Source of the DNA: Sphingopyxis sp. RIFCSPHIGHO2_12_FULL_65_19
GTDB lineage: Bacteria; Pseudomonadota; Alphaproteobacteria; Sphingomonadales; Sphingomonadaceae
Assembly (NCBI RefSeq): GCF_001830555.1
Contig: NZ_MIAM01000014.1
Span: 1,332-65,331, forward strand
Length of the DNA: 64,000 nt
Reading direction: 5' to 3'
Part shown: positions 1 to 64,000 of the stretch, one piece after another
Numbering within the stretch: position 1 is the stretch's first letter
Layout of the letters: each line of letters starts with the position of its first letter
The notes under the pieces: generated by a model
What the model saw: the letters and a program-made list of their open reading frames with translations, nothing else
What the model was told of the DNA's origin: nothing
The model's database searches: none
Translations under genes and position numbers: made by a program

Positions 1-251
1 TCGATATCGAAATGTTCGTCCTCGACCCAATAGGGATGGTCCATGTCGAAGGGCAGCCGGTGGAGGCGGCGCTTGAACAGCGGCGAGGTGTGGACGCGAC
101 TTTCGACGTGGCGAATGATGTCCTTGAATCGCACGAAGCCGCCCGGCGCGGTCGAGGGGTCGTAGATATAGACCCCCATGATGTGCGTCAGGTTGTTCGC
201 GGTCTGGGTGTAGAGGAACTGGGCGTCCTGTGCGCTGAGCTGTTTGAGCAT
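1..251 (-). CDS. Wax ester synthase/diacylglycerol acyltransferase (WS/DGAT), N-terminal part; runs off the left edge
   Basis: Not in the ORF track. Manual translation from ATG at 251 gives MLKQLSAQDAQFLYTQTANNLTHIMGVYIYDP...RRLHRLPFDMDHPYWVEDEHFDI, a typical WS/DGAT N-terminus. It lies downstream of plsB. The catalytic HHxxxDG motif is outside the window. Confidence 0.85.
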   Translation of the reverse strand, partial: MLKQLSAQDAQFLYTQTANNLTHIMGVYIYDPSTAPGGFVRFKDIIRHVESRVHTSPLFKRRLHRLPFDMDHPYWVEDEHFDI

Positions 252-272
252 ATTAGGTTCCTTTACAGACAT

Positions 273-370
273 CGTCATGGCGAGGAGCCGAAGGCGACGC
301 GGCAATCTCCAGCTTTCGAGGTTGCGCGACTCCGATGGCTGGAGATTGCTTCGCTTCGCTCGCGATGACG
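273..370. repeat. Intergenic palindromic element (CGTCATGGCGAG...GCAATCTCCAGC / GCTGGAGATTGC...CTCGCGATGACG)
   Basis: Long imperfect inverted repeat filling the plsB-WS/DGAT gap; resembles alphaproteobacterial REP/MITE-like elements. Confidence 0.8.
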
Positions 371-383
371 AAACGGGGGTAAG

Positions 384-2729
384 TCACGTCCGCTCCCCCG
401 CCTCCACCAAACGATCCGCCAGCGCCACCGTCGACAGCCGCATCGTTTCCATCACAGTCGCCAGCCCGCGCAGTTCCATCAGCAGCGCGCGGCGCGCGGC
501 GAGGATGTCGGGGGTCGCGTCGTCGGCAAGGCCCATGTGGCGCATCAACGACAGGCCGTTGGCGAACAGCAATTTGCCGATCGCCGCCTCGCTGCTGATC
601 CGGCGGAGCAGATAGGCCTGCTTGCCTTCGGTCAGCGCGGCGCCCTCCAGCGCCTTGTCATCGACCGCTTCGCCCGGCTTTGCGCGCGCGAGCAGGTCGG
701 CGACGACCGAATAGGCTTCCGCAAAGGGCAGCAGGATCGCGTGGCCGACAACCGGCTGGCAGCGGCGCAGCATCTGCGCGATGCCGCGGTCGCCGCTTGC
801 CAATCGGCGATCCCAGACGGGGTCGATGCGCGCCAGTTCAGCCTCGATCGCTGCCAGATGCTCGCCCCGCGGCGGGTAGAAAAATTCAAATTTGAACAGG
901 TCGCGGAGGCGATCGATCTTGCCCCAGAAAGCGGCCGTCGCATCGCCGCTGTCGGCGTCGCGCAGATCGAACAGCGCAAGCTCGATCATCGCGCGATCGA
1001 GGAAATGATGCGCGATGATGTTGCGATAATAGCTCGCCATCGGATGTTTGTCGGGGTCGATCGAATAGATGGTCTCGCTGCCCGCTTCAAAACGCGTCAG
1101 CAGCCCGCTCGCGACGAGCGTGTCGACGGTCGCCGACAGCGCGGCATCGTCGCCGCTGTCCACTTCCTTGCTGAGCCGGATGCCCCGCGCCCTGGCCCAG
1201 TCGGTCACCGCGCCGATCGCGCCGAGCAATTCGGCCGAAGTCGCGCCGCGCGGCGCCATGCCGAGCAGGATCAGGCACATCACCGAGGTGACCGTCAGCG
1301 GCGTGACGCGGTTCGCCTCCACCGCGACCGCGAAGGCGATCTTTTCGAGCGCGCGCTTGTCGTCGGGACCGGGTGCCTCGTCGATCACGACCGGATTGCC
1401 GATGTCGAGCCGAATACGCCCCGAGGGCTCCTTCAGGCTTTTCATATAGCCGATGAACCACGACAGGCTTTCGGGCTTCTTGTTGCGGCCGGTCTGTTCG
1501 GCGGCATATTCCTCGACGTCGCGGATCAGGTCGAAACTGGTGACGAAGGGGACGAAATGCACATCCTTCGTGCCGGTCGCATGGGCGGCGTCGAGGACAT
1601 ATTTCATCAGCCCATATTTGGGCGGCATCAGCTTGCCGAGGCGCGAGCGCGTGCCCTCGAACGCCCAGCTCAAAGGAAAGCGTTTGGCAAGCAGCCAGGC
1701 GATATAGTGGCGCAGCACCAGCTTATAGACCGGCTGGTCCTGAAAGCTGCGGCGGATGAAGATCATTCCCGAACGGCGGAAAAATTCGCCCATCACGGCA
1801 AAGTCGAGGTTCGCCCCGCCGAAGCTGTGCAGCATCAGCATGTCATTTTCATAGGTCAGGCGGCTGGGCGTTGCGCCGTCGATATAGGTTTTGTGCGAAA
1901 AAAGGATCGCGGTCGGATGCTCGCGCAGGATATTGCGCAACTTGGCGAGTTCGGCCGCGTCGACCTCCATCGCGGGCGCATAGCCACCGAACATCATGCG
2001 GTCGAGCCGGGCGCGCAGGTCGAGGAACAACGCCGAAGGCCGCGCGATGACTTCCTTCATCAACGGGCGCGCCTCGCGGAAAAGTTCCGCGACCGGGCGG
2101 CCGGTCTTTTCGGACAGTTCGGCCAGCGCGGCGCGGAATTTGGGGCTGGTGCGCAGGCCATCGGCGACGAAGCGCGGCACCTTGTAGCGCGTGCCCCGAA
2201 CGCCGCGTTCGGCGACGTCGAGCGCCAGCCCCGCTTGTCGCGCCACGAAGCCCGCGAATTCGGCGCTGTCGGTCCCCTCGCCGTCGCCGCCGCCGGTCTG
2301 GCGGCAGAAACGCATCCGCAGCGCGTCGAGCGTTGCCGCCTCCCCCACCAATATTTGCGCGCGGCGGCGGTCGCGAAGCAGGATCAGCCGCGCGCGGAGC
2401 GGCCCGGGGTGGCGCGGATCGCCGAAGATGATGTGGCGGAATTTGAGCGCGCGATCGCGATCGAAGCCCGGGATTCGCCACGCGACGCGCAGCGGCACCA
2501 CCTGCCGCGACGGCTGCCCGTCGAGCCGCGCGCGGAGCGTTTCGAGCGGCAGGGCGTGGTCGTCGTCGGCGATCGCAAGGCTGGCCCATTGCGGCTCGGT
2601 CTCGCCCGCGGTGGCATGGACCCAGTCGAGCAGGAGCCGTCGCTCGACGCCGTTGCGCGCGTCGATGATATAGAGCCGGTCGGCCGCGTCCTCCGTCACG
2701 ATCGGGGTGCGGGCGGTTCCGTCGGCCAC
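384..2729 (-). CDS. plsB: Glycerol-3-phosphate acyltransferase (PlsB family)
   Basis: 781 aa; HX4D motif (SHKTYID), FIRR and FEGTRSR acyltransferase blocks. Confidence 0.88.
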   Translation of the reverse strand: MADGTARTPIVTEDAADRLYIIDARNGVERRLLLDWVHATAGETEPQWASLAIADDDHALPLETLRARLDGQPSRQVVPLRVAWRIPGFDRDRALKFRHIIFGDPRHPGPLRARLILLRDRRRAQILVGEAATLDALRMRFCRQTGGGDGEGTDSAEFAGFVARQAGLALDVAERGVRGTRYKVPRFVADGLRTSPKFRAALAELSEKTGRPVAELFREARPLMKEVIARPSALFLDLRARLDRMMFGGYAPAMEVDAAELAKLRNILREHPTAILFSHKTYIDGATPSRLTYENDMLMLHSFGGANLDFAVMGEFFRRSGMIFIRRSFQDQPVYKLVLRHYIAWLLAKRFPLSWAFEGTRSRLGKLMPPKYGLMKYVLDAAHATGTKDVHFVPFVTSFDLIRDVEEYAAEQTGRNKKPESLSWFIGYMKSLKEPSGRIRLDIGNPVVIDEAPGPDDKRALEKIAFAVAVEANRVTPLTVTSVMCLILLGMAPRGATSAELLGAIGAVTDWARARGIRLSKEVDSGDDAALSATVDTLVASGLLTRFEAGSETIYSIDPDKHPMASYYRNIIAHHFLDRAMIELALFDLRDADSGDATAAFWGKIDRLRDLFKFEFFYPPRGEHLAAIEAELARIDPVWDRRLASGDRGIAQMLRRCQPVVGHAILLPFAEAYSVVADLLARAKPGEAVDDKALEGAALTEGKQAYLLRRISSEAAIGKLLFANGLSLMRHMGLADDATPDILAARRALLMELRGLATVMETMRLSTVALADRLVEAGERT

Positions 2730-2754
2730 CGCTTAGTTACTCTCCGCCATATGT

Positions 2755-2836
2755 CCGCTCGTGTCGAGCGAAGTCGAGACACCCCGATGGCTAGCGCCAT
2801 GCCGATGGGCATCTCGACTTCGCTCGATGCGAACGG
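2755..2836. repeat. Intergenic palindromic element (CCGCTCGTGTCGAGCGAAGTCGAGA...TCTCGACTTCGCTCGATGCGAACGG)
   Basis: About 25-bp inverted arms flanking a short spacer between two co-oriented genes. Confidence 0.85.
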
Positions 2837-2860
2837 GGATTATATGTCGGGTGACAATCG

Positions 2861-4438
2861 TCATTTGCTCGACGGCTTTTTGGCGGGCGCCTTTTTCTTC
2901 GCGGCGGGCTTCTTCGCCGCCGCCTTCTTGGGCTTCGGCTTTTCGGCCTTGTCCTGGGGCGCGGCGGCATCGGGCGCAGGCTCCTTCGCCACCGATTCCG
3001 CCACGCTCTCCTCCGGCTGTCCCAGCGTGCGCAGGAACATGTTGCGGACGTCGCGGACGTGGTTGCCCACCGTCCGCGGTGTCCACCCCGATGTGTCGAC
3101 CGGCGGCAGCACGGTGACGCGCACCGTCGCGGGGCGCATCACAAATTCGTTTTTCGGTGCGACGTCGGTGGCGTTGTGGATGACGATCGGGACGATCGGG
3201 ACGCCCGCCTGCATCGCGAGGTGGAACGCGCCCTTTTTGAACGGCTCCAGCTTCGGCGTCAGGCTGCGCGTGCCTTCGGGCGAAATGCAGATCGACTTGC
3301 CCTCTTCCCGGATCGCATCGACCAGCGGTTCCATCGCCTTGATCGCGCTCTTGCCGTCGGCGCGGTCGACGAACACGGTGCCGCCCCATTCCATCAGCTT
3401 GCCGAGGATGGGGATGTCCTTGATCTCCTTCTTCCCCACGCCGCCCATGTCGCGGCGGATGAGCTTGGCGAGGATCATCACATCGGCCTTGCTCTGGTGG
3501 TTGAAGATGAAGACGCAGGGGCGCGACGACCAAAGGTGCCGTTCGCCCTCGACCTCCAGCTCGACGCCGGTGATCGCGGTCGCGAAATCGCCGAACAGCC
3601 CCATCGAGAAATTGACCGCCTCGCGCTGCGAGCGGGTCAGTGCCCAGATCGGCAGGCCCGCGGCAAAGGCGCCGACGAGCGAGCCGGTGGCGTAAATGGT
3701 GCGGGTGTAATCGACCCATGACGGCGTGCCGCGGCTGGCGAAACGCTGGACCGGCCAGTTCCGCTCGTCGGCGATACCCTTGAGCTTCATGTTCGGGTTG
3801 AGCGGGCGCGGCTTGCCGACGCGTTCGAGCAGTTCGATGTCGTCGTCGCTGTCGGAATAGAAAAAGCTCTGATCCAGATCGAGGCCATATTCGGCGGCGA
3901 GTTCCTCGGCGGCGAGCACCTTGCCTTCGCCGAAGCAGAGCGGCCGGATGATCTCGCCGGTAAACACCCCATCCTCAATCTCATAGGCCGAGCATTTGAT
4001 ATCGGTGATGCCCAGGTCGCGCGCGGTCGGTTCGATCTGGTAAATCGTCGCCGACGAGATGATCGCGACGCGGTGGCCCTTGGCCTGATGCGCCTCGATG
4101 ATCGCGCGCGTTTCGGGGTAAATCTTGCGCGCGATATGCTTTTTGTAGAGTTCTTCGCCAAATTCGATGAAGCTTTGTTCGTCGACGCCCTTCATGAATT
4201 TGGCGGCGCCCGACATCAGCCCCGAAAACCCGATCGTGCCAAGGCTGTGCTGCGCGATGACCTGCGCGGTTTCGGCGATTTCCTCCACCGACATTTCGCG
4301 CCGCTGGAATTTCTCGCGCAGCATGGCGGTGGCGGAATAGCCCGAGATGATCGTGCCGTCGAAGTCGAACAAGGCAGCGATATGCGATCCGGGTTCGGAC
4401 GCGAGGACTTCTTCCAGATGCGGCTGCGGTCTCGGCAC
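2861..4438 (-). CDS. HAD-IB phosphatase / 1-acyl-sn-glycerol-3-phosphate acyltransferase fusion with a Lys/Ala-rich C-terminal tail
   Basis: N-terminal FDFDGT (HAD motif I) and YSDSDDD; C-terminal NHQSKAD (HX4D) and SPEGTRS; tail KPKPKKAAAKKPAAKKKAPAKK. Confidence 0.88.
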   Translation of the reverse strand: MPRPQPHLEEVLASEPGSHIAALFDFDGTIISGYSATAMLREKFQRREMSVEEIAETAQVIAQHSLGTIGFSGLMSGAAKFMKGVDEQSFIEFGEELYKKHIARKIYPETRAIIEAHQAKGHRVAIISSATIYQIEPTARDLGITDIKCSAYEIEDGVFTGEIIRPLCFGEGKVLAAEELAAEYGLDLDQSFFYSDSDDDIELLERVGKPRPLNPNMKLKGIADERNWPVQRFASRGTPSWVDYTRTIYATGSLVGAFAAGLPIWALTRSQREAVNFSMGLFGDFATAITGVELEVEGERHLWSSRPCVFIFNHQSKADVMILAKLIRRDMGGVGKKEIKDIPILGKLMEWGGTVFVDRADGKSAIKAMEPLVDAIREEGKSICISPEGTRSLTPKLEPFKKGAFHLAMQAGVPIVPIVIHNATDVAPKNEFVMRPATVRVTVLPPVDTSGWTPRTVGNHVRDVRNMFLRTLGQPEESVAESVAKEPAPDAAAPQDKAEKPKPKKAAAKKPAAKKKAPAKKPSSK

Positions 4439-4552
4439 GCCTGTCTCCCCACCAACGGCTATATTGCCGTTTTACCTAGGCACAGTGGCAGTAAAGATGG
4501 CGTTTATCAATGGCGGCGGATCACAGCTTTTTGCCGTGAAAAATGCGGTATG

Positions 4553-4632
4553 CACCCGCGAAGGCGGGAGCCCATCTTCGGCCGGCGCTATTTTGAGCCG
4601 GCAGGAGATGGGTCCCCGCCTTCGCGGGGACA
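4553..4632. repeat. REP-like palindrome (CCCGCGAAGGCGGG...CCCGCCTTCGCGGG)
   Basis: Inverted arms downstream of eda. Confidence 0.85.
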
Positions 4633-4659
4633 CACGGCCCTTATGATCCGGGTTTGTGA

Positions 4660-5280
4660 TCAGGGTTTGAGCGCTGCCGCTTCTCTCGCCAACCCCTCGA
4701 TCCGCGCCGGATCGACCGGCCCCGACGGGACGACCCAGCTGCCCCCGACGCACAGCACCGGACCCAGGGCGAGCCATTCGGGTGCGGTTGCCAGGCTGAT
4801 CCCGCCGGTGGGGCAGAAATTGACCCCGCCGAACGGCCCCGCCAGCGCCTTCAGCGCCGGGATGCCGCCACTAGTCGCGGCTGGAAAAAATTTGAAGCTG
4901 TCGAGCCCGAGGTCGAGCCCCGCCATGATGTTCGACGCATTGGCGACACCCGGCAGGAAGGGAATCCCGGCGGTCACCGCCGCCTGCCCCAGATCATCGG
5001 TCAGGCCAGGCGACACGATGAATTCGGAGCCCGCGTCGAGCGCATCGTGAAGCATCCGCGGGTTGAGCACGGTGCCCGCACCGACGACTGCACCGGGCAC
5101 CGCCTTCATTGCCTTGATCGCGTCGAGCGCGGCAGGCGTGCGCATCGTCACTTCGAGCACCTTGAGCCCGCCCGCGACGAGCGCCTCGGCCATCGGCACC
5201 GCATCCTCGACGCGGTCGATGACGATCACCGGGATGACGGGCGCCAAACGCATGATCTGTTCGATACCGCTGTCGGACAT
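4660..5280 (-). CDS. eda: 2-keto-3-deoxy-6-phosphogluconate aldolase
   Basis: 206 aa; LEVTMRT, VGAGTV, KFFPA, FCPTGGI; downstream of edd. Confidence 0.95.
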   Translation of the reverse strand: MSDSGIEQIMRLAPVIPVIVIDRVEDAVPMAEALVAGGLKVLEVTMRTPAALDAIKAMKAVPGAVVGAGTVLNPRMLHDALDAGSEFIVSPGLTDDLGQAAVTAGIPFLPGVANASNIMAGLDLGLDSFKFFPAATSGGIPALKALAGPFGGVNFCPTGGISLATAPEWLALGPVLCVGGSWVVPSGPVDPARIEGLAREAAALKP

Positions 5281-5296
5281 TCTATCTCTCTTTCAT

Positions 5297-5322
5297 CGTC
5301 ATCCCAGCGAAGGCCGGGATCT
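5297..5322. repeat. Single (half) REP arm CGTCATCCCAGCGAAGGCCGGGATCT
   Basis: Matches one arm of the element at 7201-7278 but has no partner arm. Confidence 0.65.
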
Positions 5323-5350
5323 TATTGTTGCGTCTTAAACTACCGACAAA

Positions 5351-7192
5351 TTAAATGACGGCCTCCATCGCCGCCAATACCGCCGATCCGCCCTTTTCGG
5401 CCTCGTCGGCGTGGTGGCGGAACAGGGCGAAGAGTTCGCGCCCGACGCCCAGCGCGGGTGGCGGCGCGGTGGCGGGGGCGCGCGCGGCCCATGTCGCTTC
5501 GTCGACGAGCGCGACAACTTCGCCGTTCACCGCGCAGATGCGGACGATGTCGCCGTCCTGCAAAAAGGCGAGCGGGCCGCTGACCCCGTCGATGCCGGGC
5601 AAGGCTTCGGGCGAGAGATGGATCACCGCCGGCACCTTGCCGCTCGCCCCCGACATGCGCCCGTCGGTGAGCAGCGCGACGCGGAATCCGCGGTCCTGAA
5701 GCACGCCGAGCGCCGGGGTCAGCTTGTGAAGTTCAGGCATGCCGTTGGCGCGCGGTCCCTGAAAGCGAACGACGACGATGACATCGCGTTCGAGTTCGCC
5801 CGCCTTGAACGCTACCAGCACCGCATCCTGATTGTCGAAGATCCGGACCGGGGCCTCGATCGTCCAACGATTCTCGGCCACCGCGCTGGTCTTGATGATC
5901 GCGCGGCCAAGGTTGCCCGCAAGCAGCCGCATCCCGCCATCGGGCGAGAAGGGCGCGGCGACGGGGCGCAGCATCGTGTCGTCGCGGCTTGTTGCGGGCG
6001 CCGCCTGCCACTGGAGTGCGTCGTCGACAAGAACCGGCGCATTGCCATAATCGGCCATCGCGCCGCCGACGGTGAGCACGTCGCCGTGCAGCAGCCCGGC
6101 GTCCAGCAGTTCGCGCACGACATAACCGATGCCGCCCGCGGCATGGAAATTGTTCACATCGCCCGCACCGTTCGGATAGACGCGCGCAAGCAAAGGCACT
6201 GCATGGCTCAGCTCATCGAAATCCTGCCAGTCGATGATGATCCCCGCGGCGCGCGCGATCGCGGGCAGATGGATCGCATGGTTGGTCGAACCTCCCGTCG
6301 CGAGCAGCCCGATCACGGCATTCACGATCGCCTTTTCGTCGACGCAGCGTGCCAGCGGACGGTAATCGTCGCCGTCCCAGCCGATCTCCGCAATCCGATG
6401 CGTCGCGGCGCGCGTCAGTTCCTGCCGCAATTTGGTGCCGGGATTGGTAAAGGCGCTGCCGGGGATGTGCAGCCCCATCAACTCCATCATCATCTGGTTC
6501 GAGTTCGCGGTGCCATAGAAGGTGCAGGTGCCCGCGCCGTGATAGCTGGCCGCTTCGGCTTCCAGCAATTCGTCGCGGCTTGCCTTGCCTTCGGCATAGA
6601 GCTGGCGGACGCGCTGTTTTTCCTTGTTCGCGAGGCCCGAAGGCATCGGCCCGGCGGGGACCAGGATTTGCGGCAGATGGCCGAAGCGGAGCGCGCCGAT
6701 CAACAGGCCGGGGACGATCTTGTCACAAATGCCGAGCAGCAGCGCGCCCTCGAACATCGCATGGCTGAGGGCGATGACCGTGCCCTGCGCGATATTGTCG
6801 CGGCTGAACAGCGACAGGTCCATGCCCGCCTGCCCCTGCGTCACACCGTCGCACATCGCCGGAACGCCGCCCGCGACCTGCGCAGTGGCGCCGACTTCGC
6901 GCGCGAAGAGTTTGATCTGCTCGGGATAGCGGCCATAGGGCTGATGCGCCGAGAGCATGTCGTTGTAGCTGGTGACGATGCCGATATTCATCGCGCCGCC
7001 GGTGCGGATCGCGGGCTTGTCCTCGCCCGACGCGGCGAAACCGTGCGCGAGATTGCCGCACGACAGGCTGCCGCGATTGGTCCCGGCGTCGCGCTGGCGG
7101 TCCATCAGGTCGAGGTAAGCCGCGCGGCGCGGCGCGCTGCGAGCGATGATGCGGTCGGTGACCGCGGCGATGGTGGGGTGGAGCTTGGTCAT
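5351..7192 (-). CDS. edd: 6-phosphogluconate dehydratase
   Basis: 613 aa; [44 protein letters not shown]. Confidence 0.95.
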
Positions 7193-7200
7193 ATTTTCCT

Positions 7201-7278
7201 CGTCACCCCGGCGAAGGCCGGGGTCTCAACGGCGCGACAGGATGCGAGGTCGAGATCCCGGCCTTCGCCGGGATGACG
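7201..7278. repeat. REP-like palindrome (CGTCACCCCGGCGAAGGCCGGGGTCTC...GAGATCCCGGCCTTCGCCGGGATGACG)
   Basis: About 27-bp inverted arms filling the zwf-edd gap. Confidence 0.9.
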
Positions 7279-7288
7279 ATCAAAAATG

Positions 7289-8752
7289 CTAATCATGCCA
7301 GCTCGCCCCGTCGCGTTCGATCAGCGCGATCGACGAACTCGGCCCCCAGCTTCCCGCGGTGTAAGTCTGCGGTGCCATGTCGACCGCCGCCCAGGCGTCG
7401 CGGATCGAATCGATCCACTGCCACTGCGCCTCGACCTCGTCGCGGCGCACGAACAGCGTCTGGTCGCCCTCGATGAAATCGAGCAGCAGGCGTTCGTAAG
7501 CGATGCGCCGCCGTTCGCCCGCAAAGCTGTGCGAGAGCGAGACGTCCATCGTCACTTCTTTGAGCTTCACCCCCTCGCGGTCGAGCCCCGGCTGCTTTGC
7601 CATCACCTTGACCCGGATATTCTCTTCCGGCTGCAAATTGATGATCATGCTGTTGGCATCGAGCTTGCCCGCACCGACGCGCGCGAAGATATTGTGCGGC
7701 ACCGGCTTGAACTGGATCAGCACCTCCGACTTGCGTTCGGGCATCCTTTTGCCCGTGCGCAGGTAAAAGGGCACGCCCTTCCACCGCCAATTGTCGATAT
7801 AAGCCTTGAGCGCGACGAAGGTTTCGGTGTTCGACGGATTGCCAAGCTCGTCGGCATAACCCGCGACCGCGCCGCCGTTCACCGCGCCGCTGCTATATTG
7901 CCCCTTGACGCTGTGCGCCTTCACATCGTCGGCGCTCATCTTGCGCAGGCTGCGCAAAAGCTTGACCTTTTCATCGCGCACCGCGGTCGACGACACGCTT
8001 GCGGGCGGCTCCATCGCGATGATCGCGAGCAATTGCAGCATATGGTTCTGGACCATATCCTTCAGGGCGCCGACGCCGTCATAATAGGACACGCGGCCTT
8101 CGAGCCCGACGGTTTCGGCGACGGTGATCTGGACATGGTCGATCGCCTGGGCATTCCACAGCGGCTCGAACAGCATGTTCGCAAAGCGTAGCGCGAGCAG
8201 GTTCTGGACCGTTTCCTTGCCCAGATAATGGTCGATGCGGAACACGCGGTCTTCGGCAAAAGCGTCGCCCACCTCGGCATTCACCTCGCGCGACGAGGCC
8301 AGGTCGTGGCCGATCGGCTTTTCCATCGCGATGCGGCATTCGGCGCAAGCAATGCCCGCGGCTTTCAGCCCCTGTGCGATCGGGCCGAACATCGACGGCG
8401 GGGTCGACAGATACACGCCGATGGGGTGCGCCATGCGGTCGCCGAGCAAGGCCGCAAGTTCGTCGTAGCCAGTGCCGGCCCCGGCATCGATCGCGCAATA
8501 ATCGATGCGGGCAAGGAAGCTTTCGACGCCGGCATCCTCGATGCGGTCGGCGGGCAGATGTTCGACCAGCGCCTCGCGAACCTGCGCCCGAAACGCCGCG
8601 CGGTCCATCCTGGACCGGCCCGAACCGACGATCGTCAGCGCATCGGCGAGCAACCCGTCGAGATGCAGATTGTAGAGCGAGGGAAAGAGCATGCGCTGCG
8701 CCAGGTCGCCCGTCGCGCCGAACAGCACCAGTGTTTCGACTTTCACGCTCAC
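7289..8752 (-). CDS. zwf: Glucose-6-phosphate 1-dehydrogenase
   Basis: FGATGDLA, RIDHYLGKETV, PFYLRTGK. Start moved to the GTG at 8752, which follows AAGGGG. Confidence 0.95.
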   Translation of the reverse strand: MSVKVETLVLFGATGDLAQRMLFPSLYNLHLDGLLADALTIVGSGRSRMDRAAFRAQVREALVEHLPADRIEDAGVESFLARIDYCAIDAGAGTGYDELAALLGDRMAHPIGVYLSTPPSMFGPIAQGLKAAGIACAECRIAMEKPIGHDLASSREVNAEVGDAFAEDRVFRIDHYLGKETVQNLLALRFANMLFEPLWNAQAIDHVQITVAETVGLEGRVSYYDGVGALKDMVQNHMLQLLAIIAMEPPASVSSTAVRDEKVKLLRSLRKMSADDVKAHSVKGQYSSGAVNGGAVAGYADELGNPSNTETFVALKAYIDNWRWKGVPFYLRTGKRMPERKSEVLIQFKPVPHNIFARVGAGKLDANSMIINLQPEENIRVKVMAKQPGLDREGVKLKEVTMDVSLSHSFAGERRRIAYERLLLDFIEGDQTLFVRRDEVEAQWQWIDSIRDAWAAVDMAPQTYTAGSWGPSSSIALIERDGASWHD

Positions 8753-8873
8753 ATTCGTCCCCTTGGATAACGCATCAGAATTGGAGGATGCGCCACGGGA
8801 ATGCAACGCGCATACGTAGGCCGCAGTTGATGTCGCCCCTTGGCAAAACCGACAACGCTGCCATAGGAATGCC

Positions 8874-10454
8874 ATGATGCCCGGCACCCCTCCCCCCTAT
8901 GACGTCATCATTGTCGGCGGCGGCGTCAATGGCGCGGGCGCCGCGCGCGACGCCGCCGGGCGCGGCGCCCGCGTGCTGTTGATCGAGGCAGGCGACCTTG
9001 CGCAAGGCACCTCGTCGAAATCGACCAAGCTGATCCATGGCGGGCTGCGCTATCTGGAACATTATGAATTCGGCCTGGTGCGCGAGGCGCTGAAGGAGCG
9101 CGAGATATTGTGGGGCATTGCGCCGCATATCATCCGGCCGTTGCGCTTTGTGCTGCCGCACCGGCCGGGGCTGCGCCCGCGCTGGCTGCTGCGACTCGGC
9201 CTGTTCCTTTACGATCATATCGGCGGGCGCAAGAAACTGCCCGCGACGCGTTCGATCGATCTGTCCCGCCACGTCGCGGGCGGACCGCTCCAACCGCAAT
9301 ATCGGCACGGATTCGAATATTCGGACGGCTGGGTCGACGACGCGCGGCTGGTCGTGCTCAACGCGCGCGACGCCGCCGACCATGGCGCCAGGGTGCGCAC
9401 GCGCACCCGCGCCGAGATGCTGCGCTGCGAGGATGGTTTATGGATCGTCGACGCCCGCGACGAACTGGGACATCAATATCGCTTCACCGGCCGCAGCATC
9501 GTCAACGCGGCGGGACCGGCGGTCCTCGACCTTTTGAAGCGCGCCGACGCCGAGCCCGACCACCAGATGCGGCTGGTGCGCGGATCGCATATCGTCGTGC
9601 GCAGGATCTTCGAGCATGATTATGCCTATTTCTTCCAATTGCCCGACGGGCGCATCTTCTTTGCGATCCCCTATGAGCGCGACTTCACGCTGATCGGGAC
9701 AACCGATCAGGACCATGACGGGCCGGCAAGCGAAGCGAAGGCGAGCGACGAAGAGATCGCCTATCTTTGCGAAGGCGCGAGCCTGTATTTCCGTGCGCCC
9801 ATCACCCCCGCCGACGTCGTGTGGACCTATTCGGGGGTTCGGCCGCTGATCGAGGACGGGTCGGGGCGCCCGGAGGCCGCGACGCGCGGATACCGGATCG
9901 ACCTCGACATGGCCGAAGGCGCGCCGCTGCTCACCATCTATGGCGGAAAGATTACCAGCTATCGCCATGTTGCCGAGGCCGCGGTCGACGCGCTGGCGGG
10001 GCACATCCCTGCGCTGACCGGAAAGGACTGGACCGCGAAGGCGCCGCTGCCCGGCGGCAATTTCGCCACCGATGGCGCCGCGGCGCTCAAGGCCGAATAT
10101 AAACTGGCCTTCCCCTTTCTAACTGCCGCGACGGTCGACCGCATCGCACAGGCCTATGGCACCGACGCGCGGCACTGGCTGGCGGACGCCACCGACTGGG
10201 CCGCATTGGGCGGCGAGATTGCGCATGGGCTGAGCGTTGCCGAATTGCGTTGGATGGTGACGCACGAATGGGCGCGCACCACCGACGACATCCTTTGGCG
10301 GCGCAGCAAGCTGGGGCTGCATTTCACCCCCGACGAAACCGCACGCCTTGCTGGCTATGTCGAACGTTTCGCGGCCGAAGCGCGGCTGGCCGATGCCGCG
10401 TTTTTCGGCGACATGCTGAATCACGGATCGGCGGCGAGCGGCTCAGGCGACTAG
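8874..10454 (+). CDS. glpD: FAD-dependent glycerol-3-phosphate dehydrogenase
   Basis: GGGVNG, TSSKSTKLIHGGLRYLE, GVRPL, GGKITSYR; the 3' end overlaps the convergent SDR gene by 12 bp. Confidence 0.93.
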   Translation: MMPGTPPPYDVIIVGGGVNGAGAARDAAGRGARVLLIEAGDLAQGTSSKSTKLIHGGLRYLEHYEFGLVREALKEREILWGIAPHIIRPLRFVLPHRPGLRPRWLLRLGLFLYDHIGGRKKLPATRSIDLSRHVAGGPLQPQYRHGFEYSDGWVDDARLVVLNARDAADHGARVRTRTRAEMLRCEDGLWIVDARDELGHQYRFTGRSIVNAAGPAVLDLLKRADAEPDHQMRLVRGSHIVVRRIFEHDYAYFFQLPDGRIFFAIPYERDFTLIGTTDQDHDGPASEAKASDEEIAYLCEGASLYFRAPITPADVVWTYSGVRPLIEDGSGRPEAATRGYRIDLDMAEGAPLLTIYGGKITSYRHVAEAAVDALAGHIPALTGKDWTAKAPLPGGNFATDGAAALKAEYKLAFPFLTAATVDRIAQAYGTDARHWLADATDWAALGGEIAHGLSVAELRWMVTHEWARTTDDILWRRSKLGLHFTPDETARLAGYVERFAAEARLADAAFFGDMLNHGSAASGSGD

Positions 10455-11180
10455 CGCGATCGCGTCGGCGCCCGCGGGGAAATGCGGCCGTCCCGTCTGG
10501 TCGTGCACCGCCTGCCACACCGCCTTGGCGACATCGGCCTCGGTCGTGAACAGCGCGGGCTCGGCCATCGCGGCGAGGATCGGTGCGGCATAGCTGCCAT
10601 AAGGTTCGGGCAGGACGTCCTCGAGGCGGATATCGGTGTTCTGCGCGAAGGCGGTCGTCGGGCCATAGCCGGGCTCGACCAGCTTCACCACGATGCCGAG
10701 CGGCGCGAGTTCGTGCGCGAGGCTGCCCGTGAAGCCCTGGATCGCGGTCTTGCTGCCCGTATAGGCGGCGGCGAGCGGGAAAGAGGCGAGCGTCGCCGAC
10801 GAGGTGATGTTGACGATCGTGCCCGAGCCGCGTGCCCGCATTTGTGGGATCACCGCCTGTGTCATCGCGATCGTGCCGAGGGTGTTGGTGGCATAGACGT
10901 CGCGGATTTTCGGCATAGGCGAATGTTCGAGCGCGCCGAACAGGCCGACGCCGGCGTTGTTGACGAGCACGTCGATCGGCCCCGCCAGTTCGAGCGCGAG
11001 CGCGATGCTCTCGGCGTCGGTGACGTCGAGGGCGATGACGCGCAGGCGATCAGACGCGGGAAAGAGGTCGCGGCGCGGGCTCCGCATCGTGGCGATGACG
11101 TTCCAGCCTTTGGCGTGGAAATGGCATGCGATTTCGCGGCCATATCCCGACGAGCAGCCAGTGATGAGGATCGTTTTCAT
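10443..11180 (-). CDS. Short-chain dehydrogenase/reductase
   Basis: TGCSSGYG, NNAG, YTGSK (YxxxK); start set at MKTILITG. Confidence 0.9.
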   Translation of the reverse strand: MKTILITGCSSGYGREIACHFHAKGWNVIATMRSPRRDLFPASDRLRVIALDVTDAESIALALELAGPIDVLVNNAGVGLFGALEHSPMPKIRDVYATNTLGTIAMTQAVIPQMRARGSGTIVNITSSATLASFPLAAAYTGSKTAIQGFTGSLAHELAPLGIVVKLVEPGYGPTTAFAQNTDIRLEDVLPEPYGSYAAPILAAMAEPALFTTEADVAKAVWQAVHDQTGRPHFPAGADAIALVA

Positions 11181-11277
11181 GGAGGCTTTCCTTTTGAAGC
11201 TGGTGGAAAGCATCTAGCCAAGCGCAATCGGACTATCTATAATTTCAAATCCATATTTAGTTATTGATAGTCCAGAT

Positions 11278-12174
11278 ATGTCTGATCCTTTGTCCGACCT
11301 TATCGCGCTTCTCCGCCCCCGCACCGTTTTTTCAAAAGGGATCAGCGGCGCCGGGAACTGGTCGGTGCGTTATGGCGATTTCGGCCATCCGGGCTTTTGC
11401 ACGGTGATCGAGGGGCGGTGCCGGCTCGCAGTCGATGGTGCGGAGGCGGTGACGCTCGATGCGGGGGATTTCGTCTTCCTTCCCGCGACGCCGGGCTTCA
11501 CCATGTCGGGGTTCGAGCCCGCCGATCCGGTGTTTATCGACCCGCACGCCGCAGCCGGGATTGCCCAGAACATACGTCATGGCCGGCAGGAAGGCGACGC
11601 CGATGTGCGGATGCTGGGCGGCTATTTTGTCTTCGATTCGCCCGACGCGGACCTGCTCGTGTCGCAGCTTCCCGCGCTGATCCATTTGCGCGGCGCCGAA
11701 AGGCTGACGACGCTTGTCCAACTGGTGCGCGAAGAAGCGGGCGCGGAGCGGCCGGGATGCGACCTGATCCTCTCCCGGCTCGTCGAGGTGCTGATCGTCG
11801 AAGCGTTACGATCGGTCGAGGGGAACGATGCGCCGCCGGGATTGCTGCGGGCCTTAAGCGATCCGCGGCTCGCGGCGGCGATCCGGCATATCCACGAGGA
11901 GCCCGCGCATCCGTGGACCGTGGCCGAACTGGCGAAAGAGGCCGCGCTGTCGCGTTCGGCATTCTTCGACCGCTTCGCGCGCACCGTCGGGGTGTCCCCG
12001 ATGGAATATCTGCAAGGATGGCGGATGAGCCTCGCCAAGGATTTGCTTCGTCGCAATGCAGGCGGGCTGGCCGAGATCGCCGAACGCGTCGGCTATGGAT
12101 CGGCGAGCGCGTTCAGCACCGCCTTTACGCGTCATGTCGGAATGCCGCCGAAACGTTATGCGATGGCGGCCTAA
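11278..12174 (+). CDS. AraC-family transcriptional regulator with N-terminal cupin, divergent from the SDR
   Basis: C-terminal double HTH: WTVAELAKEAALSRSAF...IAERVGYGSASAFSTAF. Confidence 0.92.
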   Translation: MSDPLSDLIALLRPRTVFSKGISGAGNWSVRYGDFGHPGFCTVIEGRCRLAVDGAEAVTLDAGDFVFLPATPGFTMSGFEPADPVFIDPHAAAGIAQNIRHGRQEGDADVRMLGGYFVFDSPDADLLVSQLPALIHLRGAERLTTLVQLVREEAGAERPGCDLILSRLVEVLIVEALRSVEGNDAPPGLLRALSDPRLAAAIRHIHEEPAHPWTVAELAKEAALSRSAFFDRFARTVGVSPMEYLQGWRMSLAKDLLRRNAGGLAEIAERVGYGSASAFSTAFTRHVGMPPKRYAMAA

Positions 12175-12833
12175 TCGACGCCCAATTGTCCGGCGAGCTT
12201 GGCGCGCCTCACTTTCCAGGTTCCGGCGAGTATCGGCACGTCGCGCAATGCGCTGAGGTCCGCGAGGCGATCCTTCGCCTCCCCGCCGATCAGCAAGGCG
12301 AACAGCGATGCCAGCGGCCATTCGGGATAGGGCCGCTCGACCAGACTCAGGGCATCGCCCGCTTTCACCAGACCCGGTTCGAGCACGCGGTAATACCAGC
12401 CCGTCCGGCGCGTCTTCACCACCTGTGCCATCACGCCCTTCGCCCCGAAACGATGATCGAGTTTCCAGCACGGCTGGCGCGCCTGCGTGACCTCGACCAG
12501 CGCGCTGCCGAGGCGAAAGCGGTCGCCGAGGAAAACGCTGTTTTCGTCGAGGCCGGTGGTCGAGATATTCTCCCCGAACGCACCGGGCGCATCGAGCAGG
12601 GGCGCGTCGCGCAGAAACCCGCGCCACCAGTCATAATGGTCGGCGGGATAATGGTGGATCGCCTTGTCGATGCCGCCATGCACGGTCCGGTCGGCCTGTT
12701 CGTCGCCGGCCAGGCCCATCGCGCCGACCGCGACCGCGTGCGCCACCGGCAGCTTGCCGATGGCGCTCGGTTCGTCGTCGCCGCGGAAGGGACGGACCTT
12801 GCCTAGGAGGACGGCTAGAATCTCGGCGTTCAT
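12171..12833 (-). CDS. MOSC-domain protein (YiiM-like)
   Basis: GDEQAD...HGG.DKA, FGENIST, RQPCWKL, RTGWYYRV. Confidence 0.88.
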   Translation of the reverse strand: MNAEILAVLLGKVRPFRGDDEPSAIGKLPVAHAVAVGAMGLAGDEQADRTVHGGIDKAIHHYPADHYDWWRGFLRDAPLLDAPGAFGENISTTGLDENSVFLGDRFRLGSALVEVTQARQPCWKLDHRFGAKGVMAQVVKTRRTGWYYRVLEPGLVKAGDALSLVERPYPEWPLASLFALLIGGEAKDRLADLSALRDVPILAGTWKVRRAKLAGQLGVD

Positions 12834-12873
12834 GGCGATGATTGCATAGGCCCCACCGCCGAAATGGCAATCG

Positions 12874-14037
12874 TCAGGCTTGCGCCAGCACCACAGGTTT
12901 CCGTGCCCGCGCTGCCAGCACGATCACAAGACCCGCAACCGCCATCACGGCGCCCGCAATCGATACTGCCGGAAAGCCGAGGCCGAGGCCGATCACACCG
13001 CCGCCGACCGCGGCGCCAATCGCATTGCCAAGGTTGAACGCGCCGATATTGACCGCCGAGGCAAGGTTGGGCGCATCCGACGCAGCCTCCATCACGCGCA
13101 TCTGGAGCGGCGGGACGATGGCGAAGGTCGCGACGCCCCACAGGAAGATCGTGACCGCCGCCGCGACGGGCGAGTACATGGTGACCGCAAACAACAGGAG
13201 CATCGCCGCCAGCCCGGTGAGCGAGACGATCAGCGTGCGGTCGATCGAGCGATCGGCGAACACCCCGCCGAGCCAGTTGCCGGCAGTGAGGCCGAGTCCA
13301 TAGATCACCAGCATCGCGGTTATGAACAAGGTCCCTGCCCCTGTCGCTTCGGTCAGGATCGGCGCGATATAGGTGAAGACGGTGAACATCGCCGCCGAAC
13401 CGATCGCGGTCAGCGCGAGCGCGACGAGCACTTCGCGGCGCTTCAGCACGCCCAGTTCGGCGAGCATGTTGCCGCCCTCGGCACGCGGGAGGTCGGGCAG
13501 CGCGAAGCGCAGCGCGGCCATCGTAAAGAGGCCCCAGACCGCGATGATGCCGAAGGCGGTGCGCCAGCCGAACGTCTCGCCGACCCAGGGCGCGAGCGGC
13601 ACCCCGATCACATTGGCGAGCGTCAGCCCCATGAACATCGCGGCGACCGCGCTGGCGCGCTTTTCGGGCGCGACGAGGCTCGCCGCCACGACCGAGCCGA
13701 CGCCGAAAAAGGCACCATGGTTGAGCGAGGTGATGACGCGCGCGATCATCAGCGTCGTATAATCGCCTGCAATCGCCGAGAGGAAATTGCCGAGCGTGAA
13801 GATCGCCATCAGGCCGATCAGCAAGGTGCGGCGGTTCAGCCGCGCGGTGGTCAGCGTCATCAGCGGCGCGCCGAGCATCACCCCGAGCGCATAGGCCGAC
13901 ACCAGCAGCCCGGCGGCGGGGATCGACACCCCCAGCCCGTCGGCCATGTCGGGGAGCAACCCCATGGGTGCAAATTCGGTGATGCCGATGCCGAAGGCGC
14001 CGATAGAGAGCGCCACGAGGGGAAAGTTGATTTTCAT
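12874..14037 (-). CDS. MFS efflux transporter (DHA1/AraJ-like)
   Basis: 387 aa, about 12 hydrophobic segments, GITEFAPMGLLP, ARVITSLNHGAFFG. Confidence 0.88.
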   Translation of the reverse strand: MKINFPLVALSIGAFGIGITEFAPMGLLPDMADGLGVSIPAAGLLVSAYALGVMLGAPLMTLTTARLNRRTLLIGLMAIFTLGNFLSAIAGDYTTLMIARVITSLNHGAFFGVGSVVAASLVAPEKRASAVAAMFMGLTLANVIGVPLAPWVGETFGWRTAFGIIAVWGLFTMAALRFALPDLPRAEGGNMLAELGVLKRREVLVALALTAIGSAAMFTVFTYIAPILTEATGAGTLFITAMLVIYGLGLTAGNWLGGVFADRSIDRTLIVSLTGLAAMLLLFAVTMYSPVAAAVTIFLWGVATFAIVPPLQMRVMEAASDAPNLASAVNIGAFNLGNAIGAAVGGGVIGLGLGFPAVSIAGAVMAVAGLVIVLAARARKPVVLAQA

Positions 14038-14051
14038 GTCGGTTCTTCCGA

Positions 14052-15086
14052 TCAGACGAGCGGCGGGTTCAGCCGGGCAAAGCCCGCCTGCTGCCGGTAT
14101 GGCGTGTGCGGATAGGGCGGCAGCACGTCGCTCGCGGCGTCGAGCGCCGCCACTTGCTCCGCAGTGAGCGCCCAGCCGACGGCGCCGAGATTCTGCCTGA
14201 GCTGCTCTTCATTGCGCGCGCCGATGATCACCGACGACACGGTCGGGCGCCGAAGCAGCCAGTTGATCGCGACCTGCGGCACCGTCTTGCCGGTTTCGGC
14301 GGCGACAAGGTCCAGCGCGTCGATCACGCGGTAGAGCAGCTCGTCGGCCACCGGCGGCGCAAATTGTTCGGTTTCGTGAAGGCGGCTGCCCGCGGGAACG
14401 GGTCGGTCGCGGCCGATCTTGCCGGTCAGGCGACCCCAGCCGAGCGGGCTCCACACCAGCGCCCCGACCCCCTGATCGGCGGCAAGCGGCATCAAATCGG
14501 CTTCATAGGCGCGGCCGATCAGCGAATAATAGACCTGGTGCGCGACAAGGCGCGGTTTGCCGAGCCGGTCGGCGGCAGCCTGCGCCTTCATCAGCTGCCA
14601 GCCGGGATAGTTGGAGACCCCGGCGTAGCGCAGCTTGCCCGCGGCGATCAGGGTGGCGAGCGTGTCCATCACTTCGTCGACCGGGGTCGACGCGTCGAAG
14701 GCGTGAAGCTGGAGCAGGTCGATATGGTCGGTGCCAAGGCGGCGGAGCGCGGCATCGACCGCGCCGATCAACCGACTGCGCGAGGCGCCCCAGTCCCGCG
14801 GACCGTCGCCCATCGGCAGGCCGGTCTTGGTCGAAATGAGCACCGCGTCGCGCCGCCCCTTGATGGCTTCGCCCAGGATCGTTTCGGACGCGCCGTCCGA
14901 ATAGACATCGGCGGTGTCGAACAGCGTGACCCCGGCATCGAGGCTGATGTCGATCAGGCGCCGCGCCTCGGCGGCGTCGCTCGTGCCCCACGCGCTGAAC
15001 AGCGGCCCCCGACCGCCGAACGTGCCGGTTCCAAAGCTCAGCGCCGGGACGCGCAGTCCCGATGATCCCAATTGACGATATTCCAT
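14052..15086 (-). CDS. Aldo/keto reductase
   Basis: FDTADVY, ISTK, DLLQLH, GVSN, VWSPL, IIGARNEEQL. Confidence 0.92.
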   Translation of the reverse strand: MEYRQLGSSGLRVPALSFGTGTFGGRGPLFSAWGTSDAAEARRLIDISLDAGVTLFDTADVYSDGASETILGEAIKGRRDAVLISTKTGLPMGDGPRDWGASRSRLIGAVDAALRRLGTDHIDLLQLHAFDASTPVDEVMDTLATLIAAGKLRYAGVSNYPGWQLMKAQAAADRLGKPRLVAHQVYYSLIGRAYEADLMPLAADQGVGALVWSPLGWGRLTGKIGRDRPVPAGSRLHETEQFAPPVADELLYRVIDALDLVAAETGKTVPQVAINWLLRRPTVSSVIIGARNEEQLRQNLGAVGWALTAEQVAALDAASDVLPPYPHTPYRQQAGFARLNPPLV

Positions 15087-15140
15087 GATCCTGCCCTTTC
15101 ATTTGCGAGTCGGAGCCAGACGACTTCAAACCGGCCCGTC

Positions 15141-15251
15141 CCTGTTCCCCCGCGAAGGCGGGGGGCCATCTCCAAGGCTTTCGCCTCCCACCGCCGTCGG
15201 CTCGACATGGCAGCGGCAGGTGATGGGCCCCCGCCTTCGCGGGGGAACGGG
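15141..15251. repeat. REP-like palindrome (TTCCCCCGCGAAGGCGGGGG...CCCCGCCTTCGCGGGGGAA)
   Basis: Same core as 4553-4632; lies in the divergent AKR/LysR promoter region. Confidence 0.85.
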
Positions 15252-15356
15252 TTTGGGAATAGCAAAGGTCATCATGCTCTAGACGCATAGATGGACGCGC
15301 AGCTCTGCACACAGTAGCGTCGCAAAAAGCGAAAGATTTTTGAAATGAACGCAAAG

Positions 15357-16259
15357 ATGGACAATGGCGGCGACCGCGCACGGTCGATGGAGGTGTTCGC
15401 AGCGACGATTGCCGAGGGCAGCTTTTCGGCGGCCGGGCGCTGCCTGGGCCTGACTCCGTCGGCGGTGAGCCGCACGATCGACCGGATCGAGGCGCGGCTG
15501 GGCGTGCGCTTGCTTTTGCGCTCGACGCGCGGCTTGACGATGACCGCCGAGGGTGAGGCCTATCTGCGCGCGGCGCGGCGCATCCTGGCCGACCTTGGCG
15601 ATGCCGAACAGGCGATCGCCGATCAGGGCGCGCCGCGCGGGCGGCTGCGCGTCAGCGCGGCGCAGGCGCATGGGCGGCTGACCATCGTGCCGCTGATCGG
15701 CGAGTTCGTGCGGCTGTATCCGCACATCGTCGTCGACATCAGCCTTGCCGACCGGCTGGTCGACATCGCGGCGGGACAGGCCGATGTCGCGATCCGCTTC
15801 GGCCCGCTTGCCGACAGTTCGCTCACCGCGCGCAAGCTTGGCGAAAGCCGCCGCGTGATCGTTGCTTCGCCCGCTTATCTGGCGGCGCACGGCACGCCCA
15901 AGATACCCGAGGATCTGCACGGCCATAATTGCCTGAACTTCAATTTCCGCCGCGCCGAGCCGGTATGGCCGTTCCGAGATGGCGAGCGGGACTATGCCCT
16001 GTCGGTGCGGGGGAATATCGAGGCGAACAATGGCGAGACGCTGGGCCAGCTTGCCGCCGCCGGGGTCGGCATCGCGCGCGTCGGCGCGTTCAGCATCGCC
16101 GACCAGATCGCAGGCGGCGCCCTGGTGCCGATATTGGAGGACTATAATCCCGGCGACATCGAGGCGATCCACGCCGTGTTCGCGGGCGGCGCGAACACCC
16201 CGGCGCGGGTGCGGGTGTTCGTCGATTTCCTGGGCGAGCGTTTGGGGCGGGGTGCGTGA
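15357..16259 (+). CDS. LysR-family transcriptional regulator
   Basis: GSFSAAGRCLGLTPSAVSRTIDRIEARLGVRLLLRSTR HTH; alternative start 15345. Confidence 0.93.
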   Translation: MDNGGDRARSMEVFAATIAEGSFSAAGRCLGLTPSAVSRTIDRIEARLGVRLLLRSTRGLTMTAEGEAYLRAARRILADLGDAEQAIADQGAPRGRLRVSAAQAHGRLTIVPLIGEFVRLYPHIVVDISLADRLVDIAAGQADVAIRFGPLADSSLTARKLGESRRVIVASPAYLAAHGTPKIPEDLHGHNCLNFNFRRAEPVWPFRDGERDYALSVRGNIEANNGETLGQLAAAGVGIARVGAFSIADQIAGGALVPILEDYNPGDIEAIHAVFAGGANTPARVRVFVDFLGERLGRGA

Positions 16260-16330
16260 GGCGGGAGCTGCCGCTTTGTCTCCCTTCGGCATGGGAAACG
16301 ACAGCTTTCGACCAGAAACGGACGTAAAGT

Positions 16331-16463
16331 TCCTCCCCATCGACTTGCGATGGGGAGGTGGCAGCCCGCAGGGCTGACGGAGGGGTAATGGCGCAACGTT
16401 GCGGCCCCTCCACCACCGCCTGCGGCGGCGGTCCCCCTCCCCATCGCAAGTCGATGGGGAGGA
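16331..16463. repeat. Palindromic element (TCCTCCCCATCGACTTGCGATGGGGAGG...CCCCTCCACCACC...CCTCCCCATCGCAAGTCGATGGGGAGGA)
   Basis: Two terminal hairpins that are inverted copies of each other, with an internal stem. Confidence 0.85.
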
Positions 16464-16551
16464 TCGTCAACGCCCGCTCTCCACCCCACACCGGCCGCAT
16501 GCCATGTGGCCGGGTTGGGACAAGCCGATACAGATCGGCTATCGTGCGGAC

Positions 16552-17355
16552 ATGAATGACAAGATGATCCCCCTTCCCGTCCGCCGCCTCGGCCTTGCCG
16601 AAGCGGGCGACGCGATGCTGACGCGCAGCATCGCGATCGAGGCGCCGGTGTCGGTCGAGGTCGGCGGCATCGGCTATGCGGTGATGATGGCGACGCCCGC
16701 CGACCTTGAGGATTATGCCGTGGGCTTTGCGCTGGGCGAGGGGCTGGTCGAGACCGTCGATCAGATCGGGCGCGTCGATGCGCAACCGATCGAGGGCGGC
16801 TGGGCGCTGCGCATCTGGTTGCCGCCCGAGCGCAACGCGATCGCGCTCGAACGCGCGCGCAAGCGCGTGAGCGAGAGCAGCTGCGGGCTATGCGGGATCG
16901 AGAATATCGAAGAGGTTTTGCGGCCGTTGCCGCCCGTGACCGCGCGGATCGCGACCGATCGGCGGGCCATTGCGGCGGCGCTCGCGGCGCTGCGCGACCA
17001 TCAGCCGCTCGCGCGCGCGACCGGGGCGGTCCACGCCGCCGCCTTCTGCTCGCCCGCCGGCGCCATCCTGCTCGCGCGCGAGGATGTCGGGCGGCACAAT
17101 GCGCTCGACAAGCTGATCGGGGCGCTGGCGCGCGCTGGCACCGATCCGGCGAGCGGCTTTATCCTGTTGTCGGCGCGGTGCAGTTACGAGCTGGTCGAAA
17201 AGACGGTGCGTGCGGGATGCCCGATGCTCGTCACCCTATCGGCGCCGACCAGCCTGGCCGCCGCACGCGCGAGCGCGGCGGGACTGGCGCTCGTCGCGCT
17301 GGCCCGGACGGACTCGGCGCTGGTCGTCAGCGATCCGCACGGGATGATCGCATGA
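16552..17355 (+). CDS. fdhD: Formate dehydrogenase accessory sulfurtransferase FdhD
   Basis: SSCGLCG, TGAVHAAAF, EDVGRHNALDKLIG, SAPTSLA; start moved to 16552. Confidence 0.92.
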   Translation: MNDKMIPLPVRRLGLAEAGDAMLTRSIAIEAPVSVEVGGIGYAVMMATPADLEDYAVGFALGEGLVETVDQIGRVDAQPIEGGWALRIWLPPERNAIALERARKRVSESSCGLCGIENIEEVLRPLPPVTARIATDRRAIAAALAALRDHQPLARATGAVHAAAFCSPAGAILLAREDVGRHNALDKLIGALARAGTDPASGFILLSARCSYELVEKTVRAGCPMLVTLSAPTSLAAARASAAGLALVALARTDSALVVSDPHGMIA

Positions 17356-17861
17356 CGACGCTCGGCGCGGTGCTCGCCGGCGGGCGATCGAGCCGTTTCG
17401 GGTCGGACAAGGCGCTGGCGATGCTGGCGGGGCAAAGCTTGCTCGACCATGCGGTGGCGGCCCTCGCCCCGCATTGCGATGCCGTGATCATCGTCGGTCG
17501 CGGCGACGTCGCCGACTGGCCGCACGCCGACATGGGACCGCTGGGCGGCATCGCGGGGGCGTTGATCCACGCGGCGGCGACGGGTTTCGACCGGGTGCTG
17601 ACCGCGCCGGTCGATTGCGTGCGGCTGCCGGACGACCTGCGCGCGCTGCTCGAACCCGCGCCCGCCTTTCTCGACACGCAGCCGGTGATCGGGCTGTGGC
17701 CCGTCGCGGTGCTGAACGATATCAAGGCGATGCTGGAGGATGCGGGCGACCTTGCCGTCCGCGCTTTTGCGCGGCGGATCGGCGCGCGCGCGGTGGCGAG
17801 CGGCTTCGTGCCGCCGAACATCAACAGCCCCGACGACCTGACGCGCCTTGCCGCGTTATGA
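17352..17861 (+). CDS. mobA: Molybdenum cofactor guanylyltransferase
   Basis: VLAGGRSSRFGSDKA, GPLGGI, NINSPDDL; ATGA overlap with fdhD. Confidence 0.88.
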   Translation: MTTLGAVLAGGRSSRFGSDKALAMLAGQSLLDHAVAALAPHCDAVIIVGRGDVADWPHADMGPLGGIAGALIHAAATGFDRVLTAPVDCVRLPDDLRALLEPAPAFLDTQPVIGLWPVAVLNDIKAMLEDAGDLAVRAFARRIGARAVASGFVPPNINSPDDLTRLAAL

Positions 17862-18488
17862 CCCGCCGATGGCGTTCACGGTGAACGCCAAAATGCCCAT
17901 GTTGAAGACGAACGCCGCCATGCAATGGCCGAGCACGACGCGCCGCATGTGCGGGCCCGATATGGTGACGTCCGACGTCTGGAAGGTCATGCCCAGCGTG
18001 AAGGCGAAATAGAGGAAGTCCCAATAATCGGGCTCGCGGACGCCCGGCACCTCGATCCCGGCGAGGTCGCGGCCGCCGACCTGAAGATAATAGAGATGGG
18101 CATAGTGAAGCGTGAACACCATGTTCGCGAACAGCCACGCGAGCGCGAGTGTCGCGACGATCAGGATCACGTGGGGACGGCCCAACCGGCCCGGACTGGC
18201 GATCAGCGTGCCGACCGCAAACAGGATGACGAGCGACAGCAGCACCGTGATTGCAAGCAGGCCGAGGCGGTTCGCGTCATTGTCCGCCGCGCGGCGGCGC
18301 ATCCGGTCGGCATCGGCGCGAAACAGCGGGACGAGCGAGGCCAGAAAGACAAGCGCGGCGACATCAAAACCGATGAGGAACGCGGCGCGCGGATCGGCGC
18401 TCCATTGCAGCGCCGCGGCGGCCGCGCCGACGAACAGGACAGGGAAGACCAGGAAACGGACCGGCGCGATATGCCTGCCGACGGCCAC
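17856..18488 (-). CDS. DUF1345-family membrane protein
   Basis: FTLHYAHLYY, PDYWDFLYFAFTLGMTFQTSDV; GTG start just after the fdhF-like stop. Confidence 0.8.
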   Translation of the reverse strand: MAVGRHIAPVRFLVFPVLFVGAAAAALQWSADPRAAFLIGFDVAALVFLASLVPLFRADADRMRRRAADNDANRLGLLAITVLLSLVILFAVGTLIASPGRLGRPHVILIVATLALAWLFANMVFTLHYAHLYYLQVGGRDLAGIEVPGVREPDYWDFLYFAFTLGMTFQTSDVTISGPHMRRVVLGHCMAAFVFNMGILAFTVNAIGGS

Positions 18489-18496
18489 CCGGAGCG

Positions 18497-20770
18497 TCAG
18501 CCCGCGACCGCGACGACGCGCACGGGAATCGACTTTGCCGCGGGGCAACCGCTGATCCCGTCATGGTGGGCGAGCGGCAACAGCGGGTTGAGTTCGGGGT
18601 AATAGCCCGCGACCGAACCGCGCGACATCGGATAGTCGATGATCGTCAAACCATCGACGCGGCGGCGCACGCCATCGTCGCTGATCGTTTCGAGCGCGAC
18701 CTTTGTCCCTGCCGCCAGCCCGCGGCTGGCGATGTCCTCGGCATTCATGAACAGGATCATGCGGTCGTTATACACGCCGCGATACCGGTCGTTGTAACTA
18801 TAGATCGTGGTGTTGAACTGGTCGTGCGAGCGCACCGTTGCGAGGCGCAGCATGTCGGTATCGGTGACCGGCGCGTTGACCGCGAGCCCCGGAATCACGA
18901 GGAAATTGGCCTTGCCGTTCGGGGTTGCCCAGACGCGGCGGCGCGGCGGGATGTCGAGGTGAAAGCCCATCGGCGCCTTGATGCGGTCCGAAAACCCCGC
19001 ATAGAGCGCCGGATAGACCTCGGCGATCTTGTCGCGGATCAGGTCGTAATCGTCGATATAGCTGGCCCAATCGACCTTGCTGCCCGGCAAGGTCGCCATC
19101 GCCATGCGGCAGACGATTTCGGTTTCGGGCAGCAGGTCCGGGCTGGCGGGTTCGAGCACACCGCGCGACGCGGTGACGTTCGACATCGAATCCTCGATCG
19201 TGACGAACTGTTCGCCCGCCGCGGTCTCGATCCGTTCGGATCGTGCGACGACGGGCAGGATCAGCGCGTCGCGCCCATGCACCAGATGCCCGCGGTTGAG
19301 CTTGGTCGCGATGCCGACGGTCAGATCGAGTTTGCGCATCGCTTCGTAGGAGCGATCGGTATCCGAAATCGCACGGACGAAATTGCCGCCGAGCCCGATG
19401 AAGACCCTGGCGGTGCCCGCCACCATCGCCTCGACCGCTTCGACCGCATGATGGCCGTGCATACGCGGCGGATCGAAGCCGAAAACATCGCGCAGCCGGT
19501 CGAGATAGGCCGGGGTCGGTTTCTCGTCGATCCCGACCGTGCGGTCGCCTTGCACGTTGGAATGGCCGCGGATCGGCGAAATGCCCGCGCCGGGCTTGCC
19601 GTAATTGCCCTTGAGCAGCAGCAGGTTGGCGATCTGCTGCACCAGCTCCGACCCTCGCTGATGCTGGGTCACGCCCATCCCGTAACAGATGATCGTCGCG
19701 TTCGAGCGGATGTAGATTTCGGCGCAGCGCCGGATCTGCGCCTCTTCGATCCCCGCCGCGGCGACCAGGTCGGGCCATGCCTGCGCGTCGATATCGGCCT
19801 TCAGCGCCGCGAAGCCCTCCGTATGTTCGGCGATGAAGTCATGGTCGAGCAGCTTTTCGCCCGCCGCCTCGCGCTCGAACAATATCTTCATCATGCCTTT
19901 CAGCAGCGCCAGGTCGCCGCCGATCCGGATATGGACAAATTCGCTGCTGATGTCGGTCGACCCGAAGGTCGCCATTTGGACGATATCCTGCGGCTCGGTG
20001 AATTTGATCAGCGCGCGTTCGGGCATCGGGTTGACCGCAACGATCGGCACGCCGCGTTTTCGCGCCTCGACCAGCGGGGTCATCATGCGCGGTGCATTGG
20101 TCCCGGCGTTGTGGCCGATCAGGAAAATTGCCTCGGCACGGTCAAAATCGTCGAGGACCACCGTGCCCTTGCCCACCCCGATCGAATGCGGCAGCCCACG
20201 GCTTGTCGGTTCGTGGCACATGTTTGAACAATCGGGAAAATTGTTCGTCCCATATTCGCGCACAAAGACCGAATAGAGGAACGCGGTCTCGTTCGCGGTG
20301 CGGCCCGAGGTGTAGAATTCGGCCTGATGCGGGCTGTCGAGCGCGCGGAGATGGTCGCCGATGAGCGCAAAAGCATCGTCCCAGCTTACCGGCACATAAT
20401 GGTCGGTCGCGGCGTCGTAGCGCATCGGTTCGGTCAACCGGCCCTGCATTTCGAGCCAGTAATCGGACTGGGCCATCAGTTCGGTCACGCTGTGACGCGC
20501 AAAAAATTCGCGCGTGACGCGAAATCTGGTCGCTTCATGCGCGAGCGCCTTGGCGCCATTTTCGCAAAATTCGAGCTTCTTGGTGCAGGTCGCGTCGGGA
20601 AAGGCACAGCTCGGGCATTTGAAACCGCCCGGCTGGTTCATCGACAGCAGCGCGCGCGACCCTTTGGTCACCACGCTCTGTTCCAGCAGCACCTTGGCGG
20701 TCGCCGCCGCAGCGCCCCAGCCGCCAGCGGGGCTGTCATAGCTTTTGTAGCGGGGGCGGTCGCTCGTCAT
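18497..20770 (-). CDS. FdhF/YdeP-family molybdopterin oxidoreductase
   Basis: GFKCPSCAFPD, EFCENGAKA, PDCSNMCHE, PIRGHSNVQGDRT, RSHDQFNTTIY. Confidence 0.92.
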   Translation of the reverse strand: MTSDRPRYKSYDSPAGGWGAAAATAKVLLEQSVVTKGSRALLSMNQPGGFKCPSCAFPDATCTKKLEFCENGAKALAHEATRFRVTREFFARHSVTELMAQSDYWLEMQGRLTEPMRYDAATDHYVPVSWDDAFALIGDHLRALDSPHQAEFYTSGRTANETAFLYSVFVREYGTNNFPDCSNMCHEPTSRGLPHSIGVGKGTVVLDDFDRAEAIFLIGHNAGTNAPRMMTPLVEARKRGVPIVAVNPMPERALIKFTEPQDIVQMATFGSTDISSEFVHIRIGGDLALLKGMMKILFEREAAGEKLLDHDFIAEHTEGFAALKADIDAQAWPDLVAAAGIEEAQIRRCAEIYIRSNATIICYGMGVTQHQRGSELVQQIANLLLLKGNYGKPGAGISPIRGHSNVQGDRTVGIDEKPTPAYLDRLRDVFGFDPPRMHGHHAVEAVEAMVAGTARVFIGLGGNFVRAISDTDRSYEAMRKLDLTVGIATKLNRGHLVHGRDALILPVVARSERIETAAGEQFVTIEDSMSNVTASRGVLEPASPDLLPETEIVCRMAMATLPGSKVDWASYIDDYDLIRDKIAEVYPALYAGFSDRIKAPMGFHLDIPPRRRVWATPNGKANFLVIPGLAVNAPVTDTDMLRLATVRSHDQFNTTIYSYNDRYRGVYNDRMILFMNAEDIASRGLAAGTKVALETISDDGVRRRVDGLTIIDYPMSRGSVAGYYPELNPLLPLAHHDGISGCPAAKSIPVRVVAVAG

Positions 20771-20780
20771 CGGCGTTCGG

Positions 20781-21536
20781 CTAGCTGACCTTCGCGGTCG
20801 GCATCAGCCACGCCGACCCCCGCCCGTTCAGCTTGTAGACAAAGCCCTCGCCGCTGCGCAGTGCGTTGCGCAGCCCCTTGACCAGCGGGCCGATCGACAC
20901 ATTGAGGTCGGCCGAGAACATCAGCATATAATCGCCGTCGACGGTCAGCTCCTTGCTGCCGTCGAGTTCGACGATGTCGATCTCCTCGACCGGGACCGGC
21001 GCCTCGACTGCAAAGACCCCGGCGCCCGCCATCTTGGGCTGGACCAGGCCATTGCCGCCGAGCACGCCCGCGACCGTGTTGTGACGGTGCGTGGTAAGGG
21101 CGATCCCCGACGAGCAGGCGTAAAAGGCCTTGTCGTCGAGCAGCAGCGCGTCGCCGTCGATCGCCCCGATGATGAAGTTGCGCCGCCCCGGTTCGGTCCA
21201 GATCGTCCCATGCCCCGAAAATTTCGTCGCAAAGGCCGATTCGCCCGTGCCCGCCGAGGCGAGCGCCCGGCTGAGGAAGCCGCGATCCTCGTGCTGCTGC
21301 ACGGTCGATTCGATCTTGCCGTGCATATATTGCAGCGCGCCGGGTTCGAGCAGGATGGCGCCGCCGGTCAGCGTGATGCACAGCTGGAAGATGTCGGTCG
21401 CCTCGGCGACATAATGAAAGCCGCCCTCGGCCGTCGGGATGCCGCGGGTAATCAGACGTTTTTCGACGAACCGATATTTTTCGATCCGCACCCCGCCGTC
21501 TTCGACGCTTTCTTCCAGTCTGCGAAATTCGGTCAT
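20781..21536 (-). CDS. AIM24-family protein
   Basis: EPGALQYMHG, GTGESAF, DDKAFYA, VDGDYML, SGEGFVYKLNGRG pattern. Confidence 0.7.
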   Translation of the reverse strand: MTEFRRLEESVEDGGVRIEKYRFVEKRLITRGIPTAEGGFHYVAEATDIFQLCITLTGGAILLEPGALQYMHGKIESTVQQHEDRGFLSRALASAGTGESAFATKFSGHGTIWTEPGRRNFIIGAIDGDALLLDDKAFYACSSGIALTTHRHNTVAGVLGGNGLVQPKMAGAGVFAVEAPVPVEEIDIVELDGSKELTVDGDYMLMFSADLNVSIGPLVKGLRNALRSGEGFVYKLNGRGSAWLMPTAKVS

Positions 21537-21567
21537 CCTCAGCCTCTTTCCTTATCGCGCGCGGGGC

Positions 21568-22053
21568 TTACCGGAACGGATTGTCGTCGTCCGAATAGCG
21601 TTCGTTGATGAATTGCGTGTTGTTGGTGAAGGCGTTGATATCGTGCTGCGCCAGGTCGCGCAGCATCGTATCGACTCGTTCCTGCAGCCGGTCGAGGCTG
21701 GCACCGAGAAGGAAACTCGCCGATTTTCCGGTCTTGCGAAAAATCTCGCCGCGGTGGCTGGCGGGCACGTCGATATAGCTCTGGACCAGCTGGGGCAGGT
21801 GGACGTCGCGCATCTGGCCGGTGTCGACACGGCTGAAGCTCGGCACCTGTTCGCGCTCCATCGCCTTTTCGACGGCTTCGATCGATTCCAGGATATGGGC
21901 GATCTTTGCCTGCGCGCTGTCGGGAATCCGGTCGTCCTGATAGTTGAAGGCTTTGGGCTGCGGCGCAGCCGGGGGCGACGGCGCCGCACGCTCGTTCGCC
22001 TGCGCTGCCCCCTCCCCGCCGAAAAGGCGGCCGAGCCGTCGAAACATGCTCAT
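21568..22053 (-). CDS. Small helical protein, probably an XpaC/KlaA-like partner of TelA
   Basis: True ORF starts MSMFRRLG. HLPQLVQSYIDVP...LDRLQERV...DINAFTNNTQFINERY resembles proteins encoded next to telA. The family call is tentative. Confidence 0.5.
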   Translation of the reverse strand: MSMFRRLGRLFGGEGAAQANERAAPSPPAAPQPKAFNYQDDRIPDSAQAKIAHILESIEAVEKAMEREQVPSFSRVDTGQMRDVHLPQLVQSYIDVPASHRGEIFRKTGKSASFLLGASLDRLQERVDTMLRDLAQHDINAFTNNTQFINERYSDDDNPFR

Positions 22054-22135
22054 ACCGTTGCCGCTTTCACCTCGTCCAAAAAATCGCCGTCCCTTCCATA
22101 GCCTTGCGCCGCAAGCTTTCCAAGAACAGCGAGAA

Positions 22136-23185
22136 TTAAAGCGACCCCAACGCCGACTGCTGCTGGCTGCCCAGCGCGTCGACCGAGGCGGAAACCTCGG
22201 CAATGGCCGACCGCAACGCCGCGACCTGCTGCGACGCCTCTGCGCTGTCGAGCGCGATGCGGGCATTGCCCGCCGCCGACGCGCCGCTCGCGCGATTGCC
22301 CAGCGCCGTCGCGGCGGCTGTGACACCGCCGATACGGTCGAGCACGATCTGCTGGTTGGCGAGCGTCTGCGCCGCGACGATGGCGGTCTGGAGCGCGGCC
22401 ACCGTGGTTGCGGAGGCGCGGTCGATGCCCTTGACCAGTTCCAGGTTGTTGGCGTGGACGATGCCGAGCATCGCATAGCTTTGCTGCGACACCGCCATTT
22501 GGGTCAGGAGGTCGCCGTGGCGCTGGCGCGCCTCGAACAGCGCGACCTGGCGCAGGCGCTGCGCCTTTGCGGGGTCGCGTGCGTCAAGCTGTCCCGCGAG
22601 CCGTTCAAACCGTTCGTCGAGGCTGGCGCACAGGCCGATCGCTTCGGCCAGGCTGGACAGCATCGGGCGGACCGTCCGGCGGTAGGCGGTCACGGCGATA
22701 TTGTCCTGAAGCAGCGTATCGCGGCTGGTCGCCATCGTTGCCAGCGCCGCTTCGATTTCGCCCTCGCTGTCGCGATAACGGTCGAAATAGCTGGCGAGCG
22801 CGTCGCCGCGCGGGAACAATCCCAGAAATTTGCGCGGTTTCAGCAATTCGTCGCCGATGCCGGGGTTGAGCCGTTCGAGCACGGCGCGCAGCCGCGCGAG
22901 CTGGGCATGGACCGCGGCGACCGCGCCTTCGCGTCGGCCGCTACGCGCCATCGCCAGCCGCGCCTGGTCGGACAGCGCCCGCACCTCCTCGGCGCCGATC
23001 AGGGCAATCCGCGCCGCCATGCGGTCGAATTCGGGGCTTTGCGCCTCGATCGCGACGAAGCCGCCCGCATATTCGCGCGCGACCGCCTTGATCCGCGCCG
23101 CGGTCGCCTCGCCAAGCGCAAACTCGCCCGCCGGATCCTGCGCCGGTCCGCCCGGTCCCGGGGGTTCGAGTTGCAGTCCGTTCAT
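22136..23185 (-). CDS. Toxic anion resistance protein (TelA family)
   Basis: 349 aa coiled-coil; RKFLGLFP...YFDRY, LLQDN, DLLTQMAVSQQ, NNLELVKGIDRA...TVAALQTAIVAA. Confidence 0.8.
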   Translation of the reverse strand: MNGLQLEPPGPGGPAQDPAGEFALGEATAARIKAVAREYAGGFVAIEAQSPEFDRMAARIALIGAEEVRALSDQARLAMARSGRREGAVAAVHAQLARLRAVLERLNPGIGDELLKPRKFLGLFPRGDALASYFDRYRDSEGEIEAALATMATSRDTLLQDNIAVTAYRRTVRPMLSSLAEAIGLCASLDERFERLAGQLDARDPAKAQRLRQVALFEARQRHGDLLTQMAVSQQSYAMLGIVHANNLELVKGIDRASATTVAALQTAIVAAQTLANQQIVLDRIGGVTAAATALGNRASGASAAGNARIALDSAEASQQVAALRSAIAEVSASVDALGSQQQSALGSL

Positions 23186-23201
23186 CGCCGCGGCCCTGCG
23201 A

Positions 23202-24104
23202 TCATGCGACCTTGACGCCGGTGTGCTGGTCGGGGCCCGCCACGCCGTGCGTCTGCGCGCGCTTGACGACCATCCCCGCCCAGGGGGCGTGCGTCGCGGG
23301 TTCGCACATGCTGCCGTTGCGGCCGAACACGGCTGGCGCCTCGTGGTTCAGGATCGCGCGCGCCTCGGCCATTTCCTGGACGTCGGGGCGATAGACCGAA
23401 TGGATGATCGCGATCTGGTCGGGGTGAATCGCGGTCTTGGTCAGCAGGCCATGCTCGATGTCCTGTTCGACCTCGCGGCGCAGCACGTCGGGCGCGGCGA
23501 AATGTTCAAAGACCGGGGCCGCGACCGAGAATCCGTGCGGGATAAAGGTGCCCGCAATGTCGCGAATGACACTGCCCAGCGGGCCGTCATAGGCGGTCCG
23601 GTATCGCGAACGGCGGATGCCGAGCAGCCCGAGGATGTCGTTCCCGCCGATCCGCACCGCCGACACGCGTTCGGCATAGGGTTTGAGCTGGTCGCAGAGC
23701 CGGGCGAGCGCGAGCCGGTCGAACGCGTCCTCGCCCTCGATCGTCGGCATGATGCGATGATCCTCGTGCATCAGCGCGGTCAGCCAAACGGGCAGCGACT
23801 GGGTCGTCACCTTGGGCAGCACAAAGCCGTCGATGCGGTCGATGCCCTTCATCTTCAACAATTGCGTCAGCATCCGGAAATCGCGCGGCCGCACATAGAC
23901 CGACAGCGTCGGCGATTTGGCGACGAGCGCGCGGAGCAGTGCCGCAAGATCGTCGAGCGCGGCATCGACCTGGTCATCGCGAACCGAATCCTCCAGGCAC
24001 ACGACCATCGACCGCAGGTCGTCGATCGCCCCATAGGCCATGGTGCGTGCGGCGGGGTTTGTTGCCGGCACATACAGGGTGGCACCCAGCTCGACAGCGT
24101 TCAT
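23202..24104 (-). CDS. CitE-like (HpcH/HpaI aldolase/citrate lyase family) protein of the Ter biosynthetic module
   Basis: LGATLYVPAT, CLEDSV, VLPKV, RIGGNDILG, KTAIHPDQI; ATGA overlap with the upstream gene. Confidence 0.85.
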   Translation of the reverse strand: MNAVELGATLYVPATNPAARTMAYGAIDDLRSMVVCLEDSVRDDQVDAALDDLAALLRALVAKSPTLSVYVRPRDFRMLTQLLKMKGIDRIDGFVLPKVTTQSLPVWLTALMHEDHRIMPTIEGEDAFDRLALARLCDQLKPYAERVSAVRIGGNDILGLLGIRRSRYRTAYDGPLGSVIRDIAGTFIPHGFSVAAPVFEHFAAPDVLRREVEQDIEHGLLTKTAIHPDQIAIIHSVYRPDVQEMAEARAILNHEAPAVFGRNGSMCEPATHAPWAGMVVKRAQTHGVAGPDQHTGVKVA

Positions 24105-25228
24105 TGCTGGTCTCCTCCCAGATCCTTGATAATGGTCACGGCGCGATAGCTCCGCAAGTTTCTTTCGATGACGGGAACCCCCGCGGCATCGGCCAACAGG
24201 ACGATATGCGCGACGTCGGCATCGCCGCGTCGCTGGACATAGATGCGGTCGGGAACGCGGCGCAAGATGGCGCGCGTAGCCTCTGCAATTCCCGGTTTGA
24301 TGCGGTTGAGATCGCGAACCCCGCATTCGGCCGCAATCGCCGCGATCGCCCCCTCCGCCGCCGCGCGGACTTCGGTCGCGGCCGCAGCGGACCATGGCGC
24401 CGTTTCCGGCTGCCACGCGCCCGCGCCCTCGATCGCGTCGATATAGGCGCGGCTGCGGTCGCTTGCGGCGTGGTCGGACAGGACAAGGCAGGCGTGGAAA
24501 TCGTCGGGGCCGACGAGGGCGTCATTTCGCACCGACCGGCTGACCAGCCCCGAAACGATGCCGTTGAGCAGGCCGCCGGGGATGACATAATCGTCGAAGG
24601 TCGCGGCCAGGTCGGCGCGCCCCGCGGGGTCGGCGACCACGGCCAGGAACGGGGCGAAGCCGCTTGTCCCCGATGCGAGCGCGCGGTCGAGTTCGCCGCG
24701 GATTGCGCCCTTGCCGGTCCACCCGTCGACGAACACGGCGTTCGCCGTGCCGTGTCGCCGCGCGATATAGGCCAGCGCATTGTCGTCGATGCCGCGGCCG
24801 CGCAGGATGCTGACCGAATAATGCCAGGCCTCGACCCCCCGTCGGCGCAGCGCGCGCGCCAGCAGGATGCCGATCGGCGTCCCGGCACGCGCGAGCGAGA
24901 TCAGGACGCAGCTGGTCGCGGTCTGCGAGCGATCGCCGATCGCGCGCGCAAGCCGTTCGACATCGTGCCGGACCCGTGCCGCATTCGCCGCGAGCGCCTG
25001 GTCATACAGGCGCAGGTAGCGCGCATCGGGCACCGATTCGGCCGACAGCATCTCCGAATAATGGCGCGCGCCCGACTGGATCAGCCGTTCCTTTTCGGCG
25101 ATTGCGGTCGGCTCGATCCGCGCCGGGTTGAGCAGGAAGATGACATCGCCGGGATCGTAGGAGCCCGAAAAGGTCCAGTTCCCCTCGGCGTCGCGGTAAC
25201 CGTCGCCAGCATGGCCGGGCGTCGCCAT
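24101..25228 (-). CDS. PRTase-fold protein with C-terminal PELOTA/L7Ae-like RNA-binding domain (StiP-like)
   Basis: SGSYDPGDVIFLL, SLARAGTPIG, FVDGWTGKGAI, IKPGIAEATRAILRRVP; TGATG coupling to the HAD gene. Confidence 0.8.
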   Translation of the reverse strand: MATPGHAGDGYRDAEGNWTFSGSYDPGDVIFLLNPARIEPTAIAEKERLIQSGARHYSEMLSAESVPDARYLRLYDQALAANAARVRHDVERLARAIGDRSQTATSCVLISLARAGTPIGILLARALRRRGVEAWHYSVSILRGRGIDDNALAYIARRHGTANAVFVDGWTGKGAIRGELDRALASGTSGFAPFLAVVADPAGRADLAATFDDYVIPGGLLNGIVSGLVSRSVRNDALVGPDDFHACLVLSDHAASDRSRAYIDAIEGAGAWQPETAPWSAAAATEVRAAAEGAIAAIAAECGVRDLNRIKPGIAEATRAILRRVPDRIYVQRRGDADVAHIVLLADAAGVPVIERNLRSYRAVTIIKDLGGDQQ

Positions 25229-25968
25229 CAGTCGATCCAGCCGTTGCCAAGCGCGATATGCGACCAGAGCTGGGTGCCTGTCGGGACCGCCGCGAAATCG
25301 CACAGGTCCATGAAGCCGACGTCGGACACGCTGTCGCCGATGCCGATGATCGGCTGGTCGGGGCGGGCGGTGCGGATATGGTCGATCAGGTAGCGCGCGG
25401 CGTGCCGCTTGCTGAGCCAGGGCGGCAGATAGGCCAGATTGTTGCCATTGCGGTGACAGCGCCAGCCGGTCGGCACCTGCGGCGCCAGTTCCTGTTCGAG
25501 CACGGCCAGTTCGCCCGCGTCATGCGCGTTGCTCTTGACGACGATATAAAGCGTCAGGCCATTTTCCTCGACCGCCCAGTGGCGAAAACGATCGGTGCAG
25601 AGCGCGTCGGTAAGCGCATGATAGACGGCCTCGACCGGCGCCCCGCGGCGGGCTTCGGTTTCCAGGCGATCGTGCCATTCGCGGTCGAGCGCGCCGTCGT
25701 CGCCAAGGATACAGCCGCCGTTCGAGCAGATCGCCGGCGCCTGCCCGATATCGACCCGCGCAAGGACATCGCGCCCGCGCGCGGTTACCGGGATCACCGT
25801 CCCCGTTTCGAGCCAGCGCAGGAAATGCTGCTGCATCGGCGTCGCAAATCCGCTGGGGCTGCCGTCGAGCAGGCTGCTCATCTGTCGCAGTCCGTCCATC
25901 CCCGGCGGGCATTTGGGCAACGTCTGGAACAGCGTGTCGTCGAGGTCGGTCAGGATGACGGGGGTCAT
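25228..25968 (-). CDS. HAD-superfamily phosphatase
   Basis: DLDDTLFQT, VTAR, SKRHAA, GDSVSDVGFM. Confidence 0.85.
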   Translation of the reverse strand: MTPVILTDLDDTLFQTLPKCPPGMDGLRQMSSLLDGSPSGFATPMQQHFLRWLETGTVIPVTARGRDVLARVDIGQAPAICSNGGCILGDDGALDREWHDRLETEARRGAPVEAVYHALTDALCTDRFRHWAVEENGLTLYIVVKSNAHDAGELAVLEQELAPQVPTGWRCHRNGNNLAYLPPWLSKRHAARYLIDHIRTARPDQPIIGIGDSVSDVGFMDLCDFAAVPTGTQLWSHIALGNGWID

Positions 25969-27131
25969 TCGCCCTCCCCCCCGGCATAAAGGCACGCGAC
26001 GACATCGACGGGCACCGACGACCCGAGGTCCGCCAGCGCGGCCGCCGCCTCCGCCCGCTGGTCGGCAGGCCGTTCGGTGACGATCACCACCCGGTCCGGC
26101 GCGTGGGCCAGCATATTGTAAAGGAAACAGGGCGCGCCGCTGTCATAGCTGTCGCGAAACGTCGATTTGCTCGCCATGGCGCCGCCGATCAGCGCGGGGC
26201 TGCGGGTGATGCACTGCACCGCGGCGATGCCCCCCTGGCGCTCGATCTCCTCGGCGACCAGCAACGCTTCATAACTATGTTCGCCTTCGCCCAGCACCAG
26301 CACGCGCTCGCCGGGAGCGGCAGCGACCGCCGCGCGCCGGGCGCGTTCGGGATGCAGCAGGCCGGTGCGGCTTTTCATGCCGGCATCGGGCGCGGCGCCC
26401 GGTGCGTTGCTGCCCGCCGCCAGTTCGGCGGGCGGCGCCGCGGTCGCCGCCGACCAGCGCATCCGCCCGCTGACGATCGCCCGCGCCGCGGCAGGGCGCG
26501 GCATCGCATCCAGATAGCTGCCGTCGCTCCAGTCGGTGATGCAACAGGTTTCGATCCGTTCGAGCCGCGGCATCGCGCCCAGCAGCGCGGTCGCCGCCGC
26601 GACGAAGGTCGCGCCGGTCGAACATTCGTCATCGACGATCACCAGCGCGCGGGCCTCCGCCACTCGCGCGCGGATCGCCGGATCGGCGATCTGGACAAGG
26701 TGCGACGTCGCGTGGCTGTGCCCTTCCTCGAACCGGGCGGCGACCTCTGCCCCCGCCACGCGCTGCCGCGAGGATTGCAGATAGACGGCATCGGCGCCCG
26801 GATGCCGCGCCTGCCATGCGGCGAAACAGCCCTGCCCCAGCGCGGTCGCGGTTTCGGCCATGCCAAGGAAGACGACCGGACCCGGCAGGTCGCTTCCCAC
26901 GCGGGCAGCAAGCCCGTCCATTGCCGCGCGCATGGCGCCGGGACGCGCGGGCAGGTGGCGGCCGAGGACGCGCGACACGATCAGGAAGCCGCGGCGCGGA
27001 TTGGCGCGCGCCGCCACATCGCAAAAGGCCTCGAGATCCGCGTCGCCATCGACAAACAGGTCCAGCGTGCCGGTCGACAGGTCTACCGTCATTGCCGGCG
27101 CCGCACGCGTAAATTGCATAGGGTAACTCAT
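25965..27131 (-). CDS. Phosphoribosyltransferase with C-terminal TRSP domain
   Basis: RANPRRGFLIVSRVLGRH, GMAETATALG, VIVDDECSTGATF (PRPP loop), CITRSPA. Confidence 0.85.
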   Translation of the reverse strand: MSYPMQFTRAAPAMTVDLSTGTLDLFVDGDADLEAFCDVAARANPRRGFLIVSRVLGRHLPARPGAMRAAMDGLAARVGSDLPGPVVFLGMAETATALGQGCFAAWQARHPGADAVYLQSSRQRVAGAEVAARFEEGHSHATSHLVQIADPAIRARVAEARALVIVDDECSTGATFVAAATALLGAMPRLERIETCCITDWSDGSYLDAMPRPAAARAIVSGRMRWSAATAAPPAELAAGSNAPGAAPDAGMKSRTGLLHPERARRAAVAAAPGERVLVLGEGEHSYEALLVAEEIERQGGIAAVQCITRSPALIGGAMASKSTFRDSYDSGAPCFLYNMLAHAPDRVVIVTERPADQRAEAAAALADLGSSVPVDVVACLYAGGEGE

Positions 27132-27206
27132 GTCCTAGGGAGGGCGACGAACCGCAATCGGGGAATCGATACGGGCGCGCGAACGTCGGGGGATCAGGCG
27201 CGCTTT

Positions 27207-28346
27207 TTACGCGCTGACAATTATGCTGACAACCGAATCGCGCAGTCGGCCGACCAGGCTGCGCCGGTTGTTGTCGGTCGATAGCGGCACCGCCGTCCCT
27301 TCGACCCCCGACGCCGCCAGCATTTCGTGGACCAGGCTGACCTTGATGCCGAAATTGACATTTTCGCTGATCGCGCCGCGATCGCGCAGGTTGCCATGCG
27401 CCAGCGACGAAGAGGTGATGCCGACGAGATTGCCATATTCGTCGAGGATTGCGCCGCCCGACGATCCCGACCCGATCGGCGCGGTGAACTGGAACCGGGC
27501 GACATCGCCTTCCCAACCCTTCAGCCCCGACACATTGCCCGTCGAAACCTTCAGATCGGCACCGAGCAGGTCCATCAACGGGTAACCCGCCGCCAGCACC
27601 GCCTCGCCCAGCCAGATCGCCGCGCTGTTGCGCAGGGGCAGCGGCGTGCCCTGAACATCGCCCTGAAGGATCGCGAGGTCGTGCAGCGGATCGACCGCGA
27701 GCATGGTCAGCGCCTGTTTGCCGCGGCCCAGCTTGAAATCGCTGCCGCCTTCGATGACATGGGCGTTGGTGACGACGATGCCCGGCGCGACGAGAACGCC
27801 GCTGCCCGAACCGAGCGGGGTGCCCGGCGGCGCGGTCCGGCGCTCGCCGCGCTCGCCGCCTTCCCATCGTTCGCGATTTCCATCGCGGCGCTGGCGACCC
27901 GGAATGGCATCGACCGAAAAGTTCCGCGCCCGCGCAAAAGCCTCGATCCCGAACGTATAGCCTTCGTTGGCGACCTTCACCCGCCGTCCGCCGTCGCGCA
28001 TATAGGCTTCGGCGATGATCACCGCCGCCAGCTGGTCGAACGGCTTGGGAAAGTCATAGCTGGTGCCGCCGAAATCGACGGTGACGGGATAGCTGTCGTT
28101 GACGAAGCCGCCGGTCCGGTCGTCGGCGATATAGAGCAGGATTTCCGCCTGGTCGCCCAGGTCGGCCATTGTCGAGAGGCGCCATTCGCCCGGCGCGCCG
28201 CCACGTTCGAGCGGCTGGAACGCCCCCTCGCGTGAGACGGCGACGACGGTGATCCGGTCGGCATCGCGGCCGCCGATGCGGATCGTGCAGGCGGCGTCGG
28301 TGGCGACGGCAAGTCGTTCGCCCGGCTGCGCATTCTTCATCGCCAT
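27207..28346 (-). CDS. Trypsin-like serine protease with a degenerate TerD-like N-terminal domain
   Basis: Catalytic triad VTNAHV / HDLAIL / GSSGGA. The N-terminal AAVIIAEAYMRDGGRRVKVANEGY resembles the TerD C-terminal strand. No signal peptide is evident. Confidence 0.8.
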   Translation of the reverse strand: MAMKNAQPGERLAVATDAACTIRIGGRDADRITVVAVSREGAFQPLERGGAPGEWRLSTMADLGDQAEILLYIADDRTGGFVNDSYPVTVDFGGTSYDFPKPFDQLAAVIIAEAYMRDGGRRVKVANEGYTFGIEAFARARNFSVDAIPGRQRRDGNRERWEGGERGERRTAPPGTPLGSGSGVLVAPGIVVTNAHVIEGGSDFKLGRGKQALTMLAVDPLHDLAILQGDVQGTPLPLRNSAAIWLGEAVLAAGYPLMDLLGADLKVSTGNVSGLKGWEGDVARFQFTAPIGSGSSGGAILDEYGNLVGITSSSLAHGNLRDRGAISENVNFGIKVSLVHEMLAASGVEGTAVPLSTDNNRRSLVGRLRDSVVSIIVSA

Positions 28347-28376
28347 CCCCCCACCATCGTCATGCCGCCACCATCG

Positions 28377-29417
28377 TCATGCTGCCACGGGGCGGACGAC
28401 GGTCGAAAACGCCACTTCGGTATCGATCGCGGGCCGGTCGATCGTCGCGGCCGACAGCCGCCCGGTGAGCAGCCCGGCCCAGTCGGCGACAAGGCCGCAG
28501 CCAACCTGATCGGCATACACGACGCCGCCGGCCGGGCGCGCGTTGATTTCGAGCAGTTTCCACGTGCCGTCGACGGCGCGGCGGAACTGCGCATTGACCA
28601 GACCGTGGAGCGTGAAGCGGTCGACGATCGCGGCGACGACAGGCTCCAGCGGGTGGCGGGTGACGATATGCTGACGCGCGGTGCCCAGCTTGGTGCGCGC
28701 GGCATATTTCAACAATTGTCCCGCGTCGGCGAGAATGTCGAAAGAGATTTCGGGACCGGGAAGATAGGCCATTGCGACGATCTCGTCGATCGGCCCGCGC
28801 TGTTCCTGGTCGCGCAGTGCCGCCAGATAATGGTCGGGACGAATCCGGCGCCGTTCCGAATCCTGGAGATGCGCCATCGGCGACACGTCCGCCAGGCGCC
28901 AGAAGCCAAGGCCATTGACCCCCTGTCGCGGCTTGACGCACGGCGCGGCGTCGTCGCCGTCCGCCATGTCCGGCCAATCGGCGAGCAACGCCGCAAGGTC
29001 GTCGCTGCCCCGCACCAGATGGGTCGGGAGGTGATAATCCTCCCCCGCGAGCGCCGCCGCAAACGCATATTTGTCATCGAGCAGTTCAAGCGTCGGAACC
29101 GCCGCGGGCAGGTGGACGCGGCAGGGAAGGTCGGTCGCCGCGATCAGCTTGCGCCGCCGGGTGGGCACGAAGATATCGACCGCGTGGCGATCGATAATGT
29201 CCCGCACCCAATCCAGATAGGCGGCGGGATCGTCGGCCGCGCCGTCCGCGCCGTCCGCGCCGCCATCAATCCAGGTCGCGGTCGGTCCCGGATAATGGGC
29301 GCTCATCGGCGAAACGCTGACATAGACGTCGAGCGACGCGTCGGCGGCTCGCATCAGCGCCGCGATCGGGGCGAGCGAAAATCCGCGATTGAACCAGATC
29401 CGCACCGGCTGCGTCAT
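28377..29417 (-). CDS. ATP-grasp ligase of the Ter biosynthetic module
   Basis: WFNRGFS, CVKPRQGVNGLGF, YLPGPEISFD, LLEINARPAGG. Confidence 0.85.
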   Translation of the reverse strand: MTQPVRIWFNRGFSLAPIAALMRAADASLDVYVSVSPMSAHYPGPTATWIDGGADGADGAADDPAAYLDWVRDIIDRHAVDIFVPTRRRKLIAATDLPCRVHLPAAVPTLELLDDKYAFAAALAGEDYHLPTHLVRGSDDLAALLADWPDMADGDDAAPCVKPRQGVNGLGFWRLADVSPMAHLQDSERRRIRPDHYLAALRDQEQRGPIDEIVAMAYLPGPEISFDILADAGQLLKYAARTKLGTARQHIVTRHPLEPVVAAIVDRFTLHGLVNAQFRRAVDGTWKLLEINARPAGGVVYADQVGCGLVADWAGLLTGRLSAATIDRPAIDTEVAFSTVVRPVAA

Positions 29418-29447
29418 CGCCAAAGGGTCATGGCACCCGGCGCGCCA

Positions 29448-30029
29448 TCAACCGAGGTTGACGCCCAGGCTGCCGGCAAGGCCCGAAAGCCCGCTCGCCC
29501 AGCCTTCGCCGATCGCCTTGACCTTGATGTCGCCCTGCGGCCCGCGATAGAGTTCGACGAAGATCAGCGAGGTGTTGGTGCTGCCGTCTTCGGACAGGTC
29601 GAAACGTGCCAGTTCCTTGCCGTCGGCATCGTTTAAGACGCGCGCATAGGCGTTGGAAACCGATCCGAAATTCTGGCGGCGTTCCTGCCCTTCATGGATC
29701 GTGACCGCGACGACGACCTTTTTCACATCGGCGCCCAGTCGGCCGAAGTCGATCTTGATCGTCTCGTCGTCACCGGCGCCATCGCCGGTGCGATTGTCGC
29801 CGCCATAAACGACCGAGCCGTCGGGCGACGCCTTGTTGTTATAGAAAATGAAATGGGCGTCGCTCAGCACCTTGTCATTGCTGCCGACGACGAACGCCGA
29901 CGCGTCGAGGTCGAACGCCGCGCCATCGGTCTGCCGCACGTCCCAGCCCAGCCCGACCGTGACCGACGACAGGCCCGGCGCCTCCTTGCTGAGCGAAACA
30001 TTGCCGCCCTTGCTCAATGACACCGCCAT
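29448..30029 (-). CDS. terD: TerD-family protein
   Basis: [36 protein letters not shown]. Confidence 0.92.
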
Positions 30030-30098
30030 GTCCGTTCCCTTTCCGAAAAAAATGCGGCTACCGTCGGCGATCACGCAGCCGGTAGCCATGGGCATCCA

Positions 30099-30674
30099 TC
30101 AACCGACGTTGACGCCAAAGTTGCTCGCGAGCGGGCCGAGCCCGCCCTTGAAACCCTGTCCCACCGCGCGGAATTTCCATTCGCCGGCGTTGCGATAGAC
30201 TTCGCCCAGGATCATCGCGGTTTCGACCGATGCATCTTCCGACAGGTCGTAGCGGACGATTTCGGTCCCCGTCTTGGCATCGACGATGCGGATGAAGGCG
30301 TTCGACACCTGGCCGAAGCTCTGCCCGCGCGATTCGCCGTCGTGGATCGTCACCGCCACCGCGACCTTTTCGACTTCGGCCGGGGTCTTCGACAGGATGA
30401 TCTTGATCTGCTCGTCGTCGCCGTCGCCTTCACCCGTGCGGTTGTCGCCCTGATGGATCACGGCGCCGCCGACATCCTTGTTGTTGTAGAAACAGAAATC
30501 GCCGTCCGAACGCACCTTGCCGTCGCCCTTCAACAGGAAGGCCGATGCATCGAGGTCGAAATCCTGCCCGTCGGTCGCGCGGACGTCCCAGCCAAGGCCG
30601 ACGATGACTTCGTCGAGACCGGGCGATTCCTTCGACAGGCTGACGTTGCCGCCCTTGGAGAGAGAGATTGCCAT
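30099..30674 (-). CDS. terD: TerD/TerE-family protein
   Basis: [54 protein letters not shown]. Confidence 0.93.
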
Positions 30675-30742
30675 CGAATTTGTCCTTTCTGATTCCGATC
30701 GAGTGGCCCGGATCACCGGGCCACCGTCACATGGGGGTTGTT

Positions 30743-31798
30743 TCAGGCCGCAGCCGAGGCTTCGCCCTCGCCAGCCGAATTGGCCCGGTTCCAGCGGACC
30801 GACGACCAGAAGGCGATGCCGATCAGCACGGCACCGATCAGGCCGGTGATCACTTCCGGAATATGCTGGAAGGTGTTGATGTACATGATCACCGCGAGTG
30901 CGAGGATGGCATAGAAGGCGCCATGTTCGAGGTAGCGATATTCGGACATCGTGCCCTTGCGCACCAGAAAGATCGTCATCGAACGCACGAACATCGCGCC
31001 GATGCCGAGGCCGATGGCGATGATGATCAAATTGTTGGTCAGCGCGAAGGCGCCGATGACGCCGTCGAACGAAAAGCTGGCGTCGAGCACTTCGAGATAG
31101 AGGAATGCACCGAAACCGGCCTTTGCCACGTCGCCGGTCGACGGCGTCGGGGGTTCCAGAATATGGTTGACGATCTCGACGACGATGAAGGTCAACAGGC
31201 CGCCGATCGCCGCGATGATGAAGGTCAGCGCGTCGGCATCGGACAGCATCGTCGAGGTTCCCCAGGTGGCGAGCAACACCAGCCCGATCGCCACCGCGTC
31301 GATATCGGCGACCTTCGCAAGCGGCCGTTCGATCGCGGCGATCCAGTCGACCTCCTTGTCGGAATCGAAGAAATATTTGAGGCCGACCATGCCCAGGAAG
31401 GCGCCGCCAAAGCCCATCAGCCCGATATGCGCGTCGCTGACGATACGCTGATATTCGGTGGGTTCATTCAGCGCGAGCTTGAACGCCTCGATCGGGCCAA
31501 GACCCGCGGCGACCATCACGATTACCAGCGGGAACACGATACGCATCCCGAACACCGCGATCGCGATACCCCAGGTGAGGAAGCGTTGCTGCCACACCGG
31601 GTCCATGTCCTTGAGCACCGATGCGTTGACCGCGGCGTTGTCGAACGACAGCGACACCTCCAGCACCGACAGCACGATGCAGATCCACAGGATCCCCAGC
31701 ACGCCGTCGACCGTGCCGGTGAGTTCCCAGCCGTACCAGCCGCCCAATGCGAGCGCCACCACCGAAAAAAGCAGTGAGCCGCCGAAATGTTTCAACAT
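30743..31798 (-). CDS. TerC-like integral membrane protein (DUF475)
   Basis: [43 protein letters not shown]. Confidence 0.88.
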
Positions 31799-31866
31799 CT
31801 ACCTATGTCCCCTTGCCGCCCTGTGCGGCGCTTTTCGTCTTGCCGCCCGGCGCGGCGTTGTCGTCG

Positions 31867-33045
31867 TCAATCTTTCGATCCCGCTGCCCAGCGCAGGATG
31901 ATACCGACGTCGTCGGCATATTCCTTCTGGTCACGGTAATAACGCATGTGCCGCTGCATCCGCAGGCTGCCACCTTCGTTTTCGAGAAGCGCTATACCGC
32001 AAAGGCGGCAATTGTCGCGCCCTTCGTCAAGCCGGACCTCGATCTCCGGCTGGCCGGGCACTGTCATCCGCACCACGCCGTCGGTCTTGGTCCAGTTCGG
32101 AACCCCGTCATAGATGAGCGCGAAGACCGCGATGCGTTTGATCTGGTCGAAATAGCGCCCGTTGACGCGGATCGTTTCGCCCGCCGACACGGCGCCCGTC
32201 CGGTCGTCGCCCGACAATTGGATGAAGGGTTCGCGTTCATAGTCGCCGAACGAGCGGCCAAGGGCCTGGATCACACCCTTGTACCCGTCCTGGAGTTCAA
32301 ACAGGACGCCGAGATCGAGGTCGATGTTTTTCGCGCCGCCACCAAAGAAGCCGCGCTTCTGGTCGGCCTGGCTCCAGTTGAGGTTCAGCACAATCTCGCC
32401 GAACGTCGCCCCTGTTTTCTTGAGGCTGACGCTCGGGCTCGATTTTTCGAGGGTGATTTTCTTGAGGCTGACCGGCGCCGAAGGCGCTGGTGCAGGTGCA
32501 GGTGCAGGTGCGGGCGCCGGTGCGGGCGTCGGAGCCGGTGCAGGCGCATCCGCCACCTCGCCGCCGAAATGGGCGATCAGGCTCGCCAGCCCGCCCGCAA
32601 AGCCCGCGGCAATGGTGCCGCACTTCCAGCCCGAGCTGTGCCGGTAAAGCTCGATCATCATCACCGCCTTTTCGTCGGTCAGATGCTCGGCGACGTTGAA
32701 CTCGGCCTTGCCCTGGTCGATCGACACCAGCAACGGCCGCGCCTCGGCGATCGGGCGGCTGTCGTGCGTCGCGGTAAAGACGATGCGGTCGACCGTCGCG
32801 GGCAACGCGTCGAGATCGAGCGTGAACACCGCCTTGTCCGACGCGGACGCCAGGCTGATCGCGCCTTCGGGCGAGCGGGCGTTGGAGAACAGCACGACAT
32901 AGCGATCATCGCCGATCTTGCGCGCGGCATCGAGCCCGAAGGCAGCGATATCGACCCCCGCCATCCCGAAGGACACCGCCACGTCGCAGCGCCCGCCGAT
33001 CCCGAGATCGGACAGGCCGCGCTTTTCACCTTTTTGCAATTGCAT
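31867..33045 (-). CDS. TerD-like domain + Pro/Ala linker + TerA-like domain
   Basis: N-terminal degenerate TerD; (AP)n linker; C-terminal VLNLNW...DLDLGVLFEL...IQALG...GDDRTG...GETIRVN. Confidence 0.82.
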   Translation of the reverse strand: MQLQKGEKRGLSDLGIGGRCDVAVSFGMAGVDIAAFGLDAARKIGDDRYVVLFSNARSPEGAISLASASDKAVFTLDLDALPATVDRIVFTATHDSRPIAEARPLLVSIDQGKAEFNVAEHLTDEKAVMMIELYRHSSGWKCGTIAAGFAGGLASLIAHFGGEVADAPAPAPTPAPAPAPAPAPAPAPSAPVSLKKITLEKSSPSVSLKKTGATFGEIVLNLNWSQADQKRGFFGGGAKNIDLDLGVLFELQDGYKGVIQALGRSFGDYEREPFIQLSGDDRTGAVSAGETIRVNGRYFDQIKRIAVFALIYDGVPNWTKTDGVVRMTVPGQPEIEVRLDEGRDNCRLCGIALLENEGGSLRMQRHMRYYRDQKEYADDVGIILRWAAGSKD

Positions 33046-33108
33046 GCATCATTTCCCACTGGCTTCGCGGCACACCCGCTGCAAAGCGACGCCGATTGTT
33101 CGGAAGGA

Positions 33109-33696
33109 TCAGATCAGGCGCCGCGACTGGTCGACCAGTTGCTGGACGTGGACGCCCGCGGCACGCTCGCCGATCGCCTTGTAAACCCATTCCCCGCCGC
33201 TGCGTTTCAGCGAGGCGAGGATCAGTCCGGTGTAGGAGCCGCTTTCACTGATGTCATAACGCGCAAGTTCGCGGTTGGTCGACAGGTCGATCACGCGGCC
33301 GAACGCATTGGCGACCTTGTCAAAGGTCTGGCCGCGAAAGCTGGTCACCGTCAGCACGAGCGTTTCCACCGATGCGGGCAGCCGCGTCAGGTCGACCGAG
33401 ATCGTCTCGTCATCGCCGTCGCCTTCGCCGGTCAGATTGTCGCCGCTGTGGCGGACCGAACCATCGTCGCTGGTCAGTTTCTGGAACCACACCGTGTCGA
33501 CGACATTGCCCGCCGCATCGAAAACAAGGCAGGATGCGTCAAGGTCGATGTCGGCGGTGCCGCCCGACAGTTTCGCGAAGAATCCGGTCGGCTTGACCAT
33601 GTCCCAGCCCACGCCCAGGGCGATCCGCGTCAACCCGCCTGCCCCGGCCTCTTTTGCCAGGCTGACGCTCGAATTTTTGTTCAGCGAAATAGCCAC
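33109..33696 (-). CDS. TerZ/TerD-family protein, first gene of the Ter operon
   Basis: GTG start after GGAGG; [24 protein letters not shown]. Confidence 0.88.
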   Translation of the reverse strand: MAISLNKNSSVSLAKEAGAGGLTRIALGVGWDMVKPTGFFAKLSGGTADIDLDASCLVFDAAGNVVDTVWFQKLTSDDGSVRHSGDNLTGEGDGDDETISVDLTRLPASVETLVLTVTSFRGQTFDKVANAFGRVIDLSTNRELARYDISESGSYTGLILASLKRSGGEWVYKAIGERAAGVHVQQLVDQSRRLI

Positions 33697-33710
33697 GCGC
33701 TTCACCCTCC

Positions 33711-33737
33711 TTACGACAATCAACAAATATGTCGTAA
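33711..33737. promoter_or_regulatory. Perfect palindrome TTACGACA-N11-TGTCGTAA abutting the RBS of the Ter operon
   Basis: 8-bp perfect inverted repeat in an AT-rich leader; operator or RNA hairpin. Confidence 0.55.
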
Positions 33738-33953
33738 CTGATATAAATTGGCCGATGGCCTGTCCATATCTTTGCGGTCGGGCTTCATAAGAAAAAATGA
33801 ATGAAATAAATCTGCAATTCAAATTCTTAATATAATATATGCCCGGTCCGGAAACGGCGCACCGCACGAATAGCAACGCAGCGCAATCCTTTAGGGAAGT
33901 CCCGGCACGAAATTCGCGGCGAGCGCCTGCGCAAGGCCCGCAGGGTCAGGCCC

Positions 33954-35459
33954 CTAAAGAGTGACGCCGCGTTTCCAGATACCGATCGCGCGTTCGTCAT
34001 TGACCTCGTTGCGCGCCAGCTCGCCGCTCGCCACCGCCAGGATGCGCGCCAACAGCGCGGCCGCCGCGGCATCCATCCCTTCGTCCAGCACCCGCCCGGC
34101 GTCGAAATCGATCCAACCCGGTTTGTGCGCGGCGAGCGCGGCGTTGGAGGCGATCTTCATCGTCGGAACGGGGCTGCCGAGCGGGGTGCCCCGCCCGGTC
34201 GAGAACAATGTGAGCGTGACCCCGGCGGCCGCGAGCGCGGTGGTCGATACCGCGTCATTGCCCGGCGCCTCGAGGATGGTAAGCCCGGTGCGTTCGGCGC
34301 GTTCGCCATAGGAAATCACGTCCGCCACGGTCGCAAGCCCGCCCTTCTGCACCGCGCCCAGCGACTTTTCCTCCAGCGTCGTGATGCCCCCCGCGACGTT
34401 GCCGGGGCTCGGATTTTCCGACACCGGCTCGCCATGGTCGAGGAAATAGCGTTTGAAGCCGTTGATCATTGCGGCAAGGCGCGTGAACACCGCCTCGCTT
34501 TCCGCGCGTTCGAGGAGAAGACCTTCGGCCCCGAAAATTTCCGGAATTTCGGTCAGCACCGCGCCGCCCCCGGCGCCGGTCACCGCATCGGCCATCCGCC
34601 CGATCAGCGGATTGGCGGTCAGCCCGCTCATCGCATCCGACCCGCCGCATTTGACGCCGAGCCGCAGCGCCGAAAGCGGCACCGCGCGGCGCGCGTCGGC
34701 CGCCATCGTCGCGATCAGCTCTTCGATCAGCGCGATCCCGGCGGCAAATTCGTCGACCTCCCCTTGCGCGTGCAGCGTGCGCAGCCGCCCCCGCGCGGCG
34801 GCGGGGATGCGGTCGATCAGCGCGTCGAGCTGGTTCGATTCGCACCCGAGGCCAAGGATCAGCACCCCGCCGGCATTGGGATTTTGCGCCAGCGAAGCCA
34901 GGATCGCGGCGGTTCCGTCGAGATCCGCGCCGAGCTGCGAGCAACCGAAGGGATGGTTGAACGCATGAACGCCGTCGATGCGCCCCGCACCGATCCGCTC
35001 GCCCGCCCGCGCCAGCCGCTCGCCGAGCCGCCCGACACAGCCGACGGTCGGCAGAATCCACAATTCGTTGCGCGTCGCGACGCGGCCGTCGGCGCGGACA
35101 TAACCCTGGAAGGTCGGCGCGTCCTTGCAACGCTCGCGCACCGCGGCAGGCGCGACGAAGCGATATTCGCGCTCGCCGCCCAGCGCGGTCTTCAGATTGT
35201 GGCTGTGGACATGTTCGCCGCGCGCGATCGCGCGCGTCGCAATGCCGATGGGTGCTTGGTATCGGTGGACGCGCCCGCCCGCCGCGATCGGGTGCAGCGC
35301 GAACTTGTGTCCCGAACCGATCGCATCGACGAGGCGCACGGCGTCCTGCCCCACCATCACCGTCTCGCCCGCCGACAAGGGCGCCAGCGCGACCGCCACA
35401 TCATCGGCGTCGGCAACGCGCAGGGCCCGTGGCCCGACCGGGTTCGCGGCATCGTCCAT
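33954..35459 (-). CDS. uxaA: Altronate dehydratase (UxaA family, N-terminal SAF domain)
   Basis: GHKFAL, HVHSHN, PTVGCV, HPFGCSQLG, LGCESN, KCGGSD, NPSPGNVAGGITTLEEKSLG. Confidence 0.9.
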   Translation of the reverse strand: MDDAANPVGPRALRVADADDVAVALAPLSAGETVMVGQDAVRLVDAIGSGHKFALHPIAAGGRVHRYQAPIGIATRAIARGEHVHSHNLKTALGGEREYRFVAPAAVRERCKDAPTFQGYVRADGRVATRNELWILPTVGCVGRLGERLARAGERIGAGRIDGVHAFNHPFGCSQLGADLDGTAAILASLAQNPNAGGVLILGLGCESNQLDALIDRIPAAARGRLRTLHAQGEVDEFAAGIALIEELIATMAADARRAVPLSALRLGVKCGGSDAMSGLTANPLIGRMADAVTGAGGGAVLTEIPEIFGAEGLLLERAESEAVFTRLAAMINGFKRYFLDHGEPVSENPSPGNVAGGITTLEEKSLGAVQKGGLATVADVISYGERAERTGLTILEAPGNDAVSTTALAAAGVTLTLFSTGRGTPLGSPVPTMKIASNAALAAHKPGWIDFDAGRVLDEGMDAAAAALLARILAVASGELARNEVNDERAIGIWKRGVTL

Positions 35460-35476
35460 ATCGCGGGATTACGTTA

Positions 35477-35492
35477 TTGCCAGCGTTGGCAC
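35477..35492. promoter_or_regulatory. LacI-type operator 1 (TTGCCAGCGTTGGCAC)
   Basis: Palindrome with central CG in the uxaA/uxaC divergent gap. Confidence 0.7.
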
Positions 35493-35518
35493 AAGCGCCT
35501 AGACAGCGATTTCGACGA

Positions 35519-35534
35519 TTGCCAGCGCTAGCAA
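35519..35534. promoter_or_regulatory. LacI-type operator 2 (TTGCCAGCGCTAGCAA)
   Basis: Second copy 42 bp from operator 1. Confidence 0.7.
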
Positions 35535-35567
35535 CGCCAAGCTGCCGCGCGACGAGGAGAGACGCCA

Positions 35568-37007
35568 ATGGCAATGCTTCAACTACACCCCGATCGCCTG
35601 CTCCCGGCCGACCCGAAGACCCGCGACATCGCGCGCGCGCTCTATGCCGAGGTTGCCGACCTGCCGATCATCAGCCCGCACGGCCATACCGATCCCGCAT
35701 GGTTCGCGACCGACGCGGCGTGGGACAATGCAACCGAACTGCTCATCGCGCCCGACCATTATGTCTATCGTATGCTCTACAGCCAGGGCCTTGACCTCGA
35801 TGCGCTGCGCGTCCCCCGGATCGACGGCGTTACGGCGACCGACCCGCGCGCGGCCTGGCGCCTGTTCGCGAGCCATTATCACCTGTTCCGCGGCACGCCC
35901 TCGCGCATGTGGCTCGACCATGTCTTCGCCGATGTCTTCGGGTTCGAGACGCTACTCGATGCCGCCAGCGCCGACGATTATTACGACCGCATCACCGCGT
36001 CGCTCGCCGCCCCTGCCTATCGCCCGCGCGCGCTGTTCGACCGTTTCCGCATCGAATTTCTCGCGACGACCGAAGGCGCCGACGATCCGCTCCACCATCA
36101 TGCCGCGATCCGCAATTCGGGCTGGCCGGGCCGCGTCGTCACCACCTATCGCCCCGATTCGGTGATCGACGTCGAACATGAAGCCTTTCGCCCTGCGCTG
36201 GCGGCCTTTGCCGCGCTGACCGGCGAGGATGTGACGCGCTGGCAGGGCTATCTTGCCGCGCACCGCAAGCGTCGCGCCGATTTCCGCGCCGCCGGAGCGA
36301 CCGCGACCGACCATGGCTTCGCGACGGCACAGACGGCGAACCTGTCCGCGGCCGAGGCCGAGCGGCTGTTCGATCGCATCGTGGCCGGCACATGGGACGC
36401 CGCCGACGCCGAACTTTTCCGCGCCCAGATGCTGACCGAAATGGCAAAGATGAGCGTCGAAGACGGGATGACGATGCAGATCCACCCCGGATCTTGCCGC
36501 AACCATAATCGCCAGCTTTTCCGCAGCCATGGCCGCGACAAGGGCGCCGACATCCCGATGCGCACCGATTATGTCAACGCGCTGAGACCGATGCTCGACC
36601 TGGTCGGCAACGAACCCGATCTGACCGTGATCCTCTTCACGCTCGACGAATCGACCTATGCGCGCGAACTTGCGCCGCTGGCGGGCCATTATCCCTGCCT
36701 GCGCCTGGGGCCGAGCTGGTGGTTCCACGACAGCCCCGAAGGAATGCGGCGGTTCCGCGAGATGACGACCGAAACCGCAGGATTTTACAACACCGTCGGC
36801 TTCAACGACGATACGCGCGCCTTCTTCTCGATCCCGGCGCGCCACGATGTCGCGCGGCGGATCGACTGCGGCTTCCTCGCCCGCCTTGTCGCCGAACATC
36901 GCCTCACCGACTGGGAAGCGGCGGAACTCGCTTATGAACTGACCAATGGCCTGGTGCGCAAGGCCTATCGCCTCGACCCGGCGGTGCCGGCCCGCGAGGC
37001 CGCGTGA
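35568..37007 (+). CDS. uxaC: Uronate isomerase
   Basis: IISPHGHTDP, PDHYVYRML, QIHPG, WWFHDSPEG, GFNDDTRAF. Confidence 0.95.
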   Translation: MAMLQLHPDRLLPADPKTRDIARALYAEVADLPIISPHGHTDPAWFATDAAWDNATELLIAPDHYVYRMLYSQGLDLDALRVPRIDGVTATDPRAAWRLFASHYHLFRGTPSRMWLDHVFADVFGFETLLDAASADDYYDRITASLAAPAYRPRALFDRFRIEFLATTEGADDPLHHHAAIRNSGWPGRVVTTYRPDSVIDVEHEAFRPALAAFAALTGEDVTRWQGYLAAHRKRRADFRAAGATATDHGFATAQTANLSAAEAERLFDRIVAGTWDAADAELFRAQMLTEMAKMSVEDGMTMQIHPGSCRNHNRQLFRSHGRDKGADIPMRTDYVNALRPMLDLVGNEPDLTVILFTLDESTYARELAPLAGHYPCLRLGPSWWFHDSPEGMRRFREMTTETAGFYNTVGFNDDTRAFFSIPARHDVARRIDCGFLARLVAEHRLTDWEAAELAYELTNGLVRKAYRLDPAVPAREAA

Positions 37008-38428
37008 CGCGCCTGTCGAACGCCGCGCTCGCCGGGCTTCCCGCCGCGATCGGCCGCCCCCGCTATGATCGCGGCGCGGTTGCGCAAGGGGTCGTCCATT
37101 TCGGCCCCGGCGCCTTTCATCGCGCGCATCAGGCGGCGGCGTTCGACACGCTGCTGGGCGAAGATCCGCGCTGGGGGATCACCGCGGTCAGCCTCAATTC
37201 GGCCTCGACCGCGGCGGCGCTGAACCCGCAGGACGGGTTGTATACGCTCGCCATGCTCGATGCCGACACCGAATATCGGGTGATCGGCGCGATCGGGGGC
37301 GTGCTGACCGGCGATCAGCCGGGTGCCATCCGCGCCGCCCTCGCCGACCCCGCCACCCAGCTCGTGTCGATGACCGTCACCGAAAAAGGCTATGGCCTTG
37401 GCGGCGACGGCACGCTCGACTTTGCCCATCCCGCAATCGCCGCCGACCTCGAACCCGGCGCCGCGCCGCGTTCGATCATCGGCTGGCTCGCCGCCGGGCT
37501 GGGCGAACGTCGCCGCCGCGGCCTTCCGGGCCTCACTTTGCTGTCCTGCGACAATCTTGCCGACAATGGCCGCAAGCTGGGTGCCGCGGTGCGTGCCTTT
37601 GCCCAGGCGGTCGATCCCGAAACCGCACGCTGGATCGAACAGGAAGCGCGCTTTCCCAATGCGATGGTCGACGCGATCACGCCGGCCACCGACGACAGGC
37701 TGCGCGCGCGCGTTGCCGCCGAGCTTGGCCTCGCCGACGCCTGGCCGATCCAGCGCGAGCGTTTCACCCAATGGGTGATCGAGGATGATTTTGTCGGCGA
37801 GCGCCCTGCCCTCGAACTGGCCGGGGTCACCTTCACGCGCGACGTGCGCGGGTTCGAGGCGGCGAAGCTGCGCCTGCTCAATGGCGCGCACTCGACCCTC
37901 GCCTACATCGGCCTCGGCCTCGGCCATCAAAGCGTGGCCGGGGCGATGGCCGACCCCGCGCTCGCGCGCTTTGTCGAACGGTTGATGCGCGACGATATCG
38001 CGCCGTCGCTGACCCCGCCGACGGGGCTCGATCTTGACGCCTATATCGGCGCGATCCTCGACCGCTTCCGCAATCCCGCCATCGACCATCGCCTGTCGCA
38101 GATCGCGTGGGACGGGTCGCAAAAGCTGCCCTACCGCATCCTCGACACGGTGCGCGATGCGCTCGCTGCCGATCGCCCGATTGCGCGGCTCGCGGTGCCG
38201 GTCGCGGCATGGCTGCATTTCATCGCGCGCGCGGCGGCGACCAAATCGCCGATCACCGACCCGCTGGCCGACCGCTTGCTGGGCGCGGGTGGCGATTGGC
38301 GCGCGATCGTCGCGATGCGCGACATTTTCGGCGATTTGCCCGGCGAACCGCGCTTTATGGCGGCGGTCGAGCAAGTCCATGACGCCCTCGCCGACCCCGC
38401 GGCCTATGCGCTGGAACCCACCGCCTAG
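37004..38428 (+). CDS. uxuB: Mannitol dehydrogenase-family fructuronate reductase
   Basis: HFGPGAFHRAHQA, MTVTEKGY, SCDNL, KLRLLNGAHS, IAWDGSQKLP. Confidence 0.85.
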   Translation: MTRLSNAALAGLPAAIGRPRYDRGAVAQGVVHFGPGAFHRAHQAAAFDTLLGEDPRWGITAVSLNSASTAAALNPQDGLYTLAMLDADTEYRVIGAIGGVLTGDQPGAIRAALADPATQLVSMTVTEKGYGLGGDGTLDFAHPAIAADLEPGAAPRSIIGWLAAGLGERRRRGLPGLTLLSCDNLADNGRKLGAAVRAFAQAVDPETARWIEQEARFPNAMVDAITPATDDRLRARVAAELGLADAWPIQRERFTQWVIEDDFVGERPALELAGVTFTRDVRGFEAAKLRLLNGAHSTLAYIGLGLGHQSVAGAMADPALARFVERLMRDDIAPSLTPPTGLDLDAYIGAILDRFRNPAIDHRLSQIAWDGSQKLPYRILDTVRDALAADRPIARLAVPVAAWLHFIARAAATKSPITDPLADRLLGAGGDWRAIVAMRDIFGDLPGEPRFMAAVEQVHDALADPAAYALEPTA

Positions 38429-38438
38429 GGTCCGGGCC

Positions 38439-39473
38439 CTAGACGGGGGCTGGCCCGGTCGAACCGCCTTCGACAAGGCTGAGTTCCGCCGCAAGGTCGG
38501 TGCGGTCGCTGCCGCCTTCGACGATGTCGATCAACCGCCGCGTCGCGCGCAAGGCCATGTCGCCGAGCGGCCGCGCGACGGTGGTGAGCGCGGGGGTCAG
38601 CATCCGCGCGATCATGCTGCCATCGAAACCGACCACCGACAGATCGGCCGGCACCGCAATCCCGCGCGCCGCCGCGGCCTTCAGCAACGCGGCCGCCATG
38701 ATGTCGTTCGCAGCGAAGATCGCGGTCGGGCGCGGCGACAGCGCCAGCAGCACCTCGGCCGCGGCAAAGCCCGAATCGAAATCATAATCGCCCTCCGCCT
38801 CGCCGACCATTTCGACGCCCGCCGCCGCCAGCGCGCCGATGAAACCTGCGCGGCGTTCGCTGGCCGATTTGACCGCAAGCGGCCCGTTGATCAGCGCGAC
38901 GCGCCGGTGCCCCAGCCCGACAAGATAGCGCGCGACGGCCGCCGCAGCGCCGCGTTCGTCGGAGACAAGAAGCGCGGTGAAATCCGACGTCCGAACCGAA
39001 GAGAGCGCGACCGCGGGAACCTGGGCGGCGGCCAGCGCCGCGCCCATCCCCTCGACGCCCGAGACGGGCGGCATGACAAGGACACCGTCGACGCGCGAGC
39101 GGTGCACGAAATCGAGCACATCCTCGACCGATCCGTCGTGGCCGGTCGGGGTCGGATGCACGATCAGTTCATAACCGCGCTGCGACGCTTCGGCGACGAT
39201 GCCGCGCTGGATGGTGTCGAGCACCAGTGCGTTGCGGTCGTTGTGAATGACCCCGATCAGATAGGACCGTCCGGTCGCCAACCCGCGCGCGCGCGCGCTG
39301 GGCGAGAAGCCAAGCCGCGCGATCGCTTCCTGTATCCGCGTGCGCGTTTCGGCGTTCACCTTGGGCGAATTGTTGAGCACGCGCGAGACGGTGCGAATGG
39401 AAACGCCCGTTTCCCGCGCAACATCGATGATCGTGGGTTCGGCCCCCGAGCGGCCGCGCGCCTGTTCCAGCAT
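38439..39473 (-). CDS. LacI-family transcriptional regulator
   Basis: TIIDVARETGVSIRTVSRVLN; FAANDIMAA; DLSVVGFD. Confidence 0.93.
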   Translation of the reverse strand: MLEQARGRSGAEPTIIDVARETGVSIRTVSRVLNNSPKVNAETRTRIQEAIARLGFSPSARARGLATGRSYLIGVIHNDRNALVLDTIQRGIVAEASQRGYELIVHPTPTGHDGSVEDVLDFVHRSRVDGVLVMPPVSGVEGMGAALAAAQVPAVALSSVRTSDFTALLVSDERGAAAAVARYLVGLGHRRVALINGPLAVKSASERRAGFIGALAAAGVEMVGEAEGDYDFDSGFAAAEVLLALSPRPTAIFAANDIMAAALLKAAAARGIAVPADLSVVGFDGSMIARMLTPALTTVARPLGDMALRATRRLIDIVEGGSDRTDLAAELSLVEGGSTGPAPV

Positions 39474-39552
39474 GGGAAACTGCTACCCCGGCGCCGCGGC
39501 CTGTCAAGTCCATCCTGCGCCGCCTTTGCCGCCGCCTCGCCCCGCAATTTGA

Positions 39553-39597
39553 ACGTTCGTCGCGCCGTTGGCCCGATTGTCGGCCAGCCGATTGCAT
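39553..39597 (+). promoter_or_regulatory. LytTR-type tandem box (ACGTTCGTC-N11-CCGATTGTC) followed 10 bp later by TTGCAT
   Basis: Boxes at 39553-39561 and 39573-39581; same geometry as the sites at 56838 and 58780. Confidence 0.6.
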
Positions 39598-39726
39598 CGG
39601 GAAGGGTGCCAGCCTTGTTGGGCCCATGAGCCTTGCTTCGACCGTCCACCGTTTCGTATCGCCAGCATTCCTGCTGGCCTATTTCATGGATATTCGCGAA
39701 CGGGCCAAGCAGATCAGCCGCGAACC

Positions 39727-40335
39727 ATGTCACGGGACCTGCGGCTGATGTCGACCTGGCACGGCGCGCTGCCGAATTTCTCCCTGGACATGTCTCGGCC
39801 GCTCGCGCGCCTGTTGGGGGATGTCGGCGATTTCCATGATGCCGCGCGCCGGGTCGAAGGCTGGCCCTACGGACGCAACAGTCGTCCACTCGATTATCGC
39901 CTGGTGCCGGTCGAACAGCGAGGGACGTGCACGACCAAACACGCGTTCCTGACCGCTCTGGGCCGCGAACAGCAATGTCCGCTACAATTGCTGATCTGCT
40001 TCTTTGACATGAGCGGCGAAACCCATCCGGCCGTCGCTGAAACCCTTGCCCAGGCTGGCCTGCCGGCCATTCTCGAAGCGCATTGCGTCATCGGGTTTGA
40101 TGGCAAGACGTTCGACATGACGGGGCTACCTCGCGGTGACCGGGCGCCGGAATATTCACGCTTTGCGGAACTATCGCTCGAGCGGCTGGACCAAAAGCCG
40201 GCGCTGCACCGCGCCGCGCTTGCGGCGTGGGCCGCGAACAGGCGAATCGCGGTGCCGATCGAAGCCTTGTGGTCGATACGCGAGCAATGCATCCGCGACT
40301 TGGCGGGCGACCAGCGACAGGAGTTGTACAGATGA
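39727..40335 (+). CDS. Uncharacterised protein with a possible transglutaminase/papain-like Cys-His-Asp triad
   Basis: YGRNS, GTCTTKHAFL, EAHC, FDMTG; start 39727 or 39748. Confidence 0.55.
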   Translation: MSRDLRLMSTWHGALPNFSLDMSRPLARLLGDVGDFHDAARRVEGWPYGRNSRPLDYRLVPVEQRGTCTTKHAFLTALGREQQCPLQLLICFFDMSGETHPAVAETLAQAGLPAILEAHCVIGFDGKTFDMTGLPRGDRAPEYSRFAELSLERLDQKPALHRAALAAWAANRRIAVPIEALWSIREQCIRDLAGDQRQELYR

Positions 40336-40628
40336 CCGTTTATGTGCTGGCCCAAATGACGATTACCGCTCCGTCCCGGTACAATCGGTATCGCGACGCG
40401 TTTCTGCCCACGCTCAAGCCCTTCAACGGCCGCCTTCTGGTTGCCGACCCCAATCCCCGCATCATCGAAGGCGAATGGAACGCCCATAAAGTGATCCTGA
40501 TCGAATTCGATACCGAGGATCTTTTCCGGGCGTGGGTGCAATCGCCCGAATATCAGCGGATCTCGGTCGATCGCCGCGCGGGTGCGATGGGTCCCGTGCT
40601 GCTCCTTCAGCGCGTCGGAGCCGTCTAG
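40332..40628 (+). CDS. DUF1330-family protein
   Basis: MTVYVLAQMTI...YNRY...GRLLV...EGEW...ILIEF...AWVQSPEYQ; ATGA-coupled to the upstream gene. Confidence 0.8.
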   Translation: MTVYVLAQMTITAPSRYNRYRDAFLPTLKPFNGRLLVADPNPRIIEGEWNAHKVILIEFDTEDLFRAWVQSPEYQRISVDRRAGAMGPVLLLQRVGAV

Positions 40629-40796
40629 CCGGCGGGTATATCCGCCGGTTGTTCGTTTTGGTCGAAATGGCCCGCGTGCGTCGGCGCGGCGCCGATGATC
40701 GTCAAAATATCGGGACTTCATCAGCCCGCCATCATCGCCCTCCTGCCTGCGATCCGATAGCCGCCGCGGCAGTTTCGCACTTCAGACCAGAGGCAA

Positions 40797-42728
40797 ATGA
40801 TGATCAACCTGTCCCCGCGGCCGCTTGGCCGCGCGCTGATGGCGGCTGCCGCCATCGCCGCCTTCCCCGTTCACGCCCAGACCGCGGACGAAGCCGACGA
40901 ACGCGCGGTCGAACGCGCCGCCGACGCCTTCGGCATTCGCATCGGCGTCGAACAGGTCGGGCTTTACAACGAAACCCAGGTGCGGGGGTTCAACCTGCAA
41001 GACGCGGGCAATTATCGGATCGGCGACGCCTATTTCGCCAAATCGGGCGGTCTCGTCGACAGCATCCTGTCCGGGGTCGTCACGCGGGTCGGCTATAATG
41101 CCCTCGACGCCGACTTCGCCGCGCCTTCGGGGGTCGTCGAATATCGGCTGCGTTCGCCCTTCGACGCCTCCGCGGTCCATGCCGAAGCCATGCTCCGCGA
41201 ATATGGCGGTCGATCCTATGACCTTCGGCTGGCCCAGGCCAGCGCCGACGGCCGCATCGCCGGACTCGTCGGCGCGCAGGCGCTGCTCGGCAAAAGCTCG
41301 TCGGGTCTGTCGCCCAAATATTATCGCTTCGGCGCGGTGACCGAATTTCGTCCGGCCGAAGGCACCAGCCTGACCGGCTTTGCATCGCTCAACATCTTCG
41401 ACCTCGAAGGCTTCTATGGCGTCAGCGCAACCGGCACGGTGCTGCCGCCCAAGATGAAACACCCCCGCCGCTATGTGACGAGCTGGAGCGACCACGACGG
41501 GACCGATCTCAACCTTGGCGTCCTCGGATCGACCCGGCTGTCCGATGGCGTCGATATCAAGGGATCGCTCGTCTATTCGCGCCTCGATCTCGACCGGGCC
41601 GACTTCACGCAGCTTATCGTCGATGGGGCGGGCGTCGGCCGCGCCGTCGGCTTTTCAAACCGCCCGCGCGACAACCAGACCTGGTCGGCGTCGCTCGGCG
41701 GCAGCTGGCGTCCGGCCGAGGGGCACCGGCTATATGCCGAACTGCGCGGCCGCCAGACACGCAACCGCTTCGCTCCCGGCGTGTCGGTCGACCTTGGCGC
41801 CTTCGATCTCGACGACGGCATTGCGCCGTCGCCCGAACCCGGCCTGCCGCCGGTGCCGACGACGCTCGACGCGATCGACCAATATAGCGGCGCCGTCGGC
41901 TATGAACTGACGGCGGGGCGGCTTCGGGTGAAAGCCGGCGTGCAGCAGACGTGGCATCGACGCGCAATCACCGCCCCGGCAACCCCGCGCGAATCGAAAA
42001 CGCAAAGCCCGTGGCTCTATGATGCGTCGGTCGCCTTTGCGCTCGCGCGCGACTGGACGGTCTTCGCCAGCGCGACGCGCGGGCTCGAGGAATCGGGGGC
42101 GGCACCGGACAATGCGGCCAACCGCAACGACATCCTGCCACCGGCGATTTCGACCCAGCAGGAACTTGGCATCCGGGGACGCCTGACCGACGGGCTGACG
42201 CTGATCGGCTCCCTTTTCGCGATCAAAAAGGCCGCCCCCGGTTTCGACGCGAACAATGTGTTCGGGCTGTTCGGCAAATTGCGGCACCGCGGCGCCGAAC
42301 TGTCGCTGACCGGCGAAGTGGCCCCGCGGCTGCGCATCGTGTCGGGTGCCGTCTGGCTCGACGCCCGGCGCAGCGGCGATCCGGTCGAAACCGGCGTCTG
42401 GTCCAAAGAAGCGGTGGGTTTGCCCAAATTTCAGGCGATGACCGGCCTCACCTACGCGGTGGCCGCGATCGAGGGGCTGTCGTTCGACGGACAGGTCAAC
42501 CATTCATCGAGCAGGCGCGTCTCTTCGCGGGGCGAATTGCGTACGCCATCGCTGACGACCGTCGACATCGGCCTTCGCCACGGCTTCGATATCGGCAAGG
42601 TCAAGGTGGCGCTGCGCGCACGCGTGACGAACCTGTTCGATGCCGACGGCTGGATCGCCGCACGATCCGAATTGCTCGACCGTCCCGGCCGCCGCGCTTT
42701 CCGCCTGTCGCTGACGATGAATTACTGA
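40797..42728 (+). CDS. Compact TonB-dependent outer-membrane receptor
   Basis: Signal peptide, VRGFNL plug-like motif, amphipathic beta strands, RARVTNLFD, aromatic C-terminus (LTMNY); 643 aa. Confidence 0.8.
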   Translation: MMINLSPRPLGRALMAAAAIAAFPVHAQTADEADERAVERAADAFGIRIGVEQVGLYNETQVRGFNLQDAGNYRIGDAYFAKSGGLVDSILSGVVTRVGYNALDADFAAPSGVVEYRLRSPFDASAVHAEAMLREYGGRSYDLRLAQASADGRIAGLVGAQALLGKSSSGLSPKYYRFGAVTEFRPAEGTSLTGFASLNIFDLEGFYGVSATGTVLPPKMKHPRRYVTSWSDHDGTDLNLGVLGSTRLSDGVDIKGSLVYSRLDLDRADFTQLIVDGAGVGRAVGFSNRPRDNQTWSASLGGSWRPAEGHRLYAELRGRQTRNRFAPGVSVDLGAFDLDDGIAPSPEPGLPPVPTTLDAIDQYSGAVGYELTAGRLRVKAGVQQTWHRRAITAPATPRESKTQSPWLYDASVAFALARDWTVFASATRGLEESGAAPDNAANRNDILPPAISTQQELGIRGRLTDGLTLIGSLFAIKKAAPGFDANNVFGLFGKLRHRGAELSLTGEVAPRLRIVSGAVWLDARRSGDPVETGVWSKEAVGLPKFQAMTGLTYAVAAIEGLSFDGQVNHSSSRRVSSRGELRTPSLTTVDIGLRHGFDIGKVKVALRARVTNLFDADGWIAARSELLDRPGRRAFRLSLTMNY

Positions 42729-42759
42729 CGCGGCGCGGCCGCGCCTTTGGAGATATGGA

Positions 42760-43593
42760 ATGAAAACGATCCTATTTTCGGTGCTGGCGATGGTCGCGGC
42801 CCCGGCCGACGCGCCCGCGACCACGGGCTGCACCCCATTGCCGGGCGCCGAAACATTGCGCGACGTCCAGCGCCCCGACTTCGTCATCATGGGCGAAGCG
42901 CATGGCACCGCCGAACTGCCCGCGGCCTTCGCCGACCTTGTCTGTGCTTATGCGGCGTCGGGCACATCGCTGACCGTCGGGCTGGAATTTCTGCCCGCCG
43001 AACAACCGGCCCTCGACGCCTATCTCGCCTCGAACGGCGATCAGGCGGCAAGGCAGGCGTTGCTGGCCTCCCCCGGCTGGACGATCCGCGACGGCCGCGC
43101 CAGCCAGGCGATCTTCGACCTGGTCGAAGCCTTGCGAAAGATGAAGGCCACGCACGGCGACCTGGCGGTGGTTGCGTTCGACCACCCCAGCGAACGGGCG
43201 GGAACATCGGCTGCCCGCGAAAAAGGCATGGCGGAGCTTCTGCTCGCCGCCCGGCGCGCGCGGCCGGCCGCGCCGGTGCTGGCGCTGACCGGCAACGGCC
43301 ACGCGGGCAAGAGCGAATGGACATCACTCGGCCCGCCCTTCCCCGCCATGTCGCAGCTTCTGCCCGCCGACAAGACGCTCGCCATATCCTTCCATGTCGA
43401 GGGCGGTGCGATCTGGGCGTGCGGCCGCGAGACGCCAGAGGCGGAGGAAACGTGCGGCCCCCGACCGATCCGGGTCCGGGGCGAAAGCCGCCCGCGCGGA
43501 ATTTCGGCAGGCAGCAGCCGTAAGGGTTTCGACGCCACCCTTGCGGTCGGAACGGCTTTTTCGCCGTCGCCCCCGGCGAAGCCCGCACCTTGA
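42760..43593 (+). CDS. Exported EreA/ChaN-superfamily-like protein
   Basis: Signal peptide; VIMGEAHGTAE, VGLE, REKGMA, LTGNGHA. Confidence 0.55.
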   Translation: MKTILFSVLAMVAAPADAPATTGCTPLPGAETLRDVQRPDFVIMGEAHGTAELPAAFADLVCAYAASGTSLTVGLEFLPAEQPALDAYLASNGDQAARQALLASPGWTIRDGRASQAIFDLVEALRKMKATHGDLAVVAFDHPSERAGTSAAREKGMAELLLAARRARPAAPVLALTGNGHAGKSEWTSLGPPFPAMSQLLPADKTLAISFHVEGGAIWACGRETPEAEETCGPRPIRVRGESRPRGISAGSSRKGFDATLAVGTAFSPSPPAKPAP

Positions 43594-43685
43594 ACTGGCT
43601 TGGCTCCGGTCGGCGCACGCCGACCCGAATGGAGGCCGCCAACGACACCTGTTCATCGGCGGCCGGAATCGCTACGCAAGCTGCG

Positions 43686-45818
43686 ATGGACGATTTGTCC
43701 TTCGGCACGGTCCAGGCGGCGATGAACGAGATGTCTTCCATCCCGGCGCGTCCGATCGAACTTGCGATCGAACCGCCGTTCCGGTTGCGAACGCTGGAGG
43801 TTACTCCGGCGGCGCTGGAGATACGCCGCGGGAACGATGTCGTGACGCTCGAACCGCGCGTGATGCAGGTTCTCGTCGCACTCCATCGCGCCGAAGGGCG
43901 CGTGGTCAGCCGCGAAGAACTGCTGGAACTGTGCTGGGAAGGCCGGATCGTCGGCGACGATTCACTGAACCGCAGCGTCAGCCAGCTTCGCAAGGCGCTT
44001 GCCGACGAAGATGGCGTGTCGGTCGATACGATCCCGCGCGTTGGCTATCGCCTGCTCATATCCCAAAATCCCAAAACCTCCGCCACCATAACTGAGGTTC
44101 CACCGGCGCGACCGCGCTTCTCCTTCCGAGCCAAGGTCGCCGCCTCGGTCGCCCTCGCCGCGGTCTGCGCCGTTGCCGGTGCGCTCACGCTTTACGCGGG
44201 CAGTTCCAAAAGCTGGTCGGCCAGCGGCGTGCGTCCGCTGACGCAGGAATCCGGCGTCGAGATGTTCCCCGCGATGGCGCCCGATGGCCTTACCGTTGCC
44301 TACGCCGCCGGTCCGGGGTTCTGGGAAACGCGGGACATTTATTTGCGCAATGTCAGTGTCGGCGACGCCACGCCGGTGCGGATCACCAATACGCCATACG
44401 CCGACGAATCGGCGCCGGTCTGGAGTCCAAACGGCGACCGCCTGGCCTTTCTTCGCGACATGCGGGATGGCGAATGCAGTATCGTGCTGGTGACACCGCC
44501 GAACGGGGCGGAACGGATCGTCAGCAAGTGCCTCGATCCCTACGCCGGGCTTGCGTGGCTCAATGCCAATGAACTGATTGTGGGTTTTCGCCCCGCCGGC
44601 ACCAGAGCGCGGCACCTCGTCGCGATCGACGCAACGAGCGGCCGCTCGCGGCCGCTGACCAATCCGCCCGCCGACATGCTCGGCGATTCCGCGCCGGTCG
44701 TATCGCAAAGCGGCCGCTGGGTCGCCTTTCGCCGAACCGCCGCAATCGGCAGCGATTCGATCCAGATGCTGGATACGACGACAGGCCGCGAACAGACATT
44801 GACCGATGACGGGTGGAAAGCAGCCGGCTTTGCCTGGGCGAACGACGATCGCACGCTGTTTTTCAGCAGCAACCGCGGCGGCGATTTCGGTCTGTGGGCG
44901 ATCGACACCGCGCGCCGGTCGGAACCGCAGCGGGTTACGCTCGGCATGCTCCCGCTCGGCCGCCTATCGACCGATCGCGAAAGCCGGAAAATCGCGGTCG
45001 AAACGGGACGCATCCAGGCCAATCTCGCGCGTGTGGGTCGCGATGGCGGATCGGCGTTGCCAATCACCATGGGCGAGGGAACCGACCGCGACCCCGATGT
45101 CCGCGGCGACGGAACGATTCTTTTCGCATCGGATCGCAATGGCACGAACCAGATCTGGACGCGGCAGACGGATGGCAGGATCGTGCGCCTGACCGATATG
45201 AAGGCAAGCTATGTCTACGCGCCGCGCTGGTCGGGCGATGGCGAGCGAGCGCTCTTTCTGGGCGTCGTCGACGGCCGCACCGACGTTTTTTCGATCCGGT
45301 CCGATGGCTCTGCGTTGACCCGGCTCACCAGCGACGGCGCACCGAAGGGGCGCGCTATATGGGCCCCTGGTCAACGCCGGATATTCTTCACCGCGGTCAA
45401 CGGATCGGGGTGGCAGCTGATGTCGCTCGATCTCGCTTCGGGACGCAGCGCGCCCGTGCCCGACAGCCGGGGCATCGCCATTGTCGAGCGCGCCGGCACG
45501 CGGCTGTTCGCTCGGCGGTCCAGCGCCAGCCCCATCGTCGAGCTTGATCCGGCCTCGGGCGCTGTCCGTGCACTCCCCGTCGACATTGCGGTAAGTGAAC
45601 TCGAAGGATGGGCGCCGCGCGGCGACGGCATCGTCCATATTCGCGGCAGCGGCACCTCGGCCGAACTGTGGATCACCGGCTGGAACGGGGTTAGCCGCCG
45701 TTTGGCCCCGCTGCGTCAGGCGCCGCGTTTTCCTCTCGCGATCGCGCCCGACGGCAGCGTCGTCACACCGCAGTTGATAGCAGACAACCGCGATTTGATG
45801 CTCATCGAACTCCGCTAG
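43686..45818 (+). CDS. CadC/ToxR-like winged-helix regulator with a TM helix and periplasmic TolB/PD40 beta-propeller
   Basis: LEPRVMQVLVAL...VSREELLELCW...SLNRSVSQLRKAL...TIPRVGYRL; TM VAASVALAAVCAVAGALTLY; repeated P.WSPNG/PRWSGDG blades. Start uncertain (43686 or 43722). Confidence 0.85.
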   Translation: MDDLSFGTVQAAMNEMSSIPARPIELAIEPPFRLRTLEVTPAALEIRRGNDVVTLEPRVMQVLVALHRAEGRVVSREELLELCWEGRIVGDDSLNRSVSQLRKALADEDGVSVDTIPRVGYRLLISQNPKTSATITEVPPARPRFSFRAKVAASVALAAVCAVAGALTLYAGSSKSWSASGVRPLTQESGVEMFPAMAPDGLTVAYAAGPGFWETRDIYLRNVSVGDATPVRITNTPYADESAPVWSPNGDRLAFLRDMRDGECSIVLVTPPNGAERIVSKCLDPYAGLAWLNANELIVGFRPAGTRARHLVAIDATSGRSRPLTNPPADMLGDSAPVVSQSGRWVAFRRTAAIGSDSIQMLDTTTGREQTLTDDGWKAAGFAWANDDRTLFFSSNRGGDFGLWAIDTARRSEPQRVTLGMLPLGRLSTDRESRKIAVETGRIQANLARVGRDGGSALPITMGEGTDRDPDVRGDGTILFASDRNGTNQIWTRQTDGRIVRLTDMKASYVYAPRWSGDGERALFLGVVDGRTDVFSIRSDGSALTRLTSDGAPKGRAIWAPGQRRIFFTAVNGSGWQLMSLDLASGRSAPVPDSRGIAIVERAGTRLFARRSSASPIVELDPASGAVRALPVDIAVSELEGWAPRGDGIVHIRGSGTSAELWITGWNGVSRRLAPLRQAPRFPLAIAPDGSVVTPQLIADNRDLMLIELR

Positions 45819-45821
45819 CTA

Positions 45822-46532
45822 TCATCGGCTGCGAACCTCGATCCGCAGTTGATAAATGCCCGGCCCCGTCCGCTCGAAACGCCCGACAACCGACGCTTGC
45901 CAGTCATAGTCGCGCTGCGGGGTCAGTGCGGCACTCACCAGCATCGGCTGCCCGCGATGCGTCGCGGTGACGCGATAGGCCACCGGGCGCAATCCGGTCA
46001 CGACCCAGCCCTCGCCGGTGCTGCGCAGCCGCTTTTCGATCGGCGCGCCGCCGCCGACCGGATGCAGCGTCACCGTCACCTCGTCCAGCGGCGTATAATC
46101 GCCGATGGCCGATTGGACGACCAGCATCCCGCCGACGCCATAAGCATCGTCGGCGGTCTGCTCGACAAAACGCAGCCGGAAATTCCGCACCGCACCGGCA
46201 TTGCCGGCAAAGGGTGCGCGATTGTCGGGGACGAGGTCGACCGTCATGCGCGATCCGTCGATGGTCTGCGTCGCCTTTGCGTGCGCGGTCCAGACGCCCG
46301 GCGGCTGGCGGACGTCGATCCGGTAACGTCCCTGCCGGTCGGTCCGCGCCGACCGGCTGATGCTGCCCCCGCCGGGGTTCGATTGGTAACGCACGGTCAC
46401 TTCGGCACCGGCAATCGGTCGCCCCTGCTCGTCGGCGGCCTGTCCCTGGACGACGCCCTTGACGGGTGCCTGCGCCTGCACGGCGACGGAAACGCCCGCC
46501 AACAGGGCGGCGGCGAACAAAGAACGGGACAT
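45822..46532 (-). CDS. Secreted protein with carboxypeptidase-regulatory-like (transthyretin-fold) domains
   Basis: Signal peptide; VQGQAADEQGRPIAGAEVTV...TDRQGRY. Confidence 0.65.
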   Translation of the reverse strand: MSRSLFAAALLAGVSVAVQAQAPVKGVVQGQAADEQGRPIAGAEVTVRYQSNPGGGSISRSARTDRQGRYRIDVRQPPGVWTAHAKATQTIDGSRMTVDLVPDNRAPFAGNAGAVRNFRLRFVEQTADDAYGVGGMLVVQSAIGDYTPLDEVTVTLHPVGGGAPIEKRLRSTGEGWVVTGLRPVAYRVTATHRGQPMLVSAALTPQRDYDWQASVVGRFERTGPGIYQLRIEVRSR

Positions 46533-46550
46533 CATCGAATCCTCGGCGGT

Positions 46551-47633
46551 TCAGCGGATGGCATAGCGGTTGAAAATCGCGTCGAGCCGCTGCTCGTGCC
46601 GTTCCGACAGTTCGACGCGGCGGCGCGTGAAGTCGGCGACGCGATCCGGCATATAGGCGTCGAGCGTCGCGTCGAAGGCCTTCAACTCGTCGGCGAACCC
46701 CGCATATTCGTCCTTATACGCCTGCTTATACCCCTCGCGCATGTCGAGGAACGTCCAGTCGGTCCGGTGAACATGCGGGTTCCAGCTGTTGCGCACCTGT
46801 TTCAGCGCGCGTTCGGCATCGCGCAGCCGGATCTGCGCCGCGCGCGTTTCCGCATCGCCCAGCGGCGCGATGAAATCATCGACCAGCGGCGCCGGCTGAA
46901 ACCCCGGCGAGCCCAGCGGCGCGATATAATCGTCGGCTTTGGCCGCCTCGCGGGCGTGATAACGCTGCCACGCGCGTTCGAGCGCGCGCCGCGCCTCGAC
47001 CACGCGGCGCACCGCATCCTCCAGCCGGGCGTGCATCACATCGTCGGGCGCATTCACGACGACGATCTGTTCAAATTCGCGTGTCAGCGTGTCGATCTCC
47101 GCAACGGCGGCCTCGATCTCGGACAGTGCGGTCGGGGCGCTCCGACGCGACACGGCAAAGGCGCGCATCGCGCCCGCATAGTGCCGCGCAGCATCGCGAT
47201 AATCGCCGACTGCCTGCAACTGCTCGCCTTCGTCCTCCGACGCGCGTTCGATCCGCCGCCGCAGCCGCTCCTCATCGTCGAGGTGCAGGTCGGCGAGGAT
47301 CGCGGCGGGGTCGACCCCGCTGGCCTCACCCTCGACCTCGACCTCGACCTCGACGGGCGCCGCCGCGCCGCCGCCCGCGCCGTGGCGTGCCATCAACGCA
47401 TTCATCCGCCGCACCACCGCCAGGCATTGCTCGGGGTCGCTTTCGACCAGCGCCGATGCTTCGTCATAGAGCGCCTGCAAGGCGTCCGGCACCTGATACG
47501 GCACGTCGCCGGGCAGCTGTGACACCGCTTCCGCCGCCGACTGGAGCGGGCCGTCGCACGCGCGCGCCATCGCGCTCGCCGGCACCAGCGCCAACGAAAC
47601 GGCGGCGGCAAGGCCGTACCGGCTTGTCAACAT
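46551..47633 (-). CDS. Secreted helical hypothetical protein
   Basis: Signal peptide MLTSRYGLAAAVSLALVPASAMA; two Cys; (VE)4 tract; DD[YF]IAPLG twice. Confidence 0.6.
   Translation of the reverse strand: MLTSRYGLAAAVSLALVPASAMARACDGPLQSAAEAVSQLPGDVPYQVPDALQALYDEASALVESDPEQCLAVVRRMNALMARHGAGGGAAAPVEVEVEVEGEASGVDPAAILADLHLDDEERLRRRIERASEDEGEQLQAVGDYRDAARHYAGAMRAFAVSRRSAPTALSEIEAAVAEIDTLTREFEQIVVVNAPDDVMHARLEDAVRRVVEARRALERAWQRYHAREAAKADDYIAPLGSPGFQPAPLVDDFIAPLGDAETRAAQIRLRDAERALKQVRNSWNPHVHRTDWTFLDMREGYKQAYKDEYAGFADELKAFDATLDAYMPDRVADFTRRRVELSERHEQRLDAIFNRYAIR
47331..47354. repeat. In-frame microsatellite (CTCGAC)4
   Basis: Four exact hexamer copies encoding alternating V/E. Confidence 0.8.
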
Positions 47634-47652
47634 CGCCACGTCCCGCGCTCCG

Positions 47653-48111
47653 TCAGGCCGCCTCGGCGGGGCATGTCGGCGACGCGAACGCACCCACCTG
47701 CCGCGTGCGAATGACGTGCGTCTCGCCGTTCAGCTTCATCTCCATCACGCCCTCGACGTCAAAGGATTCCCGCTCGAACGTCCCGTCGATATTCAGCCGG
47801 CTGCCCGACGGATGCCGCGCGGCCACTTCGATCGTGCCGCCCGACATGCGGTTGGTGTCGATCGTCCAGCCGTCCTCGACCGTCCCCGGCACCGCGAAGC
47901 GCCCGGCCGCGACATCCGCCGCCTCGATGCACCGCGCGTCCTGATGATCGACGTCGCCGGTCTGGACGACGCGGTAAAAGCCCGCGCGCAGCGGTTCGCT
48001 GCTGGCGCTCGGCGTCGCGCGTCCCTTCGCATCGTCATTCTCGGCCGAGCTGCACCCGGCCAGAAACAGGACCCCGCCAACGATCGACAGGGCTTTGGAT
48101 CGGCTCAGCAT
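47653..48111 (-). CDS. Hypothetical lipoprotein
   Basis: Lipobox LFLAGC; two further Cys (ARCIE, PTCPA); start overlaps the upstream stop. Confidence 0.7.
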   Translation of the reverse strand: MLSRSKALSIVGGVLFLAGCSSAENDDAKGRATPSASSEPLRAGFYRVVQTGDVDHQDARCIEAADVAAGRFAVPGTVEDGWTIDTNRMSGGTIEVAARHPSGSRLNIDGTFERESFDVEGVMEMKLNGETHVIRTRQVGAFASPTCPAEAA

Positions 48112-48428
48112 TTCGGCCGCTCCGGCGGTGGCGCCATGCGACTGGTGGCATCGGCGACGTCGATCGCGGTGTTCGCGGCCGAATTGACGAGCGCGCCGCC
48201 GGTCCCCGCCTTGCCGGCGACGACACTGAGCAACCCGGAACTGCGCGCCGCGCGCAGCAAGCCGCCCAGCCCCTTCTTTTTCTTTTTCTTGCACGCCTTG
48301 GCGGGGTCGACCGCCGCGGCCTGGTCGGGCGCCGCAGCGACCGGCTTGTCCTCTTCCCTGGGGGTCGCCGCCGAAGCGGGGACGACCAGGGCAAATGCGG
48401 GCAGGACCGCCCAAAAAGCAGGTTTCAT
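48105..48428 (-). CDS. Small secreted hypothetical protein (107 aa)
   Basis: RBS GAGGAG; signal peptide; CKKKKKKGLGGLL...C. Confidence 0.65.
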   Translation of the reverse strand: MKPAFWAVLPAFALVVPASAATPREEDKPVAAAPDQAAAVDPAKACKKKKKKGLGGLLRAARSSGLLSVVAGKAGTGGALVNSAANTAIDVADATSRMAPPPERPKC

Positions 48429-48539
48429 ATATATCTCCTCTGACTGCCGAGATCCGGGAACGGCGGTGCAGCACGCCCTTGCCGTCGCGCCGGATGGCCC
48501 CGCCTGCCCCGTCGCGCCGTGCGGCATAAGCACGCGCGC

Positions 48540-48568
48540 GACGAACGGCGGAACGAAGCGATGAGCGG
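48540..48568 (-). promoter_or_regulatory. LytTR-type tandem box (CCGCTCATC-N11-CCGTTCGTC on the minus strand)
   Basis: Boxes at 48560-48568 and 48540-48548; TTATGC 10 bp downstream. Confidence 0.7.
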
Positions 48569-48658
48569 CTGGACAAAGGAAACCCCGGCCGCGTCTGGAC
48601 GCGACCGGGGTCAGGGGCCGGGACGTCGGACCAGACGTCCCGGCGACGGAGAAAAGGG

Positions 48659-51600
48659 TCAGAAACGGATCGAGAGGCCGCCGGAAAATGTGCCGCGATC
48701 CTTGTTCCCCAGGTCACGGCTATAGCCGACATTGACCCGCACCGATGGTGCCAGATCGATCGACGCGCCCGCGGCAAGGTTCGCCGCGCTGCGGTCGAGC
48801 CGCGCGCCATCGACGCGCATCCCTGCCCCCGGTGCCCCCGTGAAGCCGCCGGTCGCACTCGCCGACATGCCGTCGAGCGCGAAGCGATAGCCCATCTCGA
48901 CATAGGGCGTGAACGCCGTGCCGCCCGCGTCCAGCGTCGACGACAGCTGCAACGCCACGTCGCCATAAAGCCCGCGCATCCGCTTTTTGTCGATCGACAG
49001 GGCAAAGGCGCCCGCGCCGTTTTCGGCCACTGCGTCGCGCTTGGTGTCGACATAGGTCAGGCCGACGCGCGGCGCCAAACGAATGTCCCCCAGCGCCATG
49101 CCATAATCGACGGTCAGGTCAGCAACCCAGCTGTCGAGGTCGTAACGGCCGACCGCGGCAGACGACGGCGCGGCGAGCAGCGACCGGCGCGTCGTCGCAT
49201 CCGAACCGACGCGCGCAATCATCGCGTGCATCCCCAACCCGCCAAGACGCGCATTGGCATAGGCGCCGACCGCAAAGCCGTCCGCTTTTGTCGTGGCGCC
49301 CAGCGCCCCCAGGCTTTGCCGGGTGTCGAGCGAGCCGATGAACAGGCCCGCCTGGCTATTTTCGCCAAAGCCATAGCCGATGCCGCCATAGACACCGTCG
49401 GTGCTGCTGTGCCCGCCCGATGCGCCGGTGCGTGCGCTGCCGCGCAGCTTGCCGTCGCCCATCGCTGCCTGCCCGAACAGGAACAGGCCGTCGCGTTTCG
49501 GCGCGAAGGCGACCATCTGGCGTGTGCTGGCCGACAGCGTCAGCGCCGCATCGGCACCGATATGGAGTGCCGAGGCATAGGCTTCACCCGTGAGCTGTGC
49601 AAAGGCAGTCCGGTTCGCGCGGCCCTCGGCGTCGGTCAGTATGTTCAGCGCGTCGGTATAGGCCTGCACGCCATAGCCGCCGCGCAGCACCTGGTTTGAA
49701 TAGTCGATGCTGGTCCGCACGTTCGACGGATAGGCGGCGTCATTTTCAAACTCGCTGCGGATTTGCAGGCGATTGCCGTTCTGGACGACGAAGCCGAAGA
49801 TCGTGGCGGACTTGTTGATCGTGGTAAAGCGTCCCTCGATCCCGCCTTCGGCCACGACCAGGTCGAGCAGTTCGCCCGGCGACCCTTGCAGCGCCCCGGT
49901 GATATCGACCGCCGCACCCTGTTCGATCGTCATCGTCCCAGAGATATTCAGCAAGTCGCTGACCGTCGGCGTCAGTTCAAGGAGCAGGTTCGATCCGGTG
50001 CGGAACGTCACATCGCCGTTCACCGTCATCGTGCCCGGCGACGCGCCGGGCGACAGCGTGCCGCGCACGTCGATATCGGCATTGACGGTGCCCGCCGACC
50101 CGAATGTCGCGCCCGCCCCGACAAGGATTGCCGACGACGAGGTGATCGTCGTTCCTGCCTGACCGATCAGGCGGCCGCCGGTAATCGACACGCCGTCCCA
50201 GCTCGTATCGCCGGTGAGCGACACCACGCCGCCGCTGACCGCGAGCCGCTCGAAGTCGGCAATTTCGTCGCCGCTGAACGCGAACGGGTTCTCATAGGTC
50301 GATGCCGTGCGCAGCTCGATCGTATCGACGCCTGCGCCGCCCGCATAGCTGTTGGCGGGATCAAAGCTGGCGAGGATCAGGCGATCGTCGCCCGCGCCGA
50401 GGTCGACATCGCCGACCAGCGAGCCAAGCACCGCAAGCGTGTCGTTCGCTGCCCCGCCAATAACCGGCGCGGTCAGCGTCGTGCCTGCGACGATCGTCGT
50501 CAGCCCGCCGTCGATCGACACCGAATCAAAGGTCGAGTCGAGGTCGAACCGCAGCTCGCCAGCGCCCGAGCTTTCAAGCCGCTCGAAATTGGTCGCGCCG
50601 ACCGACGACAGCGCGCGCACCGTGCCTTCGCCCTGGTTGAGCTGGAGCAGGTCGTTGCCGTCGCCGCCATCGACGCCGCCGGTGACGGTCGCACCGCTGG
50701 CGAGAAGGAAGCGGTTGTCGCCGGACCCGAAGGTCACGCCCCCCGCCGACGTCAGGCTGCTGCCCGCACCGAGTTCGAGTGCGCCATCGATGCCGACGGT
50801 CTGGAAGCTGTAGGCGCCGCCGATCAGTGCGAGCGTGCCCGGCCCCTCCGATTCCAGATCCTCGAAATTCTGGATCTGCGCAGCAATAACCGTGCGGTTT
50901 TCGTCGGCGCCCGACTGGATGCGAAGCAGGTCGCGGCCCTCGCCGCCATTGACCGTGCCGTCGAAGGCCGCGCCCGATCCGATGATCAGTTCATTGTCCG
51001 ATCCGTCGAAATTGACCGTCTGGCCCGCCCCCAGATTGCCGAGCGTCAACTGCGCTTCGCCAAAGATGTTGGCGACCTCGAACCCGTTCATGCCGTTGAT
51101 GGTCGATGCGTTGGTGAGTGTCAGGTTGAGCGTGTCGGTGCCCGCACCGCCGTCGAGCGCGCCCGACAATATCCCCGCCAGCGTCAGGTTCAGCGTGTCG
51201 TCGCCGCCGCCAAGGTTGACGCCGCCCGCCAATGTGCCGGTCACGGTCACGGCATTGTTGCTGTCATCGCCAACGATATTCTGGATCGTGCCCATGCCGT
51301 CGTTGAGGATCAGGTTCGCACCTTCGAGCAGTTCGATGGTGTCGATGTCCTGGTCGAGCGTGACGTTGATCGTGCCCTGCCCGCGCGCCGCATAGGATTC
51401 AAATCCGTTCAGCCCGCTCGGCAGGTTGCCGGTATCGCCGGCAAGCAGGAATTCAAACGTGTCGATGCCCTCCCCGCCATCGAGCAGCCCTTCGATCACG
51501 CTGCCCGCGCGCGCCACATATCGGTCGTTGCCCGCGCCCAGCAGCACGTCGCCCCTGATCGTGCCCGAATTGACGACAATGTCGTCACCCGCGCCCAGAT

Positions 51601-54523
51601 CGACGCTGCCCGAGATGGTGCCATTATTGGTGATGCGTTCGGACCCGGTGCTGCCGGTGAAGGTATATTGGCCTTCGCTGCGCACCGTGTCACCTGCGTC
51701 GACCTGGATCGAAATATTGGCAAGGCCGACGGAAGCCACATCGAAATCGCCGACGACCGACAGGATGCCGGTGCCCTGCGGCACGCCCGCGAGACCCTCG
51801 ATCCGCTCGAACTGACGATATTTGGCAGCGTCGAGCCGGCCGTTTTCGCTGCCGCTGCCGTCGATCAGCAGCGTATCGGTGCCGTCGCCGCCGAAGGCCG
51901 TTCCAGTCAACGTTCCGCCGAGCGCGAAGACATAGGCGTCGTCGCCTTCGCCCATCCGCACATCGCCCTCGACCGTGCCGCGATTCTCAAATCGGTCGTC
52001 GCCATCGGCCAGGTCGACATTGCCGATGATATTGCCTTCGTTGACGATGTCATCGGTGGTGCCAAAGGTCTGGATGGCGCTCGCGACCACCCGTTCGTCG
52101 TCGGAGTTGTTGATGGCGTCGGGGATATCCATCGCGGTGCGGCGGACAATGTCATTTTCCGCGAACACCGTGTCGACGCCGCTGCCGCGGATCGTGCCGC
52201 TGTTGGTCATGCGGAAGAACGAGCGCCCTGCGCCATCGGGATTATTGGCTTGGACGAACACGGCAACCGAGTCTGCGCCGGTCGATTCGATCGTCCCGTC
52301 ATTCTCCAGCTCGACGATCGCATTATCGCCATCGATCTGCGCGCCGAAACCATAAGCAAGCGCCGTGCCGCCATCGATATCGGCGCCGCCGCCATTGGCG
52401 CGGATCGTGCCGCTGTTGCGCACCGATGCGACGGTTTCGGGCTCGCCGCTCAATGTGCTGCCTTTGGCGATGACCGTCAGGCCGCTGCCGCCTGCGCCGC
52501 TGCCGTCGATCGTGCCGCTGTTGTCGATGTCGATCGATGCCGCTTCGATTCGGACGCCGCCGTCGATACGGCTGCCGGCCGAAATCTCGCCCGCATTGTC
52601 CAGTTCGACGCGGCCCAGCGACCGCACGGTCATGCCGAAATCGCTGTCGGCGTTCGAGCCGGGGGTTGTCTGTGCGATCCGCCCGCCTGCGCTGTTCGTG
52701 ATCCGCGCAAGATGATCTTCTGACGAGAAAGCCGCAAAAAAGGCCGAGCTATTTTGCGACGTGGCGGAAATAAGCCCCGAGTTGATGAAATCCAGCCTAT
52801 CGCCGTCGGTCGACCCGCTTTCCAGCCTGACGCCCAGGCTTCCGGTCATCGATCCTTCGTTGCGGATCGTTCCGCTGAAACCCTCACCGAAGAGCGCATA
52901 GTTGCTCGAATTAATGTCGCCGCGATTCACAAAAGTGCCGCCGCCCGGGATATTCGCGATACCCCGCAAATAGGCGCCATAGCTGGCGCCCGACGCGATG
53001 TCGGCGTCGTTGACGACCGTTCCGTCGCCGATCATCTGGATGCCGTTCGACAGCGCGCCTTCGGCGGTGACGGTCACGACCGTGTCGGTACCAGAGGCCT
53101 CGATGCCGTGCATCTCGAACCCGCTGCGCCCGTCGATGTTGAGCATGTTGTTGGCAAGCGCAACGTTCGCGCTTGCCGAATAGGATCGGCCATAGGCGTC
53201 GTGGTCCCCGCTGCCACCCTGAATGCTGCCGGTAACGGTGCCGTTGCCCTTCGCAAGATAGATGTCGTTCCCCTGCCCCAGGTCGATATCGCCGACGATC
53301 GTCCCTTCGTTGACGACGACGTCCGTGCCGGTGCTTCCCTGATAGGCGGTGGTGCTGGTGCCGGTGCTCTCGAATGCGCTGCCGACCCGGATCAGGCCCT
53401 GCGCGCCGTTGCGCAGCACCGTGGTCGGACTTGAGCCCTGCGACCGCACCGCTGCTCCGAACAGGCTGGAAATTTCTCCATCGTTGACGATCAGGGTGTT
53501 GCCCTGCGCCAGAATCGCATCGCCCGACGCCTGGATCTTGCCGATCTGGCCGCCGTTGCGCCGGTTGACGATCGTCGCGTCGGTCGCATGGATCGCGTTC
53601 GCGTTGGTGCCGCCCGCGGCGCGCGTGTTGATGCCGGAAATCGTGCCAAGATTATCGACCGAACTGGTCGTGCGGATCGCCGCCGATCCATTGATAGTGG
53701 GAAGCGAGGTCTCGCGAATCTGCACGGTTGCGCCCGCCTCGACAAAGGTTTCTGCTTCGCCGGCATTCAGCGCGGTTCCGCTGGTGGTGCTGAGCGTGAC
53801 GTTGCCCGCCACCCGGACGCTGTCGGCGGCCCGCGCATCGACAAGCTCGTTTACGCCATTGTTTGCCCGTCCGTTCTGGTTCGCGCGAATGACCAGGTCG
53901 ATCTTGCCGTCGCCCCCCTCGCCCAATCCGCGCGAGGTCGAAACGTCCCGAACGACGATCGCCGACCGGCCTTCTGCGGCGGTCGTATTGACCACCGCAT
54001 CGACATAGATCGTGCCGTCTCCGCCCAGGTTGAGCGTTTGCTCCATCTCGTTGTTCACGCCCACGCCCGGCGCGGTGAGTGTCAGGATCGAATCATTGCC
54101 CGACGCTTCATACCCGACCGCGCCAAAGGTGCGGCCATCGGCGAGCTGCGCCGTGCCCTCGAACACCGTCTCGGTCGTCGTGCCTTGCGCACGAAGCCAC
54201 AGCTGATCGACGCCGTCCTCCATAATCAGGTCGCCGGTGAAGAGCGCCGGGCTGTTCGCCGTCGCACCCAGGTTCACGTCGCCTGTCGCATGATCGAGAC
54301 GCCCGCCGTTCATGTCGAGCACGACCCGGCCATCCGCTCGCGGCACCGCAACATCGCCCTGCTGCGTCTGGCCGTCGGGCAGATAGATGAACTCATCGTC
54401 CGTCTGCGCCTGTGCCGCCGACGCCAGGATGATCGAAATGCCGGCGGCGCTCGCCAGCAACGACGTGCGGCTGAGCGCGCGGGAGACGCGGGGACGGGCG
54501 ATGCGGGGGTGGGTGAGTTTCAC
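48659..54523 (-). CDS. Large autotransporter (1954 aa) with RTX-like Ca-binding repeats in the passenger domain
   Basis: Long signal peptide ending AAQA; more than a dozen GGxGxD/LGxGxD nonapeptides; TLSPGASPGTMTVNGD; C-terminal beta-barrel ending GLSIRF; GTG start after AAAAGG. Confidence 0.9.
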   Translation of the reverse strand: MKLTHPRIARPRVSRALSRTSLLASAAGISIILASAAQAQTDDEFIYLPDGQTQQGDVAVPRADGRVVLDMNGGRLDHATGDVNLGATANSPALFTGDLIMEDGVDQLWLRAQGTTTETVFEGTAQLADGRTFGAVGYEASGNDSILTLTAPGVGVNNEMEQTLNLGGDGTIYVDAVVNTTAAEGRSAIVVRDVSTSRGLGEGGDGKIDLVIRANQNGRANNGVNELVDARAADSVRVAGNVTLSTTSGTALNAGEAETFVEAGATVQIRETSLPTINGSAAIRTTSSVDNLGTISGINTRAAGGTNANAIHATDATIVNRRNGGQIGKIQASGDAILAQGNTLIVNDGEISSLFGAAVRSQGSSPTTVLRNGAQGLIRVGSAFESTGTSTTAYQGSTGTDVVVNEGTIVGDIDLGQGNDIYLAKGNGTVTGSIQGGSGDHDAYGRSYSASANVALANNMLNIDGRSGFEMHGIEASGTDTVVTVTAEGALSNGIQMIGDGTVVNDADIASGASYGAYLRGIANIPGGGTFVNRGDINSSNYALFGEGFSGTIRNEGSMTGSLGVRLESGSTDGDRLDFINSGLISATSQNSSAFFAAFSSEDHLARITNSAGGRIAQTTPGSNADSDFGMTVRSLGRVELDNAGEISAGSRIDGGVRIEAASIDIDNSGTIDGSGAGGSGLTVIAKGSTLSGEPETVASVRNSGTIRANGGGADIDGGTALAYGFGAQIDGDNAIVELENDGTIESTGADSVAVFVQANNPDGAGRSFFRMTNSGTIRGSGVDTVFAENDIVRRTAMDIPDAINNSDDERVVASAIQTFGTTDDIVNEGNIIGNVDLADGDDRFENRGTVEGDVRMGEGDDAYVFALGGTLTGTAFGGDGTDTLLIDGSGSENGRLDAAKYRQFERIEGLAGVPQGTGILSVVGDFDVASVGLANISIQVDAGDTVRSEGQYTFTGSTGSERITNNGTISGSVDLGAGDDIVVNSGTIRGDVLLGAGNDRYVARAGSVIEGLLDGGEGIDTFEFLLAGDTGNLPSGLNGFESYAARGQGTINVTLDQDIDTIELLEGANLILNDGMGTIQNIVGDDSNNAVTVTGTLAGGVNLGGGDDTLNLTLAGILSGALDGGAGTDTLNLTLTNASTINGMNGFEVANIFGEAQLTLGNLGAGQTVNFDGSDNELIIGSGAAFDGTVNGGEGRDLLRIQSGADENRTVIAAQIQNFEDLESEGPGTLALIGGAYSFQTVGIDGALELGAGSSLTSAGGVTFGSGDNRFLLASGATVTGGVDGGDGNDLLQLNQGEGTVRALSSVGATNFERLESSGAGELRFDLDSTFDSVSIDGGLTTIVAGTTLTAPVIGGAANDTLAVLGSLVGDVDLGAGDDRLILASFDPANSYAGGAGVDTIELRTASTYENPFAFSGDEIADFERLAVSGGVVSLTGDTSWDGVSITGGRLIGQAGTTITSSSAILVGAGATFGSAGTVNADIDVRGTLSPGASPGTMTVNGDVTFRTGSNLLLELTPTVSDLLNISGTMTIEQGAAVDITGALQGSPGELLDLVVAEGGIEGRFTTINKSATIFGFVVQNGNRLQIRSEFENDAAYPSNVRTSIDYSNQVLRGGYGVQAYTDALNILTDAEGRANRTAFAQLTGEAYASALHIGADAALTLSASTRQMVAFAPKRDGLFLFGQAAMGDGKLRGSARTGASGGHSSTDGVYGGIGYGFGENSQAGLFIGSLDTRQSLGALGATTKADGFAVGAYANARLGGLGMHAMIARVGSDATTRRSLLAAPSSAAVGRYDLDSWVADLTVDYGMALGDIRLAPRVGLTYVDTKRDAVAENGAGAFALSIDKKRMRGLYGDVALQLSSTLDAGGTAFTPYVEMGYRFALDGMSASATGGFTGAPGAGMRVDGARLDRSAANLAAGASIDLAPSVRVNVGYSRDLGNKDRGTFSGGLSIRF

Positions 54524-54661
54524 GGGTGGGGACCTTTTCAATGACCTGAATGGTTGCCGGAGCGCACACGGGGCACCCTCCGGCGTCGCCACGCGACCGG
54601 GGGAGTCCACATGGCGTCCGGCGCATTGGCCGACGGGCACCAACGCCGGGATAGCCAGCGC

Positions 54662-54690
54662 GACCAATGGCGCACTCACGCGATCAATGG
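54662..54690 (-). promoter_or_regulatory. LytTR-type tandem box (CCATTGATC-N11-CCATTGGTC on the minus strand)
   Basis: Boxes at 54682-54690 and 54662-54670, oriented toward the autotransporter. Confidence 0.68.
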
Positions 54691-54766
54691 TCGCAATTTC
54701 AGCAAAAAAGACATGATTTGAACGCGATATATCGCCATAAAATCAGTCGGCCATCAGGTCGCCATC

Positions 54767-55957
54767 ATGGCTTTTGCGGCGCCGGCGATCCAGACCGCCA
54801 ACAATCATTCAACAGCGATGGGCACCATGATTCAGCCGTTTGCGAATTCACCTCTGTCAAAGCGCGCCAGCGGCTCCGCCGCGGCGCAGCCCCTCGTCTT
54901 TGCCATCTGGATCACAAGCTATCTGGCGATAGATCTCATCATGTGGGCCGGGGGACGATCGACCCTGGTCAGCAATATCGTCATCAGCTTGCCGATGATG
55001 CTCACCGCCCCGTTGCTGACGATGCGGCTCGACCGGCTGCGACGGCGGCTGCTCCCCCTCGGCGGCGTCCCGGTCACGCTCGTGCTGGTCCCCGCCGCCT
55101 TTGGCGCGGCCATGATGCAGGGCGCGGTCGACTATGCCTCGGTCCGCGTCGCGGCGGCGATGCTCTTTCCCGACTGGCAGGTCCATGTCCCGACCGAGCA
55201 TCGCCAGTTCGGCTTCGGCATTTACGTCTATACCCTGCATTTCCTGTGCTGCCTGCTGGCCCTGACGTTGCTTCAGGCCCGGCAGTCGGTCGAAGTCGCC
55301 GTCCGGCGGCATGACGAGGCGCTGGGCGCCCGGCGCCGGGCAGAGGCACAGGCGCTCCGCCTTCAGCTCAATCCGCATTTCCTGTTCAACGCGCTCAATT
55401 CGATCGCGGCGCTGGTCGCGACCGGCGGGAACCGCGTCGCCGATGCGATGATCTGCCGCCTCAGCGACTTCATGCGCGCCACCATGACGGGCGCCGCGGA
55501 AAGCGACGTCAGCCTGGCAAAGGAAATTGCGACCACCGAATCCTATCTGGCGATCGAGCGGCTTCGGTTCGGCGATCGGCTGCGCTTCGCCTTCAACGTC
55601 GCGCCCGATGCATGGGACGCCACCACCCCGCCGCTTATCCTGCAACCGCTGGCCGAAAATGCCGTCAAACATGGCCTCGCGATCCCGCATAGCGCCATCC
55701 ATGTGCAGACCGACGTCGAACGCGTCGGCGACCTGCTCGCCATCACCGTCACCGACCGGCGCGTCGCCACGGGCGCCGACGCTGTCCGCGTCGTCCCCGA
55801 CGGCACCGGGGTCGGCCTGGGCAATGTTCGCGATCGCGTCGCCTTGTTCGGCGCCAGCGGCGGGCAGGTCGAAACCGAGGTCCTCGACGACGGCTTTTGC
55901 GTCCGACTGGTCCTTCCCTATCGGCGTTTCGCGACAGCGGGGGAGGTCGCGCAATGA
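54767..55957 (+). CDS. LytS/YehU-family membrane sensor histidine kinase
   Basis: N-terminal TM helices; QLNPHFLFNALNSI H-box; QPLAENAVKHG; GTGVGLGNV. Start may be 54818 or 54827. Confidence 0.92.
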   Translation: MAFAAPAIQTANNHSTAMGTMIQPFANSPLSKRASGSAAAQPLVFAIWITSYLAIDLIMWAGGRSTLVSNIVISLPMMLTAPLLTMRLDRLRRRLLPLGGVPVTLVLVPAAFGAAMMQGAVDYASVRVAAAMLFPDWQVHVPTEHRQFGFGIYVYTLHFLCCLLALTLLQARQSVEVAVRRHDEALGARRRAEAQALRLQLNPHFLFNALNSIAALVATGGNRVADAMICRLSDFMRATMTGAAESDVSLAKEIATTESYLAIERLRFGDRLRFAFNVAPDAWDATTPPLILQPLAENAVKHGLAIPHSAIHVQTDVERVGDLLAITVTDRRVATGADAVRVVPDGTGVGLGNVRDRVALFGASGGQVETEVLDDGFCVRLVLPYRRFATAGEVAQ

Positions 55958-56793
55958 AAGGGCGCATCGAACGGCCGCTGGATATTGTCGCGATCGACGA
56001 CGAACCGCTGGCGCTCGCGCGACTGGCGCTGCTCGTTCGCGATATACCCGGCACCCGGCTGGTCGGATCGATCGGCGATCCGGACGTCGCCCTGTCGTGC
56101 ATCGCGGAGCGCCGGCCCGACATCGTCCTGCTCGATATCGAAATGCCGGGCACAAACGGCATCGAACTGGCGTCGAAGCTCCTCCATATGGACGGTTATC
56201 GCCCGTTCGTCATTTTTGTGACCGCGTTCCAGCACCATGCGATAACGGCCTTTCAGGCGCAGGCGATCGACTATGTCCTGAAACCCGTCACCTATGCGCG
56301 CCTGGCACAAGCGATCGCCCGCGTCCGCATCCTGGTGCATCATCAGCGCATGTCGGCCGAGGCGCGCGACTATGAACGGCGCCTGCTGGAGCTGCACGAA
56401 TCGGCGGGTCCGCAACATGATCCGCGCGACGGCGAAGAGATTTGGGCATCGCGGGGAAGCGAGTTCGTGCGGCTGCGGACCGGCGAGATCGAGCGCGCGG
56501 AATCCGAACGCGACTATGTCCATATCCACAACGCCGAACGCGCGTTTCTTCTCCGCACCACGCTCGGCGCGCTGCACGACCGATTGGGGCACGACCGTTA
56601 TGTTCGCGTCCGCCGTTCCGCGATCGTCAGGCTCGATCGCATCAGCGCCGTCCGCAACCGCGGATATGGCGATATTCAGATCCTGCTGCGGTCCGGCGCC
56701 ACGGTGCAGGTCGGGCGAACCTACCTGAAACCGCTGCGGCAGCGAATGATCGGGATCAATCCCGCCAGGCGGTTCGACCTGTTGGACGCTTGA
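55954..56793 (+). CDS. LytTR-family response regulator
   Basis: DDEPLA, LLDIEMPG, FVTAF, YVLKP; LytTR tail ERDYVHIH...YVRVRRSAIV...VGRTY; ATGA-coupled to the kinase. Confidence 0.94.
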   Translation: MKGRIERPLDIVAIDDEPLALARLALLVRDIPGTRLVGSIGDPDVALSCIAERRPDIVLLDIEMPGTNGIELASKLLHMDGYRPFVIFVTAFQHHAITAFQAQAIDYVLKPVTYARLAQAIARVRILVHHQRMSAEARDYERRLLELHESAGPQHDPRDGEEIWASRGSEFVRLRTGEIERAESERDYVHIHNAERAFLLRTTLGALHDRLGHDRYVRVRRSAIVRLDRISAVRNRGYGDIQILLRSGATVQVGRTYLKPLRQRMIGINPARRFDLLDA

Positions 56794-56837
56794 ACCGCTT
56801 TTGGGGGCGCCGCAGCGGTTTACGGACCGGACCGGCG

Positions 56838-56882
56838 CCGTTCGTCGAACGATCGCCGCGTTCATCGCAAATCCGCTTGCCA
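56838..56882 (+). promoter_or_regulatory. LytTR-type tandem box (CCGTTCGTC-N11-GCGTTCATC) followed 10 bp later by TTGCCA
   Basis: The first box is identical to the AlgR core CCGTTCGTC. Confidence 0.75.
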
Positions 56883-56956
56883 ATCGGCGCAACCGGACCT
56901 GTTGCATTCCGGCGAGGGCGCGTCCGGTTTTGCTCCCCATGACGAAAGGCAGCAGC

Positions 56957-57670
56957 GTGAACGGATTGACGGGGTTGGCAGGAACGCTGGCAGTGTTGTT
57001 GCTGCTGGGACTGGTCGTTGGCTTTGCTGATCGTCAGCGCTTTTCCGTGCGCTGGCTTCTGGTCGCGGCCCTGCTCGTGGCGCTCAACGACATGCTGCTT
57101 ACGCGCGCCTATGGGCTGCTTCCCGAACTGATCGGCGGATCGTGGAACTGGCAGGGCAAGCTGCTCGCGCTTTGCGCAACGCTTGCCGTCGCTTCCTTGC
57201 CGGCCTTCGGCTGGCGCCGCGCTGGCCTGACGCTGTCGCAGGAGCCCGGAAGCCTGCGCGCCGCCCTGCCGGTCGCGGCGCTTTATTGCGCCTTCTTCAT
57301 TGCCATCGCGCTCGCCTTCCCCGGCGAGCCTGCGGATGTGGAAACGGCCGCTTTTCAACTGACCATGCCGGGTATCGAAGAGGAACTCTTCTATCGCGGC
57401 CTGCTGTTGTTCGCCCTCGACCAGGCATTCCGCGGCCGACGGCGGTTTCTGGGTGTCGATTGGGGCTGGGGCGCCGTGCTGTCCTCTATGCTGTTCGGGA
57501 TGGCCCATGCTTTCGGATATTCGGATGGGCAATTCTCGTTCGACGCGATCACAATGGCGCTGACCGCCGTTCCCGCATTCCTTGCGGTCTGGTTGCGTCT
57601 GCGAACGGGCAGTGTGCTTCTGCCCGTCCTCCTTCACAATTTCGGCAACTCTTTTTCCCTGTTCGTCTGA
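56957..57670 (+). CDS. CPBP (CAAX protease/Abi family) intramembrane metalloprotease
   Basis: GIEEELFYRG, FGMAH, LLHNFGN; multiple TM helices; GTG start after GAAAGG (alternative 56939). Confidence 0.9.
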   Translation: MNGLTGLAGTLAVLLLLGLVVGFADRQRFSVRWLLVAALLVALNDMLLTRAYGLLPELIGGSWNWQGKLLALCATLAVASLPAFGWRRAGLTLSQEPGSLRAALPVAALYCAFFIAIALAFPGEPADVETAAFQLTMPGIEEELFYRGLLLFALDQAFRGRRRFLGVDWGWGAVLSSMLFGMAHAFGYSDGQFSFDAITMALTAVPAFLAVWLRLRTGSVLLPVLLHNFGNSFSLFV

Positions 57671-57695
57671 CGGCGACACCGAAAGTCGCGGCGAT

Positions 57696-58538
57696 ATGAT
57701 CCTGTCTTTCCTGCCTGCCCTGTCCGCCCTGTTCTTCCAGCCCGCCGCCGACGCGCCGCTGGTCGTCGCATCCTATCTTTATCCCGGTGTCGACCGCCAT
57801 GCCGCGCTCGTCCCGCTGGCCGATCGCGTCGCACGGGCCGCGAAACGGCCGGTGCGGATCGAATTGTTCGGAAATCCGGATGCGCTGTCACAGGCGGTTT
57901 GCGACGGGCGGGTCGACGTGGCGATGACCAATCTCGGCGCCTATGTGACGATGCGCGATTGCCCGGCCGTCGCCGCTGTCGCCGTGCTCGACGTGCCCCC
58001 TGCCATGCTGGAAAAATATCGCGGCGTGCTGCTCACCCGCGCCGATACCGGCATCGCCGGGCTTGGCGACCTTGTCGCAAAGGCCGCCGAAATTCGATAC
58101 AGCGAAGTCTTGCCCGGATCGACGTCGGGCGCGCTTGTCCAGGCGGCGGAACTGCGGACGCTTGGCCTCTCGCCCGGCCGCTTTGCCGAAACGCGCCATT
58201 CGGGCACCCATGATGCCGCGCTTCAGGATTTGCTGACCGGACGGGCCGATCTTGCCGCATCGGCCGAACAGCCCTGGCACCGGATGCAAATGGCGCAGCC
58301 CGGCCGCGCCGCGACGCTCCGCCTGCTGTGGCGTTCCGCGCCCTTGCCACCCGGCCCGGTCGTGTGCCGCGCGGCGGCGGCGGTGCCCTGCGCCGCGATC
58401 CGCGATGCCCTGCTGGCCGATGACGCCGCCGACGCCGCGCGGGCTTTGTCCGGGGGCTGGATCGAAACGCGCGGATCGGAAAAGTTCCGCGCTTATGACG
58501 AGGCGACCTACGCGCCGTTCAAACGGGACACAGACTGA
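57696..58538 (+). CDS. PhnD-like phosphate/phosphonate-type solute-binding protein with no adjacent ABC genes
   Basis: Signal peptide; YRGVLLTR, STSGAL, THDAALQDLLTGRADLAA, PPGPVV. Confidence 0.75.
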   Translation: MILSFLPALSALFFQPAADAPLVVASYLYPGVDRHAALVPLADRVARAAKRPVRIELFGNPDALSQAVCDGRVDVAMTNLGAYVTMRDCPAVAAVAVLDVPPAMLEKYRGVLLTRADTGIAGLGDLVAKAAEIRYSEVLPGSTSGALVQAAELRTLGLSPGRFAETRHSGTHDAALQDLLTGRADLAASAEQPWHRMQMAQPGRAATLRLLWRSAPLPPGPVVCRAAAAVPCAAIRDALLADDAADAARALSGGWIETRGSEKFRAYDEATYAPFKRDTD

Positions 58539-58595
58539 CGGACTTGCCGTCGTCGGGAATCGCCATTCCAATTGGGGCTTTGCGCTGACCCTAAT

Positions 58596-58633
58596 GATGT
58601 CGGGGAACGCGCGGAACCGCGCTCCCCGACATC
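58596..58633. other. Strong hairpin GATGTCGGGGA...TCCCCGACATC
   Basis: 11-bp outer stem plus an inner CGCG stem; no U-tract on either side. Confidence 0.6.
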
Positions 58634-58706
58634 GCCATGCAAGCGGGACTGCTCATTGGCAGCTACGGATATGCCGCCCTTCGACCAGCAAGGGGATAGG
58701 CGACCC

Positions 58707-58735
58707 GACGAACGGCGTGCTCGCGCGACGAAATG
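58707..58735 (-). promoter_or_regulatory. LytTR-type tandem box (CATTTCGTC-N11-CCGTTCGTC on the minus strand) with no annotated gene downstream
   Basis: Boxes at 58727-58735 and 58707-58715. Confidence 0.65.
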
Positions 58736-58779
58736 CCCGGATCGCTGCATGAAGACGATGGATGCAAAGGCGTGCCCGC

Positions 58780-58824
58780 CCGTTCGTCGCAGCCCTCGCG
58801 CGTTCGTCGCGCACCGCCTTGCCC
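58780..58824 (+). promoter_or_regulatory. LytTR-type tandem box (CCGTTCGTC-N11-GCGTTCGTC) followed 10 bp later by TTGCCC
   Basis: Boxes at 58780-58788 and 58800-58808. Confidence 0.75.
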
Positions 58825-58875
58825 GGTTCATGGCGTCGGGCATGGCATTTCGCCCGATCATATAATGGACACCCC

Positions 58876-59904
58876 ATGCCGCTTTCCTACCGCACCCTGC
58901 TGCTCGTCAGCCTGGCCCTGCCGCTCCCCGCGGTGGCGCAGACGCCCCCTCCCACCCCGAACCAGTCGGCGGCGGAGTCGCGGCGCGAAATCGCGAACAG
59001 CCGGCGCGAAGCGCGCACGAATCTGGAGCGCGGCATACGCGGCGAAATCGACCCGCGCGAAATCCGGCGCGCGCGTGAAGCGGGCCCGGCCGGCAGCTCG
59101 GCCGTGGCGCCAGAGGTCATCGCGCGCTGGCAAGCCACGCCGCCGCAGCAGCTGGGCACCGATCCCGATTTCGTGCGCGCGATGCAGAATGAAGACCCCG
59201 CCGCTCTCGCCCATTGGGAAGGCGTGCTGATGGAAATGAACCGCGATTTGAATGCAGACGCGGGATCGCGCCGGTGGTTGGGCGGCCCGGTCCTTATCCC
59301 CGATCAGGACACGGTCCATATCACGGTCGGCGACCGCCCCAACCAACCGCCAGCGCGCCGGGGCGTAAAGCGCAAGCCCGCCGAAGAAAAGCGCCAGGAC
59401 GAAACGCCGCGCCGGAAACGCAATCCGATTCAGGAACGCGAGGCGCTGGAACGCGACCGGCGCGAGGCGGGCCGCCAATATGCCGACGCCATGCGGCGGC
59501 GCGACGAAAATCCGGGCAATCAGGAACTGATCCGGTTGGCCGAGCGCGAAGCGACGCGAGTCCGGCTCGCCGAAGAAGGCTATCAGGCGTTCCTGCGCGA
59601 ACACGCGCCCGACGAATATCGCGCGCGTCAGCAACAGCTCGAAACGATCGATTGGCGGATGGTGGAGCCGCGTGCGCTCGACCCGTCGAAACTGCCGCGC
59701 CCTGCCGAACCCGCGGAACGCCCGGACGCCCCGCCGCTGTCCGAATATGACGGGCGCCTCGGCACCAATCCCGACCATCGGCTGCGCGGAACGCCCGAAG
59801 GTGGCGAAGGCCCCGTCCTCCCCCCTCGCGCCAATACACAGCCTGCGCCGCAGCGGCCGAAAAGCCCCCAGCTCCCCGAATATCGTCCGCCTGCGGCGGA
59901 TTAG
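58876..59904 (+). CDS. Secreted Arg/Glu/Pro-rich hypothetical protein
   Basis: Signal peptide MPLSYRTLLLVSLALPLPAVA; charged helical middle; Pro-rich tail. Confidence 0.6.
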   Translation: MPLSYRTLLLVSLALPLPAVAQTPPPTPNQSAAESRREIANSRREARTNLERGIRGEIDPREIRRAREAGPAGSSAVAPEVIARWQATPPQQLGTDPDFVRAMQNEDPAALAHWEGVLMEMNRDLNADAGSRRWLGGPVLIPDQDTVHITVGDRPNQPPARRGVKRKPAEEKRQDETPRRKRNPIQEREALERDRREAGRQYADAMRRRDENPGNQELIRLAEREATRVRLAEEGYQAFLREHAPDEYRARQQQLETIDWRMVEPRALDPSKLPRPAEPAERPDAPPLSEYDGRLGTNPDHRLRGTPEGGEGPVLPPRANTQPAPQRPKSPQLPEYRPPAAD

Positions 59905-59939
59905 AGCGGCCAGCGTCAAATCGGCTTGATTGCCCAAAG

Positions 59940-60026
59940 CCGTTCCTGCTGAGCTGGTCGAAGCACCGTCCTGTCCTTCGGCGTCAGACAGAAAGAACGG
60001 CCCTTCGACCAGTTCAGGGCGAACGG
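59940..60026. repeat. Intergenic palindromic element (CCGTTCCTGCTGAGCTGGTCGAAG...CTTCGACCAGTTCAGGGCGAACGG)
   Basis: Imperfect inverted arms, related to the element at 2755-2836. Confidence 0.75.
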
Positions 60027-60098
60027 CCCTTATTCGGCGCGCAACGCTATGGCGCGTCGGCGGCCGCCTTCCTTTCCACCGTTGGATCGTCCCATGAC

Positions 60099-60134
60099 AA
60101 AAAAGGGGGCGGGTTCTTGCGAACCCGCCCCCTT
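60099..60134 (-). terminator. Rho-independent terminator of the TonB-dependent receptor gene
   Basis: 14-bp stem AAGGGGGCGGGTTC/GAACCCGCCCCCTT, 4-nt loop, U6 tract on the minus strand. Confidence 0.9.
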
Positions 60135-60153
60135 CGCGTTTCGGCGTGACGTA

Positions 60154-63051
60154 TCAGAAGCTCAGGCTGGCACCGACCGTGAAGGCCCGTCCGAACAGGT
60201 CGAACGCGTCGCCCGTCTCAAGCCCCGTCGGCGTGCCGAACGGCGTGCCGGGCAGGTAGGGCGGCTGGGTGTCGAACACATTGTCGATCCCGAAGTAAAA
60301 GCTGTATTTCCGATCGATCTCATACCGGACCTGCAAGTCGTGCAGCCAGTAATCGTCGATCTTGTTCAGCGCCAGGATGTCGGGATTGGCGCTGGTAAAG
60401 TTCAGCACATAATCGCCGCCGCTCATGAACTTGGTCTGCCAGCTGAAGGTGACATCATCGACCGAATAGGCAGCCCGGCCAGTGAAGCGATGGCGCGAAA
60501 AGGCCTGTCCGAACGTGCCCGCAGCGTCCTCGACCGGCGCGACCGGGTCGGCCTGCGTCGAATTTTCGATCAGGTAGGTATAGTTCGCCGTGATCGACAA
60601 CCGATCGTCGGGGGCGATGCCCAGCCCGGTCCAATAGCGCAGGCCGACGTCGATGCCGCTATTCTTGTATCCGGCGACATTGATCAGCTGGCCGTCGACC
60701 CGCGTGACACGGCCGGTGTTCGCATTGCGGACGACATTGTCGCAATACAGCGGCAGGTCGGTGAGCAGGCACTGCTGGATCGAATAGGTGCGATCGATCG
60801 TGTTGATCGCGCGGTCGATGGCGATGTCATAATAATCGACCGTCAGCGACAGGTTGGGCACCTGCACCGGCGTGATGACCGCACCGATGGTGAAGGTTCG
60901 CGCCTTCTCTTCCTGCAAGTCCAGGTTTCCGCCCTGGAAACCGTTGATGCCCTGCAAATCGGCGAGCGTATATTCAAATATGCCGTTCGCCGCGATCGCG
61001 GCCTGGATCGCCGGGACCGCGCGGCAGGCCGCCGCATATTCGTTCGACGTCGATGCCGTCACGCCGTTGCAGGGATCGGCCACCGACGCAAAGGTTTCGG
61101 ACGGCTGGCCGAACAGTTCGGACGCGTTCGGTGCCCGGTTCGCCTCGGCATAAACGCCGCGCAGGCGCAATCCGTCGAACGGCTCAAGCTCGGCGCCGAC
61201 GTTCCAGCTCAGCACGCTGCCCACCGTCGAATAATCCGACAAGCGTGCCGCCGCGATCAGGCCGAAATGGTCGACGAAGCTGTCGCGGATCAGCGGGACA
61301 TTCACTTCGCCATAGATTTCCTTGACCGAATAGCTGCCGACAAGGTCGGGGGTCTGGTTGCCCGAATTGCCGCCGGTGTTGGTCAGTATGTCCCAGTCGC
61401 TGACCGATTTTTCCTTGCGATATTCAAATCCGATCGCAAACCCGACGTCGCCCGCGCCCAGATCGAACGGCGTGCCGCTGATCGTGGCGGTCGCCACATG
61501 CTGCTGGTTCGTGATTTCCTGCGATTTGGGGATCACCGCCTGGACATAGGCGGCCGCGCGCGGATCGACCGTATCATAACCGAACAGGTTGATCGGAATG
61601 CAACCCTCGGCGCGCGCCGAGGCGTCGGCGCAGACGATATCGACGCCCAGAACATTGCCCGGTCCCACCCGGACGGCATTCAGCGCGTTGCGATAGCGAC
61701 GATTGTCGATATCCTCGCTGGCGTTGTAATCGTTCATATAGCCATAGACATAGCTGGCTTCATATTTGAACCGCGAACCCAGGTCGCCGCGAAGGCCCGC
61801 CACGGCACGCCAGGTGTCGCGCCGCACGACATTGCTGCGGTCGAAAACGTCATTCTGGCGGCGCCGGAACTGGATCGCCGCGACGTCATTGTCAGGGTCG
61901 GCATCGCTGTTGCGCGCCGCGATCGCCGCGGCGACATCGGTGGGGATGAAGGGGTTGGCGATCGACATGCCCAGGTCGTCGGCGCCGGTGTAAACATCGG
62001 TCCACTCCAGCGCGAAGGGCTCGATCTGGCTGTTGGAACTGACCCGGCCATAGGTCAGCTCGCCGAACAGCTCCGCCCCGTCGGCGATGTCGAAATTCGC
62101 GATCGCCGACGCCAGATAGCGTTCGACGGGCACCGAAATATAGCGGTCGTTGTTGCGGTTGTAGCCTGCACCGGCCGGGAAGCCCGCCACGACATTGTTG
62201 CCGCGGTCAAAGGTGAACAGGCTGCCGCCCTGATAGGCGGTGTTGGCAACGCCATCGGCGTCGACAAGGTTGAACCAGCCCTGCGACGCATAGCTGCTGT
62301 AGGATGCGGGGCCGCAGATCAGGCCCGCGCAATCCTGGGCCGATCGGGCGCGATTGCGCGACAGCAGCCCGTCGTCGCGGTCATAGGTGAAATTCACCAG
62401 AATGTTGCCGCGATCGTCGGCGCCAAAGCTGGTGCCGGCGGTGACGCTGGTCATATAGCGCGCGTTATCGCCCCGGCCGGTCAGGCCGGCCTGGCCGCGG
62501 ATCGAAACCCCCTCGAAACGGTCCTTCAGGATGAAGTTCACGACGCCCGCGACGGCATCCGAACCATAGACCGCCGACGATCCGCCGGTGACGATCTCGA
62601 CCCGCTCGACGAAATCGGTCGGGATATTGTTGACGTCGACCGCCGAATCCCCGGGAAGCCCGCCGACCATGCGGCGGCCGTTGACCAGCACCAGCGTGCG
62701 CGACTCGCCCAGGCCTCTGAGGTCGATCGTCGCCACGCCGGTTCCGGAAATCAGGAAGTTGGAATTGGCGCGCGTCAGGCCGATCGCCACCTGCGGCATT
62801 TCGTTCAGCGTGTCCTGGATATTCTGCGCGGCGTCATATTGCAGGTCGCTGTTGCTGACCACCGACAGCGGCACCGGGGCATCCACATCGTGGCGCGCGA
62901 TACGCGATCCGGTCACGACGATCGCCTCCCCCTCGGTGGCGGCGTCGTTCGCCATTTCCTGGGCGGCGGCCGGTCCCGAAATCAGCGCCACCGCGATGGC
63001 AACGGACGCAGCACCGGCACCCAGAAGGCGCCCGCGAACAGTCTTATTCAT
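60154..63051 (-). CDS. TonB-dependent receptor (965 aa)
   Basis: Signal peptide; EAIVVTGSRI; IDLRGLGESRTLVLVNGRR; ERVEIVTGGSSAVYGSDAVAGVVNFILK; terminal Phe. Confidence 0.95.
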   Translation of the reverse strand: MNKTVRGRLLGAGAASVAIAVALISGPAAAQEMANDAATEGEAIVVTGSRIARHDVDAPVPLSVVSNSDLQYDAAQNIQDTLNEMPQVAIGLTRANSNFLISGTGVATIDLRGLGESRTLVLVNGRRMVGGLPGDSAVDVNNIPTDFVERVEIVTGGSSAVYGSDAVAGVVNFILKDRFEGVSIRGQAGLTGRGDNARYMTSVTAGTSFGADDRGNILVNFTYDRDDGLLSRNRARSAQDCAGLICGPASYSSYASQGWFNLVDADGVANTAYQGGSLFTFDRGNNVVAGFPAGAGYNRNNDRYISVPVERYLASAIANFDIADGAELFGELTYGRVSSNSQIEPFALEWTDVYTGADDLGMSIANPFIPTDVAAAIAARNSDADPDNDVAAIQFRRRQNDVFDRSNVVRRDTWRAVAGLRGDLGSRFKYEASYVYGYMNDYNASEDIDNRRYRNALNAVRVGPGNVLGVDIVCADASARAEGCIPINLFGYDTVDPRAAAYVQAVIPKSQEITNQQHVATATISGTPFDLGAGDVGFAIGFEYRKEKSVSDWDILTNTGGNSGNQTPDLVGSYSVKEIYGEVNVPLIRDSFVDHFGLIAAARLSDYSTVGSVLSWNVGAELEPFDGLRLRGVYAEANRAPNASELFGQPSETFASVADPCNGVTASTSNEYAAACRAVPAIQAAIAANGIFEYTLADLQGINGFQGGNLDLQEEKARTFTIGAVITPVQVPNLSLTVDYYDIAIDRAINTIDRTYSIQQCLLTDLPLYCDNVVRNANTGRVTRVDGQLINVAGYKNSGIDVGLRYWTGLGIAPDDRLSITANYTYLIENSTQADPVAPVEDAAGTFGQAFSRHRFTGRAAYSVDDVTFSWQTKFMSGGDYVLNFTSANPDILALNKIDDYWLHDLQVRYEIDRKYSFYFGIDNVFDTQPPYLPGTPFGTPTGLETGDAFDLFGRAFTVGASLSF

Positions 63052-63186
63052 TTTTTTGCACTCCCTGTTGAAAGCCCATGGCGCCGGAGCGAATTCGCTT
63101 CCCTTGGCGCGCGTGGCTGTCGCCCGCGAGGCTGCGGACGCGAACGCAGCCATAGGAATATCCCGCCATCAACAGACACCCCTTGC

Positions 63187-63215
63187 GCCCAATGGTGCAG
63201 TGCCGCGACAAACGG
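63187..63215 (-). promoter_or_regulatory. LytTR-type tandem box (CCGTTTGTC-N11-CCATTGGGC on the minus strand)
   Basis: Boxes at 63207-63215 and 63187-63195, oriented toward the TonB receptor. Confidence 0.62.
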
Positions 63216-63389
63216 CGCACAGCCGGAGACGATGACGATCGGCGCGATGATATCCGCCCGCGCGGACAGCGCGTCGAGGTTGCTGCTGGAAAAGTGAGGA
63301 TTATGGGGTCGAAAAACGGCCGGCGACAGGCGCTGACCGCGGGAGGCGCCAAAACAAAGACGAGTGCCGTGCCACGCTTTGTTCCGAAA

Positions 63390-63466
63390 TGGCGCGCCCG
63401 GCAGGATTCGAACCTGCGACCACCCGCTTAGAAGGCGGGTGCTCTATCCAGCTGAGCTACGGGCGC
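63390..63466 (-). tRNA. tRNA-Arg (anticodon UCU)
   Basis: 77 nt; acceptor stem GCGCCCG/CGGGCGC, anticodon arm CCCGC-CTTCTAA-GCGGG, GGTTCGAATCC T-arm, encoded CCA. Confidence 0.97.
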
Positions 63467-63536
63467 GCAGCGCATTTGCGTCGCGGCGCGAATAGCGCGG
63501 TTTGCGCGGGCTGCAAAGCAGGTTAAGCAGCGGTCG

Positions 63537-64000
63537 ATGTCCGATTCCGCCGCGCCCCCATCCCAACTAGCCCCCGTCAGCGCGGCCGATATCCGGCATT
63601 TCCGCTATTATGACCTGGTCATGGCGGCGTTCGTCGCCGTCCTGCTTCTCAGCAACATCATCGGCGCGTCGAAATTGTCGATGGTCGGCGGCCTCACCTT
63701 CGGCGCCGGGATCCTGTTCTTTCCAATCAGCTATGTCATCGGCGACGTGCTGACCGAAGTTTATGGCTATGCGCGCGCGCGCCGCGTGATCTGGGCCGGG
63801 TTCGGCGCACTGTTGTTCATGGCGGTGATGAGCTGGATCGTGCTGGCGATGCCGCCCGCGCAAGACTGGTGGTGCAGCGGTGCCGACGCCCTCACGCCAA
63901 AGGCTGGCGAACCCGCCGGGACCGGCGCGGTGTGCCAGGCAACATATGAAAGTGTGTTCGGCAGCGCCTGGCGCATCGTCTTGGCGTCGATGGTCGCTTT
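63537..64000 (+). CDS. Queuosine precursor transporter (YhhQ/VUT family), 3' end outside the window
   Basis: Not in the ORF track. Manual translation gives LLLSNIIGASK...GAGILFFPISYVIGDVLTEVYGYARARRVIWAGF. Confidence 0.88.
   Translation, partial: MSDSAAPPSQLAPVSAADIRHFRYYDLVMAAFVAVLLLSNIIGASKLSMVGGLTFGAGILFFPISYVIGDVLTEVYGYARARRVIWAGFGALLFMAVMSWIVLAMPPAQDWWCSGADALTPKAGEPAGTGAVCQATYESVFGSAWRIVLASMVA

Follow-up and report, generated by a model that had tools for sequence, protein, structure and literature searches.

What might a trypsin-like protease do among the genes of a ter operon? Such operons are widespread and have been associated with resistance to tellurite, phages and colicins. A nucleoside-like metabolite is predicted for the Ter system. 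The question arose from a stretch of Sphingopyxis DNA (64,000 nucleotides, hereafter the window) on which an earlier note had described a degenerate TerD-like domain joined to a trypsin domain. The note proposed that the protein is a cytoplasmic protease, recruited to the TerC/TerD complex and acting there as a proteolytic switch or effector.

Gene and operon

The gene lies where the note had placed it, between an ATP-grasp gene of the Ter biosynthetic module and a phosphoribosyltransferase gene; the ter core extends upstream and the rest of the module downstream (Table 1). The open reading frame is considered to be a real gene because its homologues, more than 400 in number, are conserved over the full length. 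Translation probably starts at the third codon (Met3, ATG at 28338-28340), yielding a protein of 377 amino acids, since the homologues begin with the motif MKxxQPGxRL and a GGGGGGA run resembling a Shine-Dalgarno sequence precedes Met3. No terminator-like site was found in the short intergenic gaps around the gene and, judging from this arrangement, it is probably co-transcribed with the ter operon.

Table 1. Positions of the fusion gene, the parts of its product and the neighbouring ter genes within the window. Coordinates of the downstream module are those of the longest ORFs; several of the real starts are probably more internal.
Feature	Position	Strand	Basis or remark
TerD-fold/trypsin fusion ORF, whole	27207-28346	-	379 aa from first ATG; stop codon 27207-27209
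N-terminal TerD-fold beta-sandwich, TerA-N type, residues 1-145	27912-28346	-	AF2, Foldseek, hhalign
Disordered Arg/Glu/Gly/Pro-rich linker, residues 146-178	27813-27911	-	pLDDT <50 at residues 152-170; composition
S1C (HtrA-like) trypsin-fold domain, residues 179-345	27312-27812	-	Pfam Trypsin_2; PDB HtrA/DegS matches
Codon of catalytic His196	27759-27761	-	protease domain
Codon of catalytic Asp223	27678-27680	-	protease domain
Codon of catalytic Ser296	27459-27461	-	protease domain
Conserved C-terminal tail, residues 346-379	27210-27311	-	predicted helix and terminal strand, RRxVVxRLRxSVVSIxV
ATP-grasp of Ter biosynthetic module, upstream neighbour	28377-29423	-	Pfam ATPgrasp_Ter; 36-nt gap to Met3
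PRTase_2 + TRSP phosphoribosyltransferase, downstream neighbour	25965-27131	-	Pfam; 75-nt gap
Upstream ter core, whole block	29448-33876	-
TerD	29448-30095	-	upstream ter core
Second TerD	30099-30716	-	upstream ter core
TerC/DUF475	30743-31798	-	upstream ter core
TerA-like two-domain protein	31867-33045	-	upstream ter core; N-terminal domain = first ~165 aa
TerZ-like TerD	33109-33876	-	upstream ter core; longest ORF
Rest of Ter module downstream, whole block	20781-25995	-
HAD-like	25228-25995	-	downstream module; longest ORF
StiP+PELOTA	24101-25303	-	downstream module; longest ORF
C-C lyase	23202-24416	-	downstream module; longest ORF
TelA	22136-23185	-	downstream module; longest ORF
Conserved 302-aa ORF	21568-22476	-	downstream module; longest ORF
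AIM24	20781-21536	-	downstream module; longest ORF

Homology of the N-terminal domain to TerD

The N-terminal domain scores below the gathering threshold of the Pfam TerD profile (PF02342; 11.8 bits against 25.3), the match (E 0.17) being confined to residues 96-139 and to the last ~44 positions of the profile. Divergent relatives reach 13-18 bits on the same stretch, and BLASTP aligns residues 97-146 with residues 156-203 of TerD (E 0.005). It was in this part, AAVIIAEAY...FGIEAFAR, that the note had seen the clearest similarity; BLASTP, Pfam TerD and hhalign all detect TerD there. The local hhalign score against TerD was 37.7, the highest score in 100 column shuffles being 28.6. An HMM search of the PDB sequences with the profile of the domain returned weak matches to unrelated beta-sandwich proteins and no TerD, so that fold and profile-profile methods were needed.

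The AF2 model of the domain (pLDDT 92.7) is a beta-sandwich starting at residue 3. When this model was compared with the PDB by Foldseek, the matches at E <= 0.001 were exclusively TerD family members (9a6r_B SCP2, 3ibz and 2kxt; TMq 0.60-0.64). Next came 2qz7 and 2qng, also homologous to TerD, at E ~0.02, with unrelated folds from E ~0.1 onwards. Direct hhalign comparisons gave 70-76% against TerD and 90% (E 1.7e-6) against the N-terminal domain of TerA. The connection tightens through a second group of fusion proteins, designated subfamily C (see below): the window-type domain matches the N-terminal domain of subfamily C over almost its full length (97.7%, E 1.4e-12), which in turn matches TerD (99.0%, E 7.5e-18) and TerA-N (99.4%, E 1.6e-21). 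The modelled fold and this transitive homology, which bear out the note's reading of a degenerate TerD-like N-terminus, indicate that the domain is a true TerD homologue; by profile comparison, its nearest canonical relative is the N-terminal domain of TerA. A first local hhalign alignment, in which the domain matched the C-terminal half of TerD only, with a large insertion, is disfavoured; both the global alignment and the fold search speak for a match from end to end, the calcium loop being deleted from the domain. Five long repetitive proteins, obtained with the profile of the domain in a search of 1.84 billion proteins, were taken as repeat artefacts, many short stretches of each contributing to the score.

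The note had also stated that the calcium motifs are missing. Indeed, GDNxTG, DxDxS/A and GDDE occur in none of 26 N-domains of the family; TerD calcium motifs are present in all three canonical TerD genes of the window. The N-terminal domain of TerA, an accepted member of the TerD family, likewise carries no GDNxTG, DxDxS or GDDE. This TerA domain is a TerD paralogue to which a subfamily C protein (P0185) gives a tblastn match at E 1e-7; a second TerD-like domain follows it in TerA, at the place taken by the protease in the window protein. Canonical TerD proteins (Klebsiella 2kxt, Streptomyces 3ibz and Bacillus subtilis SCP2/YceC 9a6r) have the same beta-sandwich, and the terminal hairpin with its GF-G motif is conserved between them and the N-domain. 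The latter differs in being ~45 residues shorter, in the deletion or replacement of two Ca2+-binding loops and in its fusion to a protease. The motifs conserved in it are YIxDDRxGGFVNxxYP, PxPxxQLAAVI and KVxNEGFTFGI.

Protease domain, linker and location

Pfam Trypsin_2 (PF13365) covers residues 181-310 (E 1e-20). The triad that the note had called intact is found in the motifs TNAHV (H196), HDLA (D223) and GSSGG (S296) of all 26 family members analysed, and the domain is predicted to be catalytically competent. It is homologous to that of HtrA, DegS, DegP and DegQ (MEROPS S1C), with the same triad and the GxSGG motif. The window protein departs from these proteases in having its accessory domain at the N-terminus and neither PDZ domain nor export signal; it does not reach the NCBIfam equivalog or subfamily cut-offs for DegP, DegQ, DegS or HtrA (best score 62.4 bits, against 416).

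The linker, described in the note as Arg/Glu-rich, contains 8 Arg and 4 Glu in 33 residues, along with 6 Gly and 4 Pro; its length, sequence and composition vary across the family. In the model of the full-length protein the relative placement of the two domains is poorly defined (pTM 0.47), and the protease domain is partly poorly modelled. Pfam gave no PDZ match, and just 34 residues follow the protease domain. This C-terminal tail, shared with subfamily C, occupies the position of the PDZ domains in HtrA proteases. Since the N-terminus is hydrophilic and the maximum of Kyte-Doolittle hydropathy in 19-residue segments is 1.35, there is no signal peptide or transmembrane segment. The protein is thus predicted to be cytoplasmic, as the note had supposed.

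A family of TerD-trypsin proteins

The window protein (P0001) aligns with P0185 by BLASTP over residues 107-379 (37% identity, E 3e-41), the alignment extending from the last hairpin of the TerD domain through linker and protease into the tail. In P0185, Pfam recognises TerD above the cut-off (31.8 bits). Fusions of subfamily C have the same domain order, a similar length (~380-400 aa), the linker, the protease motifs, the tail and the operon slot of the window protein, and they too are devoid of Ca2+ motifs. They differ in the TerD score (31.8 bits, against 11.8 for the window type); the window type, in turn, has DDRxGGFVN motifs of its own and forms a separate clade. A maximum-likelihood tree splits clade A (the window type) and clade B from subfamily C with support of 100/100, the window gene not being nested within C. 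We place the window gene as a diverged clade A member of the TerD-trypsin family; its sister group, subfamily C, fills the same slot in ter operons and bridges the N-domain and the TerD recognised by Pfam.

The architecture is already catalogued, and not new. At least 120 database proteins combine PF02342 and PF13365, under names such as "TerD domain-containing protein" or "trypsin-like peptidase domain-containing protein". A survey of serine proteases in 2008 gave the architecture "TerD-Tryp" for Pseudomonas syringae YP_273108.1 (PMC2605481), a protein comparable to that of the window in its listed architecture.

Distribution in ter operons

The note had seen the gene as inserted inside the biosynthetic module. 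This description turned out to be misleading: the gene occupies a recurrent slot at or near the TerD/PRTase_2 junction, with the order TerD-TerD-[gene]-(DUF4236)-PRTase_2, in two well-separated subfamilies, and the ATP-grasp gene is often not adjacent. The slot recurs in Asticcacaulis, Croceicoccus, Sphingobium, Novosphingobium, Sphingomonas and metagenomic loci (clade A in ter loci L032-L044; subfamily C in L124, L125, L129 and L130). PRTase_2 is the most constant neighbour in these other ter loci. ATPgrasp_Ter directly precedes the gene in the window and in L037-L044; no ATP-grasp gene intervenes in three loci of genus g309, with the order TerD-TerD-protease-PRTase_2. None adjoins the subfamily C genes, unlike the situation in the window, and none lies within 9 kb in L129 and L130. 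DUF4236 was rejected as an obligatory partner, having no match in the source genome assembly, which is 99.6% complete.

Of 401 sampled Sphingomonadales genomes, ten had a strong PRTase_2 match; the ter biosynthetic loci carried a TerD-trypsin gene in eight and lacked it in two. All six genomes with the window-type N-domain were among the ten, and two further ones carried subfamily C. With eight of ten loci carrying it, the gene is a frequent accessory and not an isolated insertion; conversely, the two loci of the same type without it mean that the core Ter system works in the absence of the fusion protein. The family is an accessory component of alphaproteobacterial ter operons. A scan of genome contigs was dominated by the generic HtrA motif, with six full-length loci; searching genomes across the class with the complete protein gave only protease-domain matches in other architectures, and a plasmid collection a single weak match, to the protease alone.

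Relatives outside ter loci

Clade B relatives, 40-44% identical and with the same N-domain, lie beside ClpX and thioredoxin genes. The neighbourhood of another relative, P0126 (PhoH, P63C and NERD), is phage-like in appearance. No TerD gene was found within 8-10 kb of the clade B relatives or P0126. Since these genes lie outside ter loci, the N-domain need not dock on Ter proteins. Obligatory docking on TerC/TerD is thus weakened and, with close relatives bearing the same N-domain outside ter loci, so is, to some extent, the note's recruitment and proteolytic-switch reading as a general rule. A phage origin of clade B is unsupported, with no tblastn match among GenBank phages and only protease-domain relatives in IMG/VR.

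Comparison with defence proteases

Proteases linked to SAVED or CARF domains are anti-phage effectors in which a sensor domain is paired with a protease. The window protein shares the logic of a recognition domain and a trypsin-like protease in a stress or defence locus, as read here from the sequence. Residues 180-343 match the C-terminal third of the PADLOC model RT-Protease_XI, of type XI retrons (E 1.7e-12); no convincing match to PADLOC defence models was obtained with the other proteins of the locus. The window protein has no RT, SAVED or CARF domain, and its likeness to defence proteases is that of the generic protease fold.

Possible role of the protease

We are nearly certain of the architecture and of the homology of the TerD-trypsin protein. 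As a whole, the explanation that we favour, by a slight balance of probability, is that of an S1C-type cytoplasmic protease with a TerD-fold domain, serving as an accessory linked to Ter. A Ter-linked regulatory role is suggested by the conserved context, and we hold it tentatively, as somewhat doubtful. The TerD-fold domain would bind a Ter protein (a TerD, TerA or TerZ paralogue, TelA or TerC) or, alternatively, the nucleoside-like product of the adjacent PRTase, HAD and lyase enzymes, and this binding would target or gate proteolysis during Ter stress or the response to phage. The protein would then be a regulated protease and not an enzyme of bulk quality control. PDZ domains are the regulatory or targeting domains of HtrA proteases; in the window protein, they are missing, and a TerD-fold beta-sandwich without Ca2+ site, a flexible linker and a helix-strand tail accompany the protease.

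No new kind of system is revealed by these findings. What has been gained is the placement of the window gene in the TerD-trypsin family despite its escaping Pfam, the assignment of the fused domain to the TerA-N, calcium-less type, and the presence of the TerD-trypsin module outside ter loci as well. A cytoplasmic protease with a recognition domain of the Ter family would be among the few Ter components with an easily assayed activity, and knowing what it cleaves, what it binds or which ligand activates it could provide a biochemical handle on the Ter system.

Other explanations bear on where the protein acts and on whether it belongs to Ter at all. The best NCBIfam and PDB sequence matches are to periplasmic Deg/HtrA proteases, and both the Pfam score far below the TerD cut-off and the PDB search without TerD would fit an exported HtrA/DegP-like enzyme or an N-domain that is an unrelated beta-sandwich. 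However, the protein lacks a signal peptide, a transmembrane segment and a PDZ domain, the beta-sandwich begins at residue 3, the NCBIfam cut-off is far from reached, and Foldseek and the transitive homology through subfamily C point to the TerD fold; we consider this explanation very improbable. A generic housekeeping or quality-control protease of the cytoplasm, with an N-domain that is merely a structural or substrate-binding beta-sandwich, would agree with the clade B genes beside ClpX and thioredoxin, with P0126 in its phage-like block, neither having ter genes nearby, and with the two ter loci devoid of the gene. Such a role is improbable in view of the deeply separated subfamilies A and C, both of which retain the gene inside ter operons in many genera, of the Ter-family nature of the fused domain itself and of the restriction of the window-type N-domain, among the 401 Sphingomonadales genomes, to those with a ter biosynthetic module.

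Pairs of ATP-grasp and protease genes are known in peptide-modifying pathways. By this precedent, and given the position of the gene directly after ATPgrasp_Ter in the window and in L037-L044, the protease could work with the preceding ATP-grasp ligase to process a pathway enzyme or a precursor, either peptide or protein. We judge this quite improbable, however, for the coupling to ATP-grasp is not conserved (it is missing in the three g309 loci and in subfamily C, including L129 and L130), no gene resembling a precursor peptide was seen, and DUF4236, an occasional neighbour, was not found in the nearly complete assembly. A more specific version of the regulated, Ter-linked protease that we favour would make the TerD-fold domain a receptor for the Ter nucleoside-like metabolite, whose binding activates cleavage of cellular targets. 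In ter loci the gene adjoins or sits within the metabolite module, with PRTase_2 as its most constant neighbour, and, according to published proposals, specialised nucleotide derivatives produced by Ter enzymes are sensed by TerD domains (PMC7159879; PMC7824862). The strongly conserved loop motifs DDRxGGFVN, PxPxxQL and NEGFTFGI of the N-domain are consistent with a putative binding site, and the protease domain resembles the retron type XI effectors. Against this, Ca2+ is the sole ligand known for any TerD domain and its site is deleted here, DDRxGGFVN is not kept in clade B or subfamily C, and biosynthetic genes are lacking around those relatives that lie outside ter loci. Altogether, ligand gating of this kind seems unlikely, and we are slightly more sceptical of its extension, in which the calcium-less domain switches on the fused protease as a Ter-metabolite receptor and clade B consists of re-wired sensor-proteases. 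If the receptor reading were true, this class of ter operon would be a defence or stress system in which a small molecule signals to a protease, and the Ter metabolite could be assayed for the first time, through the activity of the protease. A ligand-gated effector of this sort would resemble the second-messenger-activated proteases of other defence systems.

A TerD-fold domain fused to a cytoplasmic trypsin-like protease

The ORF between the ATPgrasp_Ter and PRTase_2+TRSP genes, where the earlier note had placed it, apparently encodes an active cytoplasmic protease of the S1C type, as predicted from its sequence, fused to a beta-sandwich of the Ter family. The protease half matches Pfam Trypsin_2 (PF13365) over residues 181-310 (E 1e-20). 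Its closest solved and curated relatives are S1C proteases of the HtrA/DegS/DegQ type, although its scores lie far under the cut-offs of those families. His196, Asp223 and Ser296 (motifs TNAHV, HDLA and GSSGG) are invariant across 26 diverse homologues, so that the triad is intact as the note had read it. Only 34 residues follow the domain, as a conserved helix and a terminal strand, and Pfam finds no PDZ domain in the window protein. Given a hydrophilic N-terminus and a hydropathy of at most 1.35 over any 19 residues, nothing in the protein suggests export. These features bear out the claim that signal peptide and PDZ domain are missing, and contradict an exported HtrA. The linker described as Arg/Glu-rich corresponds to residues 146-178, rich in Arg, Glu, Gly and Pro; residues 152-170 have pLDDT below 50 in the AF2 model, and family members differ in the length and make-up of the linker.

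By sequence methods alone, the assignment of the N-domain to TerD is marginal. Agreement is limited to the last beta-hairpin, the very stretch singled out in the earlier note as the clearest: BLASTP against a window TerD gives E 0.005, Pfam TerD (PF02342) 11.8 bits (cut-off 25.3) and hhalign against the window TerD domains a probability of 70-76%, while the local profile score reaches 37.7, column-shuffled controls (n = 100) averaging 12.8 and peaking at 28.6. Three concordant lines settle the question in favour of the degenerate TerD-like domain that the note had proposed: the fold, a bridging subfamily and likeness to the N-terminal domain of the TerA-like protein (TerA-N). An AF2 model of residues 1-150 (pLDDT 92.7, pTM 0.88), compared with the PDB by Foldseek along the lines the note had suggested, retrieved at E <= 0.001 TerD-family structures only (TM 0.60-0.64): Streptomyces TerD (3ibz), Klebsiella TerD (2kxt) and B. 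subtilis 'SCP2' (9a6r chain B), the last of which we take to be the TerD-family protein YceC. Two more TerD homologues ranked next, and unrelated sandwiches appeared from E ~0.1.

The bridge is provided by a sister subfamily (subfamily C), found in the same slot of two other Sphingomonadales ter loci as a protein of 387-404 aa (P0185 and a relative), whose N-domains score 31.8 bits in one and 22.6 in the other against Pfam TerD. Alignment of the window protein with P0185 covers the last TerD hairpin, linker, protease and tail at 37% identity (E 3e-41). The window-type N-domain profile matches that of subfamily C over almost its whole length (97.7%, E 1.4e-12), and the latter matches canonical TerD at 99.0%. 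For both N-domain types the closest canonical relative is TerA-N, which the window type matches at 90% and subfamily C at 99.4% (E 1.6e-21).

As the note had claimed, the N-domain has no Ca2+ motifs. None of the 26 family members has GDNxTG..GDDE or DxDxS/A, and global profile alignment indicates that the Ca2+ loop is simply deleted; the canonical TerD genes adjoining the ORF retain the motifs, whereas TerA-N (first ~165 aa of its protein) also lacks all three Ca2+ motif patterns of canonical TerD. Given its nearest relative and the missing Ca2+ loop, the N-domain is a TerD domain of the TerA-N type without a Ca site. Motif content, together with this relatedness, suggests that TerA-N and the protease-fused domain form a distinct, Ca-independent TerD subclass.

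Organization of the ter operon

The intergenic gaps flanking the ORF are short (30-36 nt and 75 nt) and free of any terminator-like site; co-transcription with the ter neighbours is thus likely. The translation of the ORF is 379 aa long. Homologues begin at the equivalent of Met3, which in the window is preceded by a GGGGGGA run, so the true product is probably of 377 aa. The database call for the same gene (P0002, 356 aa) instead begins at the Ile24 codon (region concerned: window 28275-28346) and lacks 21-23 conserved N-terminal residues, among them QPGxRL and strands one and two of the TerD-fold domain; this start is probably mis-called. On the minus strand, a tandem duplication of 17-nt period occupies window positions 28351-28382 (GCATGACGATGGTGG at 28382-28368, repeated at 28365-28351). 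It covers the ATP-grasp stop codon and stops just short of the G-rich ribosome-binding site and start codon of the protease gene.

Genes of the window ter operon (window positions) and gene blocks of the relatives outside ter loci (clade B; locus:positions)
Feature	Position	Strand	Remark
TerZ-like TerD	33109-33876	same as ORF	ter operon member
TerA-like two-domain protein	31867-33045	same as ORF	ter operon member
TerC/DUF475	30743-31798	same as ORF	ter operon member
Canonical TerD	30099-30716	same as ORF	ter operon member
Canonical TerD	29448-30095	same as ORF	ter operon member
ATPgrasp_Ter	28377-29423	same as ORF	directly upstream of ORF
TerD-trypsin ORF	27207-28346	minus
PRTase_2+TRSP	25965-27131	same as ORF	directly downstream of ORF
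HAD-like, StiP+PELOTA, C-C lyase, TelA, conserved 302-aa ORF, AIM24			in this order after PRTase_2+TRSP
Clade B block	L119:8412-11746
Clade B block	L121:6407-9796
Clade B block	L122:6392-9706
Clade B block	L123:6377-9730
Clade B block	L132:7417-10786

Distribution of the TerD-trypsin family

More than 400 homologues conserved over their full length occur in Sphingopyxis, Sphingomonas, Sphingobium, Novosphingobium, Erythrobacter/Porphyrobacter, Croceicoccus and Asticcacaulis; a class-wide genome sample yielded no additional full-length copy. Among 401 Sphingomonadales genomes, ten have a strong PRTase_2 match; of these, six carry the window-type gene, two a subfamily C gene and two neither. The observation in the note is confirmed and its interpretation supported in part: the architecture stands and the mechanism is a proposal, while the description of the gene as 'inserted' in the biosynthetic module is inaccurate, 8/10 of these genomes having it in one or the other subfamily. 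At least 120 database proteins belong to subfamily C, all of them already annotated PF02342+PF13365 and in the same operon slot, some named 'TerD domain-containing protein'. A 'TerD-Tryp' architecture from Pseudomonas syringae appeared, as uncharacterised, in a survey of 2008 (PMC2605481). The window gene is a diverged member of this catalogued, experimentally uncharacterised family.

At every locus examined of the window-type family (clade A) other than that of P0126, the gene lies within a ter operon, usually in the order TerD-TerD-ATPgrasp-[gene]-(DUF4236)-PRTase_2. The DUF4236 gene (~350-385 aa) is seen at L038:11164-12219 (clade A) and L129:10195-11349 (subfamily C), and gaps of ~1.1 kb occupy its position in L041, L042 and L044; the window's own assembly (99.6% complete) has no DUF4236 match. 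In Sphingomonadales genome G648, a clade A gene that has diverged further (L128:9487-10572, 45% identity) comes last in the enzyme module, beyond StiP and lyase instead of at the TerD/PRTase_2 junction, so the operon position is not fixed.

Relatives outside ter loci

An exhaustive N-domain profile search of 1.84 billion representative proteins returned 31, including fragments and five repetitive artefacts. The remainder, at ~370-380 aa, appear from their length to share the TerD-trypsin architecture, which Pfam confirmed in eight. Clade B members, 40-44% identical to the window protein and with the same reduced N-domain, lie in a conserved order: ClpX-like ATPase, thioredoxin and protease, then an OmpA gene of opposite orientation. 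Nearby are genes for UDG, Endonuclease_NS, an Eco57I-like MTase, Macro-NADAR and giant proteins of 2000-2500 aa. No ter gene lies within 8-10 kb of clade B genes, nor is any ClpP adjacent; the block may represent a ClpX-linked system of its own. The contigs are uncultured, up to 1.27 Mb long and of 59-67% GC, except L120 (44%), which ends just upstream of the protease and shows only the protease-OmpA-downstream part. P0126 (L131:1750-2883), a long-branch clade A member, has no ter genes in its neighbourhood of GDPD, PhoH, P63C, DUF559 and NERD genes, which looks phage- or island-like; phage collections yielded no member of the family.

The tree resolves C, A (support 98/94) and B, the last as two lineages; unrooted, it splits A+B from C at 100/100. 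Were the root on the C branch, the fusion would have been born in the ter operon and clade B would have departed from it.

Possible roles of the fusion

The TerD-fold domain most likely replaces PDZ as a targeting or regulatory element, and could bind either a Ter protein or the product of the neighbouring enzymes. The latter option follows the published idea of TerD domains as sensors of specialised nucleotide derivatives (PMC7159879, PMC7824862). A maturation protease working with the ATP-grasp enzyme is disfavoured, since their adjacency is not conserved: in one genus the ATP-grasp gene does not lie between the TerD genes and the clade A protease gene. The relatives outside ter loci keep alive the reading of a purely generic protease with no Ter link, which the conserved ter context of the gene nonetheless disfavours. 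Two old subfamilies have kept the TerD-trypsin gene in ter operons, and it is dispensable for the operon's existence. In the subfamily C-type ter loci L126 (G669) and L127 (G602), PRTase_2 directly follows TerD with no protease gene; both are natural 'knock-outs', open to phenotypic comparison.

Follow-up and report, generated by a model that had tools for sequence, protein, structure and literature searches.

Tandem direct repeats with a 20-bp period as candidate operators of an island-encoded LytTR regulator in Sphingopyxis

Introduction

According to a review, LytTR operators are pairs of imperfect direct repeats (8-13 bp each) that lie about two helical turns apart, with critical spacing, upstream of activator-dependent promoters. 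Footprinted sites of AlgR share the core CCGTTCGTC, and the variants CCGTTTGTC, CCGTTGGTC and CCGTTCATC are also bound (PMC4064291, PMC4787818). The Caulobacter protein HigX, a membrane-fused LytTR factor, binds the promoters of genes for the cell envelope and for transport and is linked to a TonB-dependent receptor (PMC13384398).

We analyzed a window of 64,000 nucleotides from Sphingopyxis sp. RIFCSPHIGHO2_12_FULL_65_19, and all positions below refer to this window. A preliminary description had reported seven pairs of direct repeats and had attributed them to a neighboring LytS/LytTR pair. Our results show that these seven dyads are the sole intergenic dyads of their kind in the 3.87-Mb genome. 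The best reading is a self-contained circuit that would activate six or seven promoters of exported-protein genes. The circuit resides on an accessory island some 22 kb long.

Results

Seven dyads and their placement

The preliminary description proved accurate for the repeats themselves: all 14 half-sites of the seven 9-N11-9 direct repeats matched in letters, coordinates and strand, and the sequence read-out gave an 11-bp spacer in every pair, hence a period of 20 bp. Two further bases are conserved past each 9-mer, which extends the half-site to the 11-nt sequence CCGTTCGTCGC. Start codons were fixed from ortholog alignments, and distances were taken from the end of the dyad to the start codon. 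With these starts, the seven dyads are all intergenic, as had been claimed, since the upstream ORF extensions that overlap some of them lack in-frame conservation. The six recomputed distances likewise fall within the range of 68-146 bp given earlier. The dyads are as follows:

39553..39583, + strand: dyad 1, ACGTTCGTCGC-N9-CCGATTGTCGG; 146 bp 5' of the p202 ATG at 39727; weakest of the seven
48538..48568, - strand: dyad 2, CCGCTCATCGC-N9-CCGTTCGTCGC; 112 bp 5' of the four-gene operon start at 48428
54660..54690, - strand: dyad 3 (P_AT), CCATTGATCGC-N9-CCATTGGTCGC, then CTATCC; 139 bp 5' of the autotransporter GTG at 54523
56838..56868, + strand: dyad 4, CCGTTCGTCGA-N9-GCGTTCATCGC, with TTGCCA 8 nt on; 91 bp 5' of the conserved CPBP GTG at 56957
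58705..58735, - strand: dyad 5 (P_small), CATTTCGTCGC-N9-CCGTTCGTCGG, then CTATCC; back-to-back with dyad 6
58780..58810, + strand: dyad 6, CCGTTCGTCGC-N9-GCGTTCGTCGC, with TTGCCC 8 nt on; 68 bp 5' of the orphan start at 58876
63185..63215, - strand: dyad 7, CCGTTTGTCGC-N9-CCATTGGGCGC; 136 bp 5' of the TonB receptor start at 63051

Dyad 3 lies in the divergent intergenic region between the autotransporter and the kinase gene, and dyad 6 has the top score among the seven.

Genome-wide specificity

We scanned the whole genome with a position weight matrix (PWM). Seven dyads scored at least 25 bits, all of them intergenic, and the next match reached 21.4; apart from these seven, every match of at least 17 bits falls in coding sequence. 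When each dyad was left out in turn from an 11-nt PWM, the omitted site always ranked in the top 7 among approximately one million intergenic positions. This includes dyad 1, which scored 18.6 when omitted and nonetheless kept such a rank. The comparison with shuffled DNA proposed in the preliminary description gave an expectation of 0.025 sites of at least 25 bits (all intergenic DNA, dinucleotide-shuffled 40 times), against the 7 observed.

A training-free test, in which the published AlgR consensus had to occur twice with at most two mismatches in total at periods of 12 to 39, yielded four intergenic pairs with period 20, each of them inside the island; every other period gave zero or one. 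Similarly, in the island DNA of nine genomes, period 20 accounted for 37 dyads and no other period between 12 and 31 for more than four. The exact 9-mer on its own is common: the genome has 98 copies, of which 20 are intergenic. It is in the pairing that specificity resides.

The kinase/regulator pair

Two genes within the island encode a two-component pair:

54767..55957, + strand: LytS-type histidine kinase (PF06580, His_kinase, E = 2.6e-24; HATPase_c at 22 bits, under the cut-off)
55954..56793, + strand: REC + LytTR response regulator (Response_reg, E = 1.5e-19; LytTR, E = 1.5e-17)

The regulator start overlaps the kinase stop by 4 bp (ATGA), and the conserved kinase start is probably the ATG at 54827, judging from the alignment. 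Hydropathy indicates four to five N-terminal transmembrane segments without a periplasmic domain. The motifs NPHFLFN, ENAVKHG and GTGVGLGN are visible, and the H, N and G boxes are intact. The kinase is of the LytS type, but the 5TMR-LYT and GAF domains that characterize LytS proper were not detected in it. For the regulator, the top NCBIfam model was BtsR, with 131.7 bits relative to a cut-off of 246.

Positive feedback is typical of agr- and com-type circuits. No dyad is directed at the kinase gene and no box for autoregulation was seen in front of the kinase and regulator genes, so feedback of this type is not evident here.

The genome encodes four LytTR proteins: the island regulator, a paralog type (53-57% identical) encoded on contig C6, and two others on contigs C24 and C39. 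In genomes G053 and G059, a paralogous LytTR pair lies beside two tandem dyads of the same motif with CTATCC; these dyads precede a different autotransporter (27% identity), and no CadC-like gene was found near the pair. Finally, G108 retains the dyads next to a regulator of the paralog type only, which suggests that the sites may serve more than one regulator.

Target genes

Six transcription units lie downstream of dyads:

39727..40628, + strand: p202 (202 aa), then a DUF1330 gene (40332-40628) whose start p202 overlaps by 4 bp
45822..48428, - strand: four-gene operon for exported proteins (gene calls, signal peptides or lipobox, Pfam matches)
48659..54523, - strand: 1954-aa autotransporter (PF03797 beta-domain, E = 1.2e-35; GTG start from alignment)
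56957..58538, + strand: CPBP (Rce1-like) membrane protease and PhnD-like periplasmic binding protein (PF02517, PF12974)
58876..59904, + strand: secreted orphan of 342 aa, Arg/Glu/Pro-rich (signal peptide visible in sequence)
60154..63051, - strand: 965-aa TonB-dependent receptor (Plug and TonB_dep_Rec_b-barrel; start from alignment)

The four-gene operon, whose orthologs are syntenic in six genomes, encodes proteins of 107, 152, 362 and 232 aa; the 152-aa product is a lipoprotein, the 362-aa product is helical, and the 232-aa product carries a CarboxypepD_reg-like domain. The autotransporter is adhesin-like, with a Gly/Asp-rich, beta-helix-like passenger. Family searches gave no match for the secreted orphan, whose orthologs are 74-93% identical, and the 965-aa TonB receptor, with 92-95% identity, is the best conserved of the island proteins. 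PhnD is absent from G003, and both CPBP and PhnD are absent from G002 and G110; on sequence comparison, these two genes are accessory cargo. Likewise, p202 had no family match in Pfam, NCBIfam or PDB. It presents atypical codon usage and a GC content of 62.6%, and its orthologs (71% identity) are confined to the island-bearing genomes G075 and G102. The "envelope/surface remodelling" programme proposed in the preliminary description is no more than a possible reading, its sole basis being that the conserved targets are all exported or membrane proteins.

A duplicated autotransporter promoter and leader

Dyad 5 had been described as preceding no gene. This does not hold in the sense of empty DNA: a conserved block lies downstream of it, and the region corresponds to a duplicated autotransporter promoter and leader. 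The two leader elements are:

58595..58673, - strand: 79-nt block 3' of dyad 5, with ~91% identity across four genomes
54555..54586, - strand: structured hairpin in the autotransporter 5' leader (RNAalifold)

The block shares 88% identity with the autotransporter leader of G110 and, on this alignment, is a truncated duplicate of the autotransporter's promoter and leader. It contains a strong hairpin at 58596-58633 (fold of -43.7 kcal/mol, z = -5.7). The stem of the autotransporter leader itself comprises 14 pairs, six of them with compensatory double changes (RNAalifold, 10 leaders). The ATG of a 21-codon ORF in the 79-nt block reads ATA in G102 and G075, and the block is a candidate for either a small RNA or a relic. 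Because P_small and P_AT are duplicates of each other, there are effectively six independent promoters rather than seven.

Conservation and co-occurrence with the regulator

Conservation in related genomes, another check that the preliminary description had proposed, bore out the dyads: five other Sphingopyxis genomes retain them at the orthologous promoters, while their spacers and flanks drift. Indeed, pairwise identity at these promoters was 0.81 and 0.91 for the half-sites, 0.70 for the spacer, 0.43 for the upstream flank and 0.54-0.60 downstream, where a near-invariant T stands at a fixed distance 3' of the dyad. Dyad 3 is kept in all seven island versions and dyads 6 and 7 in all five orthologous islands, dyad 7 with a weaker proximal half-site. 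Dyad 2 is kept in G003, G102, G110, G075 and G108, and its copy in G002 is degenerate yet recognizable. Both dyads 4 and 5 are kept in G003, G102 and G075; dyad 4 is missing from G002 and G110 along with its genes. The counterpart of dyad 1 in G075, the sole ortholog examined, is degenerate (score of 4.8).

Clustered dyads were found in exactly 6 of 136 Sphingopyxis genomes, and these are the genomes that possess a regulator ortholog of at least 75% identity. This co-occurrence is partly due to linkage, since dyads and regulator reside in the same island. Across the family, 300 genomes spanning 112 genera showed no clustered dyads. No conserved dyad was found in the left arm of the island, which encodes a 643-aa TonB receptor, a ChaN-like protein and a CadC-like regulator (Trans_reg_C, PD40).

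Discussion

A putative activating circuit

The dyads are most probably operators of the island's own REC-LytTR response regulator. This reading, already advanced in the preliminary description for the adjacent kinase/regulator pair, is favored by every computational test that we ran (domains, half-site, geometry, conservation, co-occurrence and paralog). From these sequence features, we infer a circuit in which the membrane-embedded LytS-type kinase would sense some membrane or envelope signal and phosphorylate the regulator, a dimer of which would occupy both 9-11-bp direct repeats, whose centres lie 20 bp apart. A hexamer beginning with T (TTGCCA, TTGCCC, TTATGC or TATCCC) is conserved 8 nt past the end of the proximal repeat. 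It may constitute a -35-like element at which the regulator, once bound, would recruit RNA polymerase. No consensus sigma-70 promoter was found at any dyad, which fits activator-dependent promoters. The putative -10 regions, 17 bp past the T-hexamer, are poor and vary from one promoter to the next, and this makes the -35 assignment and the activation class uncertain. The regulator would thereby switch on six conserved transcription units (the four-gene operon, the autotransporter, CPBP with PhnD-like, the secreted orphan, the 965-aa TonB receptor and a leader-derived short transcript) and, in this genome, a weak seventh.

Read alternatively as a -10 element, the T-hexamer would place the proximal box over the -35 position.

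Alternative explanations

It is unlikely, although worth some weight, that the regulator acts at the dyads mainly as a repressor or roadblock. If the T-hexamer is the -10 element, the boxes cover the -35 and spacer region, and some promoters are indeed repressed by AlgR; however, the lack of consensus sigma-70 elements is typical of activator-dependent promoters, and tandem boxes fixed upstream and facing the gene correspond to the layout of activated LytTR promoters in the review. We consider it quite unlikely that another LytTR regulator (the C6 paralog type, or the C24 or C39 protein) is the main binder with the island pair as secondary. The existence of four LytTR proteins, the G108 dyads adjoining a paralog-type regulator only, and the paralog type beside the same motif in G053 and G059 all speak for such a binder. 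Against this, genomes of the genus with the C24 type only have no clustered dyads, the C6 paralog locus of this genome has no dyads of its own, and the seven sites are all arranged around the island pair. Moreover, cross-talk between two paralog types would be compatible with control by the island regulator and would not replace it.

The repeats could also belong to a duplicated promoter cassette, or be an element for an alternative sigma factor or a CadC-like winged-helix protein rather than for LytTR. P_small demonstrably duplicates P_AT and a CadC-like regulator is encoded in the island, but this explanation is very improbable: promoter spacers and flanks are dissimilar except in that one pair, G053 and G059 have dyads and a LytTR pair without a CadC-like gene, and the half-site is that of AlgR. 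OmpR- and CadC-type domains have repeats about 10-11 bp apart, whereas the dyads have a period of 20 bp. Finally, the idea that chance matches were picked by eye in GC-rich sequence could appeal to the frequency of single CCGTTCGTC-like 9-mers, and to loose matching (at most four mismatches), which gives 123 matches at period 20, similar to other periods and without enrichment. A chance origin has a negligible probability and is refuted by the PWM scan, the leave-one-out ranks, the shuffles and the phyletic co-occurrence; the period histogram and the orthologous conservation contradict it as well.

Comparison with known systems

If regulation by the island pair is correct, one switch would govern an adhesin-like autotransporter together with a TonB-dependent receptor and several secreted proteins without an assigned function. 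This kind of circuit is well known, and it would here occur in a group where it was previously unmapped. The island resembles AlgZ(FimS)/AlgR of Pseudomonas aeruginosa in that its half-site core and variants are identical to AlgR sites, in its PF06580-type kinase with a purely membrane-embedded sensor, in its REC + LytTR regulator, and in having surface or envelope functions as targets. In contrast, AlgR sites are mostly single 9-mers with widely varying distances and orientations and its regulon is global (157 ChIP loci), whereas the island presents strict tandem pairs with a 20-bp period at a fixed promoter distance, in one island only. Its gene neighborhood is unlike alginate or pilus loci, and the N and G boxes visible in its kinase set it apart from AlgZ(FimS). 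The best regulator model is BtsR, below the cut-off, and the likeness to AlgR established here is one of site and domains.

This top curated model points to E. coli BtsS/BtsR (YehU/YehT), which, like YpdA/YpdB, pairs a LytS-type kinase with a LytTR regulator and has very few, local targets. The island differs in that its regulator scores far under the equivalog cut-off, 5TMR-LYT and GAF are undetected in its kinase and its targets are not carbon-starvation transporters. It shares with canonical LytTR operators (AgrA P2/P3, ComE, PlnC/D, VirR, YpdB, BtsR) the tandem-repeat layout, a local regulon beside the two-component genes and exported products. The canonical spacer is usually ~12 bp (period 21) rather than 11 bp (period 20), and the island has an AlgR-type half-site and an alphaproteobacterial host; unlike in canonical systems, no peptide pheromone was seen in the island. 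Finally, Caulobacter HigX is also an alphaproteobacterial LytTR protein with envelope and transport promoters and a TonB-dependent receptor link. However, HigX is a single-component protein fused to four transmembrane helices, and its recognition site is an 8-bp inverted repeat that lacks a spacer, whereas the island presents a classical phospho-relay with a REC + LytTR regulator and direct repeats.

Results

Seven intergenic dyads with a strict 20-bp period

The preliminary description had reported seven tandem pairs of 9-mer boxes in this region, and that observation was confirmed as a whole: all fourteen 9-mers lie at the window positions and on the strands claimed, with 11 bp between the 9-mers of each pair, that is, at a period of 20 bp. 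Two extra bases after each 9-mer are also conserved, and the half-site was therefore defined as CCGTTCGTCGC, with the consensus cCgTTcGTCGC across 26 sites. LytTR regulators recognize two imperfect direct repeats separated by about 12 bp, and this spacing is critical (review; PMC4064291, PMC4787818). The seven dyads present the layout of such an operator, in which imperfect direct repeats measure 8-13 bp and are spaced about 12 bp apart; here the repeats are 9-11 bp long and the spacer between the 9-mers is 11 bp. All seven are intergenic as claimed, since the upstream ORF extensions that overlap some of them are not kept in frame in ortholog alignments. The same type of alignment was used to set the true start codons, and the range of 68-146 bp from dyad to start, with each dyad pointing at its gene, holds after this correction for the six dyads that have a downstream gene. 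Dyad 1 has the lowest score of the seven, and the box before p202 is degenerate in one related genome (G075).

Dyads of the window, downstream units and distances to the corrected start codons
Dyad 1, 39553: p202 (202-aa protein at 39727), 146 bp
Dyad 2, 48568: four-gene operon (45822-48428, reverse strand), 112 bp
Dyad 3, 54690: 1954-aa autotransporter (48659-54523, reverse strand), 139 bp
Dyad 4, 56838: CPBP gene, 91 bp, to conserved GTG 56957
Dyad 5, 58735: no ORF
Dyad 6, 58780: orphan (secreted 342-aa protein, 58876-59904, forward strand), 68 bp
Dyad 7, 63215: TonB receptor, 136 bp, to ATG 63051

Chance versus signal

The window (C14:1332-65331) is part of a draft genome of 3.87 Mb with 64.5% GC, in which 3457 genes (87% coding) were called with a codon-usage model. 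We built a position weight matrix (PWM) from the fourteen half-sites and ran it across the whole genome. At period 20 the seven dyads scored 25-32 bits, the next match scored 21.4 bits, and every non-dyad match of at least 17 bits fell within genes. Because the PWM was trained on the same dyads, the scan was repeated with an 11-nt model leaving out one dyad at a time; each left-out dyad was recovered within the top 7 intergenic positions, behind its six siblings only. Dinucleotide shuffling, one of the checks proposed in the preliminary description, led to an expectation of 0.025 sites of at least 25 bits against 7 observed (40 shuffles covering the full 472 kb of intergenic sequence). In a training-free test, the published AlgR consensus taken twice with at most two mismatches in total matched intergenic DNA four times at period 20, each time inside the island, and 0-1 times at each other period from 12 to 39. 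Across the island DNA of nine genomes, 37 strong dyads were found at period 20 and at most 4 at each other period from 12 to 31. The single 9-mer is common, with 98 copies in the genome, and period 20 is not special at a loose threshold: specificity resides in good pairs spaced exactly 20 bp.

An intergenic excess at period 26 was rejected as a signal. It is due to a REP-like repeat family, CCGTTCGCCCTGAGCTTGTCGAAGGGCCGTTCTTC, which holds two AlgR-like half-sites 26 bp apart and therefore produces a spurious excess at this period. A strong bidirectional terminator (60102-60135) adjoins the window copy of the repeat.

Copies of the REP-like repeat
59992-60026, reverse strand, window copy, in a convergent gap
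C18:7848, C18:7934, C21:5740, C49:119747, C55:6066 and C64:56041, other intergenic copies (at least six)

Conservation across genomes

The island corresponds to the block running from a 643-aa TonB receptor to a 965-aa TonB receptor. It is an accessory island, syntenic in G003, G002, G102 (locus L038), G110 (L039) and G075, with flanks that differ in each of these genomes; G108 has a diverged version. Conservation in related genomes, another of the checks proposed, was observed at orthologous promoters, with six dyads in each of G003, G102 and G075, four in G110, and three above threshold plus a degenerate fourth in G002. Pairwise identities of orthologous promoters anchored on the dyad were 0.81 for the distal half-site, 0.91 for the proximal half-site and 0.70 for the spacer, compared to 0.43 for the upstream flank and 0.54-0.60 downstream. 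The exception within this low downstream identity is a near-invariant T(T) located 8-9 nt past the proximal 11-mer, in an element that starts TTGCCA, TTGCCC, TTGCAT, TTATGC or TATCCC. A consensus scan detected no consensus sigma-70 promoter at any dyad, and candidate -10 regions are poor. A sigma-54 promoter based on TGGCA-like motifs was rejected, since no TTGC lies at the required 5-nt distance. In our preferred reading, the regulator would activate from just upstream of a -35-like hexamer.

When 136 genomes of the genus were scanned with a degenerate pattern that catches 18 of the 26 known sites, clustered matches appeared only in G000 (the source genome), G002, G003, G075, G102 and G110. 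Regulator orthologs of at least 75% identity are present in exactly the same six genomes. Among 300 genomes covering 112 genera of the family, no other genome presented a dyad cluster. A good dyad, GCATTCGTCGT-N9-CCGTTCGTCG, does lie between two LytTR genes of another genus of the family (G362, C3:38327-43362), and in G212 a dyad and a LytTR gene are 5.5 kb apart, so use of the motif may extend further across the family.

The kinase and the regulator

54767-55957, forward strand, kinase
55954-56793, forward strand, LytTR regulator

These two genes, which share 4 bp (ATGA overlap), had been described as a LytS/LytTR pair. The designation stands in that a PF06580 kinase is paired with a REC-LytTR regulator, but the kinase lacks the domain composition of LytS proper or BtsS: 5TM-5TMR_LYT and GAF domains were not found in its N-terminal 190 residues (Pfam, E up to 5). 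The regulator likewise reached only 131.7 bits with the BtsR (YehT) equivalog model NF008677, whose cut-off is 246. The kinase is only ~376-396 aa long, with 4-5 hydrophobic segments in residues 43-169 and no periplasmic domain. It matches His_kinase (PF06580) at E = 2.6e-24 and HATPase_c at 22 bits, slightly below cut-off, and H-, N- and G-box-like motifs were recognized by eye (NPHFLFN, ENAVKHG and GTGVGLGN). The regulator consists of a receiver (PF00072, E = 1.5e-19) and a LytTR domain (PF04397, E = 1.5e-17), and its alignment presents the acidic pocket DDE, the phospho-acceptor Asp in LLDIEMPG and the Lys in LKP. Domains, a multi-pass sensor kinase and operator layout thus assign the predicted pair to the LytR/AlgR family of two-component systems.

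The longest kinase ORF begins at 54767. Since ortholog indels between 54767 and 54827 are not multiples of three, the real start is probably the conserved ATG at 54827 (MIQP...). Candidate elements of the kinase promoter are three conserved blocks, CATGATT, AAAATCAG and CCATCAGG, found before this start (54767-54827, forward strand). No box facing the kinase gene was found, so autoregulation is not evident.

Island content and predicted target genes

Besides the His_kinase/HATPase_c kinase and the REC-LytTR regulator, Pfam confirmed a CPBP (Rce1-like) protease, a PhnD-like binding protein, the 1954-aa autotransporter, the 965-aa TonB-dependent receptor and, within the four-gene operon, a CarboxypepD_reg-like protein. 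The autotransporter carries a PF03797 beta-domain (E = 1.2e-35, residues 1691-1935), an extended signal peptide and passenger repeats; a C-terminal beta-domain, a long passenger and an N-terminal signal peptide are the hallmarks of type Va, to which we assign it by sequence. Each product of the conserved target units has a recognizable signal peptide or lipobox or else reads as a membrane protein. For the orphan and the 107-, 152- and 362-aa proteins, Pfam, NCBIfam and PDB sequence searches gave no significant family or solved-structure match, and no relatedness was detectable between the 362-aa protein and the orphan. Alignments of the target proteins would comprise only 5-7 close orthologs, and two of these proteins look disordered or coiled-coil.

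The p202 gene is real, with 71% orthologs in G075 and G102. Its region (39727-40628, forward strand) has atypical codon usage, 62.6% GC and no family match, and it overlaps the downstream DUF1330 gene by 4 bp. No conserved dyad was found in the left arm of the island. At the right edge, a tRNA-Arg(TCT) gene (63390-63466, reverse strand) lies 175 bp past the last dyad; it is the sole real Rfam match in the region, and no Rfam family was found for any leader or for the small 79-nt block after dyad 5.

CPBP and PhnD are accessory, PhnD being missing in G003 and both in G002 and G110. The possibility that they are parts of the sensor is disfavoured, as G002 and G110 retain the kinase, the regulator and core dyads.

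A duplicated promoter-leader module at the site without a gene

The autotransporter leader contains a hairpin with a 14-bp stem (54555-54586, reverse strand), ~30-60 nt before the start codon, with orthologs in G003, G102, G075, G002, G110 and G108. Across ten leader sequences, 6 of the 14 stem pairs show compensatory double changes, which argues that the hairpin is real. It may act in attenuation, in stabilisation or in protein binding.

Dyad 5 had been described as having no gene. Indeed no ORF follows it, but the site is occupied by a conserved copy of a promoter and leader. A 79-nt block downstream of the dyad (58595-58673) is ~91% identical in four genomes and homologous to the autotransporter promoter and 5' leader (88% identical to the G110 autotransporter leader). 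The module comprises the dyad, CTATCC, a CCAATG motif, a strong hairpin (58596-58633, -43.7 kcal/mol, z = -5.7) and an AAAGG stretch like the one before the autotransporter start. A 21-codon ORF after dyad 5 was rejected as a gene: G102 and G075 have ATA in place of its ATG, and its C-terminus shows no conservation. Given this homology and the lack of an ORF, sequence comparison identifies the site (58595-58735, reverse strand) as a truncated duplicate of the autotransporter promoter and leader. The duplicate may be either a relic or the source of a short RNA. Its transcription, if any, would produce an RNA of ~70 nt with the hairpin at its end, or else a transcript that reaches the PhnD-like gene at its 3' end in antisense.

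Paralog-type regulators

A second, paralog-type regulator, 53-57% identical to that of the island, is present in G000 (contig C6), G053, G059 and G108. In G053 (C1, ~782800-783210; L121) and G059 (C4, ~54860-54930; L123), the paralog-type kinase/regulator pair adjoins an autotransporter (1357 or 1681 aa) that differs from the island protein, with only 27-28% identity to it. Upstream of this gene the motif again forms two tandem dyads, 63 bp (six helical turns) apart, and CTATCC follows the proximal dyad as in the island. The old core of the system seems to be this linkage between a LytTR pair, a dyad and an autotransporter. No dyads and no autotransporter remnant were found at the C6 locus of G000; beside the C6 pair, a 2.7-kb stretch of 58% GC (C6:73839-76568) holds a single 437-aa ORF of atypical composition.

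The island also encodes a CadC-like regulator (Trans_reg_C and PD40), which might alternatively bind the dyads. This is argued against by the paralog loci of G053 and G059, which have dyads and in which no CadC-like gene was found. The LytTR regulators are the preferred candidates, and both types probably read the same sites: G108 retains the island-type kinase, the autotransporter and most of the four-gene operon with the dyads of both units, and its adjoining regulator is of the paralog type only. In this mosaic island (C5:115000-134999, L125), the island-type kinase is followed by an unrelated ORF and then by the paralog-type regulator and kinase.

Discussion

Our results support a predicted LytTR regulon confined to the island, with six conserved promoters, and seven in the source genome, that would serve genes for exported proteins. 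The LytS/LytTR regulon of the preliminary description is thus favoured by the PWM scan, the shuffles, the conservation and the co-occurrence of dyads and regulator; it is less convincing on the left, where dyad 1 is weak and the arm has no conserved dyad. This places about ten exported proteins without assigned function in a common predicted regulatory context, together with the large autotransporter and the highly conserved TonB receptor. With six or seven promoters and no sites elsewhere in the genome, the locus is a tractable predicted regulon, and it could help to find what a minimal LytS-type kinase with a membrane-only sensor responds to.

A further possibility, which we consider rather unlikely, is that the island works as a portable cassette for sensing and display that regulates itself and adds a second layer of control at the RNA level. 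In that case the covarying autotransporter leader hairpin would serve as an attenuator or regulatory structure, and the ORF-less leader copy (58595-58673), which has a LytTR box of its own, would yield a small RNA. If true, this would be an agr-like arrangement in an alphaproteobacterium, with a LytTR regulator driving surface-protein genes and a regulatory RNA.

This kind of circuit is well known, and because it is ordinary the value of the locus lies in annotation and in a good model, not in a new principle. Its distinctive features are the alphaproteobacterial host, an AlgR-type half-site in strict 20-bp tandem, an autotransporter target with a covarying leader hairpin and the duplicated leader module. 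In the library searched, no paper tied Sphingopyxis or autotransporters to LytTR regulation, and the only alphaproteobacterial LytTR protein found studied there is Caulobacter HigX, which, unlike the island regulator, is a membrane-fused, single-component protein recognizing an inverted repeat (PMC13384398). The island half-site conforms to the AlgR core, 5'-CCGTTCGTC-3', and the footprinted AlgR variants CCGTTTGTC (algD-RB3), CCGTTGGTC (mucR) and CCGTTCATC (czcR) (PMC4064291, PMC4787818) are each present among the island half-sites. In contrast to AlgZ/AlgR, with its alginate, type IV pili or global regulon, the predicted island regulon is local, and its neighbours (autotransporter, CPBP, TonB receptor) are unrelated to the alg or fimU loci. 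AlgR sites are mostly unpaired (review; PMC4064291, PMC4787818). The island therefore offers a test case for the combination of strict 20-bp phasing with an AlgR-type half-site in LytTR recognition and, if this half-site is read in tandem mode, a natural system in which to ask why AlgR needs no paired sites.
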